Assembly: GCF_030684315.1 (NCBI RefSeq)
Contig: NC_081369.1
Span: forward strand, 2,656,689-2,720,688
Length of the DNA stretch: 64,000 nt
DNA from: Stegostoma tigrinum
Taxonomy: Eukaryota
Direction of reading: 5' to 3'
Shown: positions 1 to 64,000 of the stretch, piece after piece
Position numbering within the stretch: the first letter of the stretch is position 1
How the letters are laid out: every line of letters starts with the position of its first letter
Notes under the pieces: model-generated
Told to the model about the DNA's origin: nothing
Seen by the model: the letters and a program-made list of their open reading frames with translations, nothing else
Databases searched by the model: none
Translations under genes and position numbers: made by a program

Positions 1-159
1 CTGACAGCATCTGTGGAGAGAGAAAGAGAATGAACATTTTGAATCTGGTGTGACTTCTTCAGTTTTTATACTGCGCTTCCAAACCCTTTGAGTTTCTGCA
101 GAATTTCTGATTTTATTCTTTTGAATTTTCCACATTGTCTGGCAGAATGTAGTGATAAA

Positions 160-650
160 GCTATATTTGAACAACTTGGCTAGGGATCCCTCCACATCTG
201 GAGCACACCTCTTCAGTACTATTGCTGAACTGTTGTCAAGGGCAATAATCTTTGCAGCATTCATTGATATCATGTCAAGTGAATCAGATGAGTGAAGCTA
301 AAATCTTTGATGCTTTAGAAGCTGGTGGAGGTTGATATGCTCATCCACTGAGCACTGCTGGCTGAAGTTTATGGTAAATGACTCAATGTCACCTTTTACA
401 CTAATGTGTTGGGCTGCCACATTATTAAGGGTAAGGATATTTGTGGAGGCTCCTACTCCAGTCAGTTGTTTCATTTTTGAACTCATTTCACAACCTGGTG
501 TGACAATGCTGTAAAGTTGCCACCTGGCTGTTCGCTGTGGAATTGACGAGTCGTGTCCGTCAGTTGTTGCATATGCCATTTGGCACACAAGTATTCCAAC
601 CTGCCACAGACCGATTGGTACATAGTTCAGGAATGTAGGTGGTGAGCTCT
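160..650 (-). mobile_element. CR1/L2-clade LINE ORF2 internal fragment (degenerate)
   Basis: Minus-strand ORF 298..753 contains KQLTGVGASTNILTLN...KGDIESFTINFSQQC, resembling the EN-RT linker of shark CR1-type LINEs; boundaries approximate. Confidence 0.55.
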
Positions 651-989
651 CAGTTATTTCACAGGAATTTGACACAGAAAATAGTTGAAAAGCTTCATAA
701 AGATGCCTGCAAGTTTCACTTTGTAATGTCAGATGAACATTGTTATACATCACTGTCTGTGCCCCACCTGAGTTTTCCTATAATAGGCCTGACTCTATTC
801 ATACAATTGCCTTAAAGAACAATTCAATTCATAATGATGTTTGTTTAATTTTCTCATCTTCACTGACACTTTGGCAGATTCTCCTGACTGTTTCAAAACA
901 CTTCTCATCAATTTGTTTTTTTTTATTAACCATGCAACAATTAGCTTTATGAATCAATTTAACTGGGTAGTGTCTTTGGTCCAGCCGTC

Positions 990-1926
990 TTCAGCTGCTT
1001 TGTCAATGCCCTTCCCTCCATTGTAAAATCAGAATTGGGGATGTTCACCAATGATTGCACAATGCACAGCACCATTCACAACTCATCAGATGCTGAAGTG
1101 ACCAGGTTCAAATGCAGCAAATTCCGGACAATATCTTAACTTGGGCTGAGTGATGAGTAATATACATGCAACACAAATACCATGCAATGACCATCACAAA
1201 TAAGAGACAATCTAACCACTGCCCATTGGCTTTCAACAGTGTTGCCATCATTGAATCCCCAATGATCAACACCCTGGGTTTACCATTGACCAGAAACTCA
1301 ACTCACCACCATTGGCTACAAGAACAGGTCAGAAGCTAGGAATACTCTGATGAATAACTCAGCTCCTGGCTCCTCAAAACATGTCCACCATCTACAAAAG
1401 GCACAAGGTATGAGTGTGATAGGATACCCCCCACTTCCCTGGATGAGTGCAGCCCCAATAACACTAAAAAAAGCTTGTCACCATCCATAACAAAGCAGCC
1501 CGCTTGATTGGCACCACATCCACAAGTATCTACTCCCTCCACAACTGGCACTCAGTAGAAGCAGTGTCCACTAGCGACAAGATACTCGCCAAAGAAATTC
1601 ACCAAAGATCCTCAGATGGCACATCACAAACCCATGACCACTTCCAGTCAGAAGAACAAGGGCAGCAGATTGATGGGAACACCATCACCTTCAAGTTCCC
1701 CTCCAAGCCACTCACCATCCTGACTTAGCAATGTATCACCATTCTTTCACTGTTGCTAGTTCAAAATCCTGGAATTTCCTCCCTAAAGACATTGTGGATC
1801 AACCCACAGCAGGAGGACTGCAGCAGTTCAAGATGGCAGCTCACCACCACCTTTTCAAGGGCAACTAGGGATGGGCAAGAAGTGCTGGTCAGCCAGCGAT
1901 GCCCACATCCCACAAATGAATAAAAA
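990..1926 (+). mobile_element. CR1/L2-clade LINE 3' end (RT C-terminus plus tail)
   Basis: Degenerate RT motif (gggatgttcaccaatgattgc, GMF.DDC-like) and tail gggcaactagggatgggcaa...cccacatcccacaaatgaataaaaa, shared with copies at ~18650 (-) and ~42800 (+) and with the SINE at 14.9 kb. Confidence 0.75.
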
Positions 1927-1974
1927 TATTGTTGGAAAATTTCAGCAGGTCTGGCAGCTTGTGGAGCGAAAGTT

Positions 1975-2155
1975 GTCACAAATCACACAAAACCAGGTTA
2001 CAGCCCAACAGGTTTATTTAAAATCATAAGTTTTCGAAGCACTGCTCCTTGGTCACCTGAAACTTGTGATTTTAAATAAACCTGTTGGTCTATAACCTGG
2101 TTTTGTTTGACTTCTGACTTTGTCTACCCTAGTACGGCACAGTCATCTCCACATT
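1975..2155. mobile_element. Fold-back Penelope-like terminal fragment
   Basis: aaaccaggttacagcccaacaggtttatttaaaatcataagtttt is the imperfect reverse complement of aaacttgtgattttaaataaacctgttggtctataacctggttt. Confidence 0.5.
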
Positions 2156-2350
2156 GAGAGAAAATAGAGTTAACGTTTTGGATCCAGTAACCCTTCTCCA
2201 GAGCCAAAAATCTATTGAACTGTTTCCAAGAAAACAACTGCATCAAAGATGCATATTTATGTAAATGTTGACTTTCTCAACATCATTAACGTTCTGAAAA
2301 TAATCAAAGAAATAAACATACACCACAGCAGCAAATAGTAGTTCAGCTAC

Positions 2351-2646
2351 CTTCTTTCGCAATAGTGTATCTGACATTTGCTGGAAATGAGTTTGAAAAG
2401 TGATGCGCTTGACAAGTGTAAACTGTGTCACATGCGACTGCCTCTGACACCTCTAAAGTGCTGACAACCTGAGAGTCTGTTGATGTTTACTTGTTGTTCA
2501 TTTCTAAATCCAGTCAAGACTTTTGTATTGTCTTTGTGCCAAGTAAAATTAAAGTCTTTTGGGTAAAAGGCAGAAGCCCTGCACTATAGAATGAAAGATG
2601 CATCTTCCAATGGTACTGGTCACAATTTTCAGGGGAGCTGGTGAAG
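2351..2646 (-). pseudogene. IgSF receptor pseudogene D, C1-set exon
   Basis: AG/GT-bounded phase-1 exon reading ASPAPLKIV/..L*CRASAFYPKDFNFTWHKDNTKVLTGFRNEQ../VVSTLEVSEAVACDTVYTCQAHHFSNSFPANVRYTIAKE; close paralogue of the exon at 19966-20271; stop plus two frameshifts (296 vs 306 nt). Confidence 0.9.
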
Positions 2647-3355
2647 CTGAATTGTAAATAATAGAATTCAGATCAATCTGAACATTACAATCCTACTCCA
2701 AAGCTTCAACAATTCAATGAACAAACCATTCGCAGTTTCAGGGCACGGTTTTTTCATCAGTCATCATTATTTGCTTGGAGTAAACGTCACTTTTATCATA
2801 GTGTCCCGCACTTCACCGCCCCCGCCCAAAGCAATTGATGCACCATTTTCAAGTTCAGCAAAATTGTTTTTTTTTACTTAAATATGTATAAATTATTACA
2901 AATATATTCAGGATGTTATTTTGCATTCTTCTCGTAACAGCCGATTTGGAACTGGATTCTAGATTGTAGAATCTGCGACAGGAAGACGACAGGAATTATG
3001 TTTTCAATGAGATACCAGGATATTCAAAATCTACAATGCTGCAGATAATATTTGTATCTCTTCAAATTGTTTCCGGATGTTGAGATTAGAAAAGAAAAAT
3101 GGTTGGCTTTGAAGTTTGGTATTAACTTACTCTGCATTATGTATATTCAACTCAATTTTCAATTGAAGTGTAAATGGTAATCTTCACACTGTGGCATGTT
3201 CCTAAACGTTTCTCAGATTGTTGACAATTTCCTTCAAAAGAAGTTGAATATCCATGTGAAATATATATATATATATATATTTAGGAAAATGAATTTTAAC
3301 CATTGTCATTATTTGTTGCAGGTAAGACACCATGTTTGTCTGTGGTGACACATAC

Positions 3356-3687
3356 CATATGCAGTAAGTTGCACAGCAGTTTCTTTCCCGACCGTTCGAT
3401 GGTGACACTTGACCGCACAGTAAAATGTTTCAGTATCCAGGATAGTCACATTCAAAAGATTAAGGTAGGCTGCTTCTCCACCTCCATGAATAACTTACTG
3501 CTATCTTCCAGCAGAAAGGTATTATTATCTTCTCTCCAACGGTAAGCGACGATATTTGAATGGTTGATTTCAAAGGAGAAAGGACATAGCAGGGCAACTG
3601 ATGGACATAGCAGGGCAACTGATGAACATCTCCGCGCGGTTATTCATTTATGATCCAGCTTTACTTTGGCTGAAATGCCCATCGCAA
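3356..3687 (-). pseudogene. IgSF receptor pseudogene D, V-set exon
   Basis: VAMGISAKVKLDHK*ITARRCSSVALLC(PSVALLC)PFSFEINHSNIVAYRWREDNNTFLLEDSSKLF/GEAAYLNLLNVTILDTETFYCAVKCHHRTVGKETAVQLTAY; paralogue of V exon 18140-18448; stop, frameshift, 21-bp duplication; intact AG/GT. Confidence 0.9.
3582..3623. repeat. Exact 21-bp tandem duplication (ggacatagcagggcaactgat x2)
   Basis: Directly visible; duplicates the codons around the first V-domain Cys. Confidence 0.95.
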
Positions 3688-5153
3688 CTATGAACCAAAG
3701 ATACTCAATGAGATTAAACATTAAATACTCGAAGTGAGATTGGGTTTGGCTGCTCCTTTTTTTTCACCAGTACAGACACCTTGCTTCTCTGGGTTGTAAG
3801 CATTTTCTAATTTTGCGAAATGTCCGATGACTGTTGTTATAATAATTTGAAGGACGTGGGGATTTCGGCTGAAACTACAGCTACAGACGTATTAAAAAGA
3901 AGAAAGTTGAGCACAATTAATCCCCTCTGACTCATATAGGTCTGAAAGGACTGCGCAAGAGTGTCAGATTAACTTGTCTGAAATCCCCTTCCTCATTACT
4001 TTTCAGCATCATGTCTTTGATTGTCAGATATTGTATGTACAATTCATTCTCTGTGATTTTTCTGAGTGGCCCTTTTTACCAATAACACCCACTGAAGACA
4101 TGATGTCTGTTTGACTAATCTAATGAAGTCAATTATCAGTTGGTGTTGATTTGACTTTCTATCTTTGTACTGAGCCAATAATTGTTGTCAAATATGGTAA
4201 TCAAGTACCACCATTTATGTAAACAAAAAGTGCGGGAGATCACAGCGGGTCAGGCAGCATCGATGAAGAGAAAGCAAGATAATGTTTCACGTGGCAATGA
4301 CACTCAATCAGCTCAGAGCTTACGAATAGTCAGATCGACTCTCAACATTAACTTGTTGTCTCTGTATGGATGCTGTCTGACCCATTGTGATCACCAGCAT
4401 TTTTATTTTCAGTGCAGATTCCAGCATCTGCAGCAATTTGCTCCAACACCATTCATGTGTTTTATTCATGTGCATTCACCGTCTTTACAAATACCTGGTA
4501 ATAGCTGTCTAGATCACTTTGTTTCCTTCTGACTTGTTATTGTCCATGTGACGAAATTAACATTTAAGAGAATGTGGTTGCCGATCAAAAGTGTTTTATT
4601 TCTTGTGAGGTTCCATTCTCCTGAATTTGTTATCGTTGCTGTCATCTCGGTAGTGGGAAGTGGAAGTGTTCCAGAATACTTTGTAAGTGGCTTGACTAGA
4701 AGTTAGACATTCCCGATTCATAATATGGATCATCCATCACAGAAGACAGACCCTCTGACATGGCCCTGAATTCCAGTTACATAGTCCCTTCCTGGCAGCA
4801 CGTTGGATAGACATGAACCACATTGTCTGCACCCGTTCAAGAAGATGGCTCACCATCAGTTTCCAAAGGAACTCAACATCCAAAAAAAGCAAACATTCCG
4901 CTTTCTTGTGTATCAGCCTATTCCCAAATTGTATTTGTTGTTTGGATAGAATGCTGACAGTGGCAGTAGAGCACAAATTCCAAATACATGTTGCCGATAC
5001 TGACAGCTGAAGAAATATCTTCAGAGCCCAATGTGAGATTAAAGATAAATAAACCTTATCAATGCGGGAATGTCATAAAAGGAACTTGTGTTTTACAGAA
5101 CACACACTGTTTCTTTTTATGATTTTAACTAATTCCAGGCAAGGTTACAATTG

Positions 5154-5877
5154 GAGATAATGGGAACTGTAGATGCTGGAGAATTCCAAGATAATAAAAT
5201 GTGAGGCTGGATGCACACAGCAGGCCAAGCAGCATCTCAGGAGCACAAAAGCTGACGTTTCGGGCCTAGACCCTTCATCAGAGAGGGGGATGGGGTGAGG
5301 GTCTGGAATAAATAGGGAGAGAGGGGGAGGCGGACCAAAGATGGAGAGAAAAGAAGATAGGTGGAGAGGAGAGCATAGGTGGGGAGGTAGGGAGGGGATA
5401 GGTCAGTCCAGGGAAGACGGACAGGTCAAGGAGATGGGATGAGGTTAGTAGGTAGGAGATGGAGGTGCGGCTTGAGGTGGGAGGAAGGGATGGGTGAGAG
5501 GAAGAACAAGTTAGGGAGGCAGAGACAGGCTGGGCTGGTTTTGGGATGCAGTGGGGGGAGGGGAAGAGCTGGGCTGGTTGTGTGATGCAGTGGGGGGCGG
5601 GGACGAACTGGGTTGGTTTTGGGATGCAGCGGGAGAAGGGGAGATTTTGAAGCTGGTGAAGTCCACATTGATACCATTGGGCAGCAGGGTTCCCAAGCGG
5701 AATATGAGTTGCTGTTCCTGCAACCTTCGGGTAGCCTCATTGTGGCACTGCAGGAGGCCCATGATGGACATGTCATCTAAAGAATGGGAGGGGGAGTGGA
5801 AATGGTTTGTGACTGGGAGGTGCAGTTGTTTATTGCGAACCAAGCAGAGGTGTTCTGCAAAGCAGTCCTGAAGCCTG
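5154..5877 (-). mobile_element. Penelope-like element 3' fragment (GIY-YIG C-terminus plus terminal repeat) with 13-bp TSD
   Basis: ORF 5511..5843 HLPVTNHFHS...EQQLIFRLGTLLPNGINVDF; TSD aaggttacaattg at 5141-5153 and 5878-5890. Confidence 0.9.
5251..5285 (-). ncRNA. Minimal hammerhead ribozyme motif in Penelope terminal repeat
   Basis: Reverse complement reads ctCTGATGAagggtctaggcccGAAAcGTCagc: CUGAUGA core, stem II, GAAA, GUC cleavage triplet. Confidence 0.7.
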
Positions 5878-7380
5878 AAGGTTACAATTGAACTACTGTT
5901 TGGTTGTTGATTGTTTTGTGAAATTGCCGAGAGTATGAATCATTTTCCTTCGCATAAAAATTGATCACTAGTACGCTTTACTTTTGATTGCAATGCATAA
6001 TGATCATGTTCTTATTGTAGATCAAACACATAATGAAATCATTGGCATTTTAAAGTGCCTGTACTTGCTAATAATGTAAGCTTTCAAATACGCTAACAGA
6101 TATCTTATTAAATTTCCAGGACACAAATGACAATCTCACCAATTTTGTCTCCGTTACCAGAATTAACAAAACAGCTTTTGTTTGATGAATTCATGTCAGT
6201 CATTCATGTTGTTGTGACATGTACGTCATTGAATGTTACTGGAAGAAATACACAAATATTTGTATCACAGACATGATAGCTGTTATTTCAGTAAATCCAC
6301 TGATAAATAACACTCATCTTGATAAATATAATCATCTTACCACAGAGTGGAAGCTGAAAGAGTTCCAGTCATTTGAGAAGAAGAAAAGAGGAATCGGAGA
6401 ATTGTGGGTCAGTGAATGGCAAGATGGACACAGTTTAATAAAATAAGAACTTAGGACTACAGCAACAATCAAGACTTGGTGTTAGATTTAATTTAAATTG
6501 ATTTATTGTAATCCCATGTTGCTAATTACAGTGAAAAGTTTAGTTTTTCCAGCAGTACAGGCAGATAACAAACAAGTGCATCCAGGTGCTTAGACAGAGT
6601 GGTGCATACAGGTTATGGCTGCACAGGAGATGCATAAAGCAAGATCAATATTAGCAGGATCGGCATTATTTGAAGTTAGAGAGGTCTGTTCAGCAGTCAA
6701 ATAACAACAGGGAAGAGACTGTTCTTGAACCTGTTGGTGCATGTGTTCACAAAAAAAGACAAGAAAAATGCCTCTGGAGTTGAAAATGTGAGCATTCTGA
6801 AGAAATTGAACAAACTGAGACCACACACTGATGTAAATAAGTATAGTTGACAGTCATTAGGGAAACATGACTGTAATATGACAAATATTGTGTACTGATT
6901 ATTTATGAGTATATAATAGTCAATAAGAACAGGACACCAGGTGATGGAGGGTAGCATCCCATTGTTAGAGTTATGAACGGTTAAAAATAATCATGTTTGA
7001 AAAACCATGATGAAGAATTAGTTCGGGTAGGAAAGAGGGACAGTAGCAGAAAGAATCACCAGTGGGATTGGTCGAGAAGATAATTAACAGTAATCGCAAT
7101 GTGGGACGGAACATTCCAGATCACATATTGAGAAATAAAGTAAAAAACTGCTGTCGCTTGAAATCAGATACAAAAACAGAATTTGCTGGAAAAGCTCAAA
7201 AGGTCTGGCAGCATCAGTGAAAAGAAAGCAGAGTTAACTGTTTGGTTCCAGTGGCCATTCTTCAGAACAGATTGTAGGCAGGAAAAAGATTAGTGTATAT
7301 CTTGAAGGTCGCTTAGGAACGAGAGGAGCCATCTGCATGCATTGCGAAAGTTTTTTTTGTATTTTATCTTCATCTTAATG

Positions 7381-7700
7381 GAGCAACACAGTGGTTAGCA
7401 GTTCTGCCTCACAGTGCCAGGGATCCTGGTTTGATTCCTCAATATGTGACATTTGCACATTCTCCCCGTATCTGTTTGGGTTTCCTCGAGGGGATCTGGT
7501 TTCTTCTCACAGTTCGAAGATGACCAGCGTCGGTGGATTGGACATCACACATTGCTCATGGTATCCAGAGGATATGTAGGCTGTGTGTATTAGCTTCAGA
7601 GATAGATAAGGGTGTTAGGTCTTGGTGGGACACGCTTTGGAGGGTCAGTGTGGGCTTTATGAGCCAAATGGCCTGCTTCCACTCTGAACTTCCATAATTC
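7381..7700 (+). mobile_element. HE1-type V-SINE (tRNA-derived), diverged
   Basis: A/B-box-like head (cagtggttagca...ggtttgattcc) and V-domain tttgcacattctccccgt. Confidence 0.8.
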
Positions 7701-8539
7701 TAATCTTGTTCCCGTGGTTATATTCCTTCCATGAAGACAGCTAACTGCTCTAGCGTACAGTTTGACTTCAAACACCAGATTGTTTTAGCCAGAAATCTTC
7801 CAAAGCCATTTGATGTCAACTGAGAACCACCTTCACCCATGGGTGGCCCGAACAGTTGCAATAACCGAGACATGGGTAAAGGAAGGGCATTATTAGCAGC
7901 TCAACATAACAGGGTTTATAAGTTTCAGGCATGAATAAGGGCGATGCAAGAGAGGTTGGAACAGCTACTTGTGTGGGTAAATCTACAGCAGATGGGTGGT
8001 GGCTGGGGAGAGAGGGGGGAGAATGGTGATCAAAAATGAAATGGGGAAAGTAACGTATTGTCGATGTTTGTAATGAAGTTCAGTACCTAACTGATTTTCT
8101 ATTTGGTTTTCTGAATTAACTGGAATTTTGGTGAAATTCTGCATGAATGTTATCTAAATAGCATCATGTGATATTGATTTGCAAATGTGTGCTAAGTTTA
8201 ATACCTGTTGATGAGCCTTCAGTACATTGCACAATCCTGTAGAGATGGAAAAGCTCCTTCATGCATGAGAGACCAGCAGGAGACTACACATGTTTCTGAG
8301 AATACTAATGGCTAACTGTCCTTAGACACATTCCCACCATCTGTTAAATCTGTTGTATTTCTCATTTACTTGAGAAAAATTGAGATAACTGCACGGAGGG
8401 AGGCATGCCATCACCAAGTCCCCCTTTACTTCCATGTGCACAGTACACTGGCTGTGGTCAGCCAGCTCAGAATCAGCCTGAAGGGAAGAGATTCTAAATG
8501 CCCTGTTCATGTTTTTTTTCTTTTGTTTATAACCCCATA

Positions 8540-9438
8540 TATACAGAAGTAGTGTTTATTTTCCCCAGCGCCCATGTTGTGTGTGTGCAGGTGCAAGACT
8601 CAGTAAAAACATTACTTCTTCAAATAAATTTATTAATATCACACCACCAGTGATGTGCAGAACCCCAGCAGTGGCAATGTTCGTGTGAGAAAAATGTGAA
8701 AGGGAGGGTAGGGATCAATTCTAAACAGAATTGGAAGGGCAGATGAAGGGCCTAAGCCCCCGCGGTGCCCACTGCTCCCTAAAGGCTTCAAGAATTTCTG
8801 CGCACAACGTGTGGTCCTTTTCCAGAGAGACCCGAGCTCAAACATAGCCACGGATGAGGATCAGACAGTCAGTGCAAATGGTCCCCCCCACGGCCCGCTG
8901 CCTGGACCTGTTAATGACCTGCTTGGCCAGACCCAGGAGCAGACCCACGAGGAGATCCTGTGACCCACTTGCCCCTCTCCACACCGGGTGCCCAAAGATC
9001 AGGAGCGTGGGGCTGAAGTGCAGCCAGAAACATAAAAGGAGGGCTTTAAGATAGCTGAAAAGGGAGTGCAAATGCCCACACCCAATATCCACATGGTCAT
9101 GGCCTCCACAGTGCCACAAAATAGACTGGGCTGGGAATCCATGAAAAACCGCAATCTGCAGTTCCATGGGACTGCTGTGTGCAACACCCTGTCCCTAAGT
9201 GCCCGAGGCAAAGCGGGAGGGCTCCTGCGTAGAGAACCGTCGACTGTGGGTCCCTGCCACCCAGTAGTAAATGGGCACAGCAAGGTGTGCTCAGGCAGTG
9301 GGTGAAGGAGAAGAGGCAGTTGGTGTACAGCAGCAGCTTGCCCTGTGTAAATTGGTCAGCCAGGGCTCCCTGATTGGTGCAGGTTAACAGCTTCAGTCAA
9401 GGACCTCAATATGATTCACCTGGTTCCAATCATTACAC
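8540..9438 (-). mobile_element. Tx1-clade non-LTR retrotransposon, deleted copy
   Basis: ORF2 C-terminal motifs RVLHTAVP.N.RL..F.DSQP.LFCG and FWLHFSPTLLIFGHP...LLVGLLLGLAK.VINRSRQRA. Confidence 0.8.
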
Positions 9439-9914
9439 AAACAATCAATAAATTCTCCAGGTCACCTCATCTCTGACTTTCCTCCAACAGACCGAGACTG
9501 TCTTCCAACCTGAATATGCCCCACCCGCTTCATTCTTCCTGACCTATTTCCAGATTTTAAAATGAATGGCAACAGAGCAAAACTCTAGGTACTCAATCCC
9601 CAGTTTGCTGTGGAATGTTGTACATTTCCACCACGTGATGTTTAGAGCTATCAAGGGGTCTTTCCAATTACTGCCATTTCTCATAATCATGTTGCTTCTG
9701 AAGGTCAACATCATGAAACATCGTATCCATTCCCAAATGTATATTTTAGGATACTAGATGTAAGGTCATAATCACCTTATTCGAACCCAACGCGCTATCC
9801 AAAAACTCTCAGACTGATATCCATTATTGAATGAGCTAACATTACATTTGATCAATCAAAACATTTAGTCTCCATCAACAATACTGTTTAGCTATCACAG
9901 AGTCCATCTATTTT

Positions 9915-10385
9915 GTTTGATGATGTTGCTGGGGTTGGAATGTTTGAGCTGTTGAGAGAAGCTGAGTAGACAGGGGCCATCTTTCCTGCAGTATCAGAGA
10001 CTGAGGAGTGACCTTATAGACGTTTATAAAATCATGAGGGGCATGGGTACAGTGAACTGCAAAGGACTTTTCTCCAGGGTAGGGGTGACAAACACTTGAG
10101 GGCATGTGTTTTAGATGAGAGGAAAACCTTTAAAAGCAACTTCAGGGACAACATTTTCCCACAGAGTGTGGTGCATGTCTGGACTGAACTGCCAGACAAA
10201 GTGGTGGTGGCTGGAGCAATTCCAACATTTAAAAGGCACCTTGCTGGGTCCATGTATAGGAAGGGTTTAGAGGAATGTGGGTCAAGTACTGACAAATGGG
10301 ACTAGATTAATTTAGGACATCTGGTCGGCATGAATGAGTTGCACTGAATGGTCTGTTTGTGTGTTGTACAAGTCCATGACTCGAC
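9915..10385 (+). mobile_element. CR1 LINE 3' end
   Basis: RGDLIDVYKIMRG...FPQSVVHVWTELP...FKRHL motif and typical tail. Confidence 0.8.
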
Positions 10386-12567
10386 ACCAGGTTTTATGCA
10401 ATACTCATGGACATCTTGCAGGGGAGTAATATCAAAGAAAAGAAGAAATTCTAACCAACATCAGAAAGCAAATGCTATTCCAAGCTCAAAGGATAACTAT
10501 CTTAATTTTTATCGCTTCTTAAATAACACAGGGCTGAAATCAAGTTAAATATTGACTCAAACTTTGCGTCAGCCCCATAGTTCAGTTGCATTTAAAAATG
10601 CATTCGATGACATGTATGCAGTATGTTGTCATTTTTCCAGGTTGTTGATATGTTTGAAACCTCATGTCATTAAAAATCTGTTGCAGCAGTGTGGACAGTT
10701 ATTAGGAGCATAAATAAGGCAGATAGGGATAAACATTTCCCCTTAGTAGAGGCATCAAAGACAAGGTGCATAAATTAATGTTGAGGAGCACATGATTTAG
10801 AGGATTTAGAGGGTACAGAGGAAAACACAAAATAAATGTCATTTCAAAGAGTTGTGAGTATCTTGAGCTAACTGTCTAAAAGAGTAATAGACGTTGGAAA
10901 CCGCAAGACATTTCAGAAAAGAATTAGGTGAGTACTTGAAACCATGCAGCATACAAGGATACAGGCCAAGTGCTGGGAAATGTGATTTAAGTAAGTCAGT
11001 GCTCAATGACCAACACACACACATAATGCCAAAAGGCAGCTTTCCTTGCAGTTAAAAAAATGTGACTCTGAATCTCGCATCAGCATGTTTATTGTTTATT
11101 GTTTAGGTTTGGGACTGTTACGCCCATATCTACCTGGAGATCATCACACCATGGTTCATGTTACCGTTCAAGGGCAGTTTCATCAACAAACATCAGACTC
11201 AAATAAACTCTCCGACCTCCACCAGCTGTGGCTCTGCAATGCAGGTGTCAGATGTTTTGATGCAACGTGTAATTTATTTAAGAATGTGATAAAAATTGTA
11301 ACAATGAGAAATGAAAGTAAGCTGTTCGAATATTAGCAAAAATGTTAACTTGTGACTTTGTCAATTTTTAATTTTTTGATCATATATCATTTTTCAAAAT
11401 TAGTAAGTTTTATTCTTCAGAATGCTGAACCATAAGGGGAGGAATGTATATTTCCAGAATACCAGTGCCAGCAGTTCAAACCTAGGCAGGATGTGGTGAT
11501 GTATCTCACTTTCAGTAAAGGTGCAGTGCAGTTAAAGTGTTAAATAGGGAGGGCATTTCACAATATGTGGGTGTATTACTTGGAAGTTCCACGATTCAAC
11601 TGGTACAGAGGAAAACACAAAATAAATGTCAGAAAGGACAGATACGGTGAAACAGAATCTTTTGCCGAACATATGAAGTATAATGACTAAATGTAAAATT
11701 AGTGTTAGGGAATTCAGATCAAAATCAGTCATGATGGTGGTGTTTGAGAGGAACAAATGCATCAGAGGTAAGCATAGCAGGTGGGTGAGGAGTTATGGAG
11801 AAAGGTTGATGAGGAGCAGTGACAGGAGGTTTACGAATGAGAGGGGAAGATGGGTTGGATGGGATGAGATGTCTAAGTCTGTGGTGGGAGTGTTAGACAT
11901 TTGTACGCAGTGCTTAGTCCCTTTGGGTGAGGATCAGTTTCCTGGAGGGTCCAAGTTAAACAGATCTGGTAAGATGGAGCTGTCTCTCAGGGTGGAATGG
12001 GGTCTGTTAAACAGGAGTCAGATTTTTCATTACACAGGAGTCAAAGCAAGTTTTATTCTGATAGTTTTTTTTTCCCTTGTGACACAGAAACGTAGAGTGT
12101 AGGAGCGGGAGTAAGCCATTCCGTTCTTTGAGCGCGGTCGAATCTGTATGATCTTGGCGTATCATCCAATTCAGTCCCCTGTTCCTGCTTTCTCTCTGTA
12201 TCCAATGATCCATTAAAACCTATATCTACAGCTTCCATGTAATTCACAAGAAACAGGTACATAACAATCAGAGATAATGCTCAATAATCTCAGCATGTTT
12301 GGCAGCACCTGTGCAAACACAAAGATATCGAGTTAATATTTCCTGTCCAGTATGACTCTTCTTCAGAGCTGCTAAGTTAGCTGGAACCCCCTGAAGCCCG
12401 CGTCTATAACTCAGAGTGTGATCTGTTTCAGGGAGCTCCAGGCACCAGATGACTTCTAACTGGAAATGTAAACTTCCCAGACACTTAACACAATATCAGT
12501 AAGTCACAACTTCCAGACATCCCAGTTGCACCTAGTCACCGAGTATCCAGGGACTGGAAGAACTGAG

Positions 12568-12698
12568 ATAACAAGGTGTACTGCTAGATGAACACAGCAG
12601 GCCAAACAGCATCTTTCTCTGCTGCTTGGCCTGCTGTGCTCATCCAGCTCTACAGCTTGTTATTTTGGATTCTCCAGCATCTGCATTTCCTATTATCT
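12568..12698. mobile_element. Mini fold-back Penelope-terminus insertion
   Basis: Inverted copies of gatgaacacagcaggccaa; TSD ctggaagaactgag / ctggaaaaactgag; paralogous sites at ~14416 and ~40178 are empty. Confidence 0.8.
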
Positions 12699-12874
12699 CT
12701 GGAAAAACTGAGCTTCGTACAAATTCCCATTGGTTCTCGTGGTGTTGGTGAATGAATAAATTCAACTCGTGCTTGTTAATATGATGTTTTTTTTCCTGCA
12801 CATTTTATTACACGACATTTTACCATGCCTCAAACTGGGCATTCACCAAAGGTGATAACAAGGTGTGGAGCTGG

Positions 12875-13992
12875 ATGAACACAGCAGACCAAACAGCATC
12901 TTTAGAGCAGGAAAGCTGATCTTTCAGGCCTAGACACTTTATTAGAAATGGGGGTGGGGAAGAGGATTCTGAAATAAATAGGGAGAGAGGGGGAGGCAGA
13001 TTGAAGATGGATAGAGGAGAAGACAGGTGGAGGGACAGAGAAGTCCAAGAGGCAGGGGTGGAGTCAATAAAGGTGAGTGTAGGTGGGGAGGTAGGGAGGA
13101 GATAGGTCAGTCCAGGGAGGATGGACAGATGAAGTGGGCAGGATGAGGCTACTACGTAGGAGATTCAGGTGGGGCTTGAAGTGGGAGGAAAGGATAAGTG
13201 GGAGGAAGAACAGGTTAGGGAGGCGGGGATGAGTTGGGCTGGTTTTGGGATGCAGTGGTGGGAGGGGAGACTTTGAACCTTGAGAAATCCACATTGATAC
13301 CAAAGGGCTGCAGGGTTCGCAAGCGGAATATGAGTTGCTATTCCTGAAACCTTCAGGCAACATCGTTGTGGCACTGCAGGAGGCCCAGGATGGACATGTC
13401 GTCTGAGGAACATGAGGGGGAGTTGAAATGGTTTTCGACTGGAAGATGCAGCTGTTTATTGCGAACCAAGCGTAGGTGTTCTGCAAAGCTGCCCCCAAGA
13501 CTACACTTGGTTTCCCCGATGTAGAGGAGGCCACAATGGGAACAGCGGATGCAGTATACCACGTTAGCAGATGTGCAAGTGAACCTCTGCTTGATGTGGA
13601 GGGTGTTCTTAGGGCCAGGGATGGGGTGAGGGAGGAGGTGCTGTGGCAGGTGTAGCACTTCCTGTGGTTGCAGGGAAATGTGCTGGGTGTGGTGGGGCTG
13701 GAGGGGAGTGCGGAGCGGACAAGTGAGTCATGGAGAGAGTGGTCCCTCCGGAAAGCAGATAAGGGTGGGGAATGAGAAATGGTGATGGGTTTGGATTGCA
13801 AATGGCAGAAATACCAGAGGACGATGTGTTGAACTGGCAGGTTGATAGGGTGATATGTGAGGACGAGGGGTATTATCTTTTGGTTGTTATTGTGGAGACG
13901 GGGTGTGAGGGATGCATTGCAGGAAATGCGGGAGACATGGTCAAGGGCGTTCTCGGCCACTGTGGGGGAGGAAGTTGAGGTCCTTGAAAAAC
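12875..13992 (-). mobile_element. Penelope-like element (RT C-terminus, GIY-YIG endonuclease, terminal repeat)
   Basis: ORF 13353..13658 FTCTSANVVYCIRCSHCGLLYIGETK; ORF 13064..14107 IPLVLTYHP. Confidence 0.9.
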
Positions 13993-14906
13993 GATCATCT
14001 AATTCAATCCCCTGTTCCTGCTTTCTGTCCATATACAATGATCCATTAAAAACTATATCTACATGTTTCTTGAAAGTCTTCAATGTTTTTGTCTCAACAG
14101 TTTTCATTTAATTAAGAAGTAACAGGTAAGTAACAAACATAATGCTTGCAAACCTCAACATGTTTGGCAACACTTGTGCAAACAGAAAGAAATAGTGTTA
14201 ACATTTCCCATCGAGTATGACCCTTCCTCAGAGCTGCTAGGTTAACTAGAACCCTCTGAAGCCCCCGACTCTAATTCAGAGTGTGATCAGTTTCAGTCAG
14301 ATCCTCATACCAGGTGATTTCCCTCTGAAATCATCAACTTCCCAGACACTTAACACATGTAGTAAGTCATGACGTCTAGACATCCCAGTTGCACCCAGTC
14401 TGCAAGTATTCAGGGACTGGAAGAACTCAGCTTCATGGAAATTCCCAATGAATGCCATTGCATTGGAGAATGAATAAAAGTAACTTGTGCTTGTTTATTT
14501 GATTATTTTCCTGCACATTTTATTACAATACATTTTATCACGCTTCAAAACTGGGCAGTCGCCAAAGGTGAATGTGGAGCGAGAAATATTTCTTAGATGC
14601 CAGAAAGCCAATTGTTTTTTCAAACATTTTTCATTTATCGATAATTTCTTCTTTGCTGAAAACTACTTAATGCATTTCTAATCAATTAAAAAATACACCA
14701 CATGGTGGCATGCATATCTGCACAACCGTGTTAATGTCACTCCATCAAAGTAAGCTACCATCTGTGGTAACTGACAACAGGTTTGTGCTGAGAAATTGTG
14801 CAACTTGGAACCATTGACATGTTGGTTTATTGTGCAAGACATACCATTCAACTGAGCTTATAGGCAAGTTGAAATATTGTAGAGCTGAGCTCAATACATG
14901 AAACAC

Positions 14907-15270
14907 AGGGAGGTGATGGTCTAATGATATTATCACTGGACTGTTAATCCAGATGCCCAGGTAATGTTCTAGGGACCTGGGTTTGAATCCCATGATGGAA
15001 GATGGTGGAATTTGAATTCAACAAAAAATCTGGAATTAAGAGTCTAACGATAACCATGAGACCATTGTACAATTGTCAGGAAAATCCCATCTCGTTCACT
15101 TTCGTCCTTTCGGGAATAAAATGGCCTTCTTTACCTGGACTGATCTACCTGTGACTCCAGACCTACAGGAATGAGGTTGACTCTTACATACACTCTGGGC
15201 AATTAGGGATGGGCAATAAATGTTGGCTGAGTCTGTGATGTCTTCATCCGATCAATGAATACAAAAACAA
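14907..15270 (+). mobile_element. tRNA-derived Deu-SINE (SacSINE1-like)
   Basis: tRNA-like head gggaggtgatggtctaatg...ggacctgggtttgaatccca, core ccttacctggactg..ctacctgtgactccagacc, LINE-derived tail gggcaattagggatgggcaataaa. Confidence 0.75.
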
Positions 15271-16699
15271 AACGCCTTTAAAATCATAAGTGTTTAATTT
15301 AGTTCTAATATTATTGAGCATCTAAGCTTTGGGATGTTTTAGATTTCAATTACTTACATATTTTGTCAATGAACTGCAGATTTGCTGGCTCTCTTTCAAA
15401 CTCATGTTAAATGATCCGAACACCATTGCAGCAGATCCCATTTCTGCAGTCAGTCATTTCACATTTATTGATCAATGGAAAACAAGAAAACACATACATG
15501 ACAGGACAAGAAGACACCAACTTTTTAACAACTGGGTCAAGTTATGATTCAAATCTCATGGCTTAAATTTCAAAATAAATTTCAACAGTTTCTAGAAAAG
15601 TCCAGTATTGTGACAACACAGCAACACCTGGAAGACCACACATCACAAACGTAACGCTGAAGACAGGTCAAGTCAGTCCACATGATCTCCAGTAATAGAG
15701 GATTTCTTAAATTATAAAGCATAGCTCACACATATCGATTCTCGGCTGGAAAATTTAAATTTGAGTTGTCTCCAAAACTACCTTGTTTCTGATTTAATAA
15801 TGTACTGGACTTGTTCCACTGAATATTGTCAAATGGAATTCATGTTTTTTTTTACCTGATGTGTACATAGCTGGTCATCTCACTGATTGTTCACAGTTAA
15901 TTGTCCTTAAGAAACTGGTGTTGATCCTTCTTCAGGAACTGGTGCACTCAGTGTGGCTCAGATCCATCCAATATGTTGCAAAGAGAATAGGTAATTTTTA
16001 TCCAGGCGAAACTCAGATGATTACAATTCCAAGGTAGGTGACCCATATCATAACTGATGACTGCCTATCTTCTATCCAAAGGGTACAATTGCATAATATT
16101 ATGGAGCATTTCCAGTTACCATTACCGAGATGAAAGCAGTTGTGACAGAACTCCAGAGAGTAGCAACGTCCAGGACAAAGCAGCATATTTAATCTGAAAA
16201 CACTGTTTTAAATTATCATTTTACCTTACACGTAATATTAGCACTTCAGAAAGAAACAAACTGATCTCGGCAGTCATTGACAGGCATTGGTAAAGACAGC
16301 GAATTAATATGAGTAGCACATATGAGCAGCAAACCTGTGGTATGTTTAAATTGAAAACATTCATTTCATACTGAGCTCCCTTCCGAACATCTATATTAAA
16401 AAGGATCACAACATATAAAAGCAATCACCGCTTTTCGGCCTTTACATGGTCCTAGATCCTTTTAAGCCGTGGAGTTGACAGATTCCCGAGACCGAAAATA
16501 CTCAATGCGGTTTCCTTACGATGAGAGTATTTCTTGACAGCACTCAGGTGGAGCATTGGAAAGAAAGTTGCCGAAGCACCAGCACAATGCGATAAATGAA
16601 TCATTCAATAACCAGCTTGTATGTCACGTCGAATGATGAAACAATGTCACAAATTACAAGACTTCTAAATATATTTAAACAGAATAACGTAACGAACCC

Positions 16700-16840
16700 G
16701 AGAAGACAAAATGTAGAGCTGGATGAACAAACGTCAGTCTTCCTGCTCCTCTGATGCTGCTTGGCCTGCTGTGTTCATCCTGCTCTACACCTTCTTATCT
16801 CAGATTCTCCAGCATCTTCAGTTCCTGCTATCTCTGAAAC
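16700..16840. mobile_element. Mini fold-back Penelope-terminus insertion with 14-bp TSD
   Basis: TSD aacgtaacgaaccc at 16686-16699 and 16841-16854. Confidence 0.85.
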
Positions 16841-17763
16841 AACGTAACGAACCCAACAGGAAGATCAAGTGCTCTCGATTTTAAATTCGTAGAGGCACTT
16901 AAAAGGTAATAAGAAACAGGATTTCGGCAGGGTAATCTGATATTGCTGCTCGTTTCTTCAGGATGCTATGGGTGAGAGATTTATAATTGAGCCCCACTTT
17001 CCTCCTTGCATTCCAAGATGTAGCAGCAGTTTCTCCTCCATGTCCTTCAAATTGCTACAGTTGCAGTGGGCAGCTTCTTCCCAACATTTCATTTTAAGAA
17101 GCTAACAACACTGAAAAGCAAAAGCACTTGTCCGTGTCTGCCGAACAAGGAGCCAACAAATCAAAGCATACTATCGAGGATTCAGTGTGAAGCCTTGCAG
17201 ATTATAGCATTTCAACTGCACATTCGAGCAAAGACAACTTGTAAAAGGGATAAAGGTGCCTGTCACTGATATCTGTTCAGGCAACAGGTTCCACATTGCT
17301 AGCACACTCGGGGATAAATTGTTTCATCATCACCCCCTCAAACTTTTCCATCAATGTCTCTAAGTCTATCACCCCCGCCTCACTGACATCAATATGAAGG
17401 TCACTGACATTTTCCCCACCGGCCCATCTCAGTTTTGTGCATTCCAATGAAATTCCCCCTCAGACTCATATTCTTTCCGTGTTAAAATCTTCATCCCATC
17501 CAATCCAATCACGTCTCAACAACAACCTCCCAAATACCGTCTATACCTCCTCTAGTGTCATAATTTTTGTAGCAGCTTCCAGCTGCAAAACCAACAGATC
17601 TTATTTGAGAAGGCGTGCGTTTTTTACACTCAGAAAGTAGTCATGTGCTCATTGACGCACACATGCATACATGAATAAGTTGGAGACACAGCTGAGCATT
17701 TAAGAAGCATTTGTCAGTCCTGTTCTCAGTCACAACTAATGGTCTCAGATTTTCGCTGCCAAT

Positions 17764-17818
17764 ATGTCTACGTGCCAATCACTGTGGGATGTCCGTCTGC
17801 TGTGCATCTTATGCGGAG
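17764..17818 (+). CDS. Gene A exon 1, probable leader (MSTCQSLWDVRLLCILCG)
   Basis: ATG to phase-1 GT donor 321 bp before the V exon; joins to give LLCILCGAAVG; the donor gtatat is weak. Confidence 0.55.
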
Positions 17819-20800
17819 GTATATATTTCTTTTGCTGTGCATTCACTGATCATAAGGAAGACACAATGTAAACTTACAGGTAGATTTGATAAATAAATGG
17901 ATATTTTTCATTCTTGTTGTCTTTCTTTTTTCAAGTCAGTTATTCCCAGAACTCATTTGTCACTGGGTCTGTCAGAAAAAAATGTAACATTCAATTAGGA
18001 CAATAGTTTAAAATGGGAGAATTAGTCGAAGAGTAAAATGTGGTAGATTGCTGTTGCATCAATGGCCTGGAATAAAGATGTTACTGAGGTGGTGCAGACT
18101 GTCCTTCGTGTTCAATCTATGTGTTTCCTTGGTTGACAGCTGCTGTGGGCAATTCCGCCAAAGTGAATCCGGACCTTACGCGAAAAACGGTGCAGGGAGG
18201 TTCATCAGTTCTCATGCACTGTACTTTCTCCGCCGAATTTGATTATTCAAATGTTACAGCTTACTGGTGGAAAGAAGATAATAAAACCGTTCTGCAGGAG
18301 GACAGCAAAAAGCTCTTCCGTGTAATTAGAGGAGAAGCCTCCCTTAAACTCCTGAACGTGACAGTCCGGGACGCTGGAACGTATCACTGTGCAGTCGCAT
18401 ATCAGAAACAAAAGCTTGGGCAAGCTGCTGTGCAACTTATTGTATATGGTAAGTGTCACCGCAGATAAACACGGAGTCTTAGCTGCTTGAAAACAATCTA
18501 AAACAGGAATCAAAACAATGTATTAGACACAGACATTTTGCGTATAATATTGGCAGTTGTTTAAAATGAAACGTTAAAGAAAATGGAGACCTTGGAGAAC
18601 CAGGAAATCCTCAAAATTTGAGATCTACTCTGTGTTAAAAATAAATCCCTTGTGGGATGTGGGCATCAGTGGCTGCCCAGCATTTATTGCGTGTCCCTAG
18701 TTGCCCTTGACAAGATGGTGGTGAGCTGCCTTCTTGAACAGCTGCAGCCCATGTGCTGGAAGTAGAATCACAATGCGATTAGGGGGAAATTACAGGATTT
18801 TCACCCAGTGTCAGTGAAGGAACAGTGCTATATTTCCAAGTCAGCATGGTGAGTGGCTTGGGAGAAACTGGCAGCTGGTGGTGTTTCCAAATACTTACTG
18901 CCCTTGCCCTTCTAGATGGTAGTGATCGTGCGTTTGGAAGGTGTTGACTGAGGGCTTTTGGTGAATTTCTGCGGTGCATCTTAGAAGTTACACGCTGCTG
19001 CTGCTGAGTATATGTGGTGGAGTGACTGAATGTGGTGCCAATCAGTGAGTGAGTGACTTTTTACTGGATGGTGTCAAACTTCTTAAGTGCTTTTGGACCT
19101 GCTGGCGTGCAGGCAACTGGGGAACATTCCAACACACTGCTGACTTGTGCCTTGCAGATGATGGACAGGCTTTGGGGAGTCAACAGTTGAGTTACTTGCT
19201 GCGGTATTCCCAGCCTCTGACCTGCGGTTCCATTTATATGGCTCACCCAGTTCTGTTTTTGCTCAATGGTCACCTCCAAAATGTAGATCGTGGGGAACTC
19301 AACTGATTGTGTGATGCCACTGAATGTTAGATTGTTTCTTATTGGAGATGGTGTTTGCCTGGCATTTGTGTGGCCTGCACATTCCTGGTAACTTTCAGCT
19401 CAAACCCGGATGGTGTTCAGTTCTTGCTGCACTTGATCATGGGTTGTTTCAGTTTTATGCATTTAGCTTATTTGCATTTATGCATTTTGCAGCAAAATTG
19501 ATTGCAGTACTCTCAAGTTTTACGTTGTATATGAATATAGAGTTACGGAATGAATATCCTTGAAGTTGTTTGTAGTACTATGCATTTTGAAATGTTTCTT
19601 ACCTCATGAAGAGAGCCAAGTTCTCAGCCCCATCACTTGGATGGCTTTTGTTAAATTTATTGAATCCAGGTCCGATTCCTCATCCTGTTTGCAAAAGAAA
19701 GGTGCAGTATGACAAATCAATCATGTTCCTGTTATTAAGCAGAGACAAATTCTGGAAACTCTTTTTTCTACATATGCAGGAGGTGTATGGAAAGCATTCG
19801 AGAGATTTTTTAAGCTGATAAATGGAATATCAATTTTATGTACTGTTCATAGCAATAATTAATACAACTTTCGTGCTGGAAATAAGATGTTTTGGTAACA
19901 TAAAAAATATATTTTTGCAGAAGATGCAAAGTCAATTTATTTAATTTGTGTTATTCACCATTCAGCTCTACCAGCTCCTCTGAAAATTGTCTCTGTTCCA
20001 TCGGAAGATCTTTTTTCTGCTTCTCTTCGACTCCAGTGCAGGACGTCTGACTTTTACCCGAAAGACTTTAACCTTACTTGGTTCAAAAATGGTACAAAGA
20101 TATTGACAGGATTTAGGAATGAACAGCTGGCAAAGCCTGAGGGTCTTTATGAAGTCGTCAGCACCTTAGAGTTGCGAGAGGCAGTCGAGAGTGGGACAGC
20201 TTACACCTGTCAAGTATATCACGTTTCAAGCTCATTTCCAGCAAATGCCAGCTATACTGTGATAAATAAAGGTAATATTTCATAGTATGTGGAACATTGA
20301 ATGCTCACATGTCATTCAAATGGGTAAATATGTAGAAAATGATTTTGGCAGTTTTTTGTATGTGATAACATCAAAATACAGTTATTTGTATGTGATAACA
20401 TCAAAATACAGTTATTTGTATGCGATTAAATCAAAGTTGAAATCAGGCCCTATTGTATGGATTTAAGTTTTCTTTCTTCGTGCTGTTTGGAGCTGATATA
20501 TAATTATTACATGTGCCTTTATTAAATGACGGATTAGTCCTCAACAATGGTCGCACAATTATTTTCTGCATACACTGTTGACGCGCAAAGGGCTGCATGA
20601 TCAATGTTAATTCTTCACAAAAGGTGAACAGTATTGAATTTGTTCAGGCCACAGAGGTTACTGTGTGCACTTCTGTCACCCTCCTACAAAAGGGATTTTA
20701 TGAAACTAGAAAGAGTGCAGAAAATATTGCCTAGGATGCAATGTAGACTGGAAAGTTTGAGTTACAACGAGGGTGTGGAGAGGCTGGGTCTCTTTTCTCC

Positions 20801-23800
20801 ACCCTGGTGAAGAGCAGATTGAAGGGTGCCTTGCAGAGGTCTATAAAATCATGACAGGCACAGATAAGTAGATAGCTAACAGCTTTTCCCCATGTTAGGG
20901 GAATCTAAAACTAGAGGGCAATCGTTTAAGGCGAGAGGAAAGAGATACAAAAGAATCCAGTGCAGCATTTTTTTTCACACAGCGATGAGGATGGTGAGTC
21001 TTGATGGGCTGTTAGAGGAGTAGTAGAAGCAACACCGTTTTGTCACTTAAGGAACATTTGAACAGGTAAATGGATGGGTTAGGCATGGAGGGACACGGAT
21101 GAAATGCAGCACCTGGGACTAGTTTAATTGTGAAAACTAGGCAGCACAGAAAAGTTGGGATGAAGGGCTTGTTTCCATGCTGTAAATCTCCATGACTCTA
21201 TGATATAGCAGCACTCAACCAAGCAGCTTCAGTTTAATTCCTCATTCACCAGAGCGCCACATACTTGATTAGTTGCTGACCTTTGATTCATAGCTGATTG
21301 GGTTGTAACTGCAGAGAGATTAAAATTATTTTAACTGAAGTTTACCTCCATGTGAATCTGAAGGAAATCGGGAAGCAGGTTTGAAGATTTATTTTTTTCA
21401 GACATTTTGTACGCAATCCGATTCAACTCCCACCAAATGATTTAATATTTAGTGACATAGCTTCGAGGGCTGAACACTAATTGTAATTAGCTCTGTTTCC
21501 GTTCATTTCAAATTTGGCAATAGTTGAGGTAGTTTCCACATTTGCCTATTTCTCTAAATTCCAGACATTTTGTGTCCGATTACATCGGGATCAGCTGAAA
21601 AATTGAAAAATTGAAATGCTGAGACTTCAAGCACTATATTTGCCATATTTACAAGGCAGTACGATTGAGAATGATGTACATGACATTTTAACCTGTATAT
21701 CTTCAGTATATGTTGTGACTCTTAAATTTGAATGTACATTAACATTACAGATTTTGCCTCGAACATCAGTGTTACTGTCGCCGCTGGTTGTGCTGCTGGT
21801 GCATTTGCAATTCTAATATTGGTCCCGATGATGGCCAAGGGTTTTCTGTTCTTTACATCCAAAGGTATGAACAGGGATAAAATGTCTCATTTAAATTAAC
21901 ATAATTGGGAACTGAACTTCTGAGCTATGTAACTTAAGCAACTATTTTATATAAAAACTCATCAAAATATATACCTTGCTTCACGTCAAATTATAAAAGA
22001 AGAAGGTTTGCAGCTTCAGTTTGCTCAGTTCTATTGGTGTAGATCAAAATTCATTGCTGAAAGAAGTTTCCATAGTTTCAACCCTCAAAACATAAATTCA
22101 AAGCATCTGTGTGTAACATTTAGAGCTACATTGCGAAACTGTTGGTCCTGTTATACCCTGTTTATAATTGCCAAATATTAGTTGACTTGCTTTTGGTCTC
22201 TTTGGTTTGTCATTGAGTACAAATATCAACCCTTTTTGTGTCAACTTCTGTCATTTTTATTTCTCAGGACGGGAAACCAAAAATTCAAGAAATCCAACTC
22301 AGCAAGAAGACGGGGTGAGGCAATTTTTCTTCATTCTCTATATTTTAATTTTCAAGTCTCATTGAACAATTTAAACTGGGAATCAGCATATGACTTTTGA
22401 ACATGCCAAGATGAGTCTTGAAGATTTCATAAGCTCTCAAAAGCTTAATTTCTGCTGAATAAAAACAAAATAAAGGAAATAGGATATAATGGAAAATTTC
22501 ACAAACAGTTGTAACTATGTTATATCACCATACTTGTTTATAAATGTGTAAGCTGTATCAATTAACTTTTTCTGATACTTTCAACTATTAATCATAGGTT
22601 TGAAGCTGACAGGCAACTTTGATTTTTCTTTTCTTTCATTATTAACAAGTGACAGTGTGCTGAATAATTTTGCCACATTGGTTACAGACATTATAATCAA
22701 TGTTGATTACATTGAGCTGATGACTATTTTGAATGGGAGCTTTCTAATTCGAAAGAGAAATGTTTGTTCTCTCCTTCCTTTCTACGTCGTTCAAAATTAA
22801 CTCATGCACTAGTCTAAGCTCGGTGATTGTGTCTGACTTCCACCCAGCGCCTGTACCAAAGCACTCAATATATTTTGTGGACAGCTTGCACAAGTTGGCT
22901 TCCTTAAATAACTTTTACTGTAGGTTGCCCCTCTGCGAGTCCAACGTGTTGCAACAACATGCTATCTTGAAACAGAAATAGACGAATTATTGTGAGGAAA
23001 TCGCGTCTCATTTTTAATTTTCAAAAATTGTATATCAGTGGCTTGTGAAAGGAAGCTCCCTATCTGTTGACTAATTCAGTAATAACTGAGAACAGTTTGT
23101 CTAAACTCTTAAAAATTAAAGTAAAACGTTGCCGACGTCAGAATACGCAAATGAATTACACATGTGGTTCTTGACTCCGAATGAGTGCATTGCATACCAG
23201 CATATTTAATTACTTTAAATGCATTTTCAAAGCTGTTGAAGTCTTTTAATGAATTCAATGGCTTTATTGTCTCAGTTTCAGTCGAGGGTCTGAGCTTGCC
23301 ATTTTAAAGAAACTTCCCCGAAATCCCTCCCTGACAACAATGTCACGAAATTCCCTGGACTGCAGTAAATCGAGAAAGCCGGTTAACTTCTGGGACCTTA
23401 ATCGTAAGCAGTTATTGGCGCCAAATACTCGTCTTGTCACGGAGGCTCTCATACCATTAAAAGTAGTTGGTGGTGCGGAAATGACTCGTTTCTGTACTGG
23501 AGGTGTAGCAAAAGTTAAATTTCTTTCTTGGGGTCTTCACAAAACCCGAACAAAGTTTTTTTTTCGTTACTGCACGTCTTTCTGTGAAATGTTGCACCTG
23601 CACTGTTGGAGGTAACGGAATAAAGTCCTCTGATGTCCAGATGCAATGCTGAACCTGTGCTTCATTGTTTGATAAACAGTGGATCAGATCAAAAGTGAAG
23701 ACAAAATTAACTATGATTGAGAAATACCTCACAGAAGACCAAAGAGTACCTTTTACAGCAATGAAATATTGTGGTTTACTTTTCAGACAAAAGCGCATTG

Positions 23801-24920
23801 TACTTGTAACATTTTTTTTTGCTTTGTCACTAACCTGAACTTGTTCCTCCCTAAATAGTTGACACATCTTCCAACTTAAAATATCAGTAATTTACTTCAA
23901 AATGCTTTGAAATTGCGCTGCACCTTGGTGTTCACTTCAGGCTTTAATGCGTTCATTTATTAACATTTAAATGGCCGATTCAAATAATTACCCTCCTTTA
24001 TTCATAAGGGATAAGGGAGGTTCTAAAATTACTTTTCTAATAGCAGTGGTAAGCACATTTGTTCCTTTTCTCCAATTGACTTACTAATTGAACAAGTGTA
24101 ATGTGAGAGAATGTTCTGTCAATACCTGTTTCATACACCCTCCAAATGAAAGATATTAATAAGTTATTTCAAGTAATTGCCACTTTTATAAACTGTACTG
24201 AATACTCAATTTGTAGCAGAATGCAATGAAAAAGAAAGCCGTCTGTCAGAATTCAAAAAGGTAATTATTTAAAATGATACACGCAGCCTTCTCTTCTGCA
24301 TAATTAAAACAATTTGAAGATGAATAAATTTGAAAACAAAAATAACATTTGCTCGTCGTTTTTATGTGTGATGTTCCTGGCAAGAAAACGTTCAGAGTGA
24401 GAAACTATAAAGTTTTGTAATTGTAATGAAATGCTTGCAAAGATTGTGCAACAAGCTCATTGTCCCTGTTAAGAATGTACGTTTGTCTCTTGACGCCAAA
24501 ATAAAATAACCTAATAAGCCAAACATTGACTTTCTAGAGAAAAGAAGAGATGCCTGATGATAAATTGACATATGCTGCTCTTAATCTAGTTGGCTCTGAG
24601 GATGGCATAATGCTGAAACAACAGGAAGAAATCACAGTGTATGCAGAGGTACATTTCAGGTCATATATGTAAATACTCAGTTTATTCATCAGCAAGTGTT
24701 GATCTGGAGATGATATTGAAAATTGCTTTGTATAATTTTCATCTAGAATGATTTAAATAAATGATAATTCAGTCTCAATGTTATTTTTCAGACAAAACAC
24801 AGCATGGCAGACGGCAGACTGACTTACCTTGCTCTGAAATCCAATGATTCCAGTACATCATCAAAATCCAAAAACCAAGAAAAAAGTCCAGTGTATGCAG
24901 CGGTGAAAAGCAGAAACTAA
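17764..24920 (+). CDS. Gene A: inhibitory IgSF receptor, signal peptide-V-C1-TM-ITIM/ITSM tail (SIRP-alpha-like), 356 aa; exons 17764-17818, 18140-18448, 19966-20271, 21751-21864, 22268-22314, 24538-24648, 24792-24920
   Basis: All introns GT-AG with compatible phases (1,1,1,1,0,0); 1071 nt joined with no internal stop; canonical V (C, W, DAGTYHC) and C1 (C, FYP, W, YTCQVYH) motifs; tail motifs LTYAAL, TVYAE, LTYLAL, PVYAAV. Confidence 0.85.
18140..18448 (+). CDS. Gene A exon 2, V-set domain including the G strand
   Basis: AAVGNSAKVNPD...VLMHCTF...AYWWKE...ASLKLLNVTVRDAGTYHCAVAYQKQKLGQAAVQLIVY; gacag| and |gtaagt. Confidence 0.95.
18645..19450 (-). mobile_element. CR1/L2-clade LINE 3' end in intron 2 of gene A
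   Basis: Reverse complement of the family at 990-1926 (ORF 19061..19279 AGQRLGI...PQSLSIICKAQV). Confidence 0.8.
19966..20271 (+). CDS. Gene A exon 3, C1-set domain
   Basis: ALPAPLKIVSVPSEDLFSASLRLQCRTSDFYPKDFNLTWFKNGTKILTGFRNEQLAKPEGLYEVVSTLELREAVESGTAYTCQVYHVSSSFPANASYTVINK; 306 nt, phase 1-1. Confidence 0.95.
20356..20421. repeat. 30-bp tandem duplication (ttgtatgtgataacatcaaaatacagttat)
   Basis: Directly visible. Confidence 0.85.
20640..21205 (+). mobile_element. CR1 LINE 3' end in intron 3 of gene A
   Basis: KLERVQK...EVYKIMTG motif and tail ccatgactctatga. Confidence 0.75.
21751..21864 (+). CDS. Gene A exon 4, transmembrane
   Basis: DFASNISVTVAAGCAAGAFAILILVPMMAKGFLFFTSK; tacag| and |gtatga; phase 1-1. 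Confidence 0.85.
22268..22314 (+). CDS. Gene A exon 5, juxtamembrane cytoplasmic
   Basis: GRETKNSRNPTQQEDG; strong polypyrimidine acceptor, |gtgagg donor; phase 1-0. Confidence 0.75.
24538..24648 (+). CDS. Gene A exon 6, ITIM exon 1
   Basis: RKEEMPDDKLTYAALNLVGSEDGIMLKQQEEITVYAE; tttctag| and |gtacat; phase 0-0. Confidence 0.85.
24792..24920 (+). CDS. Gene A exon 7, ITIM exon 2 and stop
   Basis: TKHSMADGRLTYLALKSNDSSTSSKSKNQEKSPVYAAVKSRN*; tttttcag| acceptor. Confidence 0.85.
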   Translation, partial: TKHSMADGRLTYLALKSNDSSTSSKSKNQEKSPVYAAVKSRN

Positions 24921-25825
24921 ATTGGGGAAACAAAAATACTCATAAAAGATAGAAGCACACAATATATCACTGAGACTTTTATGCTTTTTATCAATTTTAG
25001 GCTGTTGTTTTCCTCATGTAAGTCTGGCATAATTTTGCAAAACTGTTGAATAATTTCTTCCCTTCAAGTAATGTCACCTGGATCTACTTTGTTTTAGCTC
25101 GAACAGTTACAACTAAAACTCGCAATTCAATTACTTCCAATTGTCAAGGATCTCCTTATTCCCTTTAAATCTGCACAAAGTTTGACATAATAATCATTAA
25201 AATTATTTTCGAGAATATTTTCTGTGGTTGTATGCCATCAGGTATTTATAATTCCATTTGTACTATGTGACAAATTCTCACAAGGTTTCTTTCAGTTAAT
25301 TGTCTTTAACTTGTTTATATTTCACTGTCTTTTCTGGCATGAATTGATACTTCATTCTGCTTTCATTGTGCCAGTAGTTTTAATCCTGTTTGTCCTCTTG
25401 CTGTTCCTGTGAAAATGTTTGTGTGCTTTTCCATATTGAGAAAGCTAAAGAGATGTGATTGCTAATCTGCATGACATTATGATGGTTCATTTTGCTTAGT
25501 TAATTTGCTGAAGTTAATAATTGGCAGTTTCTTCTTCTTGGGCAGCTGGAAAGAGAAACAGTTAGATTAATTGGAACAGTTAAAATTTTAGGGGATCTTG
25601 ACAAGATCCTTCCATGGGAACATTAGCACTAGGAACCATGGTTTAAAAAAAAATCAGAGGTTGACCCTTTAAAACAGCATTACACATGTACTTGTTTCAG
25701 AAGTCGAGGAGTTTTTGGAACACTCTTTCTCAAAAGATCGTGGAAGCAAGGCTCTTGAATATTTTAACGTCATAGATTGATAGATTCTGATGGAGAACAG
25801 AGGTGAAATGTTATCGGGGTAATGT

Positions 25826-26710
25826 TTGAATGTGCGATATTCCTCCCCTCTTTTATCCGCCTTCCGCAGGGACCATTCACTCCGGGACACCCTGGCCCAT
25901 ACTTCCTTCGCCCCCAACACATCCCCACAGCCCCACCGTGTAACTGGTGATGGCGCAACACCTGCTCATTTACCCCCCCCCCCCACTCCCCAGTATCCAA
26001 GGGCCCAAACATACCTCCCAGGTGAAGCAACGCTTCATCTGTACTTCCACGAATCTAGTCTCTGGCATTTGCTGCTCACAATGTGGTGTCCTCTACATTG
26101 GGGAAGCAAAGCGTAGACTTGGCGACGTGTACGTTCTGCTTGCAAAAAGACCCTGAACTACCTGTTACCTGCCACTTCAATGCACCACCCTACTCCCTGG
26201 CCAACATCTGTCTCCCGCTAGCGACAGTGTTCCAGTGAAGCCCAGCACAAGCTGCAGGAACAACACCTAATTTTCTGCTTGGTGACCCTACAACCCTCCG
26301 AGCTCAATATTGGGATCAATAATTTTAGGGCCCAACTCTCCCATGTACCAGACCACACCCACACACCAGACCTTGTTACCACATAGCTTGCCATTACACA
26401 GCCTCTATTGTTCATCACTAACAGTCCCCATTAACACCTATTCAACCTCCCAGCCTTATCGTTAGCAACTCCGCTGTCTGTTGAACTGTCTTTCTCTCTG
26501 TTTGGAATTTATTCTCTCATTTACTCCCTACTCCAGCCAGCTTCCTTTTTTCCGTGTATAAACCGACGTTTTCCCAGCCACCATCAGTTCTGAAAAAGCG
26601 TCACCGGACCTGAAACATTAACTCAGTTTTCTCCTCCACTGATGTTGCCAGACCTGCTGAGATTTTCCAGCAATTATGTTTTTGTTCCTGATTTTCAGCA
26701 TTCGCAGTTC
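25826..26710 (+). mobile_element. Penelope-like element 3' part (second family)
   Basis: ORF 25947..26156 QRFICTSTNLVSGICCSQCGVLYIGEAKRRLGD (GIY-YIG); terminal repeat with degenerate ctgaaaa...gaaac motif. Confidence 0.8.
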
Positions 26711-28080
26711 TTTTGGTATTTAAGGTTTTCTTGGGGCCTGCGATGGGGGTGAGGGGACGGTGTAGGAGCAGGTGTAGCACTTCCTGCAGTTGCAGGGAAA
26801 AGTGGCAGGGTTGGTGGGGCTGGTGGGGAGTGTGGAGCAGACAAGGAAGTCACAGAGAGAGTGGTCCCTCCATAAGGCAGATAAGGGTGGGGAGGGAAAA
26901 TGTCTTTGGTAGTGGGGTCAGATTGCATGTGGCGAATGTGCTGGTGGATGATGTGTTGAGTCCGGAAGTTTATGGGGTGGTATGTGAGGATGAGGTGGAT
27001 TCTGTTTTGATTGTTATTCTGGCAGGGGGGGGGGTGTGAAGGATGAGTTGAGGGAAACACAAGAGATGTGGTCAAGGGCATTTTCAGCCACTGTGGAGGG
27101 GATGTTGTGGTCCTTGATAAATGAGGACATTTGGGATGTTCAGGAATGGAATGCCTCAACTTGGGAGCAGATGCAGTGGAGACGAAAGAACTGGGAATAG
27201 GGGATGGCATTTTTGCATGAAGCTGGGTGAGAGGAGATGTTTCTTGGTAGCTGTCGGAGTCCGTAGACTTGAAATAGATATTGGTTTCCAGGTGGTTGCC
27301 AGAGATGGAAACAAAGAGGTCCAGGAAGGACAGAGAGGTATCGGAGATGATCCAGGTGAACGTAAGGTTGGGATGGAATGTGTTAGTGAAGTGGACGAAC
27401 TGTACGAGCTCCTTGTGGGAGCTCAAGGTGGTGCCGATGCAGTCATCAGTATAACAGAGGAAGAGGTGGGGTTTAGGGCCAGTGTAGCTTTGGGAGAGAG
27501 ATTGTTCCACGTAACCTACAAAGAGGCAGGAACAGCTTGGGCCCGAGCAGGTACCCGTGGCCACCCACTTTGTCTGTAGAAAGTGGGAGTCATTGAAGGA
27601 GAAGTTGTTAACACGGAGGACGAGTTTGGATAAGCGGACAAGGTGTAAATGGAGGGGGATTGGTCAGGCCGGCGGGAGAGGAACAAGTGGAGGGCCTTTA
27701 GACCATCTGTATGGGTAATGCAAGGATATAGGGACTGAACGTCGATGGTGAACATGAGATGTTGGGAACCTAGGATTTGGAAGTTCTGGAGGAAGTGGAG
27801 AGTGTGGGTGGTGTCACGGATGTAGGTGGCAAGTTCCTGGACCGGGAGTGGGGGGAGAAAATGCAGTCAAAATAAATGGAGCTAATTTTGGTGGGGCAGG
27901 AGCAGGCGGAGACAATGGGTCGACCAGGGCAGCCAGGTTTGTGGATCTTGGGCAGGAGATAGAAATGGGGGTTTGGGGTTGGGGAACGATGAGGTTGGAG
28001 GCTGTGGGTGGGAGTTTATCTGAGCTGATGAATTTGCGGATGATCTGGGAGGTGATGTTTTGTTGGTTGAGGGTGAGGCC
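26711..28080 (-). mobile_element. Penelope-like element RT region
   Basis: FTIDVQSLYPCI, MATGTCSGPSCSCLFVGYVE, LCYTDDC, FTNTFHPNLTFTW: Penelope RT motifs, frameshifted. Confidence 0.9.
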
Positions 28081-28280
28081 AATATCTATTTGCTTAACAC
28101 TCAGATGTTAGAATGTTAATATACGCTTGAATTCTGAATAAAAAAAAACAGCTGCTTTTGAGCTTTGATTTTGGGATTCTATTTCGACTTACATTGTGCT
28201 GTGGTGAATGTACAATGAAAGGTTATTTTCGCCTCTCACTGATCCTGGTCATCTGGTTCTTTGAACGCGATCTCACAATT

Positions 28281-28298
28281 TGGCGTAGTCAGCAGGAT
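28281..28298 (+). promoter_or_regulatory. Primer-binding site, tRNA-Ser
   Basis: tggcgtagtcagcaggat, 3 nt after the LTR end (ctcaca); matches the complement of the vertebrate tRNA-Ser 3' end (TGGCGTAGTCGGCAGGAT) at 17 of 18 positions. Confidence 0.85.
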
Positions 28299-31200
28299 GC
28301 TGGAGACACTGTCAAACTTGACTGGTCATGGACACTAGCAGGAGGTAAGCAGCATCGTTCTGTGTCGTGATCTAGTCCCTGAAAGCATCCCGAACCTCTC
28401 AGGAGTGGGCTATCATTTTGGACCCCCCCCCCCCACGCCTTCAGCTAGAAGGCTCAAATTTGGCTGAAACAGGTCTAGGACAAAGTGTCCATGGCAAGAA
28501 ATTATCCATAGCGCGTGATTTTCGGTCGTGATATGTGACCCCAGTAAGCTATCTACAACCTCCAAAGGCAGGCCTTCCCCACACCACCCCCAGTACCTGA
28601 CATAACAGAGGCCAAAATGCTGTGGCTGCTACTGCACTACTTTGAAATGCAATTTTCGTTGGTGGAGAGTCTAACTAGAATAGTGCGGAAATATAATGTT
28701 CCAAAAGGACAGTGGTCCCTGGAGGACGTGAAACAGGTTTGGGGAGAAACTACCCGGCAGAAGAACAAGGACTGAGTGAAATGTTCCCGCACATTAATGG
28801 GACAACTCTGCCAAAGAAATGAACTCATGACCCGGTCAGCTCAATACCCAGAAATAAATAAACTCAAAGAATAGGTAAAAGCCATGCACGAGCAACTGCA
28901 GAAGGAGAGAATCAAACGAGAGAAAGCTAAAGTTAAAAATCAGGAGCTTGTGCAGCAGAACAGGAAACTGAAAGATGAACTGACAGTTTTGTCAGTTTCT
29001 TCGCTGGCTCCAAAAACAATTCCGAGTCTCTACCCAACCACCTGAGATATCCAGGAAGTGATTAAATGAACCAAAGCTATAAGAGTTATAGCTCTTAAAA
29101 TTGAGGAATCCTCTAGCAGTGACAGTGATGAAGACTACACACTCCCCAACACCGTTTTTACAGCCCCTTAAACCAAAAAAAAGGTAAAACCCGAGAAATT
29201 AGTGAGGCAAAAAATAGAGGATGGCAGGGAGGTAGATGTTCCAATGAAGCAAACCGAAAACCACATTGCCCATATGCCTGCGACTCTTGACAACATTCAC
29301 AGGTGGTCTAGAGAAATGCCTCACCCAAAGAAAGGACTGATGAAAACCTGGGAAAGCCTAGGCTGGTTTAGGGAAATATATCTGCTCCATCCCTGGGAAG
29401 GGGTACAATTCCGGACTGTTATAGTCACCAACAGAGAGGGACGTCGCCTCCAAGAGGCAGTGAAACATGAATCCGAGCAGAATCTACAAGCTGGCTGGAC
29501 AGCAATAGGACAGAGCTACAGGGATTTAGTCCACCTAAAACCAATTGGACAAAGGTCACTGCCTGCTGCCAAAAAGCCGCTGAGGAAGTCTCCAAATCAG
29601 AGGAAATGTTTTGGACAACCTGGAAGGAATATGCAGGGGTCCCAAATGTAAAGGGTGAAAAAGATTTCGAAAACTGTGACTCCAGCCCACTTAAATCTAC
29701 CTTTATGGCAGGACTCAAATCAGGGCTCGCTAAGATGCTGAAACTCACTAAACTGGATTGGGACCAAACACTATGAGCTGATTGTCCGAGCCCACCAGCT
29801 GAAATGGGAAATGGCAGCTCAGGTGCAAGCCATGTAGACAAGAGAAATAAGACGGACCCCTGGTAGCCCCGAAACAACCCAGGACAGATGCCCAGGGAAA
29901 TTTTATGCCTGTAGGAAGGAGGGTCCGGGTCCAAGAATCATTGGCACAGGGGGAAATGACAGAGCCCTCACCCCCCACCACCACCACCAAACCACCAACC
30001 CCCCCCCCCCCCCCCCCACCCCGGCAAGAGCCCTGAGAAAGAGAAACTCCAGTGGCAGGAAATAATCCCAACCTCCCAGAACAGTTCAAAAGGCTGTACG
30101 TCCAACAGCAGCAGGAACTGCTGGATTTGACAAATATCTAAGTGACCCCACTTTATCCCCTCCAAGCTCCTACCAGCTTTTTGCCAGCAGAGAGGAGACA
30201 GACTGTACGTGACCATGAAGGTGGATGACTTAGACATTAAGTGTCTCTTGGACACTGGAGCAGAATAACATGCCTTCCCTTGAAGTATGAAGCCAATCTC
30301 CCACTAGACAGGACAGGAAAGACAGCCTATGGAGCAGGAGCTGACAGGATTGAAATAAAGAAAACAAATTCGATAAACATTGCATTTGACCCCCACGAAC
30401 TGGTAATCTGTGTGTGGGTAGGACCTGTAGCTCAACCACTCCTCGGGCTGGATATCGTTTCACAATTAAATTCATCCCTACACTTCAATGATGGACAGTT
30501 GAGGTGGCCTATTAGAACCCCACAGAGGGAAGATTTAGAGGACCGCCCCGTCTGGGCAAAAGACAAAGATGATTGCAGGTTACTAGAAATGGGACCTGAA
30601 ACATTCACAGGGATACCTTGCACCAACAGTAATCCCATCAGCCCAATGTCAATTACAGGAGTCTTCCCAATATTTCAAAGACATGAGGAAAGGGGAATTC
30701 TGGTTAAAGCACACAGCACTGTGGAAGCCCAGGAGAATACGTGGGCAGATCAAGCAGCTAAAAGAGCTGCCTCCAATCATTTCTGCCAAGAGCATCAAAT
30801 GCACTTCTGTCGGCTCAACACTGGGACAACAATCAAGATCTCTAATCAATGCAGAGTGAGTGTTCCCGAAAAGAAAAATGGGACTGGATTGAGAATGGAC
30901 CCAAGTTATGTGAAGATGGAATTTGGAGGCGAGAGTCGAATTGCCCAATTGCACCCACTGCCGTGATGTCATATCTGGTGCAACAAATTCACTCCTGGAC
31001 AATTTGGAACTGGAACACATGACAGCCTGGTTCCAAGGCAGCTGGTGGGGACAAGGCTTTAAAAGGTATGCTCAGGCCATAGTAGACCAAAATCAAGACT
31101 CAAAATCAACCAAAGTTCCCCAGCTGAAAGCACCAGCACCCCCAGGCCCATTCCAACACTTACAGGTTGAGTATTTCTTGCTGCCACGCTGTGCAAGGAT

Positions 31201-32036
31201 TTTCAGACATGCTGGTCATTGTGGATAGGTTCTCTAGATAGATGGAAGCTACACCCACAAGAAAGGCCACTGCCAACCACACAGCCAAGGTATGGTGTAG
31301 GGACTACATACCCCAATGGGGAGTATGCCCCAGCACTGACTCAGACCAGGGGACCCATTTCACAGGAACAGCATATCAGGTGGTCTGCCGATTATTCAGA
31401 ATTGAGTGGAATTTTCACTGTCCCTATCATCCTCAATTCAGGGCAGGTGGAAAGGATGATCCAGACCCTTAAACAAAGGCTGGCTCAATACCACCAGGAA
31501 GGGTTACCCTGGCCAAAGGCATTACAAATGTTGCTGTGTAGTGTCAGGGCTACTCCCAACAAAACAACAGGCCTGAGCCCATTTGAGATAGCGACAGGCA
31601 GGCTAATGTCCCGACCCTGGACAATAGACCTGCGAGAGGGCGACTATCATCTTATGAATGATGCCCTAATGTCATAGTGTCAGGCACTAACCGATAAGTT
31701 CTGCTTCCTCATAGGTATTGGCTTCCTGGACGGACCCACCAGAGGGAGGGTATGACATCGTACCAGGCATGTAGGTACTCGTGAAGAAGGCCCACAAGGA
31801 ACCATTCTATACCAAGGTGGCGTACTTGGCACTACTGAACGCCCAGTCAGCTGTCAAGGTTCAGGGAAAGAAAGCCTGGACTCATGCCTCGCATATCAAA
31901 TGGACATCTTGCAAAATAGAAGAAGCAGAGTCTGAATAGACACCATGACACCCTGAAATTATTGCCAACTTTACATGGTACAATGGCACTTATTTCATTT
32001 GTGGTCTTAAAGCATACACATGGCTCCCTGACTGTC

Positions 32037-32168
32037 AGTGATAATGGGAACTGCAGATGCTGGAGAATACAAGATAATAAAGTGTGAAGCTGGATGAACA
32101 CAGCAGGCAAAGCAGCATCTCAGGAGCACAAAAGCTGACGTTTCGGGCCTAGACCCTTCATCAGAGGG
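32037..32168 (-). mobile_element. Solo Penelope terminal repeat (with hammerhead motif) inserted in the ERV env
   Basis: 11-bp TSD ccctgactgtc at 32026-32036 and 32169-32179; contains gacgtttcgggcctagacccttcatcag. Confidence 0.9.
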
Positions 32169-32439
32169 CCCTGACTGTCGGCAATTTTCATGCTACCTTG
32201 GGTATGTGGTCCCACACATATAACACTCTGCTAAATTGCCCAGCCTGAGATTCAAAAGAACAATCTCTGATTCCCAGAACGGAAACTGTATATCCACAGC
32301 CTCCTTCAACATCTCAGAGACCCCAGGGGATTTTGAGATTCTATTTCGCCTTACATTGTGCTGCTGCGAATGTAGAATAAAGAGGCTATTTTGCCACTCA
32401 CCGATCCTGGTCATCTGGTTCTTTGAATGTGATCTCACT

Positions 32440-33225
32440 CAAGATTGTGTGAAGTGCAGATAAATCACTGCTTCACCTGGAAGGTGTGTTGGGGCATTGG
32501 ATAGTGAAGGGGGAGGGAATAAATGGGCAGGTACGATACATTCTGCGATTTCAGTGAAAGGTGCTGGTGGGGGGTTGGGGGGGGGGATGAGATCAGCGGA
32601 TGCTAGGAGTGGACCAAGGTGTTCCATAGGGAAAGGTCCCCGCACAAGGCTGACACGGCAGGGGAAGGGAATATGTATCTGATTATTGTATCCCACTGGA
32701 GGTGGCAGAAATGGTGGTAAATGATCCTTTGGATGTGCATGAGGGTGGAATGATAAGTGAGGACCAGGGGGACTCAGGCTTTCTGCACTGCTCCAGTGAA
32801 GCTCAGCACAAGCTGGAAGAATAGCATTTCATTTTCTACTTGAGGACCCTGCAGCCTTTGTGACTCAATGTTGTAATCAGTAATTTTCAGGTTTAAATAC
32901 CATTTCCCATGCCCTTACCCTAACCCTCACAAACCAGGGCTTGTCATCACATGGGCTGCTGACGCTTGTCAGTGAAGAATGGTCCTCATTACCAGGTATT
33001 GATTCTCTCAGGCTGACCTTTACCCACTCCTTTCTTTTTTCAACTTCTGTTCTCTGTCTCTGGGCTCCAACTCCACTCACCGTTTATTCCTCCCCAACTC
33101 ATCCACAGCAGATATACCAACTTTTTCCTAAGTACGTTCTGTTCTGAAGAAGAATCACTGGGCACGAACTGGTCATTCTGCTTTCTGTTCTACAGATTTT
33201 GCCAGATCTGCTGAGTTTTCCCCAG
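32440..33225. mobile_element. Penelope-like fragment with internal inversion
   Basis: 32440-32775 is minus-strand IPFPC../GIY-YIG-upstream sequence; 32785-33225 is a plus-strand endonuclease end and tail of the 25.8-kb family. Confidence 0.65.
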
Positions 33226-34104
33226 CAAACAATGCAATTTTTATGGAATATTCATTGTTTGGGATTCCGTAACACCAATAATAATGGCTAAATTTAAACT
33301 CCGTATATTGACCGAAATAAAATCAGATTGGAGAGAGGTTGAAAAGTTTGGGCATGTACCAACAGGATTTTGTAGAACTCAAAAAATACTTAATTCAAAT
33401 ATCTACAATAGCCTGGGGGCTTCATGCAGTAGTTCCTGCAGACGAGAATTCAGCCAGTTTAAAAATACGAGTCTCATTTTAAGAAGCAGGTGTGATTTTT
33501 TTCCCTCAGTCAGAGGATTGTTTGCCCTTGAAATTTTCTTGCACAGAGAGCAGGACAATTGAATATTTTCAGGCTGCTTCAGATAGTTTCTTGATACAGT
33601 TGGAGCCAATGAATGTAACACGAAAAATTGGAGATTTAGACCACAGTCGGATTAGTTATGATCTCATCAAGTGAGATGGCACAGCCTTGAAGGGAAGAAA
33701 GTTTCATTCCTGCACCTGATTCTCGCGTTCCTATTTCTTACACTCTTTTGTACAACAGCTGTTTGGCAAAGATTATCAAACAACTAAATATGACATGGCT
33801 CATAGATGCTAACATTTGCAGTACAAACAGAACAGCACCCATTCTGCTACAACAAACTATGCCTGGTTTTACTCTACTCCCTCCTTGTTTTTCATGGAAC
33901 CCGTTTGATCACTGTGGTCATGCTTACAAATTCTGTCATGGAGAGATGCTCTTGCAACTGGCAGACTGGTGAGGGTAAATTCACATGTATGTATTTTTCC
34001 CACATATTGAAACATAGCTGAAATGCCTTGTGAATACCCAGTCCTATGCTGTTCATTGTGCAGTGTTTATCTCATCCAATGCCTTTAAAAAGCCACAGAA
34101 AAGA

Positions 34105-35110
34105 ACGTAAGATATCTGATGGGTTTCATATTTTCACTGAGAGGAGGGACAGATTCAGATGACCTGTATTTGCGTTTTACAAATCAGTTACAGCATACAG
34201 CAAAAGAGAACAGCAAAAGAAAATGCAGAAAGGAATATTAGCTTCTACAATTTAAACTTAGAGTGTGCATGTCCCTCCCTTTGATTACTATTGGTCAGCG
34301 ATGCCAAGTTGCCCATCTGTAATTGGCTCTCATCTTGCTAATCCCTGATATGGGCTTGTTGTCCACCCCAGCCATGTTTTCATAGGCTTTATTATCTTCC
34401 TTCACAGTGCTAATTCCCAATTAATTAGATCAGGAACTTTTAAATTTCTCTTTCCAGGGAATACAAAGATGAAATGACAATGGCGGCAGCGGTGGTGGGT
34501 TGGGGGATGGGGGGGGGGGGGGTTGACATTTTTACTGTATGGAAGTGGTTTGAAGACTTTAGTCAATTTTTAGCATATTGTACATTGATTAAGTAACACA
34601 AGAGAACCAATTCCTGCACCTTTGATTTGTTCGCTGTTATGCATAGTGCTGCTATTGTTATCAAATGTTACATGTTGTCATTTATATTCTTGCAAGAATG
34701 ATTGCACATTCAGCAACCTTGCAAAATGTTACTGTCGGCATTAGTTACGGGCAACCCTGACAGATATTTTGTGACTCAGTTATCAGGCAGCCCTAACAAT
34801 CACCCCCTTTGACTCCTCCTTAAGTGAATCACAAAACGCACAGGTATATAGTTTCACACACGAGATTGACTTTTTATACAAGAATGATTGCCTCAGAGGT
34901 TGCTTATGTTTCAGGAGCGGAACATGTGGGTCTATGGCAGAAGCCACCTGGTGGCAACAACATTTGATTAGTAACAACAAACAATACAAAAGGAGAATTA
35001 TTGCAACAAATAACACTGTACCCTGCACCAAATAACATCCCAAGGATCCCAACCAGCTTGTTGTCTACCTCAGGTTCTACACATGAAGCTCCATCTATTT
35101 CTGTCCCACG
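34105..35110 (-). mobile_element. Endogenous retrovirus 2 remnant: env membrane anchor, PPT and 3' LTR
   Basis: SWLGSLGCYLVQGTVLFVAIILLLYCLLLLIKCCC followed by aaagggggtgat|TGTTAGGG (TG at 34798); left LTR boundary uncertain. Confidence 0.55.
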
Positions 35111-35234
35111 TGGCCCATTGTATGTAGCGGGAGCAAGCAGCCCGAGGTGGCCGGCGGTGAGAGCAGAGGAGGCAGCCCCGGGGGCCTGCGGCGAGTCCTG
35201 AGGTGGTGACAGCAGGAGCAGAAAGACTGAGGTG

Positions 35235-37014
35235 ATGATGGAAGAGGGGCAGGCAGTCAGCCATAATGCCCCATCCAAGGCCCGCTGCCTGGACCTGTTA
35301 ATGACGAGCTTGGCCAGGCCCAGGAGCAGACCCACGAGGGGATCGTCTGACCTGCCCTACCGCCTCCACACCGGGTGCCCAAAAATCAGGAGTGTGGGGC
35401 TGGAGTGCAGCCAGAAACAAAAAGGAGGGCTTGAAGATAACTGCAAAAGGAATGCAAACACCCGCACCCAATATCCACATGGTTGATGGGCTCCACAGTG
35501 CCACAAAACAGGCAGTTGGGCTGGGAGTCCGTGAACCATGGCAATCTGCAGTTCTTTGGGACTGCTGTGTGCAACACACTACACCACCACCCCTACCCGA
35601 TCCCCGAGGGAAAAGGGGAGGGCTCCCTCGTAAAGGGCCCTCCACTGGGAATCCCTGCTGCCCGGTGGTAAATGGGCACAGCAAGGTGTGCCCGGGCAGT
35701 GGGTGAAGGAGAAGAGGAAGATGGTGTACAGCATCAGCCTGTACAGGGCCCGGCGTTTTGCCCCTCTGCAATCCATACTTCCTGTGTTCTGGAGGCAGCT
35801 CAGTTTGTGGGGCAAAGGCTCCCAGGGGGAGGTACGGGATCCTAGGGCTGATGTGAAATTCTGTCTGGGCAAGGGTATGCGCAGACGCGATCCCACCACA
35901 CACTTAAGCATCCTCCAGCTGGTGCAAGAGGTCAGGTCCCAGCTCTGCTGTTTTAAGGCATTGGATGGCAGTGGCCATTAGCTGGACGTCTACTGCTGTC
36001 CTCAGTGCCAATCCCTGGGGCAGCATTCAGCCCAGACTCCTCACCACCTAGCACGTCCCCCGCATTGGCCACCCCCACAGCCATGGCCCTGTCCTCTGCC
36101 AGCCACTCGAACCTACGATCATAGAGGTGCGGTTTCCTGGGCAGTGGCTCTCTCAATGGCTGCCACTTCTGCCGGGGGCGAGGTGTAATTCGAGATCACC
36201 ATGTCCCAGACAGAGATCAGGTTCATGGTAAAAGACAGGCAGCGCCCTGAGGGTGGCCTGCAAACCCTCATGGGTGACAAACAGGAGCTGTGTGTCGTAG
36301 TTGAAGTTACAGACCTGGCAGGAAAAATACACCATGAAAGGGGCAGCACTGAGAGGGGTGGCACTCAATGTAAAGGAATTGCTTCAAGGTCTGAAGGTGG
36401 AAAGTCAACACCTGGGTGCGGATGCTCACCGGCAACGGACAACTCCTCCTCAATAGTGAGACTCAGAACCTGTGCCATGACCCAGTTTGCTTTTTGCCCC
36501 AGAAGAAGTGAATCAATGTTCTCTGGGTGTCAGCGACAAACCCAGGAGGAGGGTACATAGGGAGCAGCTGTTCCCACAACATGGAGGCCACCAGCTGGTT
36601 TATGAGCAGCGCTCGGCTCCTGTAAGACAGCACTCACAGCAGACCTGCCCAACGGCCTAGGCAAGCCAAGAGTTTGGCCTCCAGCTCCTGCCAATTCGAC
36701 CCTGGGCAGGATCCCTCAGCTGGGCTAAGGTAGAGCTTCAGCTGAGTACACCGCCTGGCACTCACACTTCCTCCCTGGGTCAGTCGGGTCACTGAAAGGG
36801 AGGAGCACGTTGTCGGTGTAAGCCGAAAGGACCATGCCTGTATCCTAACCACACAGAACCAGCCCCGACAACCTCCTCCACAAGAGGCACAGGAAAACCT
36901 CTACACAAATGCAATGTTTCTGTTGTTCATCCAGGGCTTCCTCATTGACTCAGGTTTACAACCTCAGTCAAGGTTCTCACAGTCAATAAGATTCACTTCG
37001 TTCCAATCACTACA
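35235..37014 (-). mobile_element. Tx1-clade non-LTR retrotransposon, deleted copy
   Basis: Same ORF2 C-terminal motifs as 8540-9438, plus upstream CQVCNFNYDTQLLF..LRALPVFYH and YLGVYLS-like sequence. Confidence 0.85.
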
Positions 37015-38039
37015 GAAACAATCGATGAATTCTCCAGGCCACCTCAACTCTGATTTTCCTCTCAATAGACACAGACCATGTTACCACCTGAATAAGACCC
37101 CTCCTTCATTCTTCCTGACCTGTCTTCCAGTTTTTTTTTTAGAAGAATTGCAACGGAACTAAACTCCAGATATTCGATCATGAGGAATTTATTTGATTCC
37201 TGCTTCCCTATTGTTCCTTATGTTTTGAGTTGAGTTCTGTGCCATGGAATGCTGTAAATTTCAAACTCGTTATGTTTGGAACTATCAAGGGATTGTTTTC
37301 TTATTTCTGCTATTTCTCATAATCAAGTTGCTTCTAAAGGTCAATATATGGAAACACAACATGTGTTCCTAGATGTATATTTTAGGACACTTGGCATAAG
37401 GTCATAATCACCTCATTCAACTGCCCCAACACTCAGATTGAGATTCATTATTGGATGAGCTAATATCACATTTCTTCAGTGAAAATTTTTAGTCTCCATC
37501 AATGATACCTTTTCATTATCACAGAAGTCATCTGTTTCCCTAGATGATGTTGCAGGGGTTGGAGAGTTTGAGCCATATGGAGACGTTGAATAGACTGGGG
37601 CTATTTGCTCTGCAGCGTCAGAGGCTTAGAGCTGATAGGGTAGGGTAGTCCAAAACTTGACAGCATAAGTTTAAGGTGAGAAGGAATCATTTAAAAGTGA
37701 CTTAAGGGAAAACATCTTCAAACGGACAGTGGTGTGTCGTTGGACTGAGGTGCTAGAAGAGGTAGTGGGGGACGGTACAATTACAAGATTTAAGAGGCAT
37801 CTGTATGGGTACATTAACAGGAAGGTTTAGAGGAATAGGTGTCAAATGCTTATACAAATGTGTCTTGTCAGGGTGCTTTGGAATGTCTGTGGTGATTTGG
37901 GGTGTTCAGTTGCTGGGTCAGAATTAAAACAGATTTTGATTCCCCCAACTGTTCTTGATTAAATAGTAAATAAGTAATTGGTGATTCTTTTCACCAAGAG
38001 GACAGACAGCCTGATGTAACATCGACATCAACAATGGAT

Positions 38040-38330
38040 GAGATTAGATTCAGCCCAACAAGCCCACACCGCCCATTGAAGCAGCCCACCCAGACCCATC
38101 CCACTATAATCCACACACCCCTGAAGACTACGGGCAATTTAGCATAGCCAATCCACCTAATCTGCACATCTTTGGACAGTGGGAGGAAACCGGAGCACCC
38201 GGAGGCAACCCACGCAGACACGGGGAGAACGTGCAAACTCCACACAGACAGTCACCCGAGGCTGGTATTGAACTTGGGTCCCTGGTGCTGTGAGGCTGCA
38301 GTGCTAACCACTGAGCCACAAGTGCCACCC
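38040..38330 (-). mobile_element. HE1-type V-SINE
   Basis: Reverse complement ggcacttgtggctcagtggttagcactgcagcctcacagcaccagggacccaagttcaatacc...gtttgcacgttctccccgtgtctgcgtggg. Confidence 0.9.
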
Positions 38331-38519
38331 CAATAAAGGGGATAATGGGGAAATTGCTTAGTATTTGGACAAATAAATTGTTTCCTACAGTTGTGCAAAT
38401 TAAATGACTCCATGTCAGATCACAGACTGGAATAAGGAGTCTTGAAGTGTTGATGTGACAGCACTGTTTACTTCCAAAGACATCCCCAGCTAAGGAAACA
38501 TGAGGCTCATTACTAAACA

Positions 38520-38908
38520 ACCAAGTAAAGCCGACCTGCTACAACACCAACACCATCTGCAAGGACAGCACTCTTAAAGTACCCGTTTCCATACACTCAG
38601 ACAAAGAAGGCCACCAATCCAACAGGGATAATGTAACTATCTGAGGACAAGCCAACCAAAGACACACACAGTATTTCCTAGAGGCCTGGAACTCCATCAA
38701 CAAACATGTGGACATAGACCCCATATCCCAACCACTCTGAGGGAGAACTGGAAATGAGGCCAACCACCTTACCAGACCAGACCCACAGAAATAACAAGCC
38801 GGACAGACCAACAATGCTTCATCAGAGATGCACGGATGGCATTACCTGGTATGGTGATGAATTGTCTGCAAACCAACCTACCAGCTCGACGAACAAGTCA
38901 ACAACCTC
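38520..38908 (+). mobile_element. Penelope-like element 3' end (third family)
   Basis: HSDKEGHQ.N.DNVTI...FLEAW..SINKHVDIDPI-like endonuclease C-terminus. Confidence 0.6.
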
Positions 38909-40609
38909 ATTTTATTTTATGTTGTGAAGCAGAGATTGATGAAAATCTAACATGACAACAATTTTAAGTTTGATCTTTGAATGACGAGAAGCAACATTTT
39001 AACAGTATTCCAGTTACTACCAAGAAGACCTCAGGGAGTCATTATCTGAGAGAGGCTCTCAACAGGTTGAGGAGAAGAAGGGAAAGTAGCTGGGGACTGC
39101 AGTACTGTAGAAAGCTACACCAGGACAAAAACTGCAATGTGATAAAAGGAAAATCAAGGAAACTTCAATTCTCTGTCAGAGCTTATACTGATTAGTCCAT
39201 TTAGGCAAGCAATCTCCAAGCACTGAACAACAGAACACAAACACATTTTCCAAATCTGACTTCACAACATAGAACCTTCATATCAGAAAGAGAAATCTTC
39301 AAACGACTGACGGGTATGTGGAGATAACAAATTGGCTCCATTCTTCTGGGGTGGTCGAGAGTAACAAATGCATCAGAGCTAAGTACCACAGGTGGGTAAT
39401 GAGTTATGGGGAAAGGTTGATGAGGAGCAGTGACAGGAGGTATATGGATGAGAGGGGAAGACGGGTTGGATGGGGTTAGATGTCTAGGTCTGTGGTGTGA
39501 GTGTTAGATATCTGTATGCAGTGCCAAGTTCCTTTGAGTGAGGATCACTTTCCCAGATCAGCCCAAGTTTAACAGATCTGGTAAGATGGAGCTGTCTATT
39601 GGGGTGGGATGAGGTCTGTTAAACAGGAATAAGAGTTTTCATTAGACAGGAGATACTGTAAGTTTTATTCTGATACTGTGTTTTCCCTTGTGACACACAG
39701 AAACAGGAGCAGAAGAAGGCCATTCAGCTCTTTGAGCCCGGTCGATTCTAAACAATGCTGGTTGATCATCGAATTCAGACCCCTGTTCATGCTTTCTTGC
39801 CATTTCTGATGATCCGTTAAGAATGATATCTGTATGTTTCATGAAAGTCTTCAATGTGTTAGCTTAAACAGTTTCCATGTAAATAACAAGTAACAAGTAA
39901 ATAACAAACAGTGATAACGCTCGAGAGCCTCAGCATGTTTGGCAGCACCTGTGCAAAAAAAGAATAAACATTTCCCATCCAGTACGAACCTTCTTCAGAG
40001 CTGCTAAGTTAGCCGGAACCCTCTGAAGGTGCCAGCTGAAATTCAGAGTGTGATCCATTTCAGTGGGCTCCAGGCACCAGGTGACTTTCCACCAGAAAAG
40101 AAAACTTCCCAGACACTTAACACAACATCAGTAGGTCCAGGCATCCCAGTTGTACCTCGTCTCCAAGTAGCTGGAGACTGGACAAACTCAGCTTCATGCA
40201 AATTCCCAATGATTGTTATTGTATTGGTGAATGAATATACGGAACTTGTGCTGTTTACATGATGTTTTTTTTTTCCTGTACTTTTTATTACAACATATTT
40301 CATTGAGCCTCAAACCAGACATTGAACAAAGGTGAATCTAATGCGAGAAATATTTCTCGGATACCTGAAAGCAACTTGTTTCTTCAAATATTCTCCACAT
40401 AATGAAAATTTACTCTATACTGAAAGCTACTTTACGCAATTCTAAATAGTTAACAAATACGCCATATGTTGACATGCACGCCCCAGTTAAAGTCACTCCA
40501 TCAAGGTGAACTGTCATCTGTGCTAACTAACAGCAGGTTTTTGCTGAGAAAATGCCCAACATGGAGCCATCTACATGTCGGGTTACTGAGCAATATGTAC
40601 CTTCAGCTG

Positions 40610-41810
40610 ATGCAATATTCCAAGTGAGGCTGCACTAGCATTTTGTACAGATGCAGCATGACATCACGGCTTCCGAACTAAATCCCTCTGCCACTAAAAC
40701 CTAACACACCGTATGTCTTCTTAACAGCATTATCAACCTGGGTGGCAACTTTCAGGGATCTATGCACATGGACACCGAGATCCCTCTGCACATCCACACT
40801 ACGAAGAATCTTTCCATTGGCCCAGTATTCTGCCTTCCTATTATTCTTCCAAAAGTGAATCACCTCACATTTATCCATATTAAACTCCATTTGCCACCTT
40901 TCAGCCCAATTCTGCAGTTTAGCCAAGGGTCCCTGCAATCTCCAACATTCTTCCACACTGTCCACCACTCCACCAACTTTAATGTAACCTGCAAGCTGAG
41001 TAACCCATCCACCTATGCCTGCGTCAAAGTCATTTATAAAAAAATGACAAACAGCAGTGGTCCCAATAGAGATCTTTGAGGCACACCGCTAGTAACGGAC
41101 TCCAGGTTGAATATTTTCCATCAACCACCACTCGTTGCCTTTTTACAGAAAGCCAGTTTCTAATCTAAACTGCTAAATCTCCCTCAATCTCATGCCTCCG
41201 CATTTTCACCAATAGCCTGCCATGTGGAACCTTATCAAAGGCTTTGCTGAAGTCCATGTACATCACATCGACTGCCCTACCCTCATCCACATGGTTGGTC
41301 AACTTCTCAAAAAACTCAATGACGTTTGTGAGACACGACCTGTCCTTGACGAATCCATGTTGGCTATCTCTAATCAAATTGTTGCTTGCTAGATGATTAT
41401 AAATCCTATCTCTTATAATCCTTTCCAAAACTTACCATCTAACATGCGTAAGGCTCACTGGTCTATAATTACCTAGGTCATCTCTACTGCCCGTCTTGAT
41501 CAAGGGCATGACATTTGCAATCCTCCAGTCCTCTGGTACTAAACCTGTAGACAATGATGACTCAAAGACCAAGGCCAAAGGGTCCACCTTCTCCTCCCTA
41601 GTTTTCCAGAGAATGCTCAGAAAAATCCCATCCGGCCCAGGGGATTTACTTACCTTCACAGCTTCTAGATTTGATAACACCTCCTCCTTACTGACCTCAA
41701 TCCTTTCAATTCTAATAGCCCTTAACTCAGTCTTCTCCTCGAAAAATATTTTCCTTTTCCTGAGTGAAAACAGACTAGAAATATTCGTTTAGCACGTCTC
41801 CGATCTCCAC
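40610..41810 (-). mobile_element. CR1 LINE RT fragment
   Basis: KSPGPDGI, GNYRPVSLT, SQHGFVKDRSCLTN, YMDFSKAFDKVPH, WQMEFNMDKCEVIH. Confidence 0.95.
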
Positions 41811-42077
41811 TGATGTCTAAAAAATACATTATGTCACTGTTCCATCGCTATGAGAATGAAATGCAATAACGATGAAATTTACAGTCTGCAACGTAAGTCA
41901 TATGACTAAACTTACATAGTGACACGTTGTCAGCTACCTAGCCAAAATCAAAAACAAAACAAAAGCTATGGACAGTGGCGCTTTTCATTGACATGCTTTA
42001 AAATGGTTCAAATAGGTCACGGGATGTCGCACAACACTAGGAACTGAGAAACAGTGTTAAAAGTTCACGTTTCATAC

Positions 42078-42340
42078 CATGAATCCTGTAACTGACACTG
42101 GTTGGGAGCTTGAGTGCGACATGGAAAATCTGGCACGTCTCAACCGATCCGCTCTCCATGTGGAAGCGTTAAACAAACTTTCCTCTTTCCAGGCGTTCGT
42201 TGTATTGATCTCAGATGTAATCAGGATATCATTTTTATACCAAACTACGTGAAATTCCCCTGAGAAAAAAGGAACTGTTGTGCTGAGGAGAGTGAGAGAC
42301 TGAACGGACAAATGTGCAATCTTCACTGGAGTTGGTGACA
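42078..42340 (-). pseudogene. IgSF receptor pseudogene C, C1-set exon
   Basis: VSPTPVKIAHLSVQSLTLLS(C lost)TTVPFFSGEFHVVWYKND...SLFNAS/GSVETCQIFHVALKLPTSVSYRIH; AG/GT intact, internal deletion and frameshift. Confidence 0.85.
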
Positions 42341-42479
42341 CTGTGAATATATTTATGTAAATATGTATTAAAACGCTATTAGTACATTTTCACAGCAAAA
42401 TAAGTGAAGGGATGAATGCCTCCTTTAAATAGAGATCAACTAATAACAGAACTACTCCTTTACTTCAGAAACCCCAGTG

Positions 42480-42830
42480 AGCACAATAAACTCACCAAGG
42501 CACATTAGACAGCAGCTTGCAAATCTAAACCCGTTTCCACCCAAAAAGACAAGGGCAGCACATAAATAGGAGCACCATCATCTTCACATTCTCCTCCAAG
42601 ACATTCGCCGTCCTGGCTTTGAAAATGTATCACGCTTCTCTCAGTGTCACTGGGTCAAAATCCTGCAATTCCCTCTCTAATGACATTGTGGGTCTGAGTG
42701 CACCAAGTGGAGTGCACAGCTCAAGAGGTCGGTTTCTCACCACTTTCTCAAGGGCAGCTATAGGGTATGAGTAATAAACGCTGGTTTAGTTAGCGACCAG
42801 CACGTTCCATGAATGAATAATAAAAAAAAT
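42480..42830 (+). mobile_element. CR1/L2-clade LINE tail
   Basis: Same tail family as 1600-1926. Confidence 0.65.
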
Positions 42831-43879
42831 GTCAGTTGAGCATGGGAATTATCCTTTCAATTGTCTTCAACAAACACGTGTTGATGGAAGCCACCATTAA
42901 TGGGCTGCAACCAATGAAAGGCTCAGTTAGGCGAAATGTGCCTGTTCGATGTTTTAAAACTCCCTGTGAGTCTTTCATTGTGATGGAAATATTCGGTTCT
43001 GTTTGTTCAATCATTAGAAATGTGTCGCTAGCACTTATTGCCTCTCCAATTCTACATTCATATAAACACCAACTTAGACCGGGTGATGGCACTGCAATGC
43101 ATAATTAATTTGGACAAACACTACAGCAGAATAAAAACATATTCTGTCTGGTTGGTACGAACATATCGAAAACAATGCCTTCCAGGACGAACCGAATCAA
43201 TATATTTCTGAGTTAAATGCAAATTGTGATCTTAGTTCGCACTTTGTGTAAACAAAATATTTGATGAAATTCAGCCAGTACAAATTTTAAAAAAGCGAGC
43301 AGGTCAATGATCAGAACAATAATTGACCCAATAATCTGTATTTTCGAAGATCTGTGGTCAACATTCCTGGTGTATGTAGTGAATTTCTATCTGAACTTTA
43401 GGCTGCTTTGAAAGAAAATATTTTGACTCTTCTCTCACCCTCTGACATCGCGGAGGTTTGATGTCTGGGTTCTTTTTGTGTTGCTTCATTTCCTTTGCAG
43501 CTGCATTTCAGTCAGTTGAGATTGAAAGGCACATTTTTAGTTGCATTTCAAGGCATTTTAGGCCAAACTCACACCATGTTCTGAGTTACTTCATCGTTTC
43601 TCTCAAGTTTTTTTTCCAAATTAGTCTTGACCATAGTGTTTGACCTTCTTTTGTAATGCTTGGCGAATCTATGGCGCAGTATTTTAACACAAAGAATTAA
43701 ACGCACATTTTTCCCAGCAGGTCTTTGAAAGAGATCGCATTGATTCTAACAAACTCAGTTTTGTGTTCTTTAATCGAAACTCTATCAGACAGACAAGTAG
43801 ACAGCTTGAGATGTCTTTTTTTGGTCATTCACGGGATGTGGGTGACGCTGACCAGGCCCAGCATTTATTCCCCGTGCTG

Positions 43880-44205
43880 CATCGGGAAAACAACCATCAT
43901 CAAAAAGCCCCTCCCACCCCGATTGTACTCTCTTCCACACTCTTCCTTCGGGCAGAAGATGTGAAAATTTTGCTACACAGATGATCAAATTCAAGAACAG
44001 GTTCTTTCCCGCTGCTATCAGGCTTTTGAATAGACCTCCTTAATGTTTATGCTGGTCACCCTCTGTACTTTCTGGGCAGCTGTAACACTGTATTCTGGGC
44101 TCTCCATACTCTTACCCTGATGCACCTGTACAGTGCGATATGCTTGTAAAACATGTAAAACAACACTTTTCACTGTACCTCGGTACACATGACAATAACA
44201 AAGCA
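43880..44205 (+). mobile_element. LINE 3' tail (Rex/Babar-like)
   Basis: IIK.P.HP..LF..LPSGRR...FKN.FFPAAIRLLN-like terminus. Confidence 0.55.
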
Positions 44206-47173
44206 AAATCTCCAATTGCCCAGATAGCAGTTAAGATTCAACCAATTTACAATGAGTCTGGAGTCTCAAGTAGGCCAAACCAGGAAAGGGAGGCAATTTC
44301 CTTCCGTCGGGGAATCAGATGGCCCTTTCCAGCAATGGGCAACTTTCACCATGGCAGGATTTAAACATGTGTCTCCAGATAATACTACTGGGCCATTGGC
44401 CATTAATGCATTTATTTGAAGTGTTTTCACAACTAATACATCAAACCATATTCCATTTCCAAAGTAAATCGTCCCCGTTGAAATTGGGTATTTTATATTT
44501 GGGAGTTAAACCTAATCTCTGATGTGCTCAATTTGTCAACTGCACCCCACAATCCCATCCCTAATTCCACCTGCTGACTGAAACCTGCTCTGTCAAAACC
44601 CATTCTCTATTGAAACTTTTCTTTGTTTCTGTATTCTCAATATACTTTATGTATGCATTTTGTTAAGCCTCATGCAATGACGCTACTCCAGTTCTATCAT
44701 TACCTAAAAGCATCTCCGTTAATGTCCCACTCAGTTGGGAATATTTGCCTTCTTCAGAACCTGCAGAAAGTGATTCCACATCCTTTCACGCTTGGTTCCT
44801 CTGGATGACCTTGTGTCATCAGGCTCTGGGGAAGGATCACTGGACGTGAAGGTTAACTCTGATTTCTCTTCACAGATGCTGCTAGACACGTTGAGCTTTT
44901 TCAGCGATTTCTGTTTTTGTGCGATTAACTCGTCTTTCATCCACTTCATCCCAGTTTCAAATCATATTTTTCTGTATGGCAATGGATTCACTCATCAGTC
45001 TCACTGATAAGATTTCATGGCACTCAGGCTGAATTAGAACAACAGATGTTGCGAAAATGTAAGTTCACAAATCGGCCTTGAAACATGGGAAGTAGGGCTG
45101 GTTTATTAAAAATTTTCCCCAACCAGCGCTTGAAAAGAAGCCACTTTATTTTAGATCTCACTGAATATTTACTGTAGTGCACAGGAAATGATGGAGTCTG
45201 GTACAATTACAACATTTAAAAGGCATTCGGATGGTACATGAATAAGAAGGATTTAGAGGGATACGGGCCAAGTGCTGGAAAATGGGACTAGATTTGTCTA
45301 GGATGTCTGGTTGACACAGTGGAGTCGGAGTGACGGGTGTGTTTCCGTGGTGTACATCTCTATATGAATACATTTCACCATGTCAATCTTGTTTATCACT
45401 ATTCCTAAATCCATGAGATACGAATGAAGATACCCATAAGCATAATTTTCCATCATTTTAAATAATGTCATTATGTATGCGCCATCCTACTGGAAGTGAC
45501 TTCAACCTATGCAATACGATCTCTTCATATGTTTCAGGAAGGTGTTAGCTTACAATGTGCAAATGACCATAGAGTCACAGAGTCATAGAGATGAACCGGA
45601 TGAAAACATGGGGAATTGCAGTTCACTATCTACTTTATCTATGCGTTTCATGATTATATATACCTCTGTAAGGTCACCTCTCTGCCTCCTATCCTCCAAG
45701 GGGAAAAGGCCATGAAACCAATGAGATATCCAGTGTAAACTCTATCAACATAGACATAATCCGCTTTCAGCAACTCTATACATTGTCTAAATCGCAATTT
45801 ATAACATTTTTTTGCCTAACGCTGTTTTAATTTCACTCAGTCCAGCGTATATATACCCATTTCCAATTTTGTGTTATAGTTACTGGCATGCTGTGGTAGA
45901 AGCCGAAGTTGCTGGAGAAATGTGGCGGAGTTGGCAAAATCTGTGGTCAGAAAGAAGAGTTAATGTTTAATGTCCGGAAACCCTCCTTCAGAACATTCCC
46001 TTCCTCATGCACACTGTATCTTGGTTGATTCCATCACTGCATCCTGACTGATTCCATCGACAATCAGAAAAAGACTCTGTGCTAAGGATGTGGTATTCTT
46101 TTCATGCGAATAACGAATGAAATGGGTCCAACTGAGGTTTCATTGAGACCTGAATACTTTATTTGCGAGGTGTCTTTTGAACTGAATGAGCATGAGTTCA
46201 ATCAAAGATAACAAGGTGTAGAGCTGGATGAACAGAGCAGGACAAACAGCATCAGAGGATCAGGAAGGCTGACGTTTCGGGCCAAGACATCAACATTTTT
46301 CATATTTGAAAAAAAACGAAAGAACAGTGGATGCCGGAAATCAGAAACTGAAAACGGAATTTAGAATTCTGAAGAAGGGTCACTGGCCCCGCAAGTTTAA
46401 CTCTGATTACTCTGCACAGATGTTGCCACACCGGTCGAGTCTTTCTAGTATTTTGCCTTTTCCTGTGTTTGAATTTGTGAGTCAGTTAAACGGAAATGTG
46501 TGGCTAGAAACTTCATGGATTCTGCAACAAACGACTCAGTAGTTTACACATTGCAGACAACAAGCAAATATTACAATTCTAATTGTTTATACACAATACT
46601 GCAACAATATTCCACAACAGTCTAAATAAACTCCACCGATAACGTTACATACAGGACAGTAAATGTTGGAACTGGAGGGACACTCTGCTTGCAGTAAGCG
46701 TCATCTACAAAATGCACTGTTACTTGACAAAGCTTCTTAAAGAATGTACCTCAAATCCATGGGCATCCACCCTTCTTCCTCTTCACATGATCAGATTGTT
46801 CCAAATTATTGTGCGAGAGCACCACGTTATTATTTTAATAATCGCAAGTGAAGCGATTAACGATAACTTCACTGAAACACATCATGAGGGAAATTGTGAT
46901 ATATATGCAATAGAAATAAGCATTGGTGTTGGCCCAAGGATGCTCACATTATTTTAACACTTTTAAACAATAGATGATATTTAAATAGGTTGTGCTAGAT
47001 TCGAGAACATTGATGAACAGAAATCACCTTTTATGAAACACACTACACTGTGATTCACTACACATAGCAGAGCAGCGTAAAAGATCTCAATAACGGACAC
47101 AAGTGTCTGTTATTATATTCTTTCATGGCTGTTGAATTTTGCACAGGCCCATTTATAGCTCAGGGGCACTTAC

Positions 47174-47493
47174 CGTGCACGATAAGACTCGACACAGTTC
47201 CATTGAAAATCTTCCTGCCCCGACCCTAATGCTGCAATAATAGATTCCGGAGTCCTGGAAATCTAGATTCAGCAGTTGGAACTTGTTAGATCCATGCTTG
47301 AATGGGAACATGAGTTTCCTTCGGTCTGCCGTCAGGTTTAAAGTTTTGTCCTGGTCGCCACTCCGCCACTAAACGTCCACCAATGGGTTCTGATCGAATA
47401 GCGGAATGGAACAATAGATGGACACATTTGTTCCTTCCAATGCAGTTTGGCTTGCGGGGAACTGAGTCACAGAGAACGTGGTTTCATTGGTAG
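47174..47493 (-). pseudogene. IgSF receptor pseudogene C, V-set exon
   Basis: ATNETTFSVTQFPASQTALEGTNVSIYCSIPLFDQNPLVDV*WRSGDQDKTLNLTADRRKLMFPFKHGSNKFQLLNLDFQDSGIYYCSIRV/GRKIFNGTVSSLIVH; ctgacag| and |gtaagt; one stop and one frameshift (320 nt). Confidence 0.92.
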
Positions 47494-47692
47494 CTGTCAG
47501 AAACAATAAAATAAACATAGACATATATAAGCGTGGATTCGAAGCAGAAATTTCTACACAGTTTTTCCTCACTTTGTTTTTATCCGACAGGTTTTGGTTT
47601 TTTATACCTGTGTAAATAATGCCCAAGGCTGATAGGTACCATGCTCTTTCACGTACAGACATTTTGACCAACGTTGATAAAATCAAACTCTC

Positions 47693-47745
47693 TCTGCAAG
47701 TCACTGCAATAAGTCCTAAAAGTGCAGTGCGGATGGAAGTACTTG
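47693..47745 (-). pseudogene. Possible decayed leader exon of pseudogene C
   Basis: IRTALLGLIAVTCR ends ~200 bp before the V exon, the same spacing as in pseudogene B; no ATG or GT donor retained. Confidence 0.3.
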
Positions 47746-48785
47746 AAGATAATATGGTATTGAGGGTGTCGCAATAAATCTTAGCAAATGTAACTGTATC
47801 TCCAACATCAGGCCTCTGGTTTCTGTTTGACGTCAGAGTTGACCGCACATTGTGGAACTTGAAACTTTTCCTTTCTCATCGATCTTTAACACAACATATA
47901 TTTTTGCATCCACTGAACATTTCCGATTTGCTGCAGCTCTTAATGAATTGTCAAGTTGAGCAGCTTGTGCTCAAATATCCATGGCAGTGTGATGAAACAG
48001 TCAGCCCTCAATTCACTGTTTTCACTGCACCTCCGGGATTTTGGATGGGCGTGTGCTGTGGAAACTCAACTGTGCGTCTCGATAGCATTGTGACTTTAAA
48101 AAAAACAGTGGTGATTTGGTCAGAGATAATGGGAACTGCAAATGCTGGAAAATCCAAGATAATAAAGTGTGAAGCTGGATGAACACAGCAGGCCAAGCAG
48201 CATCTCAGGAGCAAAAAGCTGGCGTTTCGGGCCTAGACCCTTCATCAGAGAGACCTGAAAGTCCGCAGCACTGTGACTGTCCTTCAGCTAACACGGCGCT
48301 CTGTAGTTGATAGGTCCGCTTGATTCTAACCAAATTCTTGGAAATTATGGAATTGAAAATCATCCCAAATTAAACAAAACTTTGATCAAACATCTGTGTC
48401 AACACAATAACTTTTCGGATGATCGATTCTTCTAACTGCCCAACACATGTTCACAGCGTATACTGCTGCTGGTGATCGTGCAATGATTGTGCAGTTATTG
48501 CTCTTTTTATGCTGCCAATCTATTTCCTGTTCTTTACTGAGTCAGAGTACTGCTGCTAGCAAGGTGCAGTTACCGACACGGATCTGATATATATGCTTGT
48601 GTCTGGATGAGACAAGTGCTCGTGATGGAAAATTTACCATTCATTTTTGCTGTCTTCTATTGCTTTTGTTGATTCTTCCGAGGAGATTTTGTTTCCTGTT
48701 GACTTAGCACTTCTGTTGCCTGTAAATTCATCACTTTTAACTTTGTGATGGTGATCTCAACGAGTGTTTCGTGCTGTTGGTGACC

Positions 48786-48796
48786 GTGTGTGTGTG

Positions 48797-48831
<35 letters not shown>

Positions 48832-48848
48832 CTGTGTGTGTGTGTGTG
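48786..48848. repeat. (TG)n microsatellite
   Basis: About 30 interrupted TG units. Confidence 0.95.
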
Positions 48849-48967
48849 TTCTTTTAGTGGAAACTCGATGTTGCTGGTCATAGCTCAGAGTTTCTGCTGG
48901 GATTACACTCATGCTGCAGGTAATCGTGCTACTCAATGCTGCTGAGGACTGCAAGTCATAAGTGTGA

Positions 48968-49107
48968 GTGATAATGGGAACTGCAGATGCTGGAGAATCT
49001 AGCCCTCCCTGATGAAGGGTCTAGGCCCGAAACGTCAGCTTTTGTGCTCCTGAGATGTTGCTTGGTCTGCTGTGTTCATCCAGCTCCACACTTTGTTATG
49101 TTCTACA
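48968..49107. mobile_element. Mini rearranged Penelope-terminus insertion with intact hammerhead motif (+ strand, ~49005-49040)
   Basis: TSD cataagtgtga at 48957-48967 and 49108-49118; cCTGATGAagggtctaggcccGAAAcGTCagc. Confidence 0.85.
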
Positions 49108-50272
49108 CATAAGTGTGACCTGGTCATCGTGTTTTTGAATGAATCCCACTGCGCGTTATCGTTTGAATCTTTTGTTGGCGATTGGGTGATATGACTGTTG
49201 TTGACTCAGTGGGAGTATTGCTTGTGTAAATTCTACTTGTTTAACAACATTCCCTGTTAAACTGGAACTGTTTTGCTGATCAAACGTTCCCCGTGAATGA
49301 CTCACTTTTGCGTGCCTACGTCTGTGTGATTTACACAAGTAAGATTTCTCATCATAACAAATACATTTTGAATGAGTGTTGCATGTGATTTGTCTCAATG
49401 TTTTTGCGTGTATATCTTCTGAATGTACCTTGTGTTGTCTGTCTGTGTATGAAAACCAATGTGAGTTGATATTACTTTTGGGTTACATGTTTAAGTGTTG
49501 TATTATAGTCTGAGTTTACCTTGCTCTGGTGGAATGATTGCTATGCAAATGCTTCACTTTGTGTGGTTGTGCGTATATCAATGTGTTAGCTATGTTTTCT
49601 GACAGCTATTACACCAGTTCATAATCACTATACTCACATTTGATTCCAAACCAACTGAAAGTATTCATTTATGTGTCTGCTCAACATTTGTTCATCCTTT
49701 CAATCTGTTTGTTTCACCTATTATCTGGTACTTAATGCATTGTTCAAGTATTCTTTTTAGTTTGGGCCCATCTGGGTCACTGATGCCTGAATTACTGAAG
49801 ACAGTGCTTTGTCTCTGTGTCAACTGTGCCTCAATTCTTCTCCCATCCTTCCAAGTTATCGATCACACTGCTGCATGTGTGATTGGATTTCTGCAGTAAT
49901 ATGTCATGCATCCAAACAGGATATTTGCCATGTTCTATTCGGCATTGAACATTGAAATACCTTTTGTTCAAAGTCTCAAGATCTGTGCACATTTATTCCA
50001 CAGTGACATGAACAGTTTGAGTCCAGTTTAATAGATGAAAGGGGAGATCCGATTTTAAGACTTAAGAATTACATCAAGATCACCTCACTAAAATGAAACA
50101 GAAACATCCCCACAAAACTCAAGCAAATATTCATGAAAATATAAACATAGGCTCAGTAGGGAAGTTCTGAAACAGGTTCACTGGACCCAAAATATTAACT
50201 CTGCTTTCTCCCAGATGCTGCCAGACCTACACAGTTTTTGTTTGTTTTTTTCAGCAATTTCTGTTTTTATGA

Positions 50273-50600
50273 CTATGAGCGAGGCAGGCAGAGGGATCCA
50301 GGAGATCAGTCTGAAGGAATGTCAGCCCTTGAGCTTGTCTAACAGGTTTGAAATTCTTGGTCCCTGTGTAGATGAGAGGAGGCATTGTATGAATGATGAC
50401 CAAACTAACTTCAGCGCCATGGTACACGCGACACTCCGAGAGTGGCGAGTAAAGAGAAGCATAGTTGTAATTGGGAATAATACAGACAGAGGAATAAACA
50501 CTGTCACTGCAGCCCGGATCCAGTGCTATAAAGACTGTGTAGCCTGTCTGATGTCCAGGCTCAGGATATCACATCTGGGTGGCAAACAAACTTGGGGTTT
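50273..50600 (+). mobile_element. CR1 ORF1 (esterase-type) fragment
   Basis: PLSLSNRFEIL...IVVIGN..RGI, resembling the CR1 ORF1 SNRF and GDS motifs. Confidence 0.55.
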
Positions 50601-50604
50601 GTTT

Positions 50605-50910
50605 AAATTAGATTACCTACAGTGTGGAAACAGGCCCTCTGGCCCAACAAGTCCACACTGCCCCTTGAAGCATCTCGCGCAGACCCATCTCCCTACAACC
50701 CACATAGCCCTGAGCACTTGGGCAATTTAGCGTGGCCAGTCCGCTTAGCCTACACATCTTTGGACTGTGGGAGGAAACCGGTGCACCCAGAGGAAACCCA
50801 TGCAGACACGGCGAGAATGTGCAAACTCCACACACACAGTCACCCGAGGCTGGAATTGAACCTGGTTCCCTGGCGCTGTGAGGCTGCAGTGCTAACCACT
50901 GAGCCATTGT
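50605..50910 (-). mobile_element. HE1-type V-SINE
   Basis: Near-identical to the copy at 38040-38330. Confidence 0.9.
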
Positions 50911-51749
50911 GTTGGAGCGTTACCCCCTGACTGGGGACAGTGACTCAAGAGACAGGTGGAATTCAGGTAATGGCAGACAGTGAGTCAAGCAACAACCTAT
51001 AATTGCACGGAGTGGGCCAAAGACCTTCCCCGAATCTTGTCTTGGCTTAAGGACACAGTTGCTCTCTTAATCAACAGCTCAGATTAGAATAGAAGTCAAT
51101 GATACACTTTGATCTTTACAGTCAATTATGACATATGTCCTTCCCCTTTATTCCATACACCCAATTGTGTGAAACACCTAGTGAATGATGGGCATTCCCA
51201 AGGACAGCCCCAAGTTCCCATTATCTCATGGTGTTTGATAGACACTTTAATCTCTTCGCCTTGGTATCTTTCTATGTATCCTATTGTGCAGGATTCTAAC
51301 ATTATGGTTATACTCATTCTGATCTGCCCCAGACTTGTCTATCTCTACGGACCTCTTGAGTTTTGTTTTTCATTGGATTGCTTGTGCTATGTCCATGAAA
51401 TTCAGATATTCCACTGTCCCAATAATATATCAAGATACAACTGCTTTAACCAACTGCTTTAAGATTTCTTGCATTCATTTCTGTTATAAAGTTAGTTGTA
51501 GAGTGTAAGGTAATACAGCTACTTCCACTGTTAGCACTTTGTAACTAATACGTTGTAACCAATCTCTTTCACTCAGAATATACCAGACATCTCTTTAGAG
51601 ATCAGAGAAAGCGTTTTCTGAGAATAACCAACTTTCCATCTGTGTGTAAAAGTTTTTCCCATAATGCTTCGAACATACTTTAGTTACACATGTATCTATA
51701 ATTATGTTGAAATCTATCTCCATGATTATCTGAAGAATATTTAACAAGC

Positions 51750-52055
51750 GGGGTGGCATGGTGGCTCACAGCACCAGAAACCCGGGTTCCATTCCATCCT
51801 CTGGCGACAGTTTGTGTGGAGTTTGCGCAATCTCCACGGGTTCTGCACGGATTTCTGCCAGGTGCCCCAGTCTCCTCCCACAGTCCCAAGATGTGTAGGT
51901 TTGGCTGATTGGCCATGTTCAATTGTTCACGGTGTTCAAGGACGAATAGATTTGGTGGGTTTCAGGGGAATGGGTCAGGGTGGGATGCTCTGAGGGCCGG
52001 TGTGGACTTTTTGTGCCAAAGGCCCTGTTTCCGCACTGTAAAAATTCAATGATTC
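51750..52055 (+). mobile_element. HE1-type V-SINE, diverged
   Basis: ggcatggtggctcacagcaccag...cccgggttccattcc...tgtgtggagtttgc. Confidence 0.8.
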
Positions 52056-53829
52056 TGTGATCAAGAACCTATTTCTCAATATTGTGAATAGATTCAAAGA
52101 AAAAATTACGAAATAACTTTCTGTGTTGTTTTCACAGCTGCTTATAGAGTTAGTCTGGCTGCTTCAAGGGCTGAGATTTACACTCCCTGTTCGAACTGGC
52201 ACTGTTCACTTAATGGGACAGCATCCTTTTCACTCATGAGGCTGGATTCAATCACTTGTCTGTTCTTAGGCATCCTCTTATTAAACTGTCTCGGATGGTT
52301 GCTTGGAGGGTATCCTATTCACTTTGGAGAAGCCTTGTTCAAGGGTACCTTTATGTGTGTTAATAATGGAGCGGGCTGTTTTATTTTGTTTATCCTTTGT
52401 GGGCCATTTTTTGACTTTCCAACATGAGCCACCCTGCCAGGATGGAAAGGAAAATATCCCGTTGTTGTGTCCACATAGGTGTCAATATGGGTAGAAAGAA
52501 AAAAAAGAGGCTCTGCTGAGGAAACATGAGGAAATCAGGGCTAAACTGAGAAGCTGACCACAAAATGCAATATTCTACAGATTACTACCTGAGCCACGAG
52601 CAAAATGGCAGGAGGTCAACAAGATTAACGAGATGAAATCATGCCTTAAAGATTTGTGAAGAAGAAGTGGATTTGAATTCATGGGATTTTAGCTCAATTA
52701 CTGAGTAATGGCAGAGTGGGTTTTTGTGGGTTGGAAGGTTGCAGATTGTGTTCGAGCATCATTCTGTTGCTGCTGGTGGCTAACATCACCTCGCGGATGC
52801 CCAGTCTTAAGTTTTTAGATCTACTCAAAGCCTGCCCCATTTAGGACAGTAATAATGCCACACAGAGATAGATGGTATCCTGAATTTTAAGATGGGACTT
52901 CGTCCCTGCAAAGTCTGTGAGTTGGTTACTTTTTCTTCTGTATTTTCAATTGTATAGCTAGAATTATCTGAGCATGCTGCACCGATTTTTGCACTGAGTC
53001 AAAAAATCCAATTTGGCATCTGTAAATACTCCGCCCATTCTCTATTCTCTGTTTCCTATGCATTTAAAAGCATGCTGCGTTCATGCTCGTGTATTAATTT
53101 CAAGTGGACTGCTCTTCCGCTCCGCTGAATTAAAGCTACAATTACATTACAAACATCTATCTTCAGACAAAAGGTCATTTCCCTTCGGAAAACAACGTTG
53201 ACTGTGTTGATAGAATGAGTTTCCAATTGGATTGCTAAATGCAACTTCGCACATTATTACATCACAGTCCGGATAAGTGATGTCAGACCAGCGGTTCCCA
53301 GTTCATTGTTTCCCTCTTGTCCTTTGCGATACCTTTTACCAATTGCTTCATTTAGTGAAATCCAACCAGCTTCACCATTTCCAGAGCTAGGGGATATCAG
53401 GAAAACCATGGACTTCAAACTCCACTTTCTGTCTACAGTGACTGAATTGTGGGAAATGGTTTTCTTCATTTTAAGATCGTATTCCGAAACAGTAAAGCTG
53501 CTTCAGCAAGAAATGCGAATCTCCTGTCCATTTTTCAGCAAAATATCTGACGTAATCCTTCACAGGATCCCTTTAGAGTCGCTGCAGCAGAAGTGCAAGC
53601 AGTAAATTCAGATACTTCAGCGTTCATAATGCCAATGACAATCATGAGTACAGGATATAGATGAATCAAGAACGAGTTTCTTGTCTATGGGCAGGGAGAA
53701 ATCCCAAATGCCTGCAAAACTCACGTACTGATAACCACACGTGAGATCTGACATCACCCCGTCAGCCCTGGTGAATTTGTATACTCGGCACGTGGCAATA
53801 CAACGGGTCACTTCCTTTAGCAGCTCCAG

Positions 53830-55949
53830 ATGCTCTGAGTCTTACTTCACTGCGCAGCCATGTTAGTGATCAGTTACAGAGGTAAATTTGATACATGGTC
53901 CTCTTCCCAAAGGATCACGGCTCTTTCATTTTGTTAATGATAAATATGTATGAAAGTTTTTATTCAGCCTTTCCTGTCAGGCTTAGTTTTTCAACATGTG
54001 CGTCTTTTCCTAACATGTTCAGGGTTTGTTATGGGCTGTTTAATTGAATTGTCAGAGTTTTAATTTTGCCCTTTTATTTGCGACAGGCTCTCACAATTCC
54101 CAATTCATCGTGACACAAGTTCCAGAGTCTGCAATCAGGTGAGGTGCCTCCGTTACTCTTTTTTGCATTTACCCGATCTTTACAGAAAAAAAGTCAGTGA
54201 GCGTGCAGTGGTGGACAGATGGGTCCTTGGAGGAAAGTTTGGATTGCATAAACCATCTTTATTTCCTCAATCAGGGAGGAGCTGCCCTACAACTGGCAGA
54301 AGTAGGAGTGGAAGGCGCCGGGCTTTATTACTGCAGAGTGACACACGACGCGGTTGGAAACGGAACCTGCACTAACCTGGTTGTGTACGATAAGTATCAG
54401 GGAGAGGGAGAAATACCGTGCTAGTTGTGCATTTCTTTTTAAGCATTAAGCTGAAGAAATGTTAAAATGCAGATTCAATTCAAAAAGAAAAAATGTGTAA
54501 TCTTCTGTTATGATCTTACCACCTTTTGACGGAGGAGCGGAGGAAGACCCATTGGGTCAACTCCGCCAATAAATGATATAGCTGATTGGATAACCCTCAA
54601 TTCCGCTTTCCTGCCTTTCCCTAAAACCCTTGACGTAGTTACGAATGACAAATCTGCCTAAGGTAGTACAGAATATATTTGCAAACCGAATCTCAGCAGC
54701 CCACTGCGATAAAGCATTCTACACACTACGCTCCGGCAGAACAATTTCTACCTTATTTCCGTTTTAAATGAGTGACCTCTTATTCTGAGATTATGCCCAC
54801 TAGTCTTAGCCTCTCCCACAGGGCAAATAACCTTTTGTGCATCTATAATGCCAAATCCTCCATGATCCTTTTAAAATTCAATAAATTCTCTTCTTCGTTT
54901 TCCACATTTCAACACATACAAACCCACTCTGACCTTTGTTTTTTTAATTAGACGTGGGCTATGACAGATACCTCGCTGACAAAATGTTACTGTTCCCAAT
55001 GAACACGAAAGCGTATTTACTTAAACCTTACATGCACTTCCGCTGAGTTTACATTAAGTTTATAATTTGTTGAGTGCGAGTTTCACTCAATTGATCACAT
55101 CCACTTCCTGTATTTTGTGTCGGGAGTTTTTATTGTGTTCTCAAAAGCGATCTCCCTGGTGGTGGGGACATAAGTATCTCGCTCGCAGAAGGGAAATCAC
55201 ACTGAAGGAACATACATCTCATAACTGGCATGAATTATTCGAAATATGATGTCTTGCACAGTTAATACTTGGAGAAAAATGGCAGAAGATTGAGTCACTG
55301 AAATAATCAACTGATTGATTTCAGAGATTTCAGAGAAGGTGTCTTGCCGATGAAAATTTAAAATCAACACTTGTTTTGATTCCAACTCTCTGATGTTGAA
55401 ACTGCGGTATTATTTATAACTTTCCCCTTTAAATGACTGCAATTCGGCGCTGACGAACATTTTCGTTTTCTCTTCCAAAAGAACCAGCAGATTTTTCGAA
55501 TTGCGCAGTTTCAACTATTTACCATCTGTTTAAGTGCACGATCTTTGCGGTTTTCTGGTTCTGTTTGGGCCTGTGACGGAATTCTGCATCAATATTTCAA
55601 ATTAAATGCAGGCTGAAAAACAAAAGCTTTCTTTTTTGTCAGTCCCTCCGACTCTACTCAAAATAGTCATCAAGCTGCCGTAGAACGGAGCAACTGTTTC
55701 TCTAACTCTTCTCTGCATAACTGCTGCGTTTTTCCCAGATAACCTGAACATCACTTGGAACAAAAATGAATCAGAAATTGCAACCGGAACGGAACATGCA
55801 AACTGCAGATTGCAATCTGGCTGTATGAGGCTTGCAGAAAACGAACTGAGGCAGAACCCATTCAGAACCCATTCAGAGCGGTACCTGTCAAGTCTCTCAC
55901 ATCTCACTTGGGACACCAGCCAATGTAACCTACTCTTTCATTAAATTTG
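53830..55949 (+). pseudogene. IgSF receptor pseudogene B: leader 53830-53881, V 54087-54389, C1 55643-55949
   Basis: Leader ML*VLLHCAAMLVISYR|gtaaat; V GSHNSQFIVTQVPESAIR*GASVTLFCIYP...VQWW...GAGLYYCRVTHDAVGNGTCTNLVVY with donor mutated to ataagt; C1 VPPTLLKIVIKLP*...LLCITAAFFPDNLNITWNKN.../TCQVSHISLGTPANVTYS with frameshifts. Confidence 0.9.
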
Positions 55950-56229
55950 GTAGGTTCAATCATTGATATTAATTTTGTTGCGCTGAGATCTGCTTCGAAA
56001 ATAATAGTCATTTTCAGACACGCTCCACTTCCCGCGATGCAACAAGTGACTGTAATGTTTAAGGGGTAATTCTCCGACAGGATTTCTATGTTCAATGGGG
56101 TCCCACAATGGTCAGGGTTGGGGCCTTGCTGTTGTGATTTACGGAAACAATTAGACTTGAATGTAGGATGGTTGATAACTTCGCAGATGGAATGAAAATG
56201 GGGGCATTGGAAAGTAGTGAGGAGGTTTC

Positions 56230-57300
56230 ATTTCCCCCATTCTCTTGCTACCCTCTTGCTCCATTTGTACGAATAAAAGGCTTTGGGATTTTCTTTAACC
56301 CTGTTTGCTAAAAACATTTCATGACCCCTTTCAGCCCTGTTAATTCCTCATGTCAGATTGGTCTTACTTTCCCGATATTCTTCCAAAGCTTTGACTGTTT
56401 TCAGTCACCAAGACCTTATGTATGCTTCGTTTGTCCTCTTTACTCATCTCACAACTTCTCCTGTCATCCATGGTTCCCTAAACTTGCCCTTTCTGTCCCT
56501 CATTGTCACAGGGAAATGTATGTCCTGCACCCTAGTCAACCTCTCTTTAAAAGCCTCCCACATACCAAATGTGGATTTACCCTCAAACAGCTGCTTCCAA
56601 TCCACATTCCCCAGCTCCTGCTGAATTTTGCTATAGTTGGGCTTCTCCCAATTTAGCACTCTTCCTTTAGGACCACCCTTGTCTTTGTCCATGAGTATTC
56701 TAAAACGTACGGAATTGTGTTCACTATTCCTGAAATAATCCCCTGCTGAAACTTCAACCACATGGCCAGGCACATTCCCCAACACCAAGTTCAGCACTGC
56801 ACCTTCCCGAGTTGGACTATTTACATACTGCTCTATAAAACCCGCTTGAATGCGCCTTACAAATTCTGCTCCATCTAAACCCCTAACACTAAGTGAATCC
56901 CTGTCAATGTTGGGAAAATTAAAATCTCCCATCATCACCACACTGTTGCTCCTACATCTTTCCATCTGTCTATCTGTTTATATATTTGTGCCTTGATCTC
57001 ACTATCACAGTTGGCAGGCCTATATACAACCGCGACATTGTCAAACCCCTTTCCTATTTCTCAGCTCTTCCCATATTACCTCACTGCTCATGTCCTCCAT
57101 AGTGCCCTCCTTCAGCACAGCTTTGATATCCTCTTTGACCAGTAACGCAACTCCTCCCACCCCTTTTACCTCCCTGTGTATCCTGCCTGAATCATCTACA
57201 TCCTGGGATATTTAGTTGCCATTCTTTTCCTCAACCAAGTCTCAGCAATTGCAATAACATTATACTCCCAGGTACTAATCCAAGCCCTAAGTTCATCTGA
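56230..57300 (-). mobile_element. CR1 LINE endonuclease-region fragment
   Basis: ORF 56444..56965 VVMMGDFNFPNID...QYVNSPTREGAVLNLVL...SEHNSVRF. Confidence 0.9.
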
Positions 57301-57809
57301 TAGAGGAGGAACTGCAGATACTAGACAATCTAAGAGAACAGGGTGCGGAGCTGGATGAACACAGCAGGCCAAGCAGCATCAGAGGAGCAGGAAAGCTAAC
57401 GTTTCAGGTCTTGCCTTTCTTCTGACCTATTTTCTGAAGAAGGGTCTGAAACATTAGCTTTCCTGCTCCTCTGATGCTGCTTGGCCTGCTGTGTACATTC
57501 AGCTCTACACCCTGTTATCTCAGTGAATATCGAATTGTTCACTTCTTAGGAATGGCATGTTCAATGACATGGTAAAAATAAAGTGCCTGCAGCGACACTA
57601 CACAGTTCAGCAATTGTACTGTATAGGCAAATGGTAGTGAAATTTGTGTTGTTCAGAAAACTAATGGAAGACTTCTAAGTGAAGCACTTTTATCAATTTA
57701 AGAATGGGCAGCAAAGTGTATTGTCTCAAGGTTATCGGCAATATTAAACACTTTATATGTCATTTTATTTCCAACTTTGTAAAGACTGTTCCCTTCGTTT
57801 GGACTGCAG

Positions 57810-57990
57810 CCATCTCATTTTCTGTGGCTCAGTTGCCAAACTGTTGATTGTGAGAAGTATGCAGTCTGAAAACTCACACATATTTCTATGAATTAATATG
57901 GACACAAGGTAGTATCCAATTTTGCTGAATCTACAGGTGATGTACCAATTGCATTAGGAGTTCACGAAGGATAAAAGTAACAGCAAACTC
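57810..57990 (+). pseudogene. Highly decayed V-exon remnant (pseudogene E)
   Basis: ctgcag| then AISFSVAQLP (compare FSVTQFP); tccaattttgctgaatcta and ttgcattagg echo tccaactgctgaatcta and ttgcagcattagg of V exon C. Confidence 0.4.
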
Positions 57991-58020
57991 TACCAGCACA
58001 AATAAGGACAATGAAATAAC

Positions 58021-59609
58021 TATATACGCCTCAATCAGGGCTCCCCTCAACCTTCTCTGCTCCAAAGAAAATGTTCCGCACTTCTCCAAACACTTCACAG
58101 CTAAAATGACCCAAACCAGCTAGCATCCTGGTGAATCTTCTCAGCAGCCTCCCCAGTGCAATCAAATCTTTCTCTTTTGTTCATACGCAGAAAGAACAAT
58201 TGATTAGTTAATGAAATCACCTTTTTGAGTAGAAGTCTAATGTCCACATTTATTTTAATGCTATGGTTTACAATGCAGCTTTACCAGCTCCCCTAAAAAT
58301 TGTATCGATCCATTCCAAATATTCTTCATTTGTTTCTTTCAAGTTGCAGTGCAGGACATCTGGCTTTTATACAGAAGACTTTAACATTACTTGGCACTGA
58401 ATCGATACACAAATCTTCATTGGATTTAAAAATGTAAAACAGGCAAAAGGCGAGGAACTTTATGAAGTGGTCGGCCCTTTGGATGTGCCAAATATACCCA
58501 GAAGTGATACAGTCTACATGTGTCAATTACATCACATTTTGAGCACATCTCCAGCAAATGTCAGCTACACAGTTCCAGAAGAAGGTAAGATTCTTGGACA
58601 CGTTGTAGGTTAATCTTTCAGACATCGCATAAAAATGTTGAAGAAGTAGAATTTGATTACCACAGTCAATTCCCTCTGATTGCGTCGATCCTGAAATTTG
58701 ACGTTGCATGGTTAAAGGTTTCCTTTAGTCAGCTTATTCCGAAACGTGCAGTATTTTATCATGTAAGAAACAGCCAAGAGTCGAAATTCATCATTGAGAG
58801 GTCTCATAACTTAGATTAGACACATAATGTTCAAATTCATTTCCGAAGATAAGCTCAGTGTCAGATTGGACGACTGGATACAGCAAAGAGTGCCAAAGGA
58901 TAGAGAGGAATATCGGTCAATAAATGTGTTGCTGGAAAAGCAGAGCAGGTCAGACAGAATGCAAGAAGAAGGAATGTCAATGTTTCGGGCCTAAATCCTT
59001 CTTCAGGACATTGAATTTCCTGCTGCTTGTGTGTTGTCTGACTTGCTGTGCTTTATCAGATCGACATTTACTGATTCTAGCTTCCACCATCTGCAGTCCT
59101 TACTGCCTGAGAGAGGAATATCTTCAGGTTATACAGCACAGAAACAGCACTTTGGTCCATTGGGTCCACCTATTTACACTAATCACATTTTCCAGCACTT
59201 TGCCGAAAGCCTTGAAAGTTGTGACATTTTAATCACTTGTCCACTTACATTTCTTAAAGCTTTCCCTCCTACACGAACCTCCCAGGCAGCACATTTTTGA
59301 TGCTCAATACCCGCTCGGTGGAAAATATATTTTCCATGTTGCTCTAAACCTCTTCACTTTGCCTCTACAAATTATGACTTCACGTTATTCACCCTTCAAA
59401 TAAAGAGAACAGTTGCTTGTAATCCACCTGTCTATTCCTTCATAACTGTATACGCCTCAATCAGGGATCCCCTCAACCTTCTCTGCTCCAAAGAAAACAG
59501 TCCGCACTTCTCCAAACACTTCACAGCTAAAATGTTCCAAACCAGCTAGCATCCTGGTGAATCTTCTCGGCAGCCTCCCCAGTGCAATCAAATCTTTCTC
59601 TTTTGTTCA
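58021..59609. repeat. ~160-bp near-identical direct repeats (58021-58181 and 59447-59609; CR1-derived) flanking a C1 exon
   Basis: tatacgcctcaatcaggg...aatcaaatctttctcttttgttca occurs twice with the same right breakpoint. Confidence 0.85.
58279..58584 (+). pseudogene. C1-set exon of pseudogene E (gene-A type)
   Basis: ALPAPLKIVSIHSKYSSFVSFKLQCRTSGFYTEDFNITWH*IDTQIFIGFKN...LYEVVGPLD...VYMCQLHHILSTSPANVSYTVPEE; 306 nt, AG/GT intact, single TGA at 58398-58400. Confidence 0.92.
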
Positions 59610-59684
59610 GCCAAAAGTATCGAATCGATTATTTTAATGTTAGATTGAAATAATTTCATGAAGACAAGTGCACTCATTATTAGA

Positions 59685-59826
59685 GATAATGGGGACTGCA
59701 AATGCTGGAGAATCCAAGATAACAAAGTGTGAAGCTGGATGAACACAGCAGGCCAAGCAGCAACTCAGGAACTCCTGAGATGCTGCTTGGCCTGCTATGT
59801 TCATCCAGCTTCACACTTTGTTATCT
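59685..59826. mobile_element. Mini fold-back Penelope-terminus insertion with 16-bp TSD
   Basis: TSD tgcactcattattaga at 59669-59684 and 59827-59842. Confidence 0.9.
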
Positions 59827-59977
59827 TGCACTCATTATTAGACGTAATTTATTTTGTTCACACTTCATATATATATGAATTTATAATTAACATTTTAAGT
59901 GAGGGCTATTTATTAAAGTTAAATGGTTAGGTTAAATACTCAGATATATATTAAAATGAAGTGATTTTCAAACTGAG

Positions 59978-61325
59978 AAATAGTAAGAGCTGCTGATACT
60001 AGCGTCTGAGATAACACACTGTGGAGCTGGAGGAACACAGCAGGCCAGGCAGCATCAGAGGAGCAGGAAAGCTAGTGTTTTGGTTTGGGACCCTTCTTCA
60101 GAAATGGGGGAGAGAAAGGGGAGTCTGAAATAAATCGAGAGTGTGGGGTAGTGATAGGAGGGAGCCCACCAAATCCCACAACTACCTAGACTACACCTCC
60201 TCTCACCCACCTTTCCGCAAGAATGTGATCCCCTACTCCCAATTCATCCACCTCCGCTGCATCTGCTTCCAAGACAAAGCATTCCATTCCTGAAATCCCA
60301 GATGTCCTCGTACTTCAGCGACAACAACTTCCCACCCACAGTGGTTGAAAACGCCTTCAATCCCATCTTTTGCATTTCCCACACCTCAGCCCTCACACCA
60401 CCTCCCTGCAATAACAGCAAAGGCAGAATATCCCTCATCCTCACATACCACGCCATCAACCTCCAGATTCAACTCATCATTCTCTGCCACTTTCAACACC
60501 TGCAATCTGACCCCACCACGAAGGATATATTTCTCTCCCCACTCTGATGTGCCTTCCTAGTGGACCACTTTCTCCATGACTCCCTCATCTGTTGCACACT
60601 CCCAACTAGCCCCACCACACCCATCACCTTTCCCTGCAATTGCAGGAGGTGCTACACCTGCCCCCACATCTCCCCTCACCGCCATCCCAGGCCCCAAAAA
60701 ACCCTTCCACATTGAACAGATGTTCACCTGCAAATTTGCTAAAATGGTCTATTGTATCCTTTGTTCCCGATGTGGCCTCCTCTATATTGGTGAGGTCAAG
60801 CGGAGACTCAGAGACAGTTTTGTAGAACACTTATGCTCAATTTGCAACAAACGACAACACCTCCCAGTCCTGAACCACTTCAATTTCCCCTCCCACTCCT
60901 TGGATGGCATGTCCATCCTGGGCCTCCTCCAGTGTCACAATGGTGCCACCTGGAACTGGAGGAACAACGCCTCATCTTCCACCTTGGAAGTCTACAACCC
61001 AATGGTCTCAATGTGGACTTTACAAGCTTCTGACTCTCCCCACCACTGATATCATCCCAAGACAAGCACTTCCCCCCCAACCCCCCAGCCCTGCCTCTTT
61101 GACCTGTCTGTCTTCTCTCCCACCTATCCACTCCTCCAAGCTCACTGACTAATCCCCACTACTGTCTACCCGCTATCAGCTCCCCCCCTCTCTTTATTTC
61201 AGAGCCCCGTTCCCTCCTCCATTTCTGAAGAAGGGTCTCAATCCCCCAAAGTCAGCTTTCCTACTCCTCTGATGCTGCGTGGCCTGTTGTGTTTCTCCAG
61301 CTCTACACTGTGTAATCTCCGATTC
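59978..61325 (+). mobile_element. Penelope-like element, 5'-truncated with inverted terminal repeat at its 5' end
   Basis: 59978-60160 is the reverse complement of the 3' terminus at ~61195-61325; ORF 60576 FTCKFAKMVYCILCSRCGLLYIGEVKRRL. Confidence 0.9.
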
Positions 61326-61329
61326 TCAA

Positions 61330-64000
61330 ACACCTTTTCAGGCTCGGCTGGAACTTTGGCCAATCACCCAGTCGAGGTAATGCAGTTACCACTCATTCAA
61401 AGAAGGCCATTTTTACAGTAAACCTGTAACTTTCCACTTGTCTTCAATTGCTGACTTTAATGCCCAATGAACCATGAATGATTCACCCTGGTTTGGAGAT
61501 GTCATTGTTAACCCCACACCACACAACACCCATTAATGTCTTCAAAATAGATTATCAAAACCTTACATGAGCATGTACATGCTGCTCAATATCTTCAAGT
61601 CCTTTCTCCATTTGATATAGTTTGCAGGCCATTGCACATGTACATAAAATGAGAAACAATCAATTAACAATAATATGAACATTTGGATACCATAACGCTG
61701 GGAGTACTGCTGAAGCTTTCGGTGACCACCCATTAAGTATGACCCACTAATGATGCAAACATGACTCCTACATTGTCTGCTTTCTGAATCAGTTGATCAT
61801 GGCTGGATGTCATGACAATTTCTTGCTGTAAAAAGCTATGGTGTCCTGTTGTCAATGAGAACTAATCTGCTGATGCCTGGCAAAGAAAACATCACATGTG
61901 GAAATACCCAACTTGATACACAGTTATCACATCCCGTTCTTAGATTGTGTGGTGTTTATATCAAATTTAACCATAGAAAGCATATATTTTGTCCCTAAAG
62001 AGCTTGGTGGATGGTTCCTGTCCCTTATCATTAAGGTATACAATATCAGTGTTGGAATCAAACATATGGTTTAGGCCAATTTCACAGATGATTGCTCGAT
62101 GTTTCAATGATAGGGAATATATAAGGGACATACCAGGCCTTCTGGCTATTGTTCCTAATGGGTCTCATTGTTGTTATCCAGCCATGTGCCATAAAACACA
62201 GATGCCTGAAACAGATGAGGTCGGGTGATAAACTGGCATCATGTTTGCTGCTGTATTAAATTAAAAAATACAAAGAATAGGCTTTCTGTACTGTGACATT
62301 GCAATAACTCTTTACCAAAGCATTTAGAAGCATTAAGTTCATAATGGTGAGGTGAAATAATTCTTTCCAAGACAACAAATGTCCGGATTTCAATACATTG
62401 GTCACTTCATGTCCTTGTGCTAAACTGTATAGTGGGAGCAGCTTACAATGCATTCGGTTAGCTTGGGCACTCGGATTTATCTGGGTATGATACATTTCCT
62501 AAACGATGCTACTAGTAAACTTCCAACCCATGTCAGTCAAAAAACAACTGGCTAAATCTCTATGGGCTAATGATTTCGTCCACATAACAAGTAGTTTAAT
62601 AGCTTCCTTGGTTGGTGGCCCAGCTACAACAATTTTATATTGTAGAGTTTCAATACCCATGGAAGTTAACCAATGTATTCCTACCTCTGCTCAGCCAAGA
62701 ATAGTGAGGAGTGCATCTCTCTTGCCTTTCCTTTGTTACGTTAATGGTCTGTATTCAGAGCGACAGTGGGCAGTTAAATTATTTCCAATCGTTATCCCCA
62801 CTGTCACAGTAAAAACAATATTCGGTTTGAACACTGGAGTACAAATGTTATAAAACTACCAAAAATGGGGTAACTCTGTGGCATTTAATGGGCCTGGATT
62901 AAAGATCAACCATAATCATCCCCAATATTTCTTGGGGAAATGTTTGAAAGAAAATTTCTGAAGAAGGGTCTCGGCCTGAAGATGTGTGTGATTCAGTATA
63001 TAGCTAATTTATTGGACTGAAATACTTAATGCAATGCATGAATTAATAATTAATAATATGATTTAATGTGTGAGTTATAATCTATGCATATATGCATGAA
63101 GGCGAAATGGTTAGGTTAAACTGCAGAGATATACATTAAACATGTGAGTTTCACACTGCCTTTCCTCTCCTTGGGGACTTTGGCAATGGCAGTACTTGGA
63201 GGTCTATCTCGAATACCACGGCACCTGTCTCAAGCCCAGTAGCTTCAGTCCAATGAATGGGGCAAAGTGCCCAACATTATTACCATTCTAAACCTGAAGG
63301 GCCTCAGCCTCCCTGCTCCTCTGATGCTGCTTGGCCTGCACCGTGTTATTTCAGATTCTCCAACATCTGCAGTTCCTACTATCTCATAATCATCCCCAAG
63401 TTGGTTTGTGTCCCATTATCTCTGCTGCATTTTGACTCATCTGCTTAGCACCCAGCATATGAGCCACTACCAGGCAACATCACGCTCAGGAGCTGTGTCC
63501 CAAAGTCATAGTAAGAAACCAGTGCAGTGATGAGGTGTAATTGAGTTGTAAGGGATGTGCATCTTCAATAACCCAATGTCATCATAAAGTTTTGGGCCAT
63601 TTCTTTCGCAGTCCAGGTTTGCAGCTCACTGATTTTTTTTTTCCTCACTTTTTCAGGAATCACATGCTCTACCCAACCCATTGTATTCTCAGCAAAATAA
63701 CATTCTGGTTAGATTTCTGGGTTTTCTTAAGAATAAACTCTGAACCTCTATTCTGAAGCTGAGTCAAAGTTGCTATGTCAATGGCGAATGGGTCTTCTAA
63801 AGAGCCACATAGCAATATATCATCAATATAAAGGGCTGTTATATCACTGGAGAGAGAAAATATCTCCAGATCCTGGCTATTAAACCATGGCAGAGAGTTG
63901 GACTGTGCAAGTAGGCCCCTTGCAACCCACAAACTGTGTGCTCTCTGCCCTCCCATCTGGAAGGAAACTGATTCTGTGAATTCGCATCAAGGGCAATGGA
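61330..64000 (-). mobile_element. Endogenous retrovirus 3, class III-like: RT (63400-64000), env (~61590-62930), probable 3' LTR fragment; runs off the window
   Basis: SQNQFPSRWEGREHT, ALYIDDILLCG...LQNRG...VILLRIQWVG; env RKGKR|DALLTILG*AEVG..LTSMGIETLQYKI at ~62640-62732 and H*WVILNGWSPKASAVLPALWYP at ~61680-61750. Confidence 0.75.

What the first reader, a model, noticed from the sequence alone, without database searches (positions are those of the whole stretch)
2351..58584. Birth-and-death cluster of five V-C1 receptor genes in two subfamilies, arranged as head-to-head pairs
Seen: D (-, 2351-3687) and A (+) are divergent and share one V type (SAKV..D, EDS.KLF, AVQL..Y) and one C1 type (PAPLKIV). 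C (-, 42078-47493) and B (+, 53830-55949) are divergent and share a second V type (F.VTQ.P, NGT) and C1 type (V.PT..KI). E follows B. Four of the five carry stops, frameshifts or dead splice sites. Inference: a rapidly turning-over immune receptor complex like the KIR/LILR/NITR/SIRP clusters, built by inverted duplication; activating partners may lie outside the window.
Basis: partly seen in the sequence, partly recalled or inferred. Interest (0 to 1): 0.7.

Follow-up and report, generated by a model that had tools for sequence, protein, structure and literature searches.

The report
Shark receptor pairs sharing binding domain
The window holds one intact and four broken copies from a cluster of 35 antibody-like surface-receptor gene units in a shark genome; the intact gene is likely an immune brake, and a twin 160 kb away has the same predicted binding domain but a charged membrane residue and a cut tail, so the two likely work as an off/on receptor pair kept alike by gene conversion.

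Summary
Largely real, but described too tidily. The window has four V exons and five C1 exons; E has no V. Only A is intact (leader-V-C1-TM-four-tyrosine tail). The lesions are biological: several are shared with duplicated copies, and read contigs match B and E. The window is a slice of a 0.9-Mb cluster of 35 V/C1 units (16 with both exons open); a second cluster lies 6 Mb away; relatives occur in sharks, rays and chimaera. Head-to-head pairs are at chance frequency (8 seen, 8.2 expected) and were copied as blocks. B and C are separate old lineages. The main result lies outside the window: A's twin A' shares a 915-bp identical tract over the V exon, while their tails are only 70-78% alike; A' has a TM Gly-to-Arg change and a 2-nt deletion removing three tyrosine motifs. 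Two more such pairs exist in this genome, and one in horn shark. V exons diverge faster than C1 (dN/dS about 0.8 vs 0.3). It looks like a paired-receptor family: SIRP-like in layout, not shown to be SIRP (one C1, sits beside SLC38A8). Expression, ligand and adaptor are untested.

The parts
2351..2646 (-). D, C1 exon, pseudogene (two frameshifts)
   Evidence: a 2-nt deletion is shared with two other D-like copies
3356..3687 (-). D, V exon, pseudogene (TGA, 21-nt duplication, frameshift); no leader or TM exon found
   Evidence: the TGA is shared with the copy at C19:2,761 kb
3700..17750 (.). D-A spacer; parts of it recur with the other D-like/A-like cassettes (71-84% identity)
17764..17818 (+). 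A, leader exon (not used by the RefSeq model P0002)
   Evidence: homology to the P0001 leader; ATG and GT donor
18140..18448 (+). A, V exon, open; G strand in the same exon, without the GxG motif
   Evidence: Pfam V-set E 9.5e-11
18157..19071 (.). 915-bp tract identical to A' (C19:2,514,986-2,515,900, inverted); likely gene conversion
   Evidence: contigs over it have about twice the depth of flanking contigs
19966..20271 (+). A, C1 exon, open
   Evidence: Pfam C1-set E 4.5e-14; FYP, 13 residues Cys-Trp, VxH as defined in PMC2785349
21751..21864 (+). A, transmembrane exon, no Arg
22268..22314 (+). A, first cytoplasmic exon
24538..24648 (+). A, cytoplasmic exon with tyrosine motifs 1 and 2 (LTYAAL, TVYAE)
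24792..24920 (+). A, last exon with tyrosine motifs 3 and 4 (LTYLAL, PVYAAV) and stop
42078..42340 (-). C, C1 exon, pseudogene (first Cys lost, deletion with frameshift)
47174..47493 (-). C, V exon, pseudogene (TAG, 1-nt deletion), 313/320 identical to C'
   Evidence: both lesions shared with C'
47608..47662 (-). C, leader exon
   Evidence: similar to the P0099 leader
53830..53881 (+). B, leader exon with a stop at codon 3
   Evidence: similar to the P0024 leader
54087..54389 (+). B, V exon with J-like end, pseudogene (TGA; donor GT to AT)
   Evidence: dead donor shared with B'; contigs of X1 and X3 match with 0 differences
55643..55949 (+). B, C1 exon, pseudogene (TAG, frameshifts)
   Evidence: TAG shared with B'; contigs match from 55669 on
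58279..58584 (+). E, orphan C1 exon with TGA; V exon absent; two TM exon copies lie beyond the window end
   Evidence: contigs match with 0 differences

Best explanation
The window is part of a clustered, fast-turnover family of single-exon-V, one-C1 surface receptor genes of cartilaginous fish, in which A likely encodes an inhibitory receptor and its twin A' likely an activating partner for the same ligand, their V exons likely kept identical by gene conversion. Shown: A has an uncharged TM and four tyrosine motifs; A' has the same V protein, a TM arginine and a 2-nt deletion that removes three of the four motifs; D, C, B and E are dead. Inferred: A would recruit SHP-type phosphatases through its ITIMs; A' would pair through its arginine with an ITAM adaptor (FcR-gamma- and CD3-zeta-like TM exons are in the genome); the inverted duplication would let the two arms recombine, and selection would favour tracts that keep the binding domains of brake and trigger matched, as for Siglec-11/16. 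The likely driver is pathogens that exploit the inhibitory receptor (by analogy only).
For: Identity gradient between A and A': V 308/309, C1 280/306, leader 44/55, tail region 70-78%; dS 0.014 in V against 0.243 in C1. The 915-bp tract is the longest exact match listed in 1.06 Mb and shows about double contig depth. TM GGT to CGT and the 2-nt deletion. Second pair: F/F' V 308/312 and C1 306/306, F followed by a tail with the same Arg and the same deletion, F' by a tyrosine-motif tail. Third pair at C19:10.22/10.26 Mb: 199/200 over V and 197/200 over C1 against about 80% flanks, one with Arg. Horn shark P0006 (Arg, short model) and P0016 (ITIMs) are 87% identical overall and closest in V; its Arg sits at a different TM position. 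Short-tailed Arg-TM members at C19:2.25 and 9.66 Mb and in other species. dN/dS 0.43-1.55 for V (27 pairs, A/A' left out) against 0.19-0.43 for C1 (28 pairs) among 8 open exons of each kind. Adaptor TM exons.
Against: No expression, ligand or signalling data. A' keeps one ITIM-like motif (LTYAAL), and its Arg lies mid-helix, not at the outer position seen in the short-tailed members. F has a stop in its V exon, so that pair is not functional in this assembly. Dead C/C' also share a high-identity V tract (313/320), so conversion happens without a working pair; B/B' are unconverted (257/291). High-identity windows: 4 of 7 V, 1 of 4 C1, 23 of 204 other; small numbers, not independent. The read sets come from one study, at most two samples, and may be the source of the assembly. 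Pairwise dN/dS values are not independent and near 1 could mean relaxed constraint. Direction of conversion was not determined.
Confidence: 0.65

Rival explanations
1. These are the shark SIRP genes: true orthologues of SIRP-alpha/beta with one C1 domain, moved to another chromosome, and A reads a CD47-like self marker.
For: RefSeq names; the family profile aligns with turtle SIRP-alpha over V, C1, TM and a four-tyrosine tail (prob. 99.5, E 8e-23); human SIRP-alpha is the best non-antibody receptor by profile, rank 4.
Against: One C1, not two; turtle SIRP-alpha finds only C1-type hits in this genome apart from one weak V-region hit on another contig; cluster lies beside SLC38A8, SEP-domain genes are on C5 and C23, and no family Ig domain was found in 200 kb around the C23 one; the tree keeps SIRP-alpha outside the family plus the coelacanth protein (96/89), though on a long branch; activating types use Arg.
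Confidence: 0.2
2. A' is a decaying or merely weakened inhibitory copy; the identical V tract is neutral arm-to-arm conversion in an inverted repeat and there is no functional A/A' pair.
For: Conversion also covers dead C/C' and F with a stop; A' keeps one ITIM; 19 of 35 units are broken.
Against: A' V and C1 exons are open with C1 dN/dS 0.19 against A; the same Arg is in the epaulette shark model P0003, so it is old; Arg plus tail loss plus V matching recurs in other pairs.
Confidence: 0.25
3. They are B7-like ligands (B7-H6/NCR3LG1 type) rather than receptors.
For: V-C1-TM layout; some RefSeq names; B7-family chains give the best two-domain structural overlap with the model (PD-L1 TM-score 0.75 by target, B7-H6 0.66).
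Against: Tyrosine-motif tails and Arg-TM forms; J-like G strand; weaker profile match to a turtle B7-H6-like protein (E 4e-14), which falls outside the family. The interdomain angle of a model is soft evidence.
Confidence: 0.07
4. The stops, frameshifts and the identical tract are assembly or polishing errors.
For: Highly duplicated region; the read sets may be the assembly's source.
Against: Lesions are shared between copies only about 88% alike or less; contigs match B and E exons with 0 differences; the tract shows about double depth.
Confidence: 0.03

Closest known systems
SIRP family (SIRP-alpha/beta/gamma; PMC2785349 and PMC3716694, passages read)
   Same: V domain followed by true C1-set domain, clustered genes, inhibitory member with four tyrosine motifs, activating relatives.
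   Different: One C1 instead of two; Arg rather than Lys/DAP12 (Lys is recalled); different chromosomal neighbours; 35 or more copies; CD47 binding unknown.
[quoted passage not shown]
   Same: Inhibitory and activating genes in opposite orientation whose ligand-binding exons are homogenised by repeated gene conversion, with pseudogene alleles taking part.
   Different: Unrelated ectodomain (V + C2, sialic acid binding); 9 kb apart against 160 kb here; function shown there, inferred here.
NITR of ray-finned fish (bioRxiv 2021.06.11.448072, passages read)
   Same: Large cluster of unrearranged V(J) receptors with TM and tail exons.
   Different: Second domain is I-type there, C1 here; holostean flanks are runx1/donson; the paper cites lack of evidence for NITR in cartilaginous fish.
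UrIg/UrIg2 and NKp30, non-rearranging VJ genes (PMC12227049 part 1 read; PMC10751288 passages)
   Same: Single-exon VJ-type V domain; C1 domains in UrIg.
   Different: UrIg is secreted, has three C1 domains and is linked to MHC or antigen-receptor loci; NKp30 has no C1 (recalled); this family is membrane-bound with tyrosine-motif or Arg forms.
RefSeq models named SIRP-like, NCR3LG1-like, tapasin-related or Ig-lambda-like in sharks, rays and Callorhinchus
   Same: These are the family itself.
   Different: Automatic names are inconsistent; the model of A starts in the wrong exons.

Membership tests
Paired Ig-like receptors (definition in PMC3716694) | Different genes in a cluster | tested here: met
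   35 units in 0.9 Mb
Paired Ig-like receptors (definition in PMC3716694) | Similar extracellular domains | tested here: met
   A/A' V identical in protein; F/F' and the 10.2-Mb pair 98-100%
Paired Ig-like receptors (definition in PMC3716694) | Inhibitory and activating members, by sequence motifs | tested here: met
   Tyrosine-motif tails against Arg-TM short or cut tails
Paired Ig-like receptors (definition in PMC3716694) | Opposite signalling and overlapping expression shown | not testable with these tools
   Needs RNA and cell assays
SIRP | V + two C1-set domains | tested here: not met
   One C1 exon between V and TM in A
SIRP | True C1-set hallmarks (FxP, 13 residues Cys-Trp, VxH) | tested here: met
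   A C1 sequence against PMC2785349; Pfam
SIRP | ITIM-bearing tail in the inhibitory member | tested here: met
SIRP | Location beside NSFL1C (recalled for human and chicken) | tested here: not met
   SEP genes on C5 and C23, cluster on C19 beside SLC38A8; no family hit in 200 kb at C23; which SEP gene is NSFL1C was not settled; the C5 locus was not fetched
SIRP | Groups with SIRP in a tree | tested here: inconclusive
   One SIRP row, long branch, outside the family
SIRP | CD47 binding | not testable with these tools
   Pfam CD47 search rang nowhere, controls included
NITR | V + I-type second domain | tested here: not met
   Second domain is C1-set
NKp30 | Single V domain, TM Arg, no ITIM (recalled) | tested here: not met
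   A has C1, no Arg, tyrosine motifs
B7-H6/NCR3LG1 | V-C1-TM ectodomain | tested here: met
B7-H6/NCR3LG1 | Groups with B7-H6 | tested here: not met
   Turtle B7-H6-like row outside the family; one outgroup row only
Rearranging antigen receptors (Ig/TCR) | Split V and J with recombination signals | tested here: not met
   G strand is in the V exon; 4 RSS-like hits in the window, none at a V end

The most novel reading that the evidence does not exclude
This is the main paired-receptor complex of cartilaginous fish: an unnamed VJ-C1 family older than the shark-chimaera split, with a possible coelacanth relative, close to the precursor shared by SIRP and antigen receptors, that keeps making activating partners from inhibitory genes by gaining a TM arginine at different positions, cutting the tail and re-copying the V exon across inverted repeats.
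Probability: 0.3. Interest if true: 0.75.

Novelty: new variant of a known kind. Interest (0 to 1): 0.5.

Why it matters
Sharks are the oldest living group with antibodies, T-cell receptors and MHC, yet the papers I could search name no inhibitory/activating receptor cluster for them. A family of 50 or more unrearranged V(J)-C1 receptor units fills that gap with testable candidates. The A/A' pair is a clean experiment: identical binding domain, opposite predicted outputs. If true, the Siglec-type strategy of pairing by gene conversion also operates in cartilaginous fish, and the V-C1 layout bears on the origin of SIRPs and antigen receptors. The five-gene window alone is ordinary pseudogene debris around one good gene.

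Tried and rejected
Head-to-head pairing as a design: at chance level. Two subfamilies: weak support. V exon for E, and TM exons for B, C and D: none found. Leader for D: none found. Assembly error: rejected. RSS: none at V ends. Expression: no RNA holder listed, no evidence either way. Complex of the A' TM with two FcR-gamma-like TM chains: no verdict, score 0.18 against a mark of 0.34. PDB sequence searches with single domains gave only generic Ig hits; Foldseek ranks were flat across B7 proteins and light chains; the Atlas gave unnamed V-C1, light-chain and SIRP clusters at equal scores. PSMF1 and CD47 family searches rang nowhere. TM exon of the gene at C19:2.13 Mb not found. The automatic exon check mis-scored two open exons (V 2,190 kb, C1 2,878 kb), corrected. 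Runs X5 and X6 (another organism) covered little but repeats. Papers not held: Ohta 2019 (J Immunol), Ohta and Flajnik 2015, Flajnik 2012 and 2023; they may mention these genes.
Full report
Check of the observation. Profile searches built from the cluster find four V exons and five C1 exons in the window and nothing else of weight, so E is an orphan C1; homology to the intron that precedes it in a relative ends at 57525, beside repeats. A is a complete seven-exon gene. D, C, B and E carry stops, frameshifts or a dead donor, and no TM exon was found for D, C or B. The window is G000:C19:2,656,689-2,720,688; the proteins matching A and its twin carry RefSeq names from Stegostoma tigrinum.

The lesions are real. 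C shares its TAG and 1-nt deletion with C', B its dead donor and C1 TAG with B', D a TGA and a 2-nt deletion with other D-like copies. Contigs of runs X1 and X3 match B's V exon, B's C1 from 55669 and E's C1 with no differences (2 of the 4 runs laid, the other two being another organism). These runs are one study and may be the assembly's source.

The cluster. I fetched 1.06 Mb around the window. It holds 32 V and 32 C1 exon hits that make 35 units between 2.128 and 3.009 Mb. Sixteen have both exons open (two entries corrected; one has lost a V cysteine), 19 are broken or partial; four of five dead in the window is therefore unremarkable. Nineteen more V hits lie at 9.18-10.26 Mb and one at 13.68 Mb (lower bounds; all 43 matches on C19). 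I sampled that second cluster only in part. Relatives with the same layout occur in sharks, rays, a skate and Callorhinchus under inconsistent automatic names (names looked up for 30 proteins, of which 25 were cartilaginous fish). Most V exons end in a J-like GxG motif within the exon; the A lineage has lost it. No recombination signal lies at a V end.

Arrangement. Eight divergent neighbours among 35 units is what shuffling gives (8.2). The D-A spacer recurs at three other places, and the stretch from A to beyond the window has an inverted counterpart at 2.42-2.52 Mb, median identity 89% over 215 windows. So inverted duplication is real, but at the scale of about 100 kb. Trees put A and D in sister groups, E's C1 in a third group, and B and C together only weakly. 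B has a 57% identical relative in Heptranchias, C relatives in Hemiscyllium, Cetorhinus and Heterodontus, so they are old separate lineages.

The pair. A' lies 160 kb to the left on the other strand. A and A' are identical over 915 bp covering nearly all of the V exon and part of the next intron; C1 is 280/306, the leader 44/55, the tail region 70-78%. Contigs within the tract have depths of 15-18, 16-21, 37-40 and 10-21 in X1-X4, against 9-11, 7-8, 15-23 and 7-10 on the flanks, which fits two real copies. A' has CGT where A has GGT in the TM exon, and a 2-nt deletion that destroys the second tyrosine motif and puts the last exon out of frame. The tail behind F (2,753-2,756 kb) has the same Arg and deletion, and F's ectodomain is 99-100% identical to F', which has a tyrosine-motif tail; F's V has a stop. 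A third pair lies at 10.22/10.26 Mb (no tyrosine exon found within 30 kb behind the Arg gene). Horn shark P0006/P0016 repeat the pattern with Arg one residue earlier (protein models only). The epaulette shark model P0003 has the A'-type Arg. A separate short-tailed Arg type, of the form that FcR-gamma-linked receptors use (recalled), occurs at 2.25 and 9.66 Mb and is scattered over the family tree. Two adaptor TM exons with the acidic residue exist (the CD247 and FCER1G labels are from recalled sequence features). Against a purely selective reading, dead C/C' are also converted over V, and B/B' are not.

Selection. Among 8 open V and 8 open C1 exons of the A/F group, pairwise dN/dS is 0.43-1.55 for V (A/A' pair left out) and 0.19-0.43 for C1. 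This fits diversifying or relaxed evolution of the binding domain; the pairs are not independent.

Mechanism. Shown: gene structures, lesions, identity tracts, motifs. Inferred: A signals off through ITIMs; A' signals on through an ITAM adaptor; conversion between inverted arms keeps their V matched; copies are born by block duplication and die often. Ligand unknown.

Relation to known systems. It works like SIRP-alpha/beta and, in the conversion, like Siglec-11/16 (PMC5701461, passages). It fails SIRP membership on domain number and location: the cluster is followed by an oxidoreductase exon (OSGIN by recall) and SLC38A8, and family members and SLC38A8 share contig lengths in Chiloscyllium punctatum, Heptranchias and Mobula birostris. 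A coelacanth V-C1 protein is the nearest outside relative tested (E 3e-28; tree 96/89, 33 of 37 rows used, 4 outgroup rows besides it). A structure model (pLDDT 80) confirms a V, a C1 and a TM helix but does not discriminate.

Literature. Ten searches found no description of this family. Seen: PMC12227049 (first of eight parts, and a term search), PMC10751288, bioRxiv 2021.06.11.448072, PMC3964593 (main text and its one held supplement, term searches), PMC13262535 (places the SIRP cluster at Tetrapoda), PMC5701461, PMC3716694, PMC6795676, PMC2785349 (all passages only). Four relevant papers of the Flajnik and Ohta group were not held, and the bioRxiv supplements were not seen; prior mention cannot be excluded. 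Earlier notes of this scan describe the same family; they are unchecked leads, and the conversion test was run after I saw one that suggested conversion.

Verdict. Observation partly confirmed; interpretation partly supported. The window itself is one likely inhibitory receptor among relics; the interest lies in the converted off/on pairs and in the unnamed family. Interest 0.5.

Noticed in passing
window 9271-9384 and 11106-11318: The RefSeq model of A (P0002) starts in two exons in the duplicated D-A spacer; similar pieces occur at other cassettes. The homologous leader is at 17764-17818. Model P0007 likewise begins with sequence like window 42842-42964.
   Followed up: partly
window 29000-31700: Fragments of an LTR-retroelement-like pol region (weak RNase H hit, integrase-like ORF) between A and C; observed only.
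   Followed up: no
window 35240-40610: A second copy of part of the D-A spacer (8.9-14.9 kb) lies between A and C, 70-81% alike.
   Followed up: partly
G000:C19:2,619,729-2,648,310 (L047-L050): Recent 14.3-kb tandem duplication at 97.8% giving two near-identical V-C1 units, only one with a TM exon found.
   Followed up: partly
G000:C19:9.22-9.61 Mb (L152-L155): Several near-identical V-C1 units about 78 kb apart, with no TM exon found in the 10 kb sampled; possibly secreted forms or a recent tandem array.
   Followed up: no
G000:C19:2,594-2,602 kb (L044-L045): A third A-type gene with open V and C1 but a stop in the last exon that removes the fourth tyrosine motif.
   Followed up: partly
G000:C19:2,211,543 (L106): Short-tail TM of the activating type with Gln where relatives have Arg.
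   Followed up: no
G000:C19:3,008-3,026 kb (L119-L121): Broken C-type V followed by a tail piece like that of Arg-type P0113; no C1 found between.
   Followed up: no
G000:C14:31.99-32.14 Mb, C15:76.96-76.98 Mb, C20:34.38-34.48 Mb: Other C1 domains weakly similar to A's, not identified.
   Followed up: no
P0141/P0172 (Latimeria), P0159 (Protopterus): Lobe-finned fish C1 receptors with tyrosine-motif tails; the coelacanth one is the nearest outside relative tested.
   Followed up: partly
L091:2034-2672: Rhodopsin-family GPCR exon on the left of the cluster.
   Followed up: no

What the first reader, a model, noticed from the sequence alone, without database searches (positions are those of the whole stretch)
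17764..24920. Apparently intact shark SIRP-alpha-like inhibitory receptor with V-C1 ectodomain and four-tyrosine tail
Seen: seven phase-compatible GT-AG exons join into a 356-aa ORF (leader, V, one C1, TM, tail) that the ORF track shows only in fragments. The tail reads KLTYAALNL...TVYAE...RLTYLAL...PVYAAV, with Tyr spacing 23/14/23. Known: mammalian SIRP-alpha is V-C1-C1 with ITYADL/TEYASI/LTYADL/SEYASV in the same alternating order, and C1 domains are largely confined to antigen receptors, MHC/B2M, tapasin, SIRP and a few relatives such as B7-H6. Inference: an SHP-1/2-recruiting receptor that is either a cartilaginous-fish SIRP homologue with one C1 or a separate V-C1 inhibitory family.
Basis: partly seen in the sequence, partly recalled or inferred. 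Interest (0 to 1): 0.8.

Follow-up and report, generated by a model that had tools for sequence, protein, structure and literature searches.

The report
Shark SIRP-like V-C1 inhibitory receptor gene
This is a real, intact zebra shark gene for a cell-surface immune receptor with an inhibitory four-tyrosine tail; it is one already machine-annotated member of a large, unnamed shark, ray and chimaera gene family that resembles mammalian SIRP-alpha without being shown to be its direct counterpart.

Summary
Seven GT-AG exons (17764-24920, + strand) give a 1071-nt, 356-aa open frame: leader, V-set, C1-set, uncharged TM, and a tail with Tyr spacing 23/14/23.

A public Stegostoma tigrinum protein, named 'tyrosine-protein phosphatase non-receptor type substrate 1-like' (SIRP-alpha-like), is 100% identical from the V exon to the stop. 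It uses two upstream exons without a signal peptide.

The gene belongs to a family found across cartilaginous fish. Members either have an uncharged TM with ITIM tails or an Arg-bearing TM with a short tail, which is the layout of paired receptors.

Evidence for a SIRP link:
- The tail aligns colinearly with all four tyrosines of a rodent SIRP-alpha.
- In my tree the C1 is sister to SIRP domain-2-type C1s.

Evidence that the link is unproven:
- That tree split is weak (91/74), and the alternative topology I tested is not rejected (p-AU 0.26).
- The V is not SIRP-like.
- There is one C1, not two.

So the gene is SIRP-like, and orthology is not shown. SHP-1/2 recruitment is inferred from motifs only. 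No RNA data were available.

Earlier notes of this scan report the same family at several other places in this genome. This is a new member of a known kind, of moderate interest.

The parts
17764..17818 (+). Exon 1: start codon and leader peptide MSTCQSLWDVRLLCILCG, phase-1 donor
   Evidence: ATG with A at -3 and a GT donor. It is homologous to the leaders of the paralogue P0165 (MFVCHSLWDVCLLGILCS) and of family members in other species. The public model P0161 does not use it.
18140..18448 (+). Exon 2: V-set Ig domain with the G strand in the same exon. The J-like motif has decayed (LGQAAVQLIVY).
   Evidence: Pfam V-set E=4.9e-11. AF2 pLDDT 87.9, with the nearest folds being PD-L1 V and I-set domains. 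100% amino-acid identity to the V of paralogue P0165. Relatives keep G-x-G-T.
19966..20271 (+). Exon 3: C1-set Ig domain (YTCQVYH)
   Evidence: Pfam C1-set E=4.1e-14. AF2 pLDDT 87.5; the 50 Foldseek matches listed are MHC class II beta2 and Ig light-chain constant domains, TM 0.73-0.84. 88% identical to a whale shark relative and 90% to P0165.
21751..21864 (+). Exon 4: stalk and uncharged transmembrane segment (VTVAAGCAAGAFAILILVPMMA)
   Evidence: Translation. No charged residue in the TM, unlike the Arg-bearing TM of short-tailed relatives.
22268..22314 (+). Exon 5: juxtamembrane cytoplasmic exon (RETKNSRNPTQQEDG)
   Evidence: AG/GT sites and phase 1 to 0. Same junctions as in public protein P0161.
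24538..24648 (+). Exon 6: first two-tyrosine unit, ITIM LTYAAL followed 23 residues later by TVYAET
   Evidence: It is a diverged duplicate of exon 7 (about 42% identity). DNA contigs of two samples cover it without a difference.
24792..24920 (+). Exon 7: second two-tyrosine unit, ITIM LTYLAL followed 23 residues later by PVYAAV, then the stop codon
   Evidence: The tail end is conserved in horn shark P0021 (LVYAAVKNSN).
25196..25201 (+). ATTAAA, a candidate polyadenylation signal about 275 nt after the stop
   Evidence: Pattern scan. Not verified by RNA.
9271..9384 (+). First exon of the public model P0161 (with 11107-11316). Together they encode 108 aa without a signal peptide.
   Evidence: tblastn of P0161 and splice-site reading. 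No Pfam match. Probably a model artefact or non-coding 5' exons.
11107..11316 (+). Second upstream exon of the public model P0161, spliced directly to the V exon in phase 1

Best explanation
The locus is an intact zebra shark (Stegostoma tigrinum) gene. It encodes a type I membrane glycoprotein: signal peptide, one V-set domain, one true C1-set domain, an uncharged transmembrane helix and a 105-residue tail. It is the inhibitory type of a multigene family found in sharks, rays and chimaeras. Annotation pipelines mostly name this family 'SIRP-alpha-like'. The family also has activating-type members, with an Arg in the membrane span and a short tail. The likely mechanism is inferred, not shown. 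The V domain binds an unknown ligand. Src-family kinases then phosphorylate the tail. The tail is two copies of one exon-encoded unit, a canonical ITIM (LTYAAL, LTYLAL) followed 23 residues later by a second tyrosine (TVYAET, PVYAAV). Each doubly phosphorylated unit can engage the tandem SH2 domains of SHP-1, SHP-2 or SHP-2L, which are conserved in sharks, and the phosphatase damps activating signals. The layout is that of SIRP-alpha, PECAM-1 or PD-1. The gene works like SIRP-alpha, but direct descent from the SIRP gene is not shown.
For: Gene model and open frame. Domain identities. A public protein, P0161, is 100% identical from V to the stop. Exons are unchanged in DNA contigs of two samples. 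Neighbouring family copies are all broken while this one is open. Family and its range (Heterodontus, Rhincodon, Chiloscyllium, Hemiscyllium, Heptranchias, Scyliorhinus, Pristis, Hemitrygon, Mobula, Amblyraja, Callorhinchus). Two TM and tail classes. The 23/14/23 tyrosine spacing recurs across the family, including the chimaera; rodent SIRP-alpha has 24/17/24 with the same alternation of motifs. The family tail profile aligns with all four SIRP-alpha tyrosines at 17.1 bits, against a maximum of 7.4 in 2000 shuffles. [quoted passage not shown]
Against: No RNA evidence was available: all four runs that hold the locus are DNA. The leader exon therefore rests on homology only, and the public model uses other 5' exons. 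Two of the four tyrosine motifs are non-canonical: TVYAET has T at +3 and PVYAAV has P at -2. No binding, phosphorylation or ligand data exist. The closest paralogue has lost the second unit by a frameshift, inferred by comparing its protein with the window's last exon, so the full tail is not indispensable in this lineage.
Confidence: 0.75

Rival explanations
1. It is the direct cartilaginous-fish orthologue (or co-orthologue) of SIRP-alpha/beta, having kept V, the domain-2-type C1 and the four-tyrosine tail, and never having gained, or having lost, the third domain.
For: The best non-chondrichthyan hit of the family profile is a true rodent SIRP-alpha (122 bits). The C1 tree puts the family (100/99) next to a clade of rodent SIRP-alpha d2 with lungfish and coelacanth SIRP-type C1s (99/95), and the split has support 91/74. 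The tail is colinear with SIRP-alpha over all four tyrosines. Paired activating forms exist, as with SIRP-beta.
Against: The tree with the family next to Ig-like and multi-C1 (titin-like) domains is only 0.69 log-likelihood units worse, p-AU 0.26. The data set held no TCR, Ig light-chain, MHC, beta2-microglobulin or tapasin C1. The family V profile scores SIRP V domains at only 15-21 bits, against 42 for a carp NITR domain. In the PDB, the family profile matches Ig lambda chains (81-68 bits for V+C1) about as well as three-domain SIRP-alpha (89.7 bits), and UrIg2 scores higher (102.6 bits). ITIM-type motifs are constrained by SH2 specificity and can converge. There are many copies here, not one locus. 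Synteny could not be tested.
Confidence: 0.15
2. It is a recently inactivated or silent copy: open by chance in a decaying cluster, not expressed as a membrane protein.
For: It sits among at least four broken relatives within 64 kb. No RNA run holds it. The public model lacks a signal peptide. The J-like motif of the V has decayed.
Against: The 1071-nt frame is open across seven exons and all splice sites are intact. The sequence is identical in two samples. The motif positions are conserved with horn shark and other species. A leader exon homologous to the family's leaders is in place and in phase.
Confidence: 0.08
3. It is a B7/butyrophilin-like ligand or adhesion molecule (V plus a C1-like domain) rather than a receptor related to SIRP or antigen receptors.
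For: Taken alone, the V exon is nearest in sequence and fold to PD-L1, B7-H3, B7-H4, ICOS ligand and I-set domains. Some relatives are auto-named 'NCR3 ligand 1-like'. This copy has no canonical G-x-G motif.
Against: Close relatives keep G-x-G-T in the G strand. The second domain is a strong C1-set match (53 bits), while the CD80-type and butyrophilin-type C models score 19-21 bits. The tail carries two canonical ITIMs in a conserved four-tyrosine module. The family profile matches antigen-receptor chains, UrIg2 and SIRP, not B7 proteins.
Confidence: 0.04

Closest known systems
Mammalian SIRP-alpha (SHPS-1/PTPNS1) and the SIRP paired-receptor family
   Same: Type I membrane protein with an N-terminal V, a true C1-set domain and an uncharged TM. 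The four-tyrosine tail alternates ITIM with xxYA(S/E)x at spacing 23/14/23, against 24/17/24 in a rodent SIRP-alpha, and aligns colinearly with it. Activating relatives have a basic TM residue. The C1 is weakly placed next to SIRP d2.
   Different: One C1 instead of two. The V is not SIRP-like (15-21 bits). In this copy the J-like motif has decayed. The family has many members. Orthology is not supported statistically. CD47 binding is unknown.
The unnamed chondrichthyan 'SIRP-alpha-like' V(J)-C1 family as predicted in public databases (for example XP_067905931.1 of Heterodontus francisci, XP_048462082.1 of Rhincodon typus, XP_007902824.2 of Callorhinchus milii)
   Same: Same leader, V, C1, TM and tail plan. 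C1 identity is 88% to the whale shark protein and about 60% to the horn shark one. The same 23/14/23 tail is present. The zebra shark protein P0161 is this gene itself.
   Different: This copy and its twin P0165 have lost the G-x-G motif of the V. The public model of this gene has a different 5' end, probably wrong.
PRARP genes of birds, reptiles and amphibians (Fu et al. 2019, J Immunol 202:1992)
   Same: From the paper's title and the mention in PMC10751288: non-rearranging IgSF genes of V(J) type, regarded as relics of an antigen-receptor precursor.
   Different: Not tested here.
UrIg and UrIg2 of elasmobranchs (PMC12227049)
   Same: Non-rearranging shark genes with a V followed by C1-set domains. 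UrIg2 is among the best solved-structure matches of the C1 exon and of the family profile.
   Different: UrIg2 has ten Ig domains and forms disulfide-linked homodimers. The paper's main text never uses the terms ITIM or tyrosine. Here there is one V, one C1 and a signalling tail.
Teleost novel immune-type receptors (NITR)
   Same: Families of non-rearranging V-type receptors with inhibitory (ITIM) members. A carp NITR13 domain is the best outside match of the family V profile (42 bits; BLASTP E=2e-06 with this V).
   Different: The family's C1 profile finds no C1-set domain in that carp NITR13. Its tail scores only 7.4 bits against the family tail profile, no better than shuffled sequence.

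Membership tests
SIRP family (SIRP-alpha type) | N-terminal V-set domain with a J-like G-x-G motif in the G strand | tested here: inconclusive
   The V-set match is clear. This copy reads LGQAAVQLIVY, while relatives read VGKGTG.QL.VY or GNGTGS.L.V. The family V profile scores SIRP V domains at only 15-21 bits.
SIRP family (SIRP-alpha type) | Two membrane-proximal C1-set domains (V-C1-C1; PMC2785349) | tested here: not met
   There is a single C1 exon between the V and TM exons. Within the gene span (17764-24920), the C1 query finds only that exon.
SIRP family (SIRP-alpha type) | Cytoplasmic module of four tyrosines, ITIM alternating with xxYAxx, in two pairs | tested here: met
   LTYAAL / TVYAET / LTYLAL / PVYAAV at spacing 23/14/23, against ITYADL / TEYASI / LTYADL / SEYASV at 24/17/24 in rodent SIRP-alpha P0173. 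The alignment is colinear at 17.1 bits; the shuffle maximum is 7.4.
SIRP family (SIRP-alpha type) | Descent from the SIRP gene (phylogeny) | tested here: inconclusive
   The C1 is sister to the SIRP d2-type clade with support 91/74. The alternative tested is not rejected, p-AU 0.26. Sampling of C1 classes was incomplete.
SIRP family (SIRP-alpha type) | Conserved synteny with the SIRP locus | not tested
SIRP family (SIRP-alpha type) | Binding of CD47 and of SHP-1/SHP-2 | not testable with these tools
   Needs protein experiments.
Chondrichthyan 'SIRP-alpha-like' V(J)-C1 paired-receptor family (unnamed) | Leader, V, C1 (P.PLKI...YTCQV.H), TM and a tail built of 23/14-spaced tyrosine units; high-scoring match to the family profiles | tested here: met
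   The window V scores 126.5 bits and the C1 153.4 bits against the family profiles, where outside proteins reach at most 42 and 55 bits. In the tree the C1 sits inside the family clade (100/99). Tail.
C1-set immunoglobulin domains | C1-set sequence profile and fold | tested here: met
   Pfam PF07654 at 53.1 bits (cut-off 21). The 50 Foldseek matches listed are MHC class II beta2 or Ig light-chain constant domains.
ITIM-bearing inhibitory receptors | (S/I/V/L)xYxx(I/V/L) in the tail and no charged TM residue | tested here: met
   Two canonical ITIMs, LTYAAL and LTYLAL. Uncharged TM. TVYAET is not a canonical ITSM, because +3 is T.
Rearranging antigen receptors (Ig/TCR) | V exon split from J by recombination signals | tested here: not met
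   The V exon runs through the G strand to a normal GT donor. V and the J-equivalent lie in one germline exon.
B7/butyrophilin family | V without a J motif plus a CD80-type or butyrophilin-type C domain; no ITIM module | tested here: not met
   C2-set_2 scores 18.8 bits and C2-set_3 21.4 bits, against 53.1 for C1-set. Relatives carry G-x-G-T. An ITIM module is present.
PRARP | Sequence relationship to chicken PRARP genes | not tested
   No PRARP sequence or paper text was available.

The most novel reading that the evidence does not exclude
The family of cartilaginous fish is the true sister lineage of the SIRPs. On this reading, a V, a domain-2-type C1 and a duplicated two-tyrosine tail unit were the ancestral SIRP plan. 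A paired inhibitory/activating SIRP-type checkpoint, possibly with a CD47-like partner, would then date to the common ancestor of jawed vertebrates, close to the non-rearranging stock from which antigen receptors arose.
Probability: 0.3. Interest if true: 0.65.

Novelty: new member of a known kind. Interest (0 to 1): 0.42.

Why it matters
C1-set domains are almost confined to antigen receptors, MHC molecules and a few relatives such as SIRP (PMC2785349). Sharks, rays and chimaeras carry a large family with V-C1 ectodomains, a SIRP-alpha-style four-tyrosine tail and activating partners. That makes the origin of SIRP-type checkpoints, and their link to the stock from which antigen receptors arose, directly testable. 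I found no paper that describes this family. This particular gene adds an intact inhibitory member with the full tail. It has a twin with an identical V domain and a broken tail, and its public database model has a 5' end that probably needs correction. On its own it is one more copy of a family that the databases already predict and that this scan has noted several times.

Tried and rejected
- **RNA support.** The look-up of sequencing runs found only DNA holders. Read laying therefore showed genomic contigs and no splice joints.
- **Word search with the C1 exon alone.** Blank, because only proteins of 56-177 aa were candidates.
- **C1-only family profile against the PDB.** The list was flooded by three-C1 antibody heavy chains, so it could not rank SIRP against single-C1 proteins. 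It was uninformative.
- **Single-exon PDB and Foldseek searches.** They confirm the domain types but do not discriminate between families.
- **Naming the outside hits.** Most are 'uncharacterized'. The turtle, lizard and frog proteins named SIRP-alpha(-like) have several C1 domains and an internal hydrophobic span. I treated them as doubtful models, not as SIRP references.
- **Other tools.**
  - UrIg was considered and rejected as the family.
  - The PRARP paper is not held.
  - The Atlas could not read the window's own exon. The run on paralogue P0165 gave mixed V-C1, Ig kappa, SIRP, CD80 and butyrophilin clusters.
  - Pfam found nothing in the repeat-derived ORFs or in the upstream exons of the public model.
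- **A possible 41-nt exon at 24220-24260.** Rejected: it breaks the frame and the public model does not use it.
- **The joined model.** My own seven-exon model was not sent to any search. Exons were searched apart. Where a whole protein was needed, I used public proteins that the searches had returned (P0161, P0165, P0021).


Full report
**Observation**

I read 17500-25200 and fixed the exon borders by script.
- Seven exons on the + strand are all flanked by AG and GT: 17764-17818, 18140-18448, 19966-20271, 21751-21864, 22268-22314, 24538-24648 and 24792-24920.
- They add up to 1071 nt, or 356 codons, with one stop at the end.
- Entry phases are 0,1,1,1,1,0,0. Phase 1 around the Ig-domain exons is usual for this superfamily (my own knowledge).
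- The tail tyrosines are at 289, 312, 326 and 349 in KLTYAAL, ITVYAET, RLTYLAL and SPVYAAV.
- The ORF listing shows only fragments of this gene.
- A further AG/GT-flanked 41-nt stretch (24220-24260) breaks the frame and is not part of the model.

Exons were searched one by one. Where a whole protein was needed, I used public proteins that the searches themselves returned.

**Domains**
- Pfam on single exons gives V-set (E=4.9e-11) and C1-set (E=4.1e-14, 53 bits). The CD80-type and butyrophilin-type C models reach only 19-21 bits.
- AlphaFold models built with family alignments are confident: pLDDT 87.9 for the V and 87.5 for the C1.
- The 50 Foldseek matches listed for the C1 model are MHC class II beta2 and Ig light-chain constant domains, TM 0.73-0.84. 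It is a true C1 domain.
- The V model is a compact eight-strand domain nearest to PD-L1 V and I-set domains.
- The TM is uncharged.

**The gene is already predicted**

The C1 exon was run with HMMER against 1.84 billion representatives. The close single-C1 hits that I had named are all from cartilaginous fish.

A word search with the best full-length relative (horn shark XP_067905931.1, 357 aa) returned three Stegostoma tigrinum proteins.
- One of them, P0161 (445 aa), is named 'tyrosine-protein phosphatase non-receptor type substrate 1-like'. It is 100% identical to the window's V, C1, TM and three cytoplasmic exons.
- The 5' end differs. The public model starts at 9271-9384, continues at 11107-11316 and splices straight to the V exon. 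That gives 108 residues with no signal peptide and no Pfam match.
I take it to be the true first coding exon.

No RNA run holds the locus. The four holders are genomic DNA. Their contigs, from two samples, cover the C1 exon and all three cytoplasmic exons without a single difference.

**Family**

Relatives occur in Heterodontus, Rhincodon, Chiloscyllium, Hemiscyllium, Heptranchias, Scyliorhinus, Cetorhinus, Pristis, Hemitrygon, Mobula, Amblyraja and the chimaera Callorhinchus.

Their automatic names are inconsistent: SIRP-alpha-like, SIRP-beta-1-like, SIRP-gamma-like, tapasin-related-like, NCR3 ligand 1-like, TCR beta-like, MHC class II beta-like, CDON-like and uncharacterized. I found no paper that describes the family.

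The family has two forms:
- an uncharged TM with a long tail of ITIM units, as here;
- a TM with an embedded Arg (for example HLIYRSILGILVIIILAVIIFDHV) and a short tail.

This is the layout of paired inhibitory and activating receptors.

Most members have a canonical J-like G-x-G-T motif in the V. This gene and its twin P0165 read LGQAAVQL, one residue shorter.

**The tail**
- Exons 6 and 7 are diverged duplicates, about 42% identical.
- Each encodes an ITIM followed 23 residues later by a second tyrosine.
- The 23/14/23 rhythm recurs across the family, including the chimaera protein. In a horn shark protein it is repeated four times.

**Relation to SIRP**

For:
- The family profile's best hit outside cartilaginous fish is a real rodent SIRP-alpha (122 bits).
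- That protein carries ITYADL/TEYASI/LTYADL/SEYASV at spacing 24/17/24.
- A profile of the family tail aligns with all four of its tyrosines in register, at 17.1 bits. The best of 2000 shuffled tails scored 7.4, and a carp NITR tail also scored 7.4.
- In a careful C1-domain tree the family (100/99) is sister to a clade of rodent SIRP-alpha d2 with lungfish and coelacanth SIRP-type C1s (99/95). SIRP d3-type domains lie elsewhere.

Against:
- The split in that tree has only 91/74 support.
- The tree with the family next to Ig-like and multi-C1 domains is just 0.69 log-likelihood units worse (p-AU 0.26).
- The data set had no TCR, Ig light-chain, MHC, beta2-microglobulin or tapasin C1 domains.
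- The family V profile scores SIRP V domains at 15-21 bits, against 42 for a carp NITR domain.
- In the PDB the family profile matches UrIg2 (102.6 bits), SIRP-alpha (89.7, three domains), Ig lambda chains (81-68) and TCR beta (68.9) to similar degrees.
- A C1-only profile search was swamped by antibody heavy chains.
- There is one C1, not two.

My reading is that the gene works like SIRP-alpha and may be distant kin. Membership of the SIRP family in the strict sense is not shown, and one defining feature (V-C1-C1) is not met.

**Mechanism (inferred)**
- LTYAAL and LTYLAL fit the ITIM consensus. They come close to the SHP-2 N-SH2 preference (I/L/V)x-pY-(T/V/A)x(I/V/L).
- TVYAET and PVYAAV have Ala at +1, which the C-SH2 domain favours, but each departs at one position.
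- SHP-1, SHP-2 and a third gene, SHP-2L, are conserved from sharks to mammals, with conserved SH2 binding sites (PMC12151841).
- A spacing of 23 between the two tyrosines of a unit lies in the range of known tandem-SH2 ligands such as PECAM-1, PD-1 and SIRP-alpha (my own knowledge).
- The most likely action is therefore recruitment of an SHP phosphatase, dependent on ligand binding and on Src-family kinases. The ligand is unknown.

**Surroundings**
- The window is a decaying cluster. Every other family exon in it carries stops or frameshifts:
  - a same-subfamily copy on the minus strand (V 3685-3357, C1 2634-2361);
  - a second-subfamily copy on the minus strand (V 47515-47210, C1 42350-41974);
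  - a third-subfamily copy on the + strand (V 54083-54391, C1 55645-55939);
  - a lone C1 at 58278-58583.
- The target gene is the only intact copy in the window.
- The V of twin P0165 is 100% identical in protein, while its C1 is 90% identical.
- P0165's last exon reads in a shifted frame relative to window 24792-24920 (P0165 against the sequence). This removes the second ITIM and the fourth tyrosine.

Earlier notes of this scan report the same family at about -445 kb, -140 kb, +77 kb, +207 kb and +7.0 to +7.5 Mb on this scaffold. I used them as leads only.

**Verdict**
- The gene is a new member of a known kind: an ITIM-bearing, SIRP-like Ig-superfamily receptor, already machine-predicted.
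- What remains of interest lies at the level of the family: whether it is the sister lineage of the SIRPs.

Noticed in passing
window 2361-3685 (-), 41974-47515 (-), 54083-55939 (+), 58278-58583 (+): At least four further V and/or C1 exon sets of the same family, from three or four subfamilies. All carry stop codons or frameshifts. The target gene is the only intact copy in the 64 kb.
   Followed up: partly
window 18142-18447 against public protein P0165 (zebra shark, 'SIRP beta-1-like', 331 aa, encoded outside the window): The V domain is 100% identical in protein to that of a paralogue whose C1 is only 90% identical. The paralogue's last exon is frameshifted, so it loses the second ITIM and the fourth tyrosine. 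This pattern suggests recent gene conversion or duplication of the ligand-binding exon. The paralogue's DNA could not be fetched.
   Followed up: partly
window 9271-9384 and 11107-11316; also 42842-42964: The public model of this gene begins with two upstream exons that encode 108 aa without a signal peptide. The first 41 aa of another zebra shark family protein (P0162) match 42842-42964 at 93%, although the rest of that protein is not encoded here. Both look like doubtful 5' exons in the automatic models.
   Followed up: partly
window 18931-19530 and 20531-21330 (introns 2 and 3): The summed contig depth is hundreds to tens of thousands of times that of the exons, with many loose ends. These stretches are high-copy interspersed repeats inside the introns.
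   Followed up: no
window 20360-20430 (intron 3): A short tandem repeat of about 29 bases (...ttgtatgtgataacatcaaaatacagttat...), in two and a half copies.
   Followed up: no
window 29200-31700, 56444-56965 (-), 60576-61049 (+), 13064-14107 (-), 26695-27564 (-): Long ORFs that look derived from mobile elements. None matched a Pfam family at E<=0.01.
   Followed up: partly
public protein P0163 (Hemiscyllium ocellatum, 'CDON-like', 546 aa): This model fuses two neighbouring family genes. Its first half is the counterpart of the target gene. Its second half matches the broken copy at 47515-41974. The two subfamilies therefore appear to be neighbours in both carpet sharks.
   Followed up: partly
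public proteins P0039 (lungfish) and P0184 (coelacanth); P0052, P0053, P0058 (turtle, lizard, frog): The lungfish and coelacanth proteins have SIRP-type V domains (YYC.K.K...G.G..L.V..KPS.PS) and C1s that group with rodent SIRP-alpha d2 and d3. The turtle, lizard and frog proteins named SIRP-alpha(-like) have several C1 domains and an internal hydrophobic span, and look like fused or different genes.
   Followed up: partly
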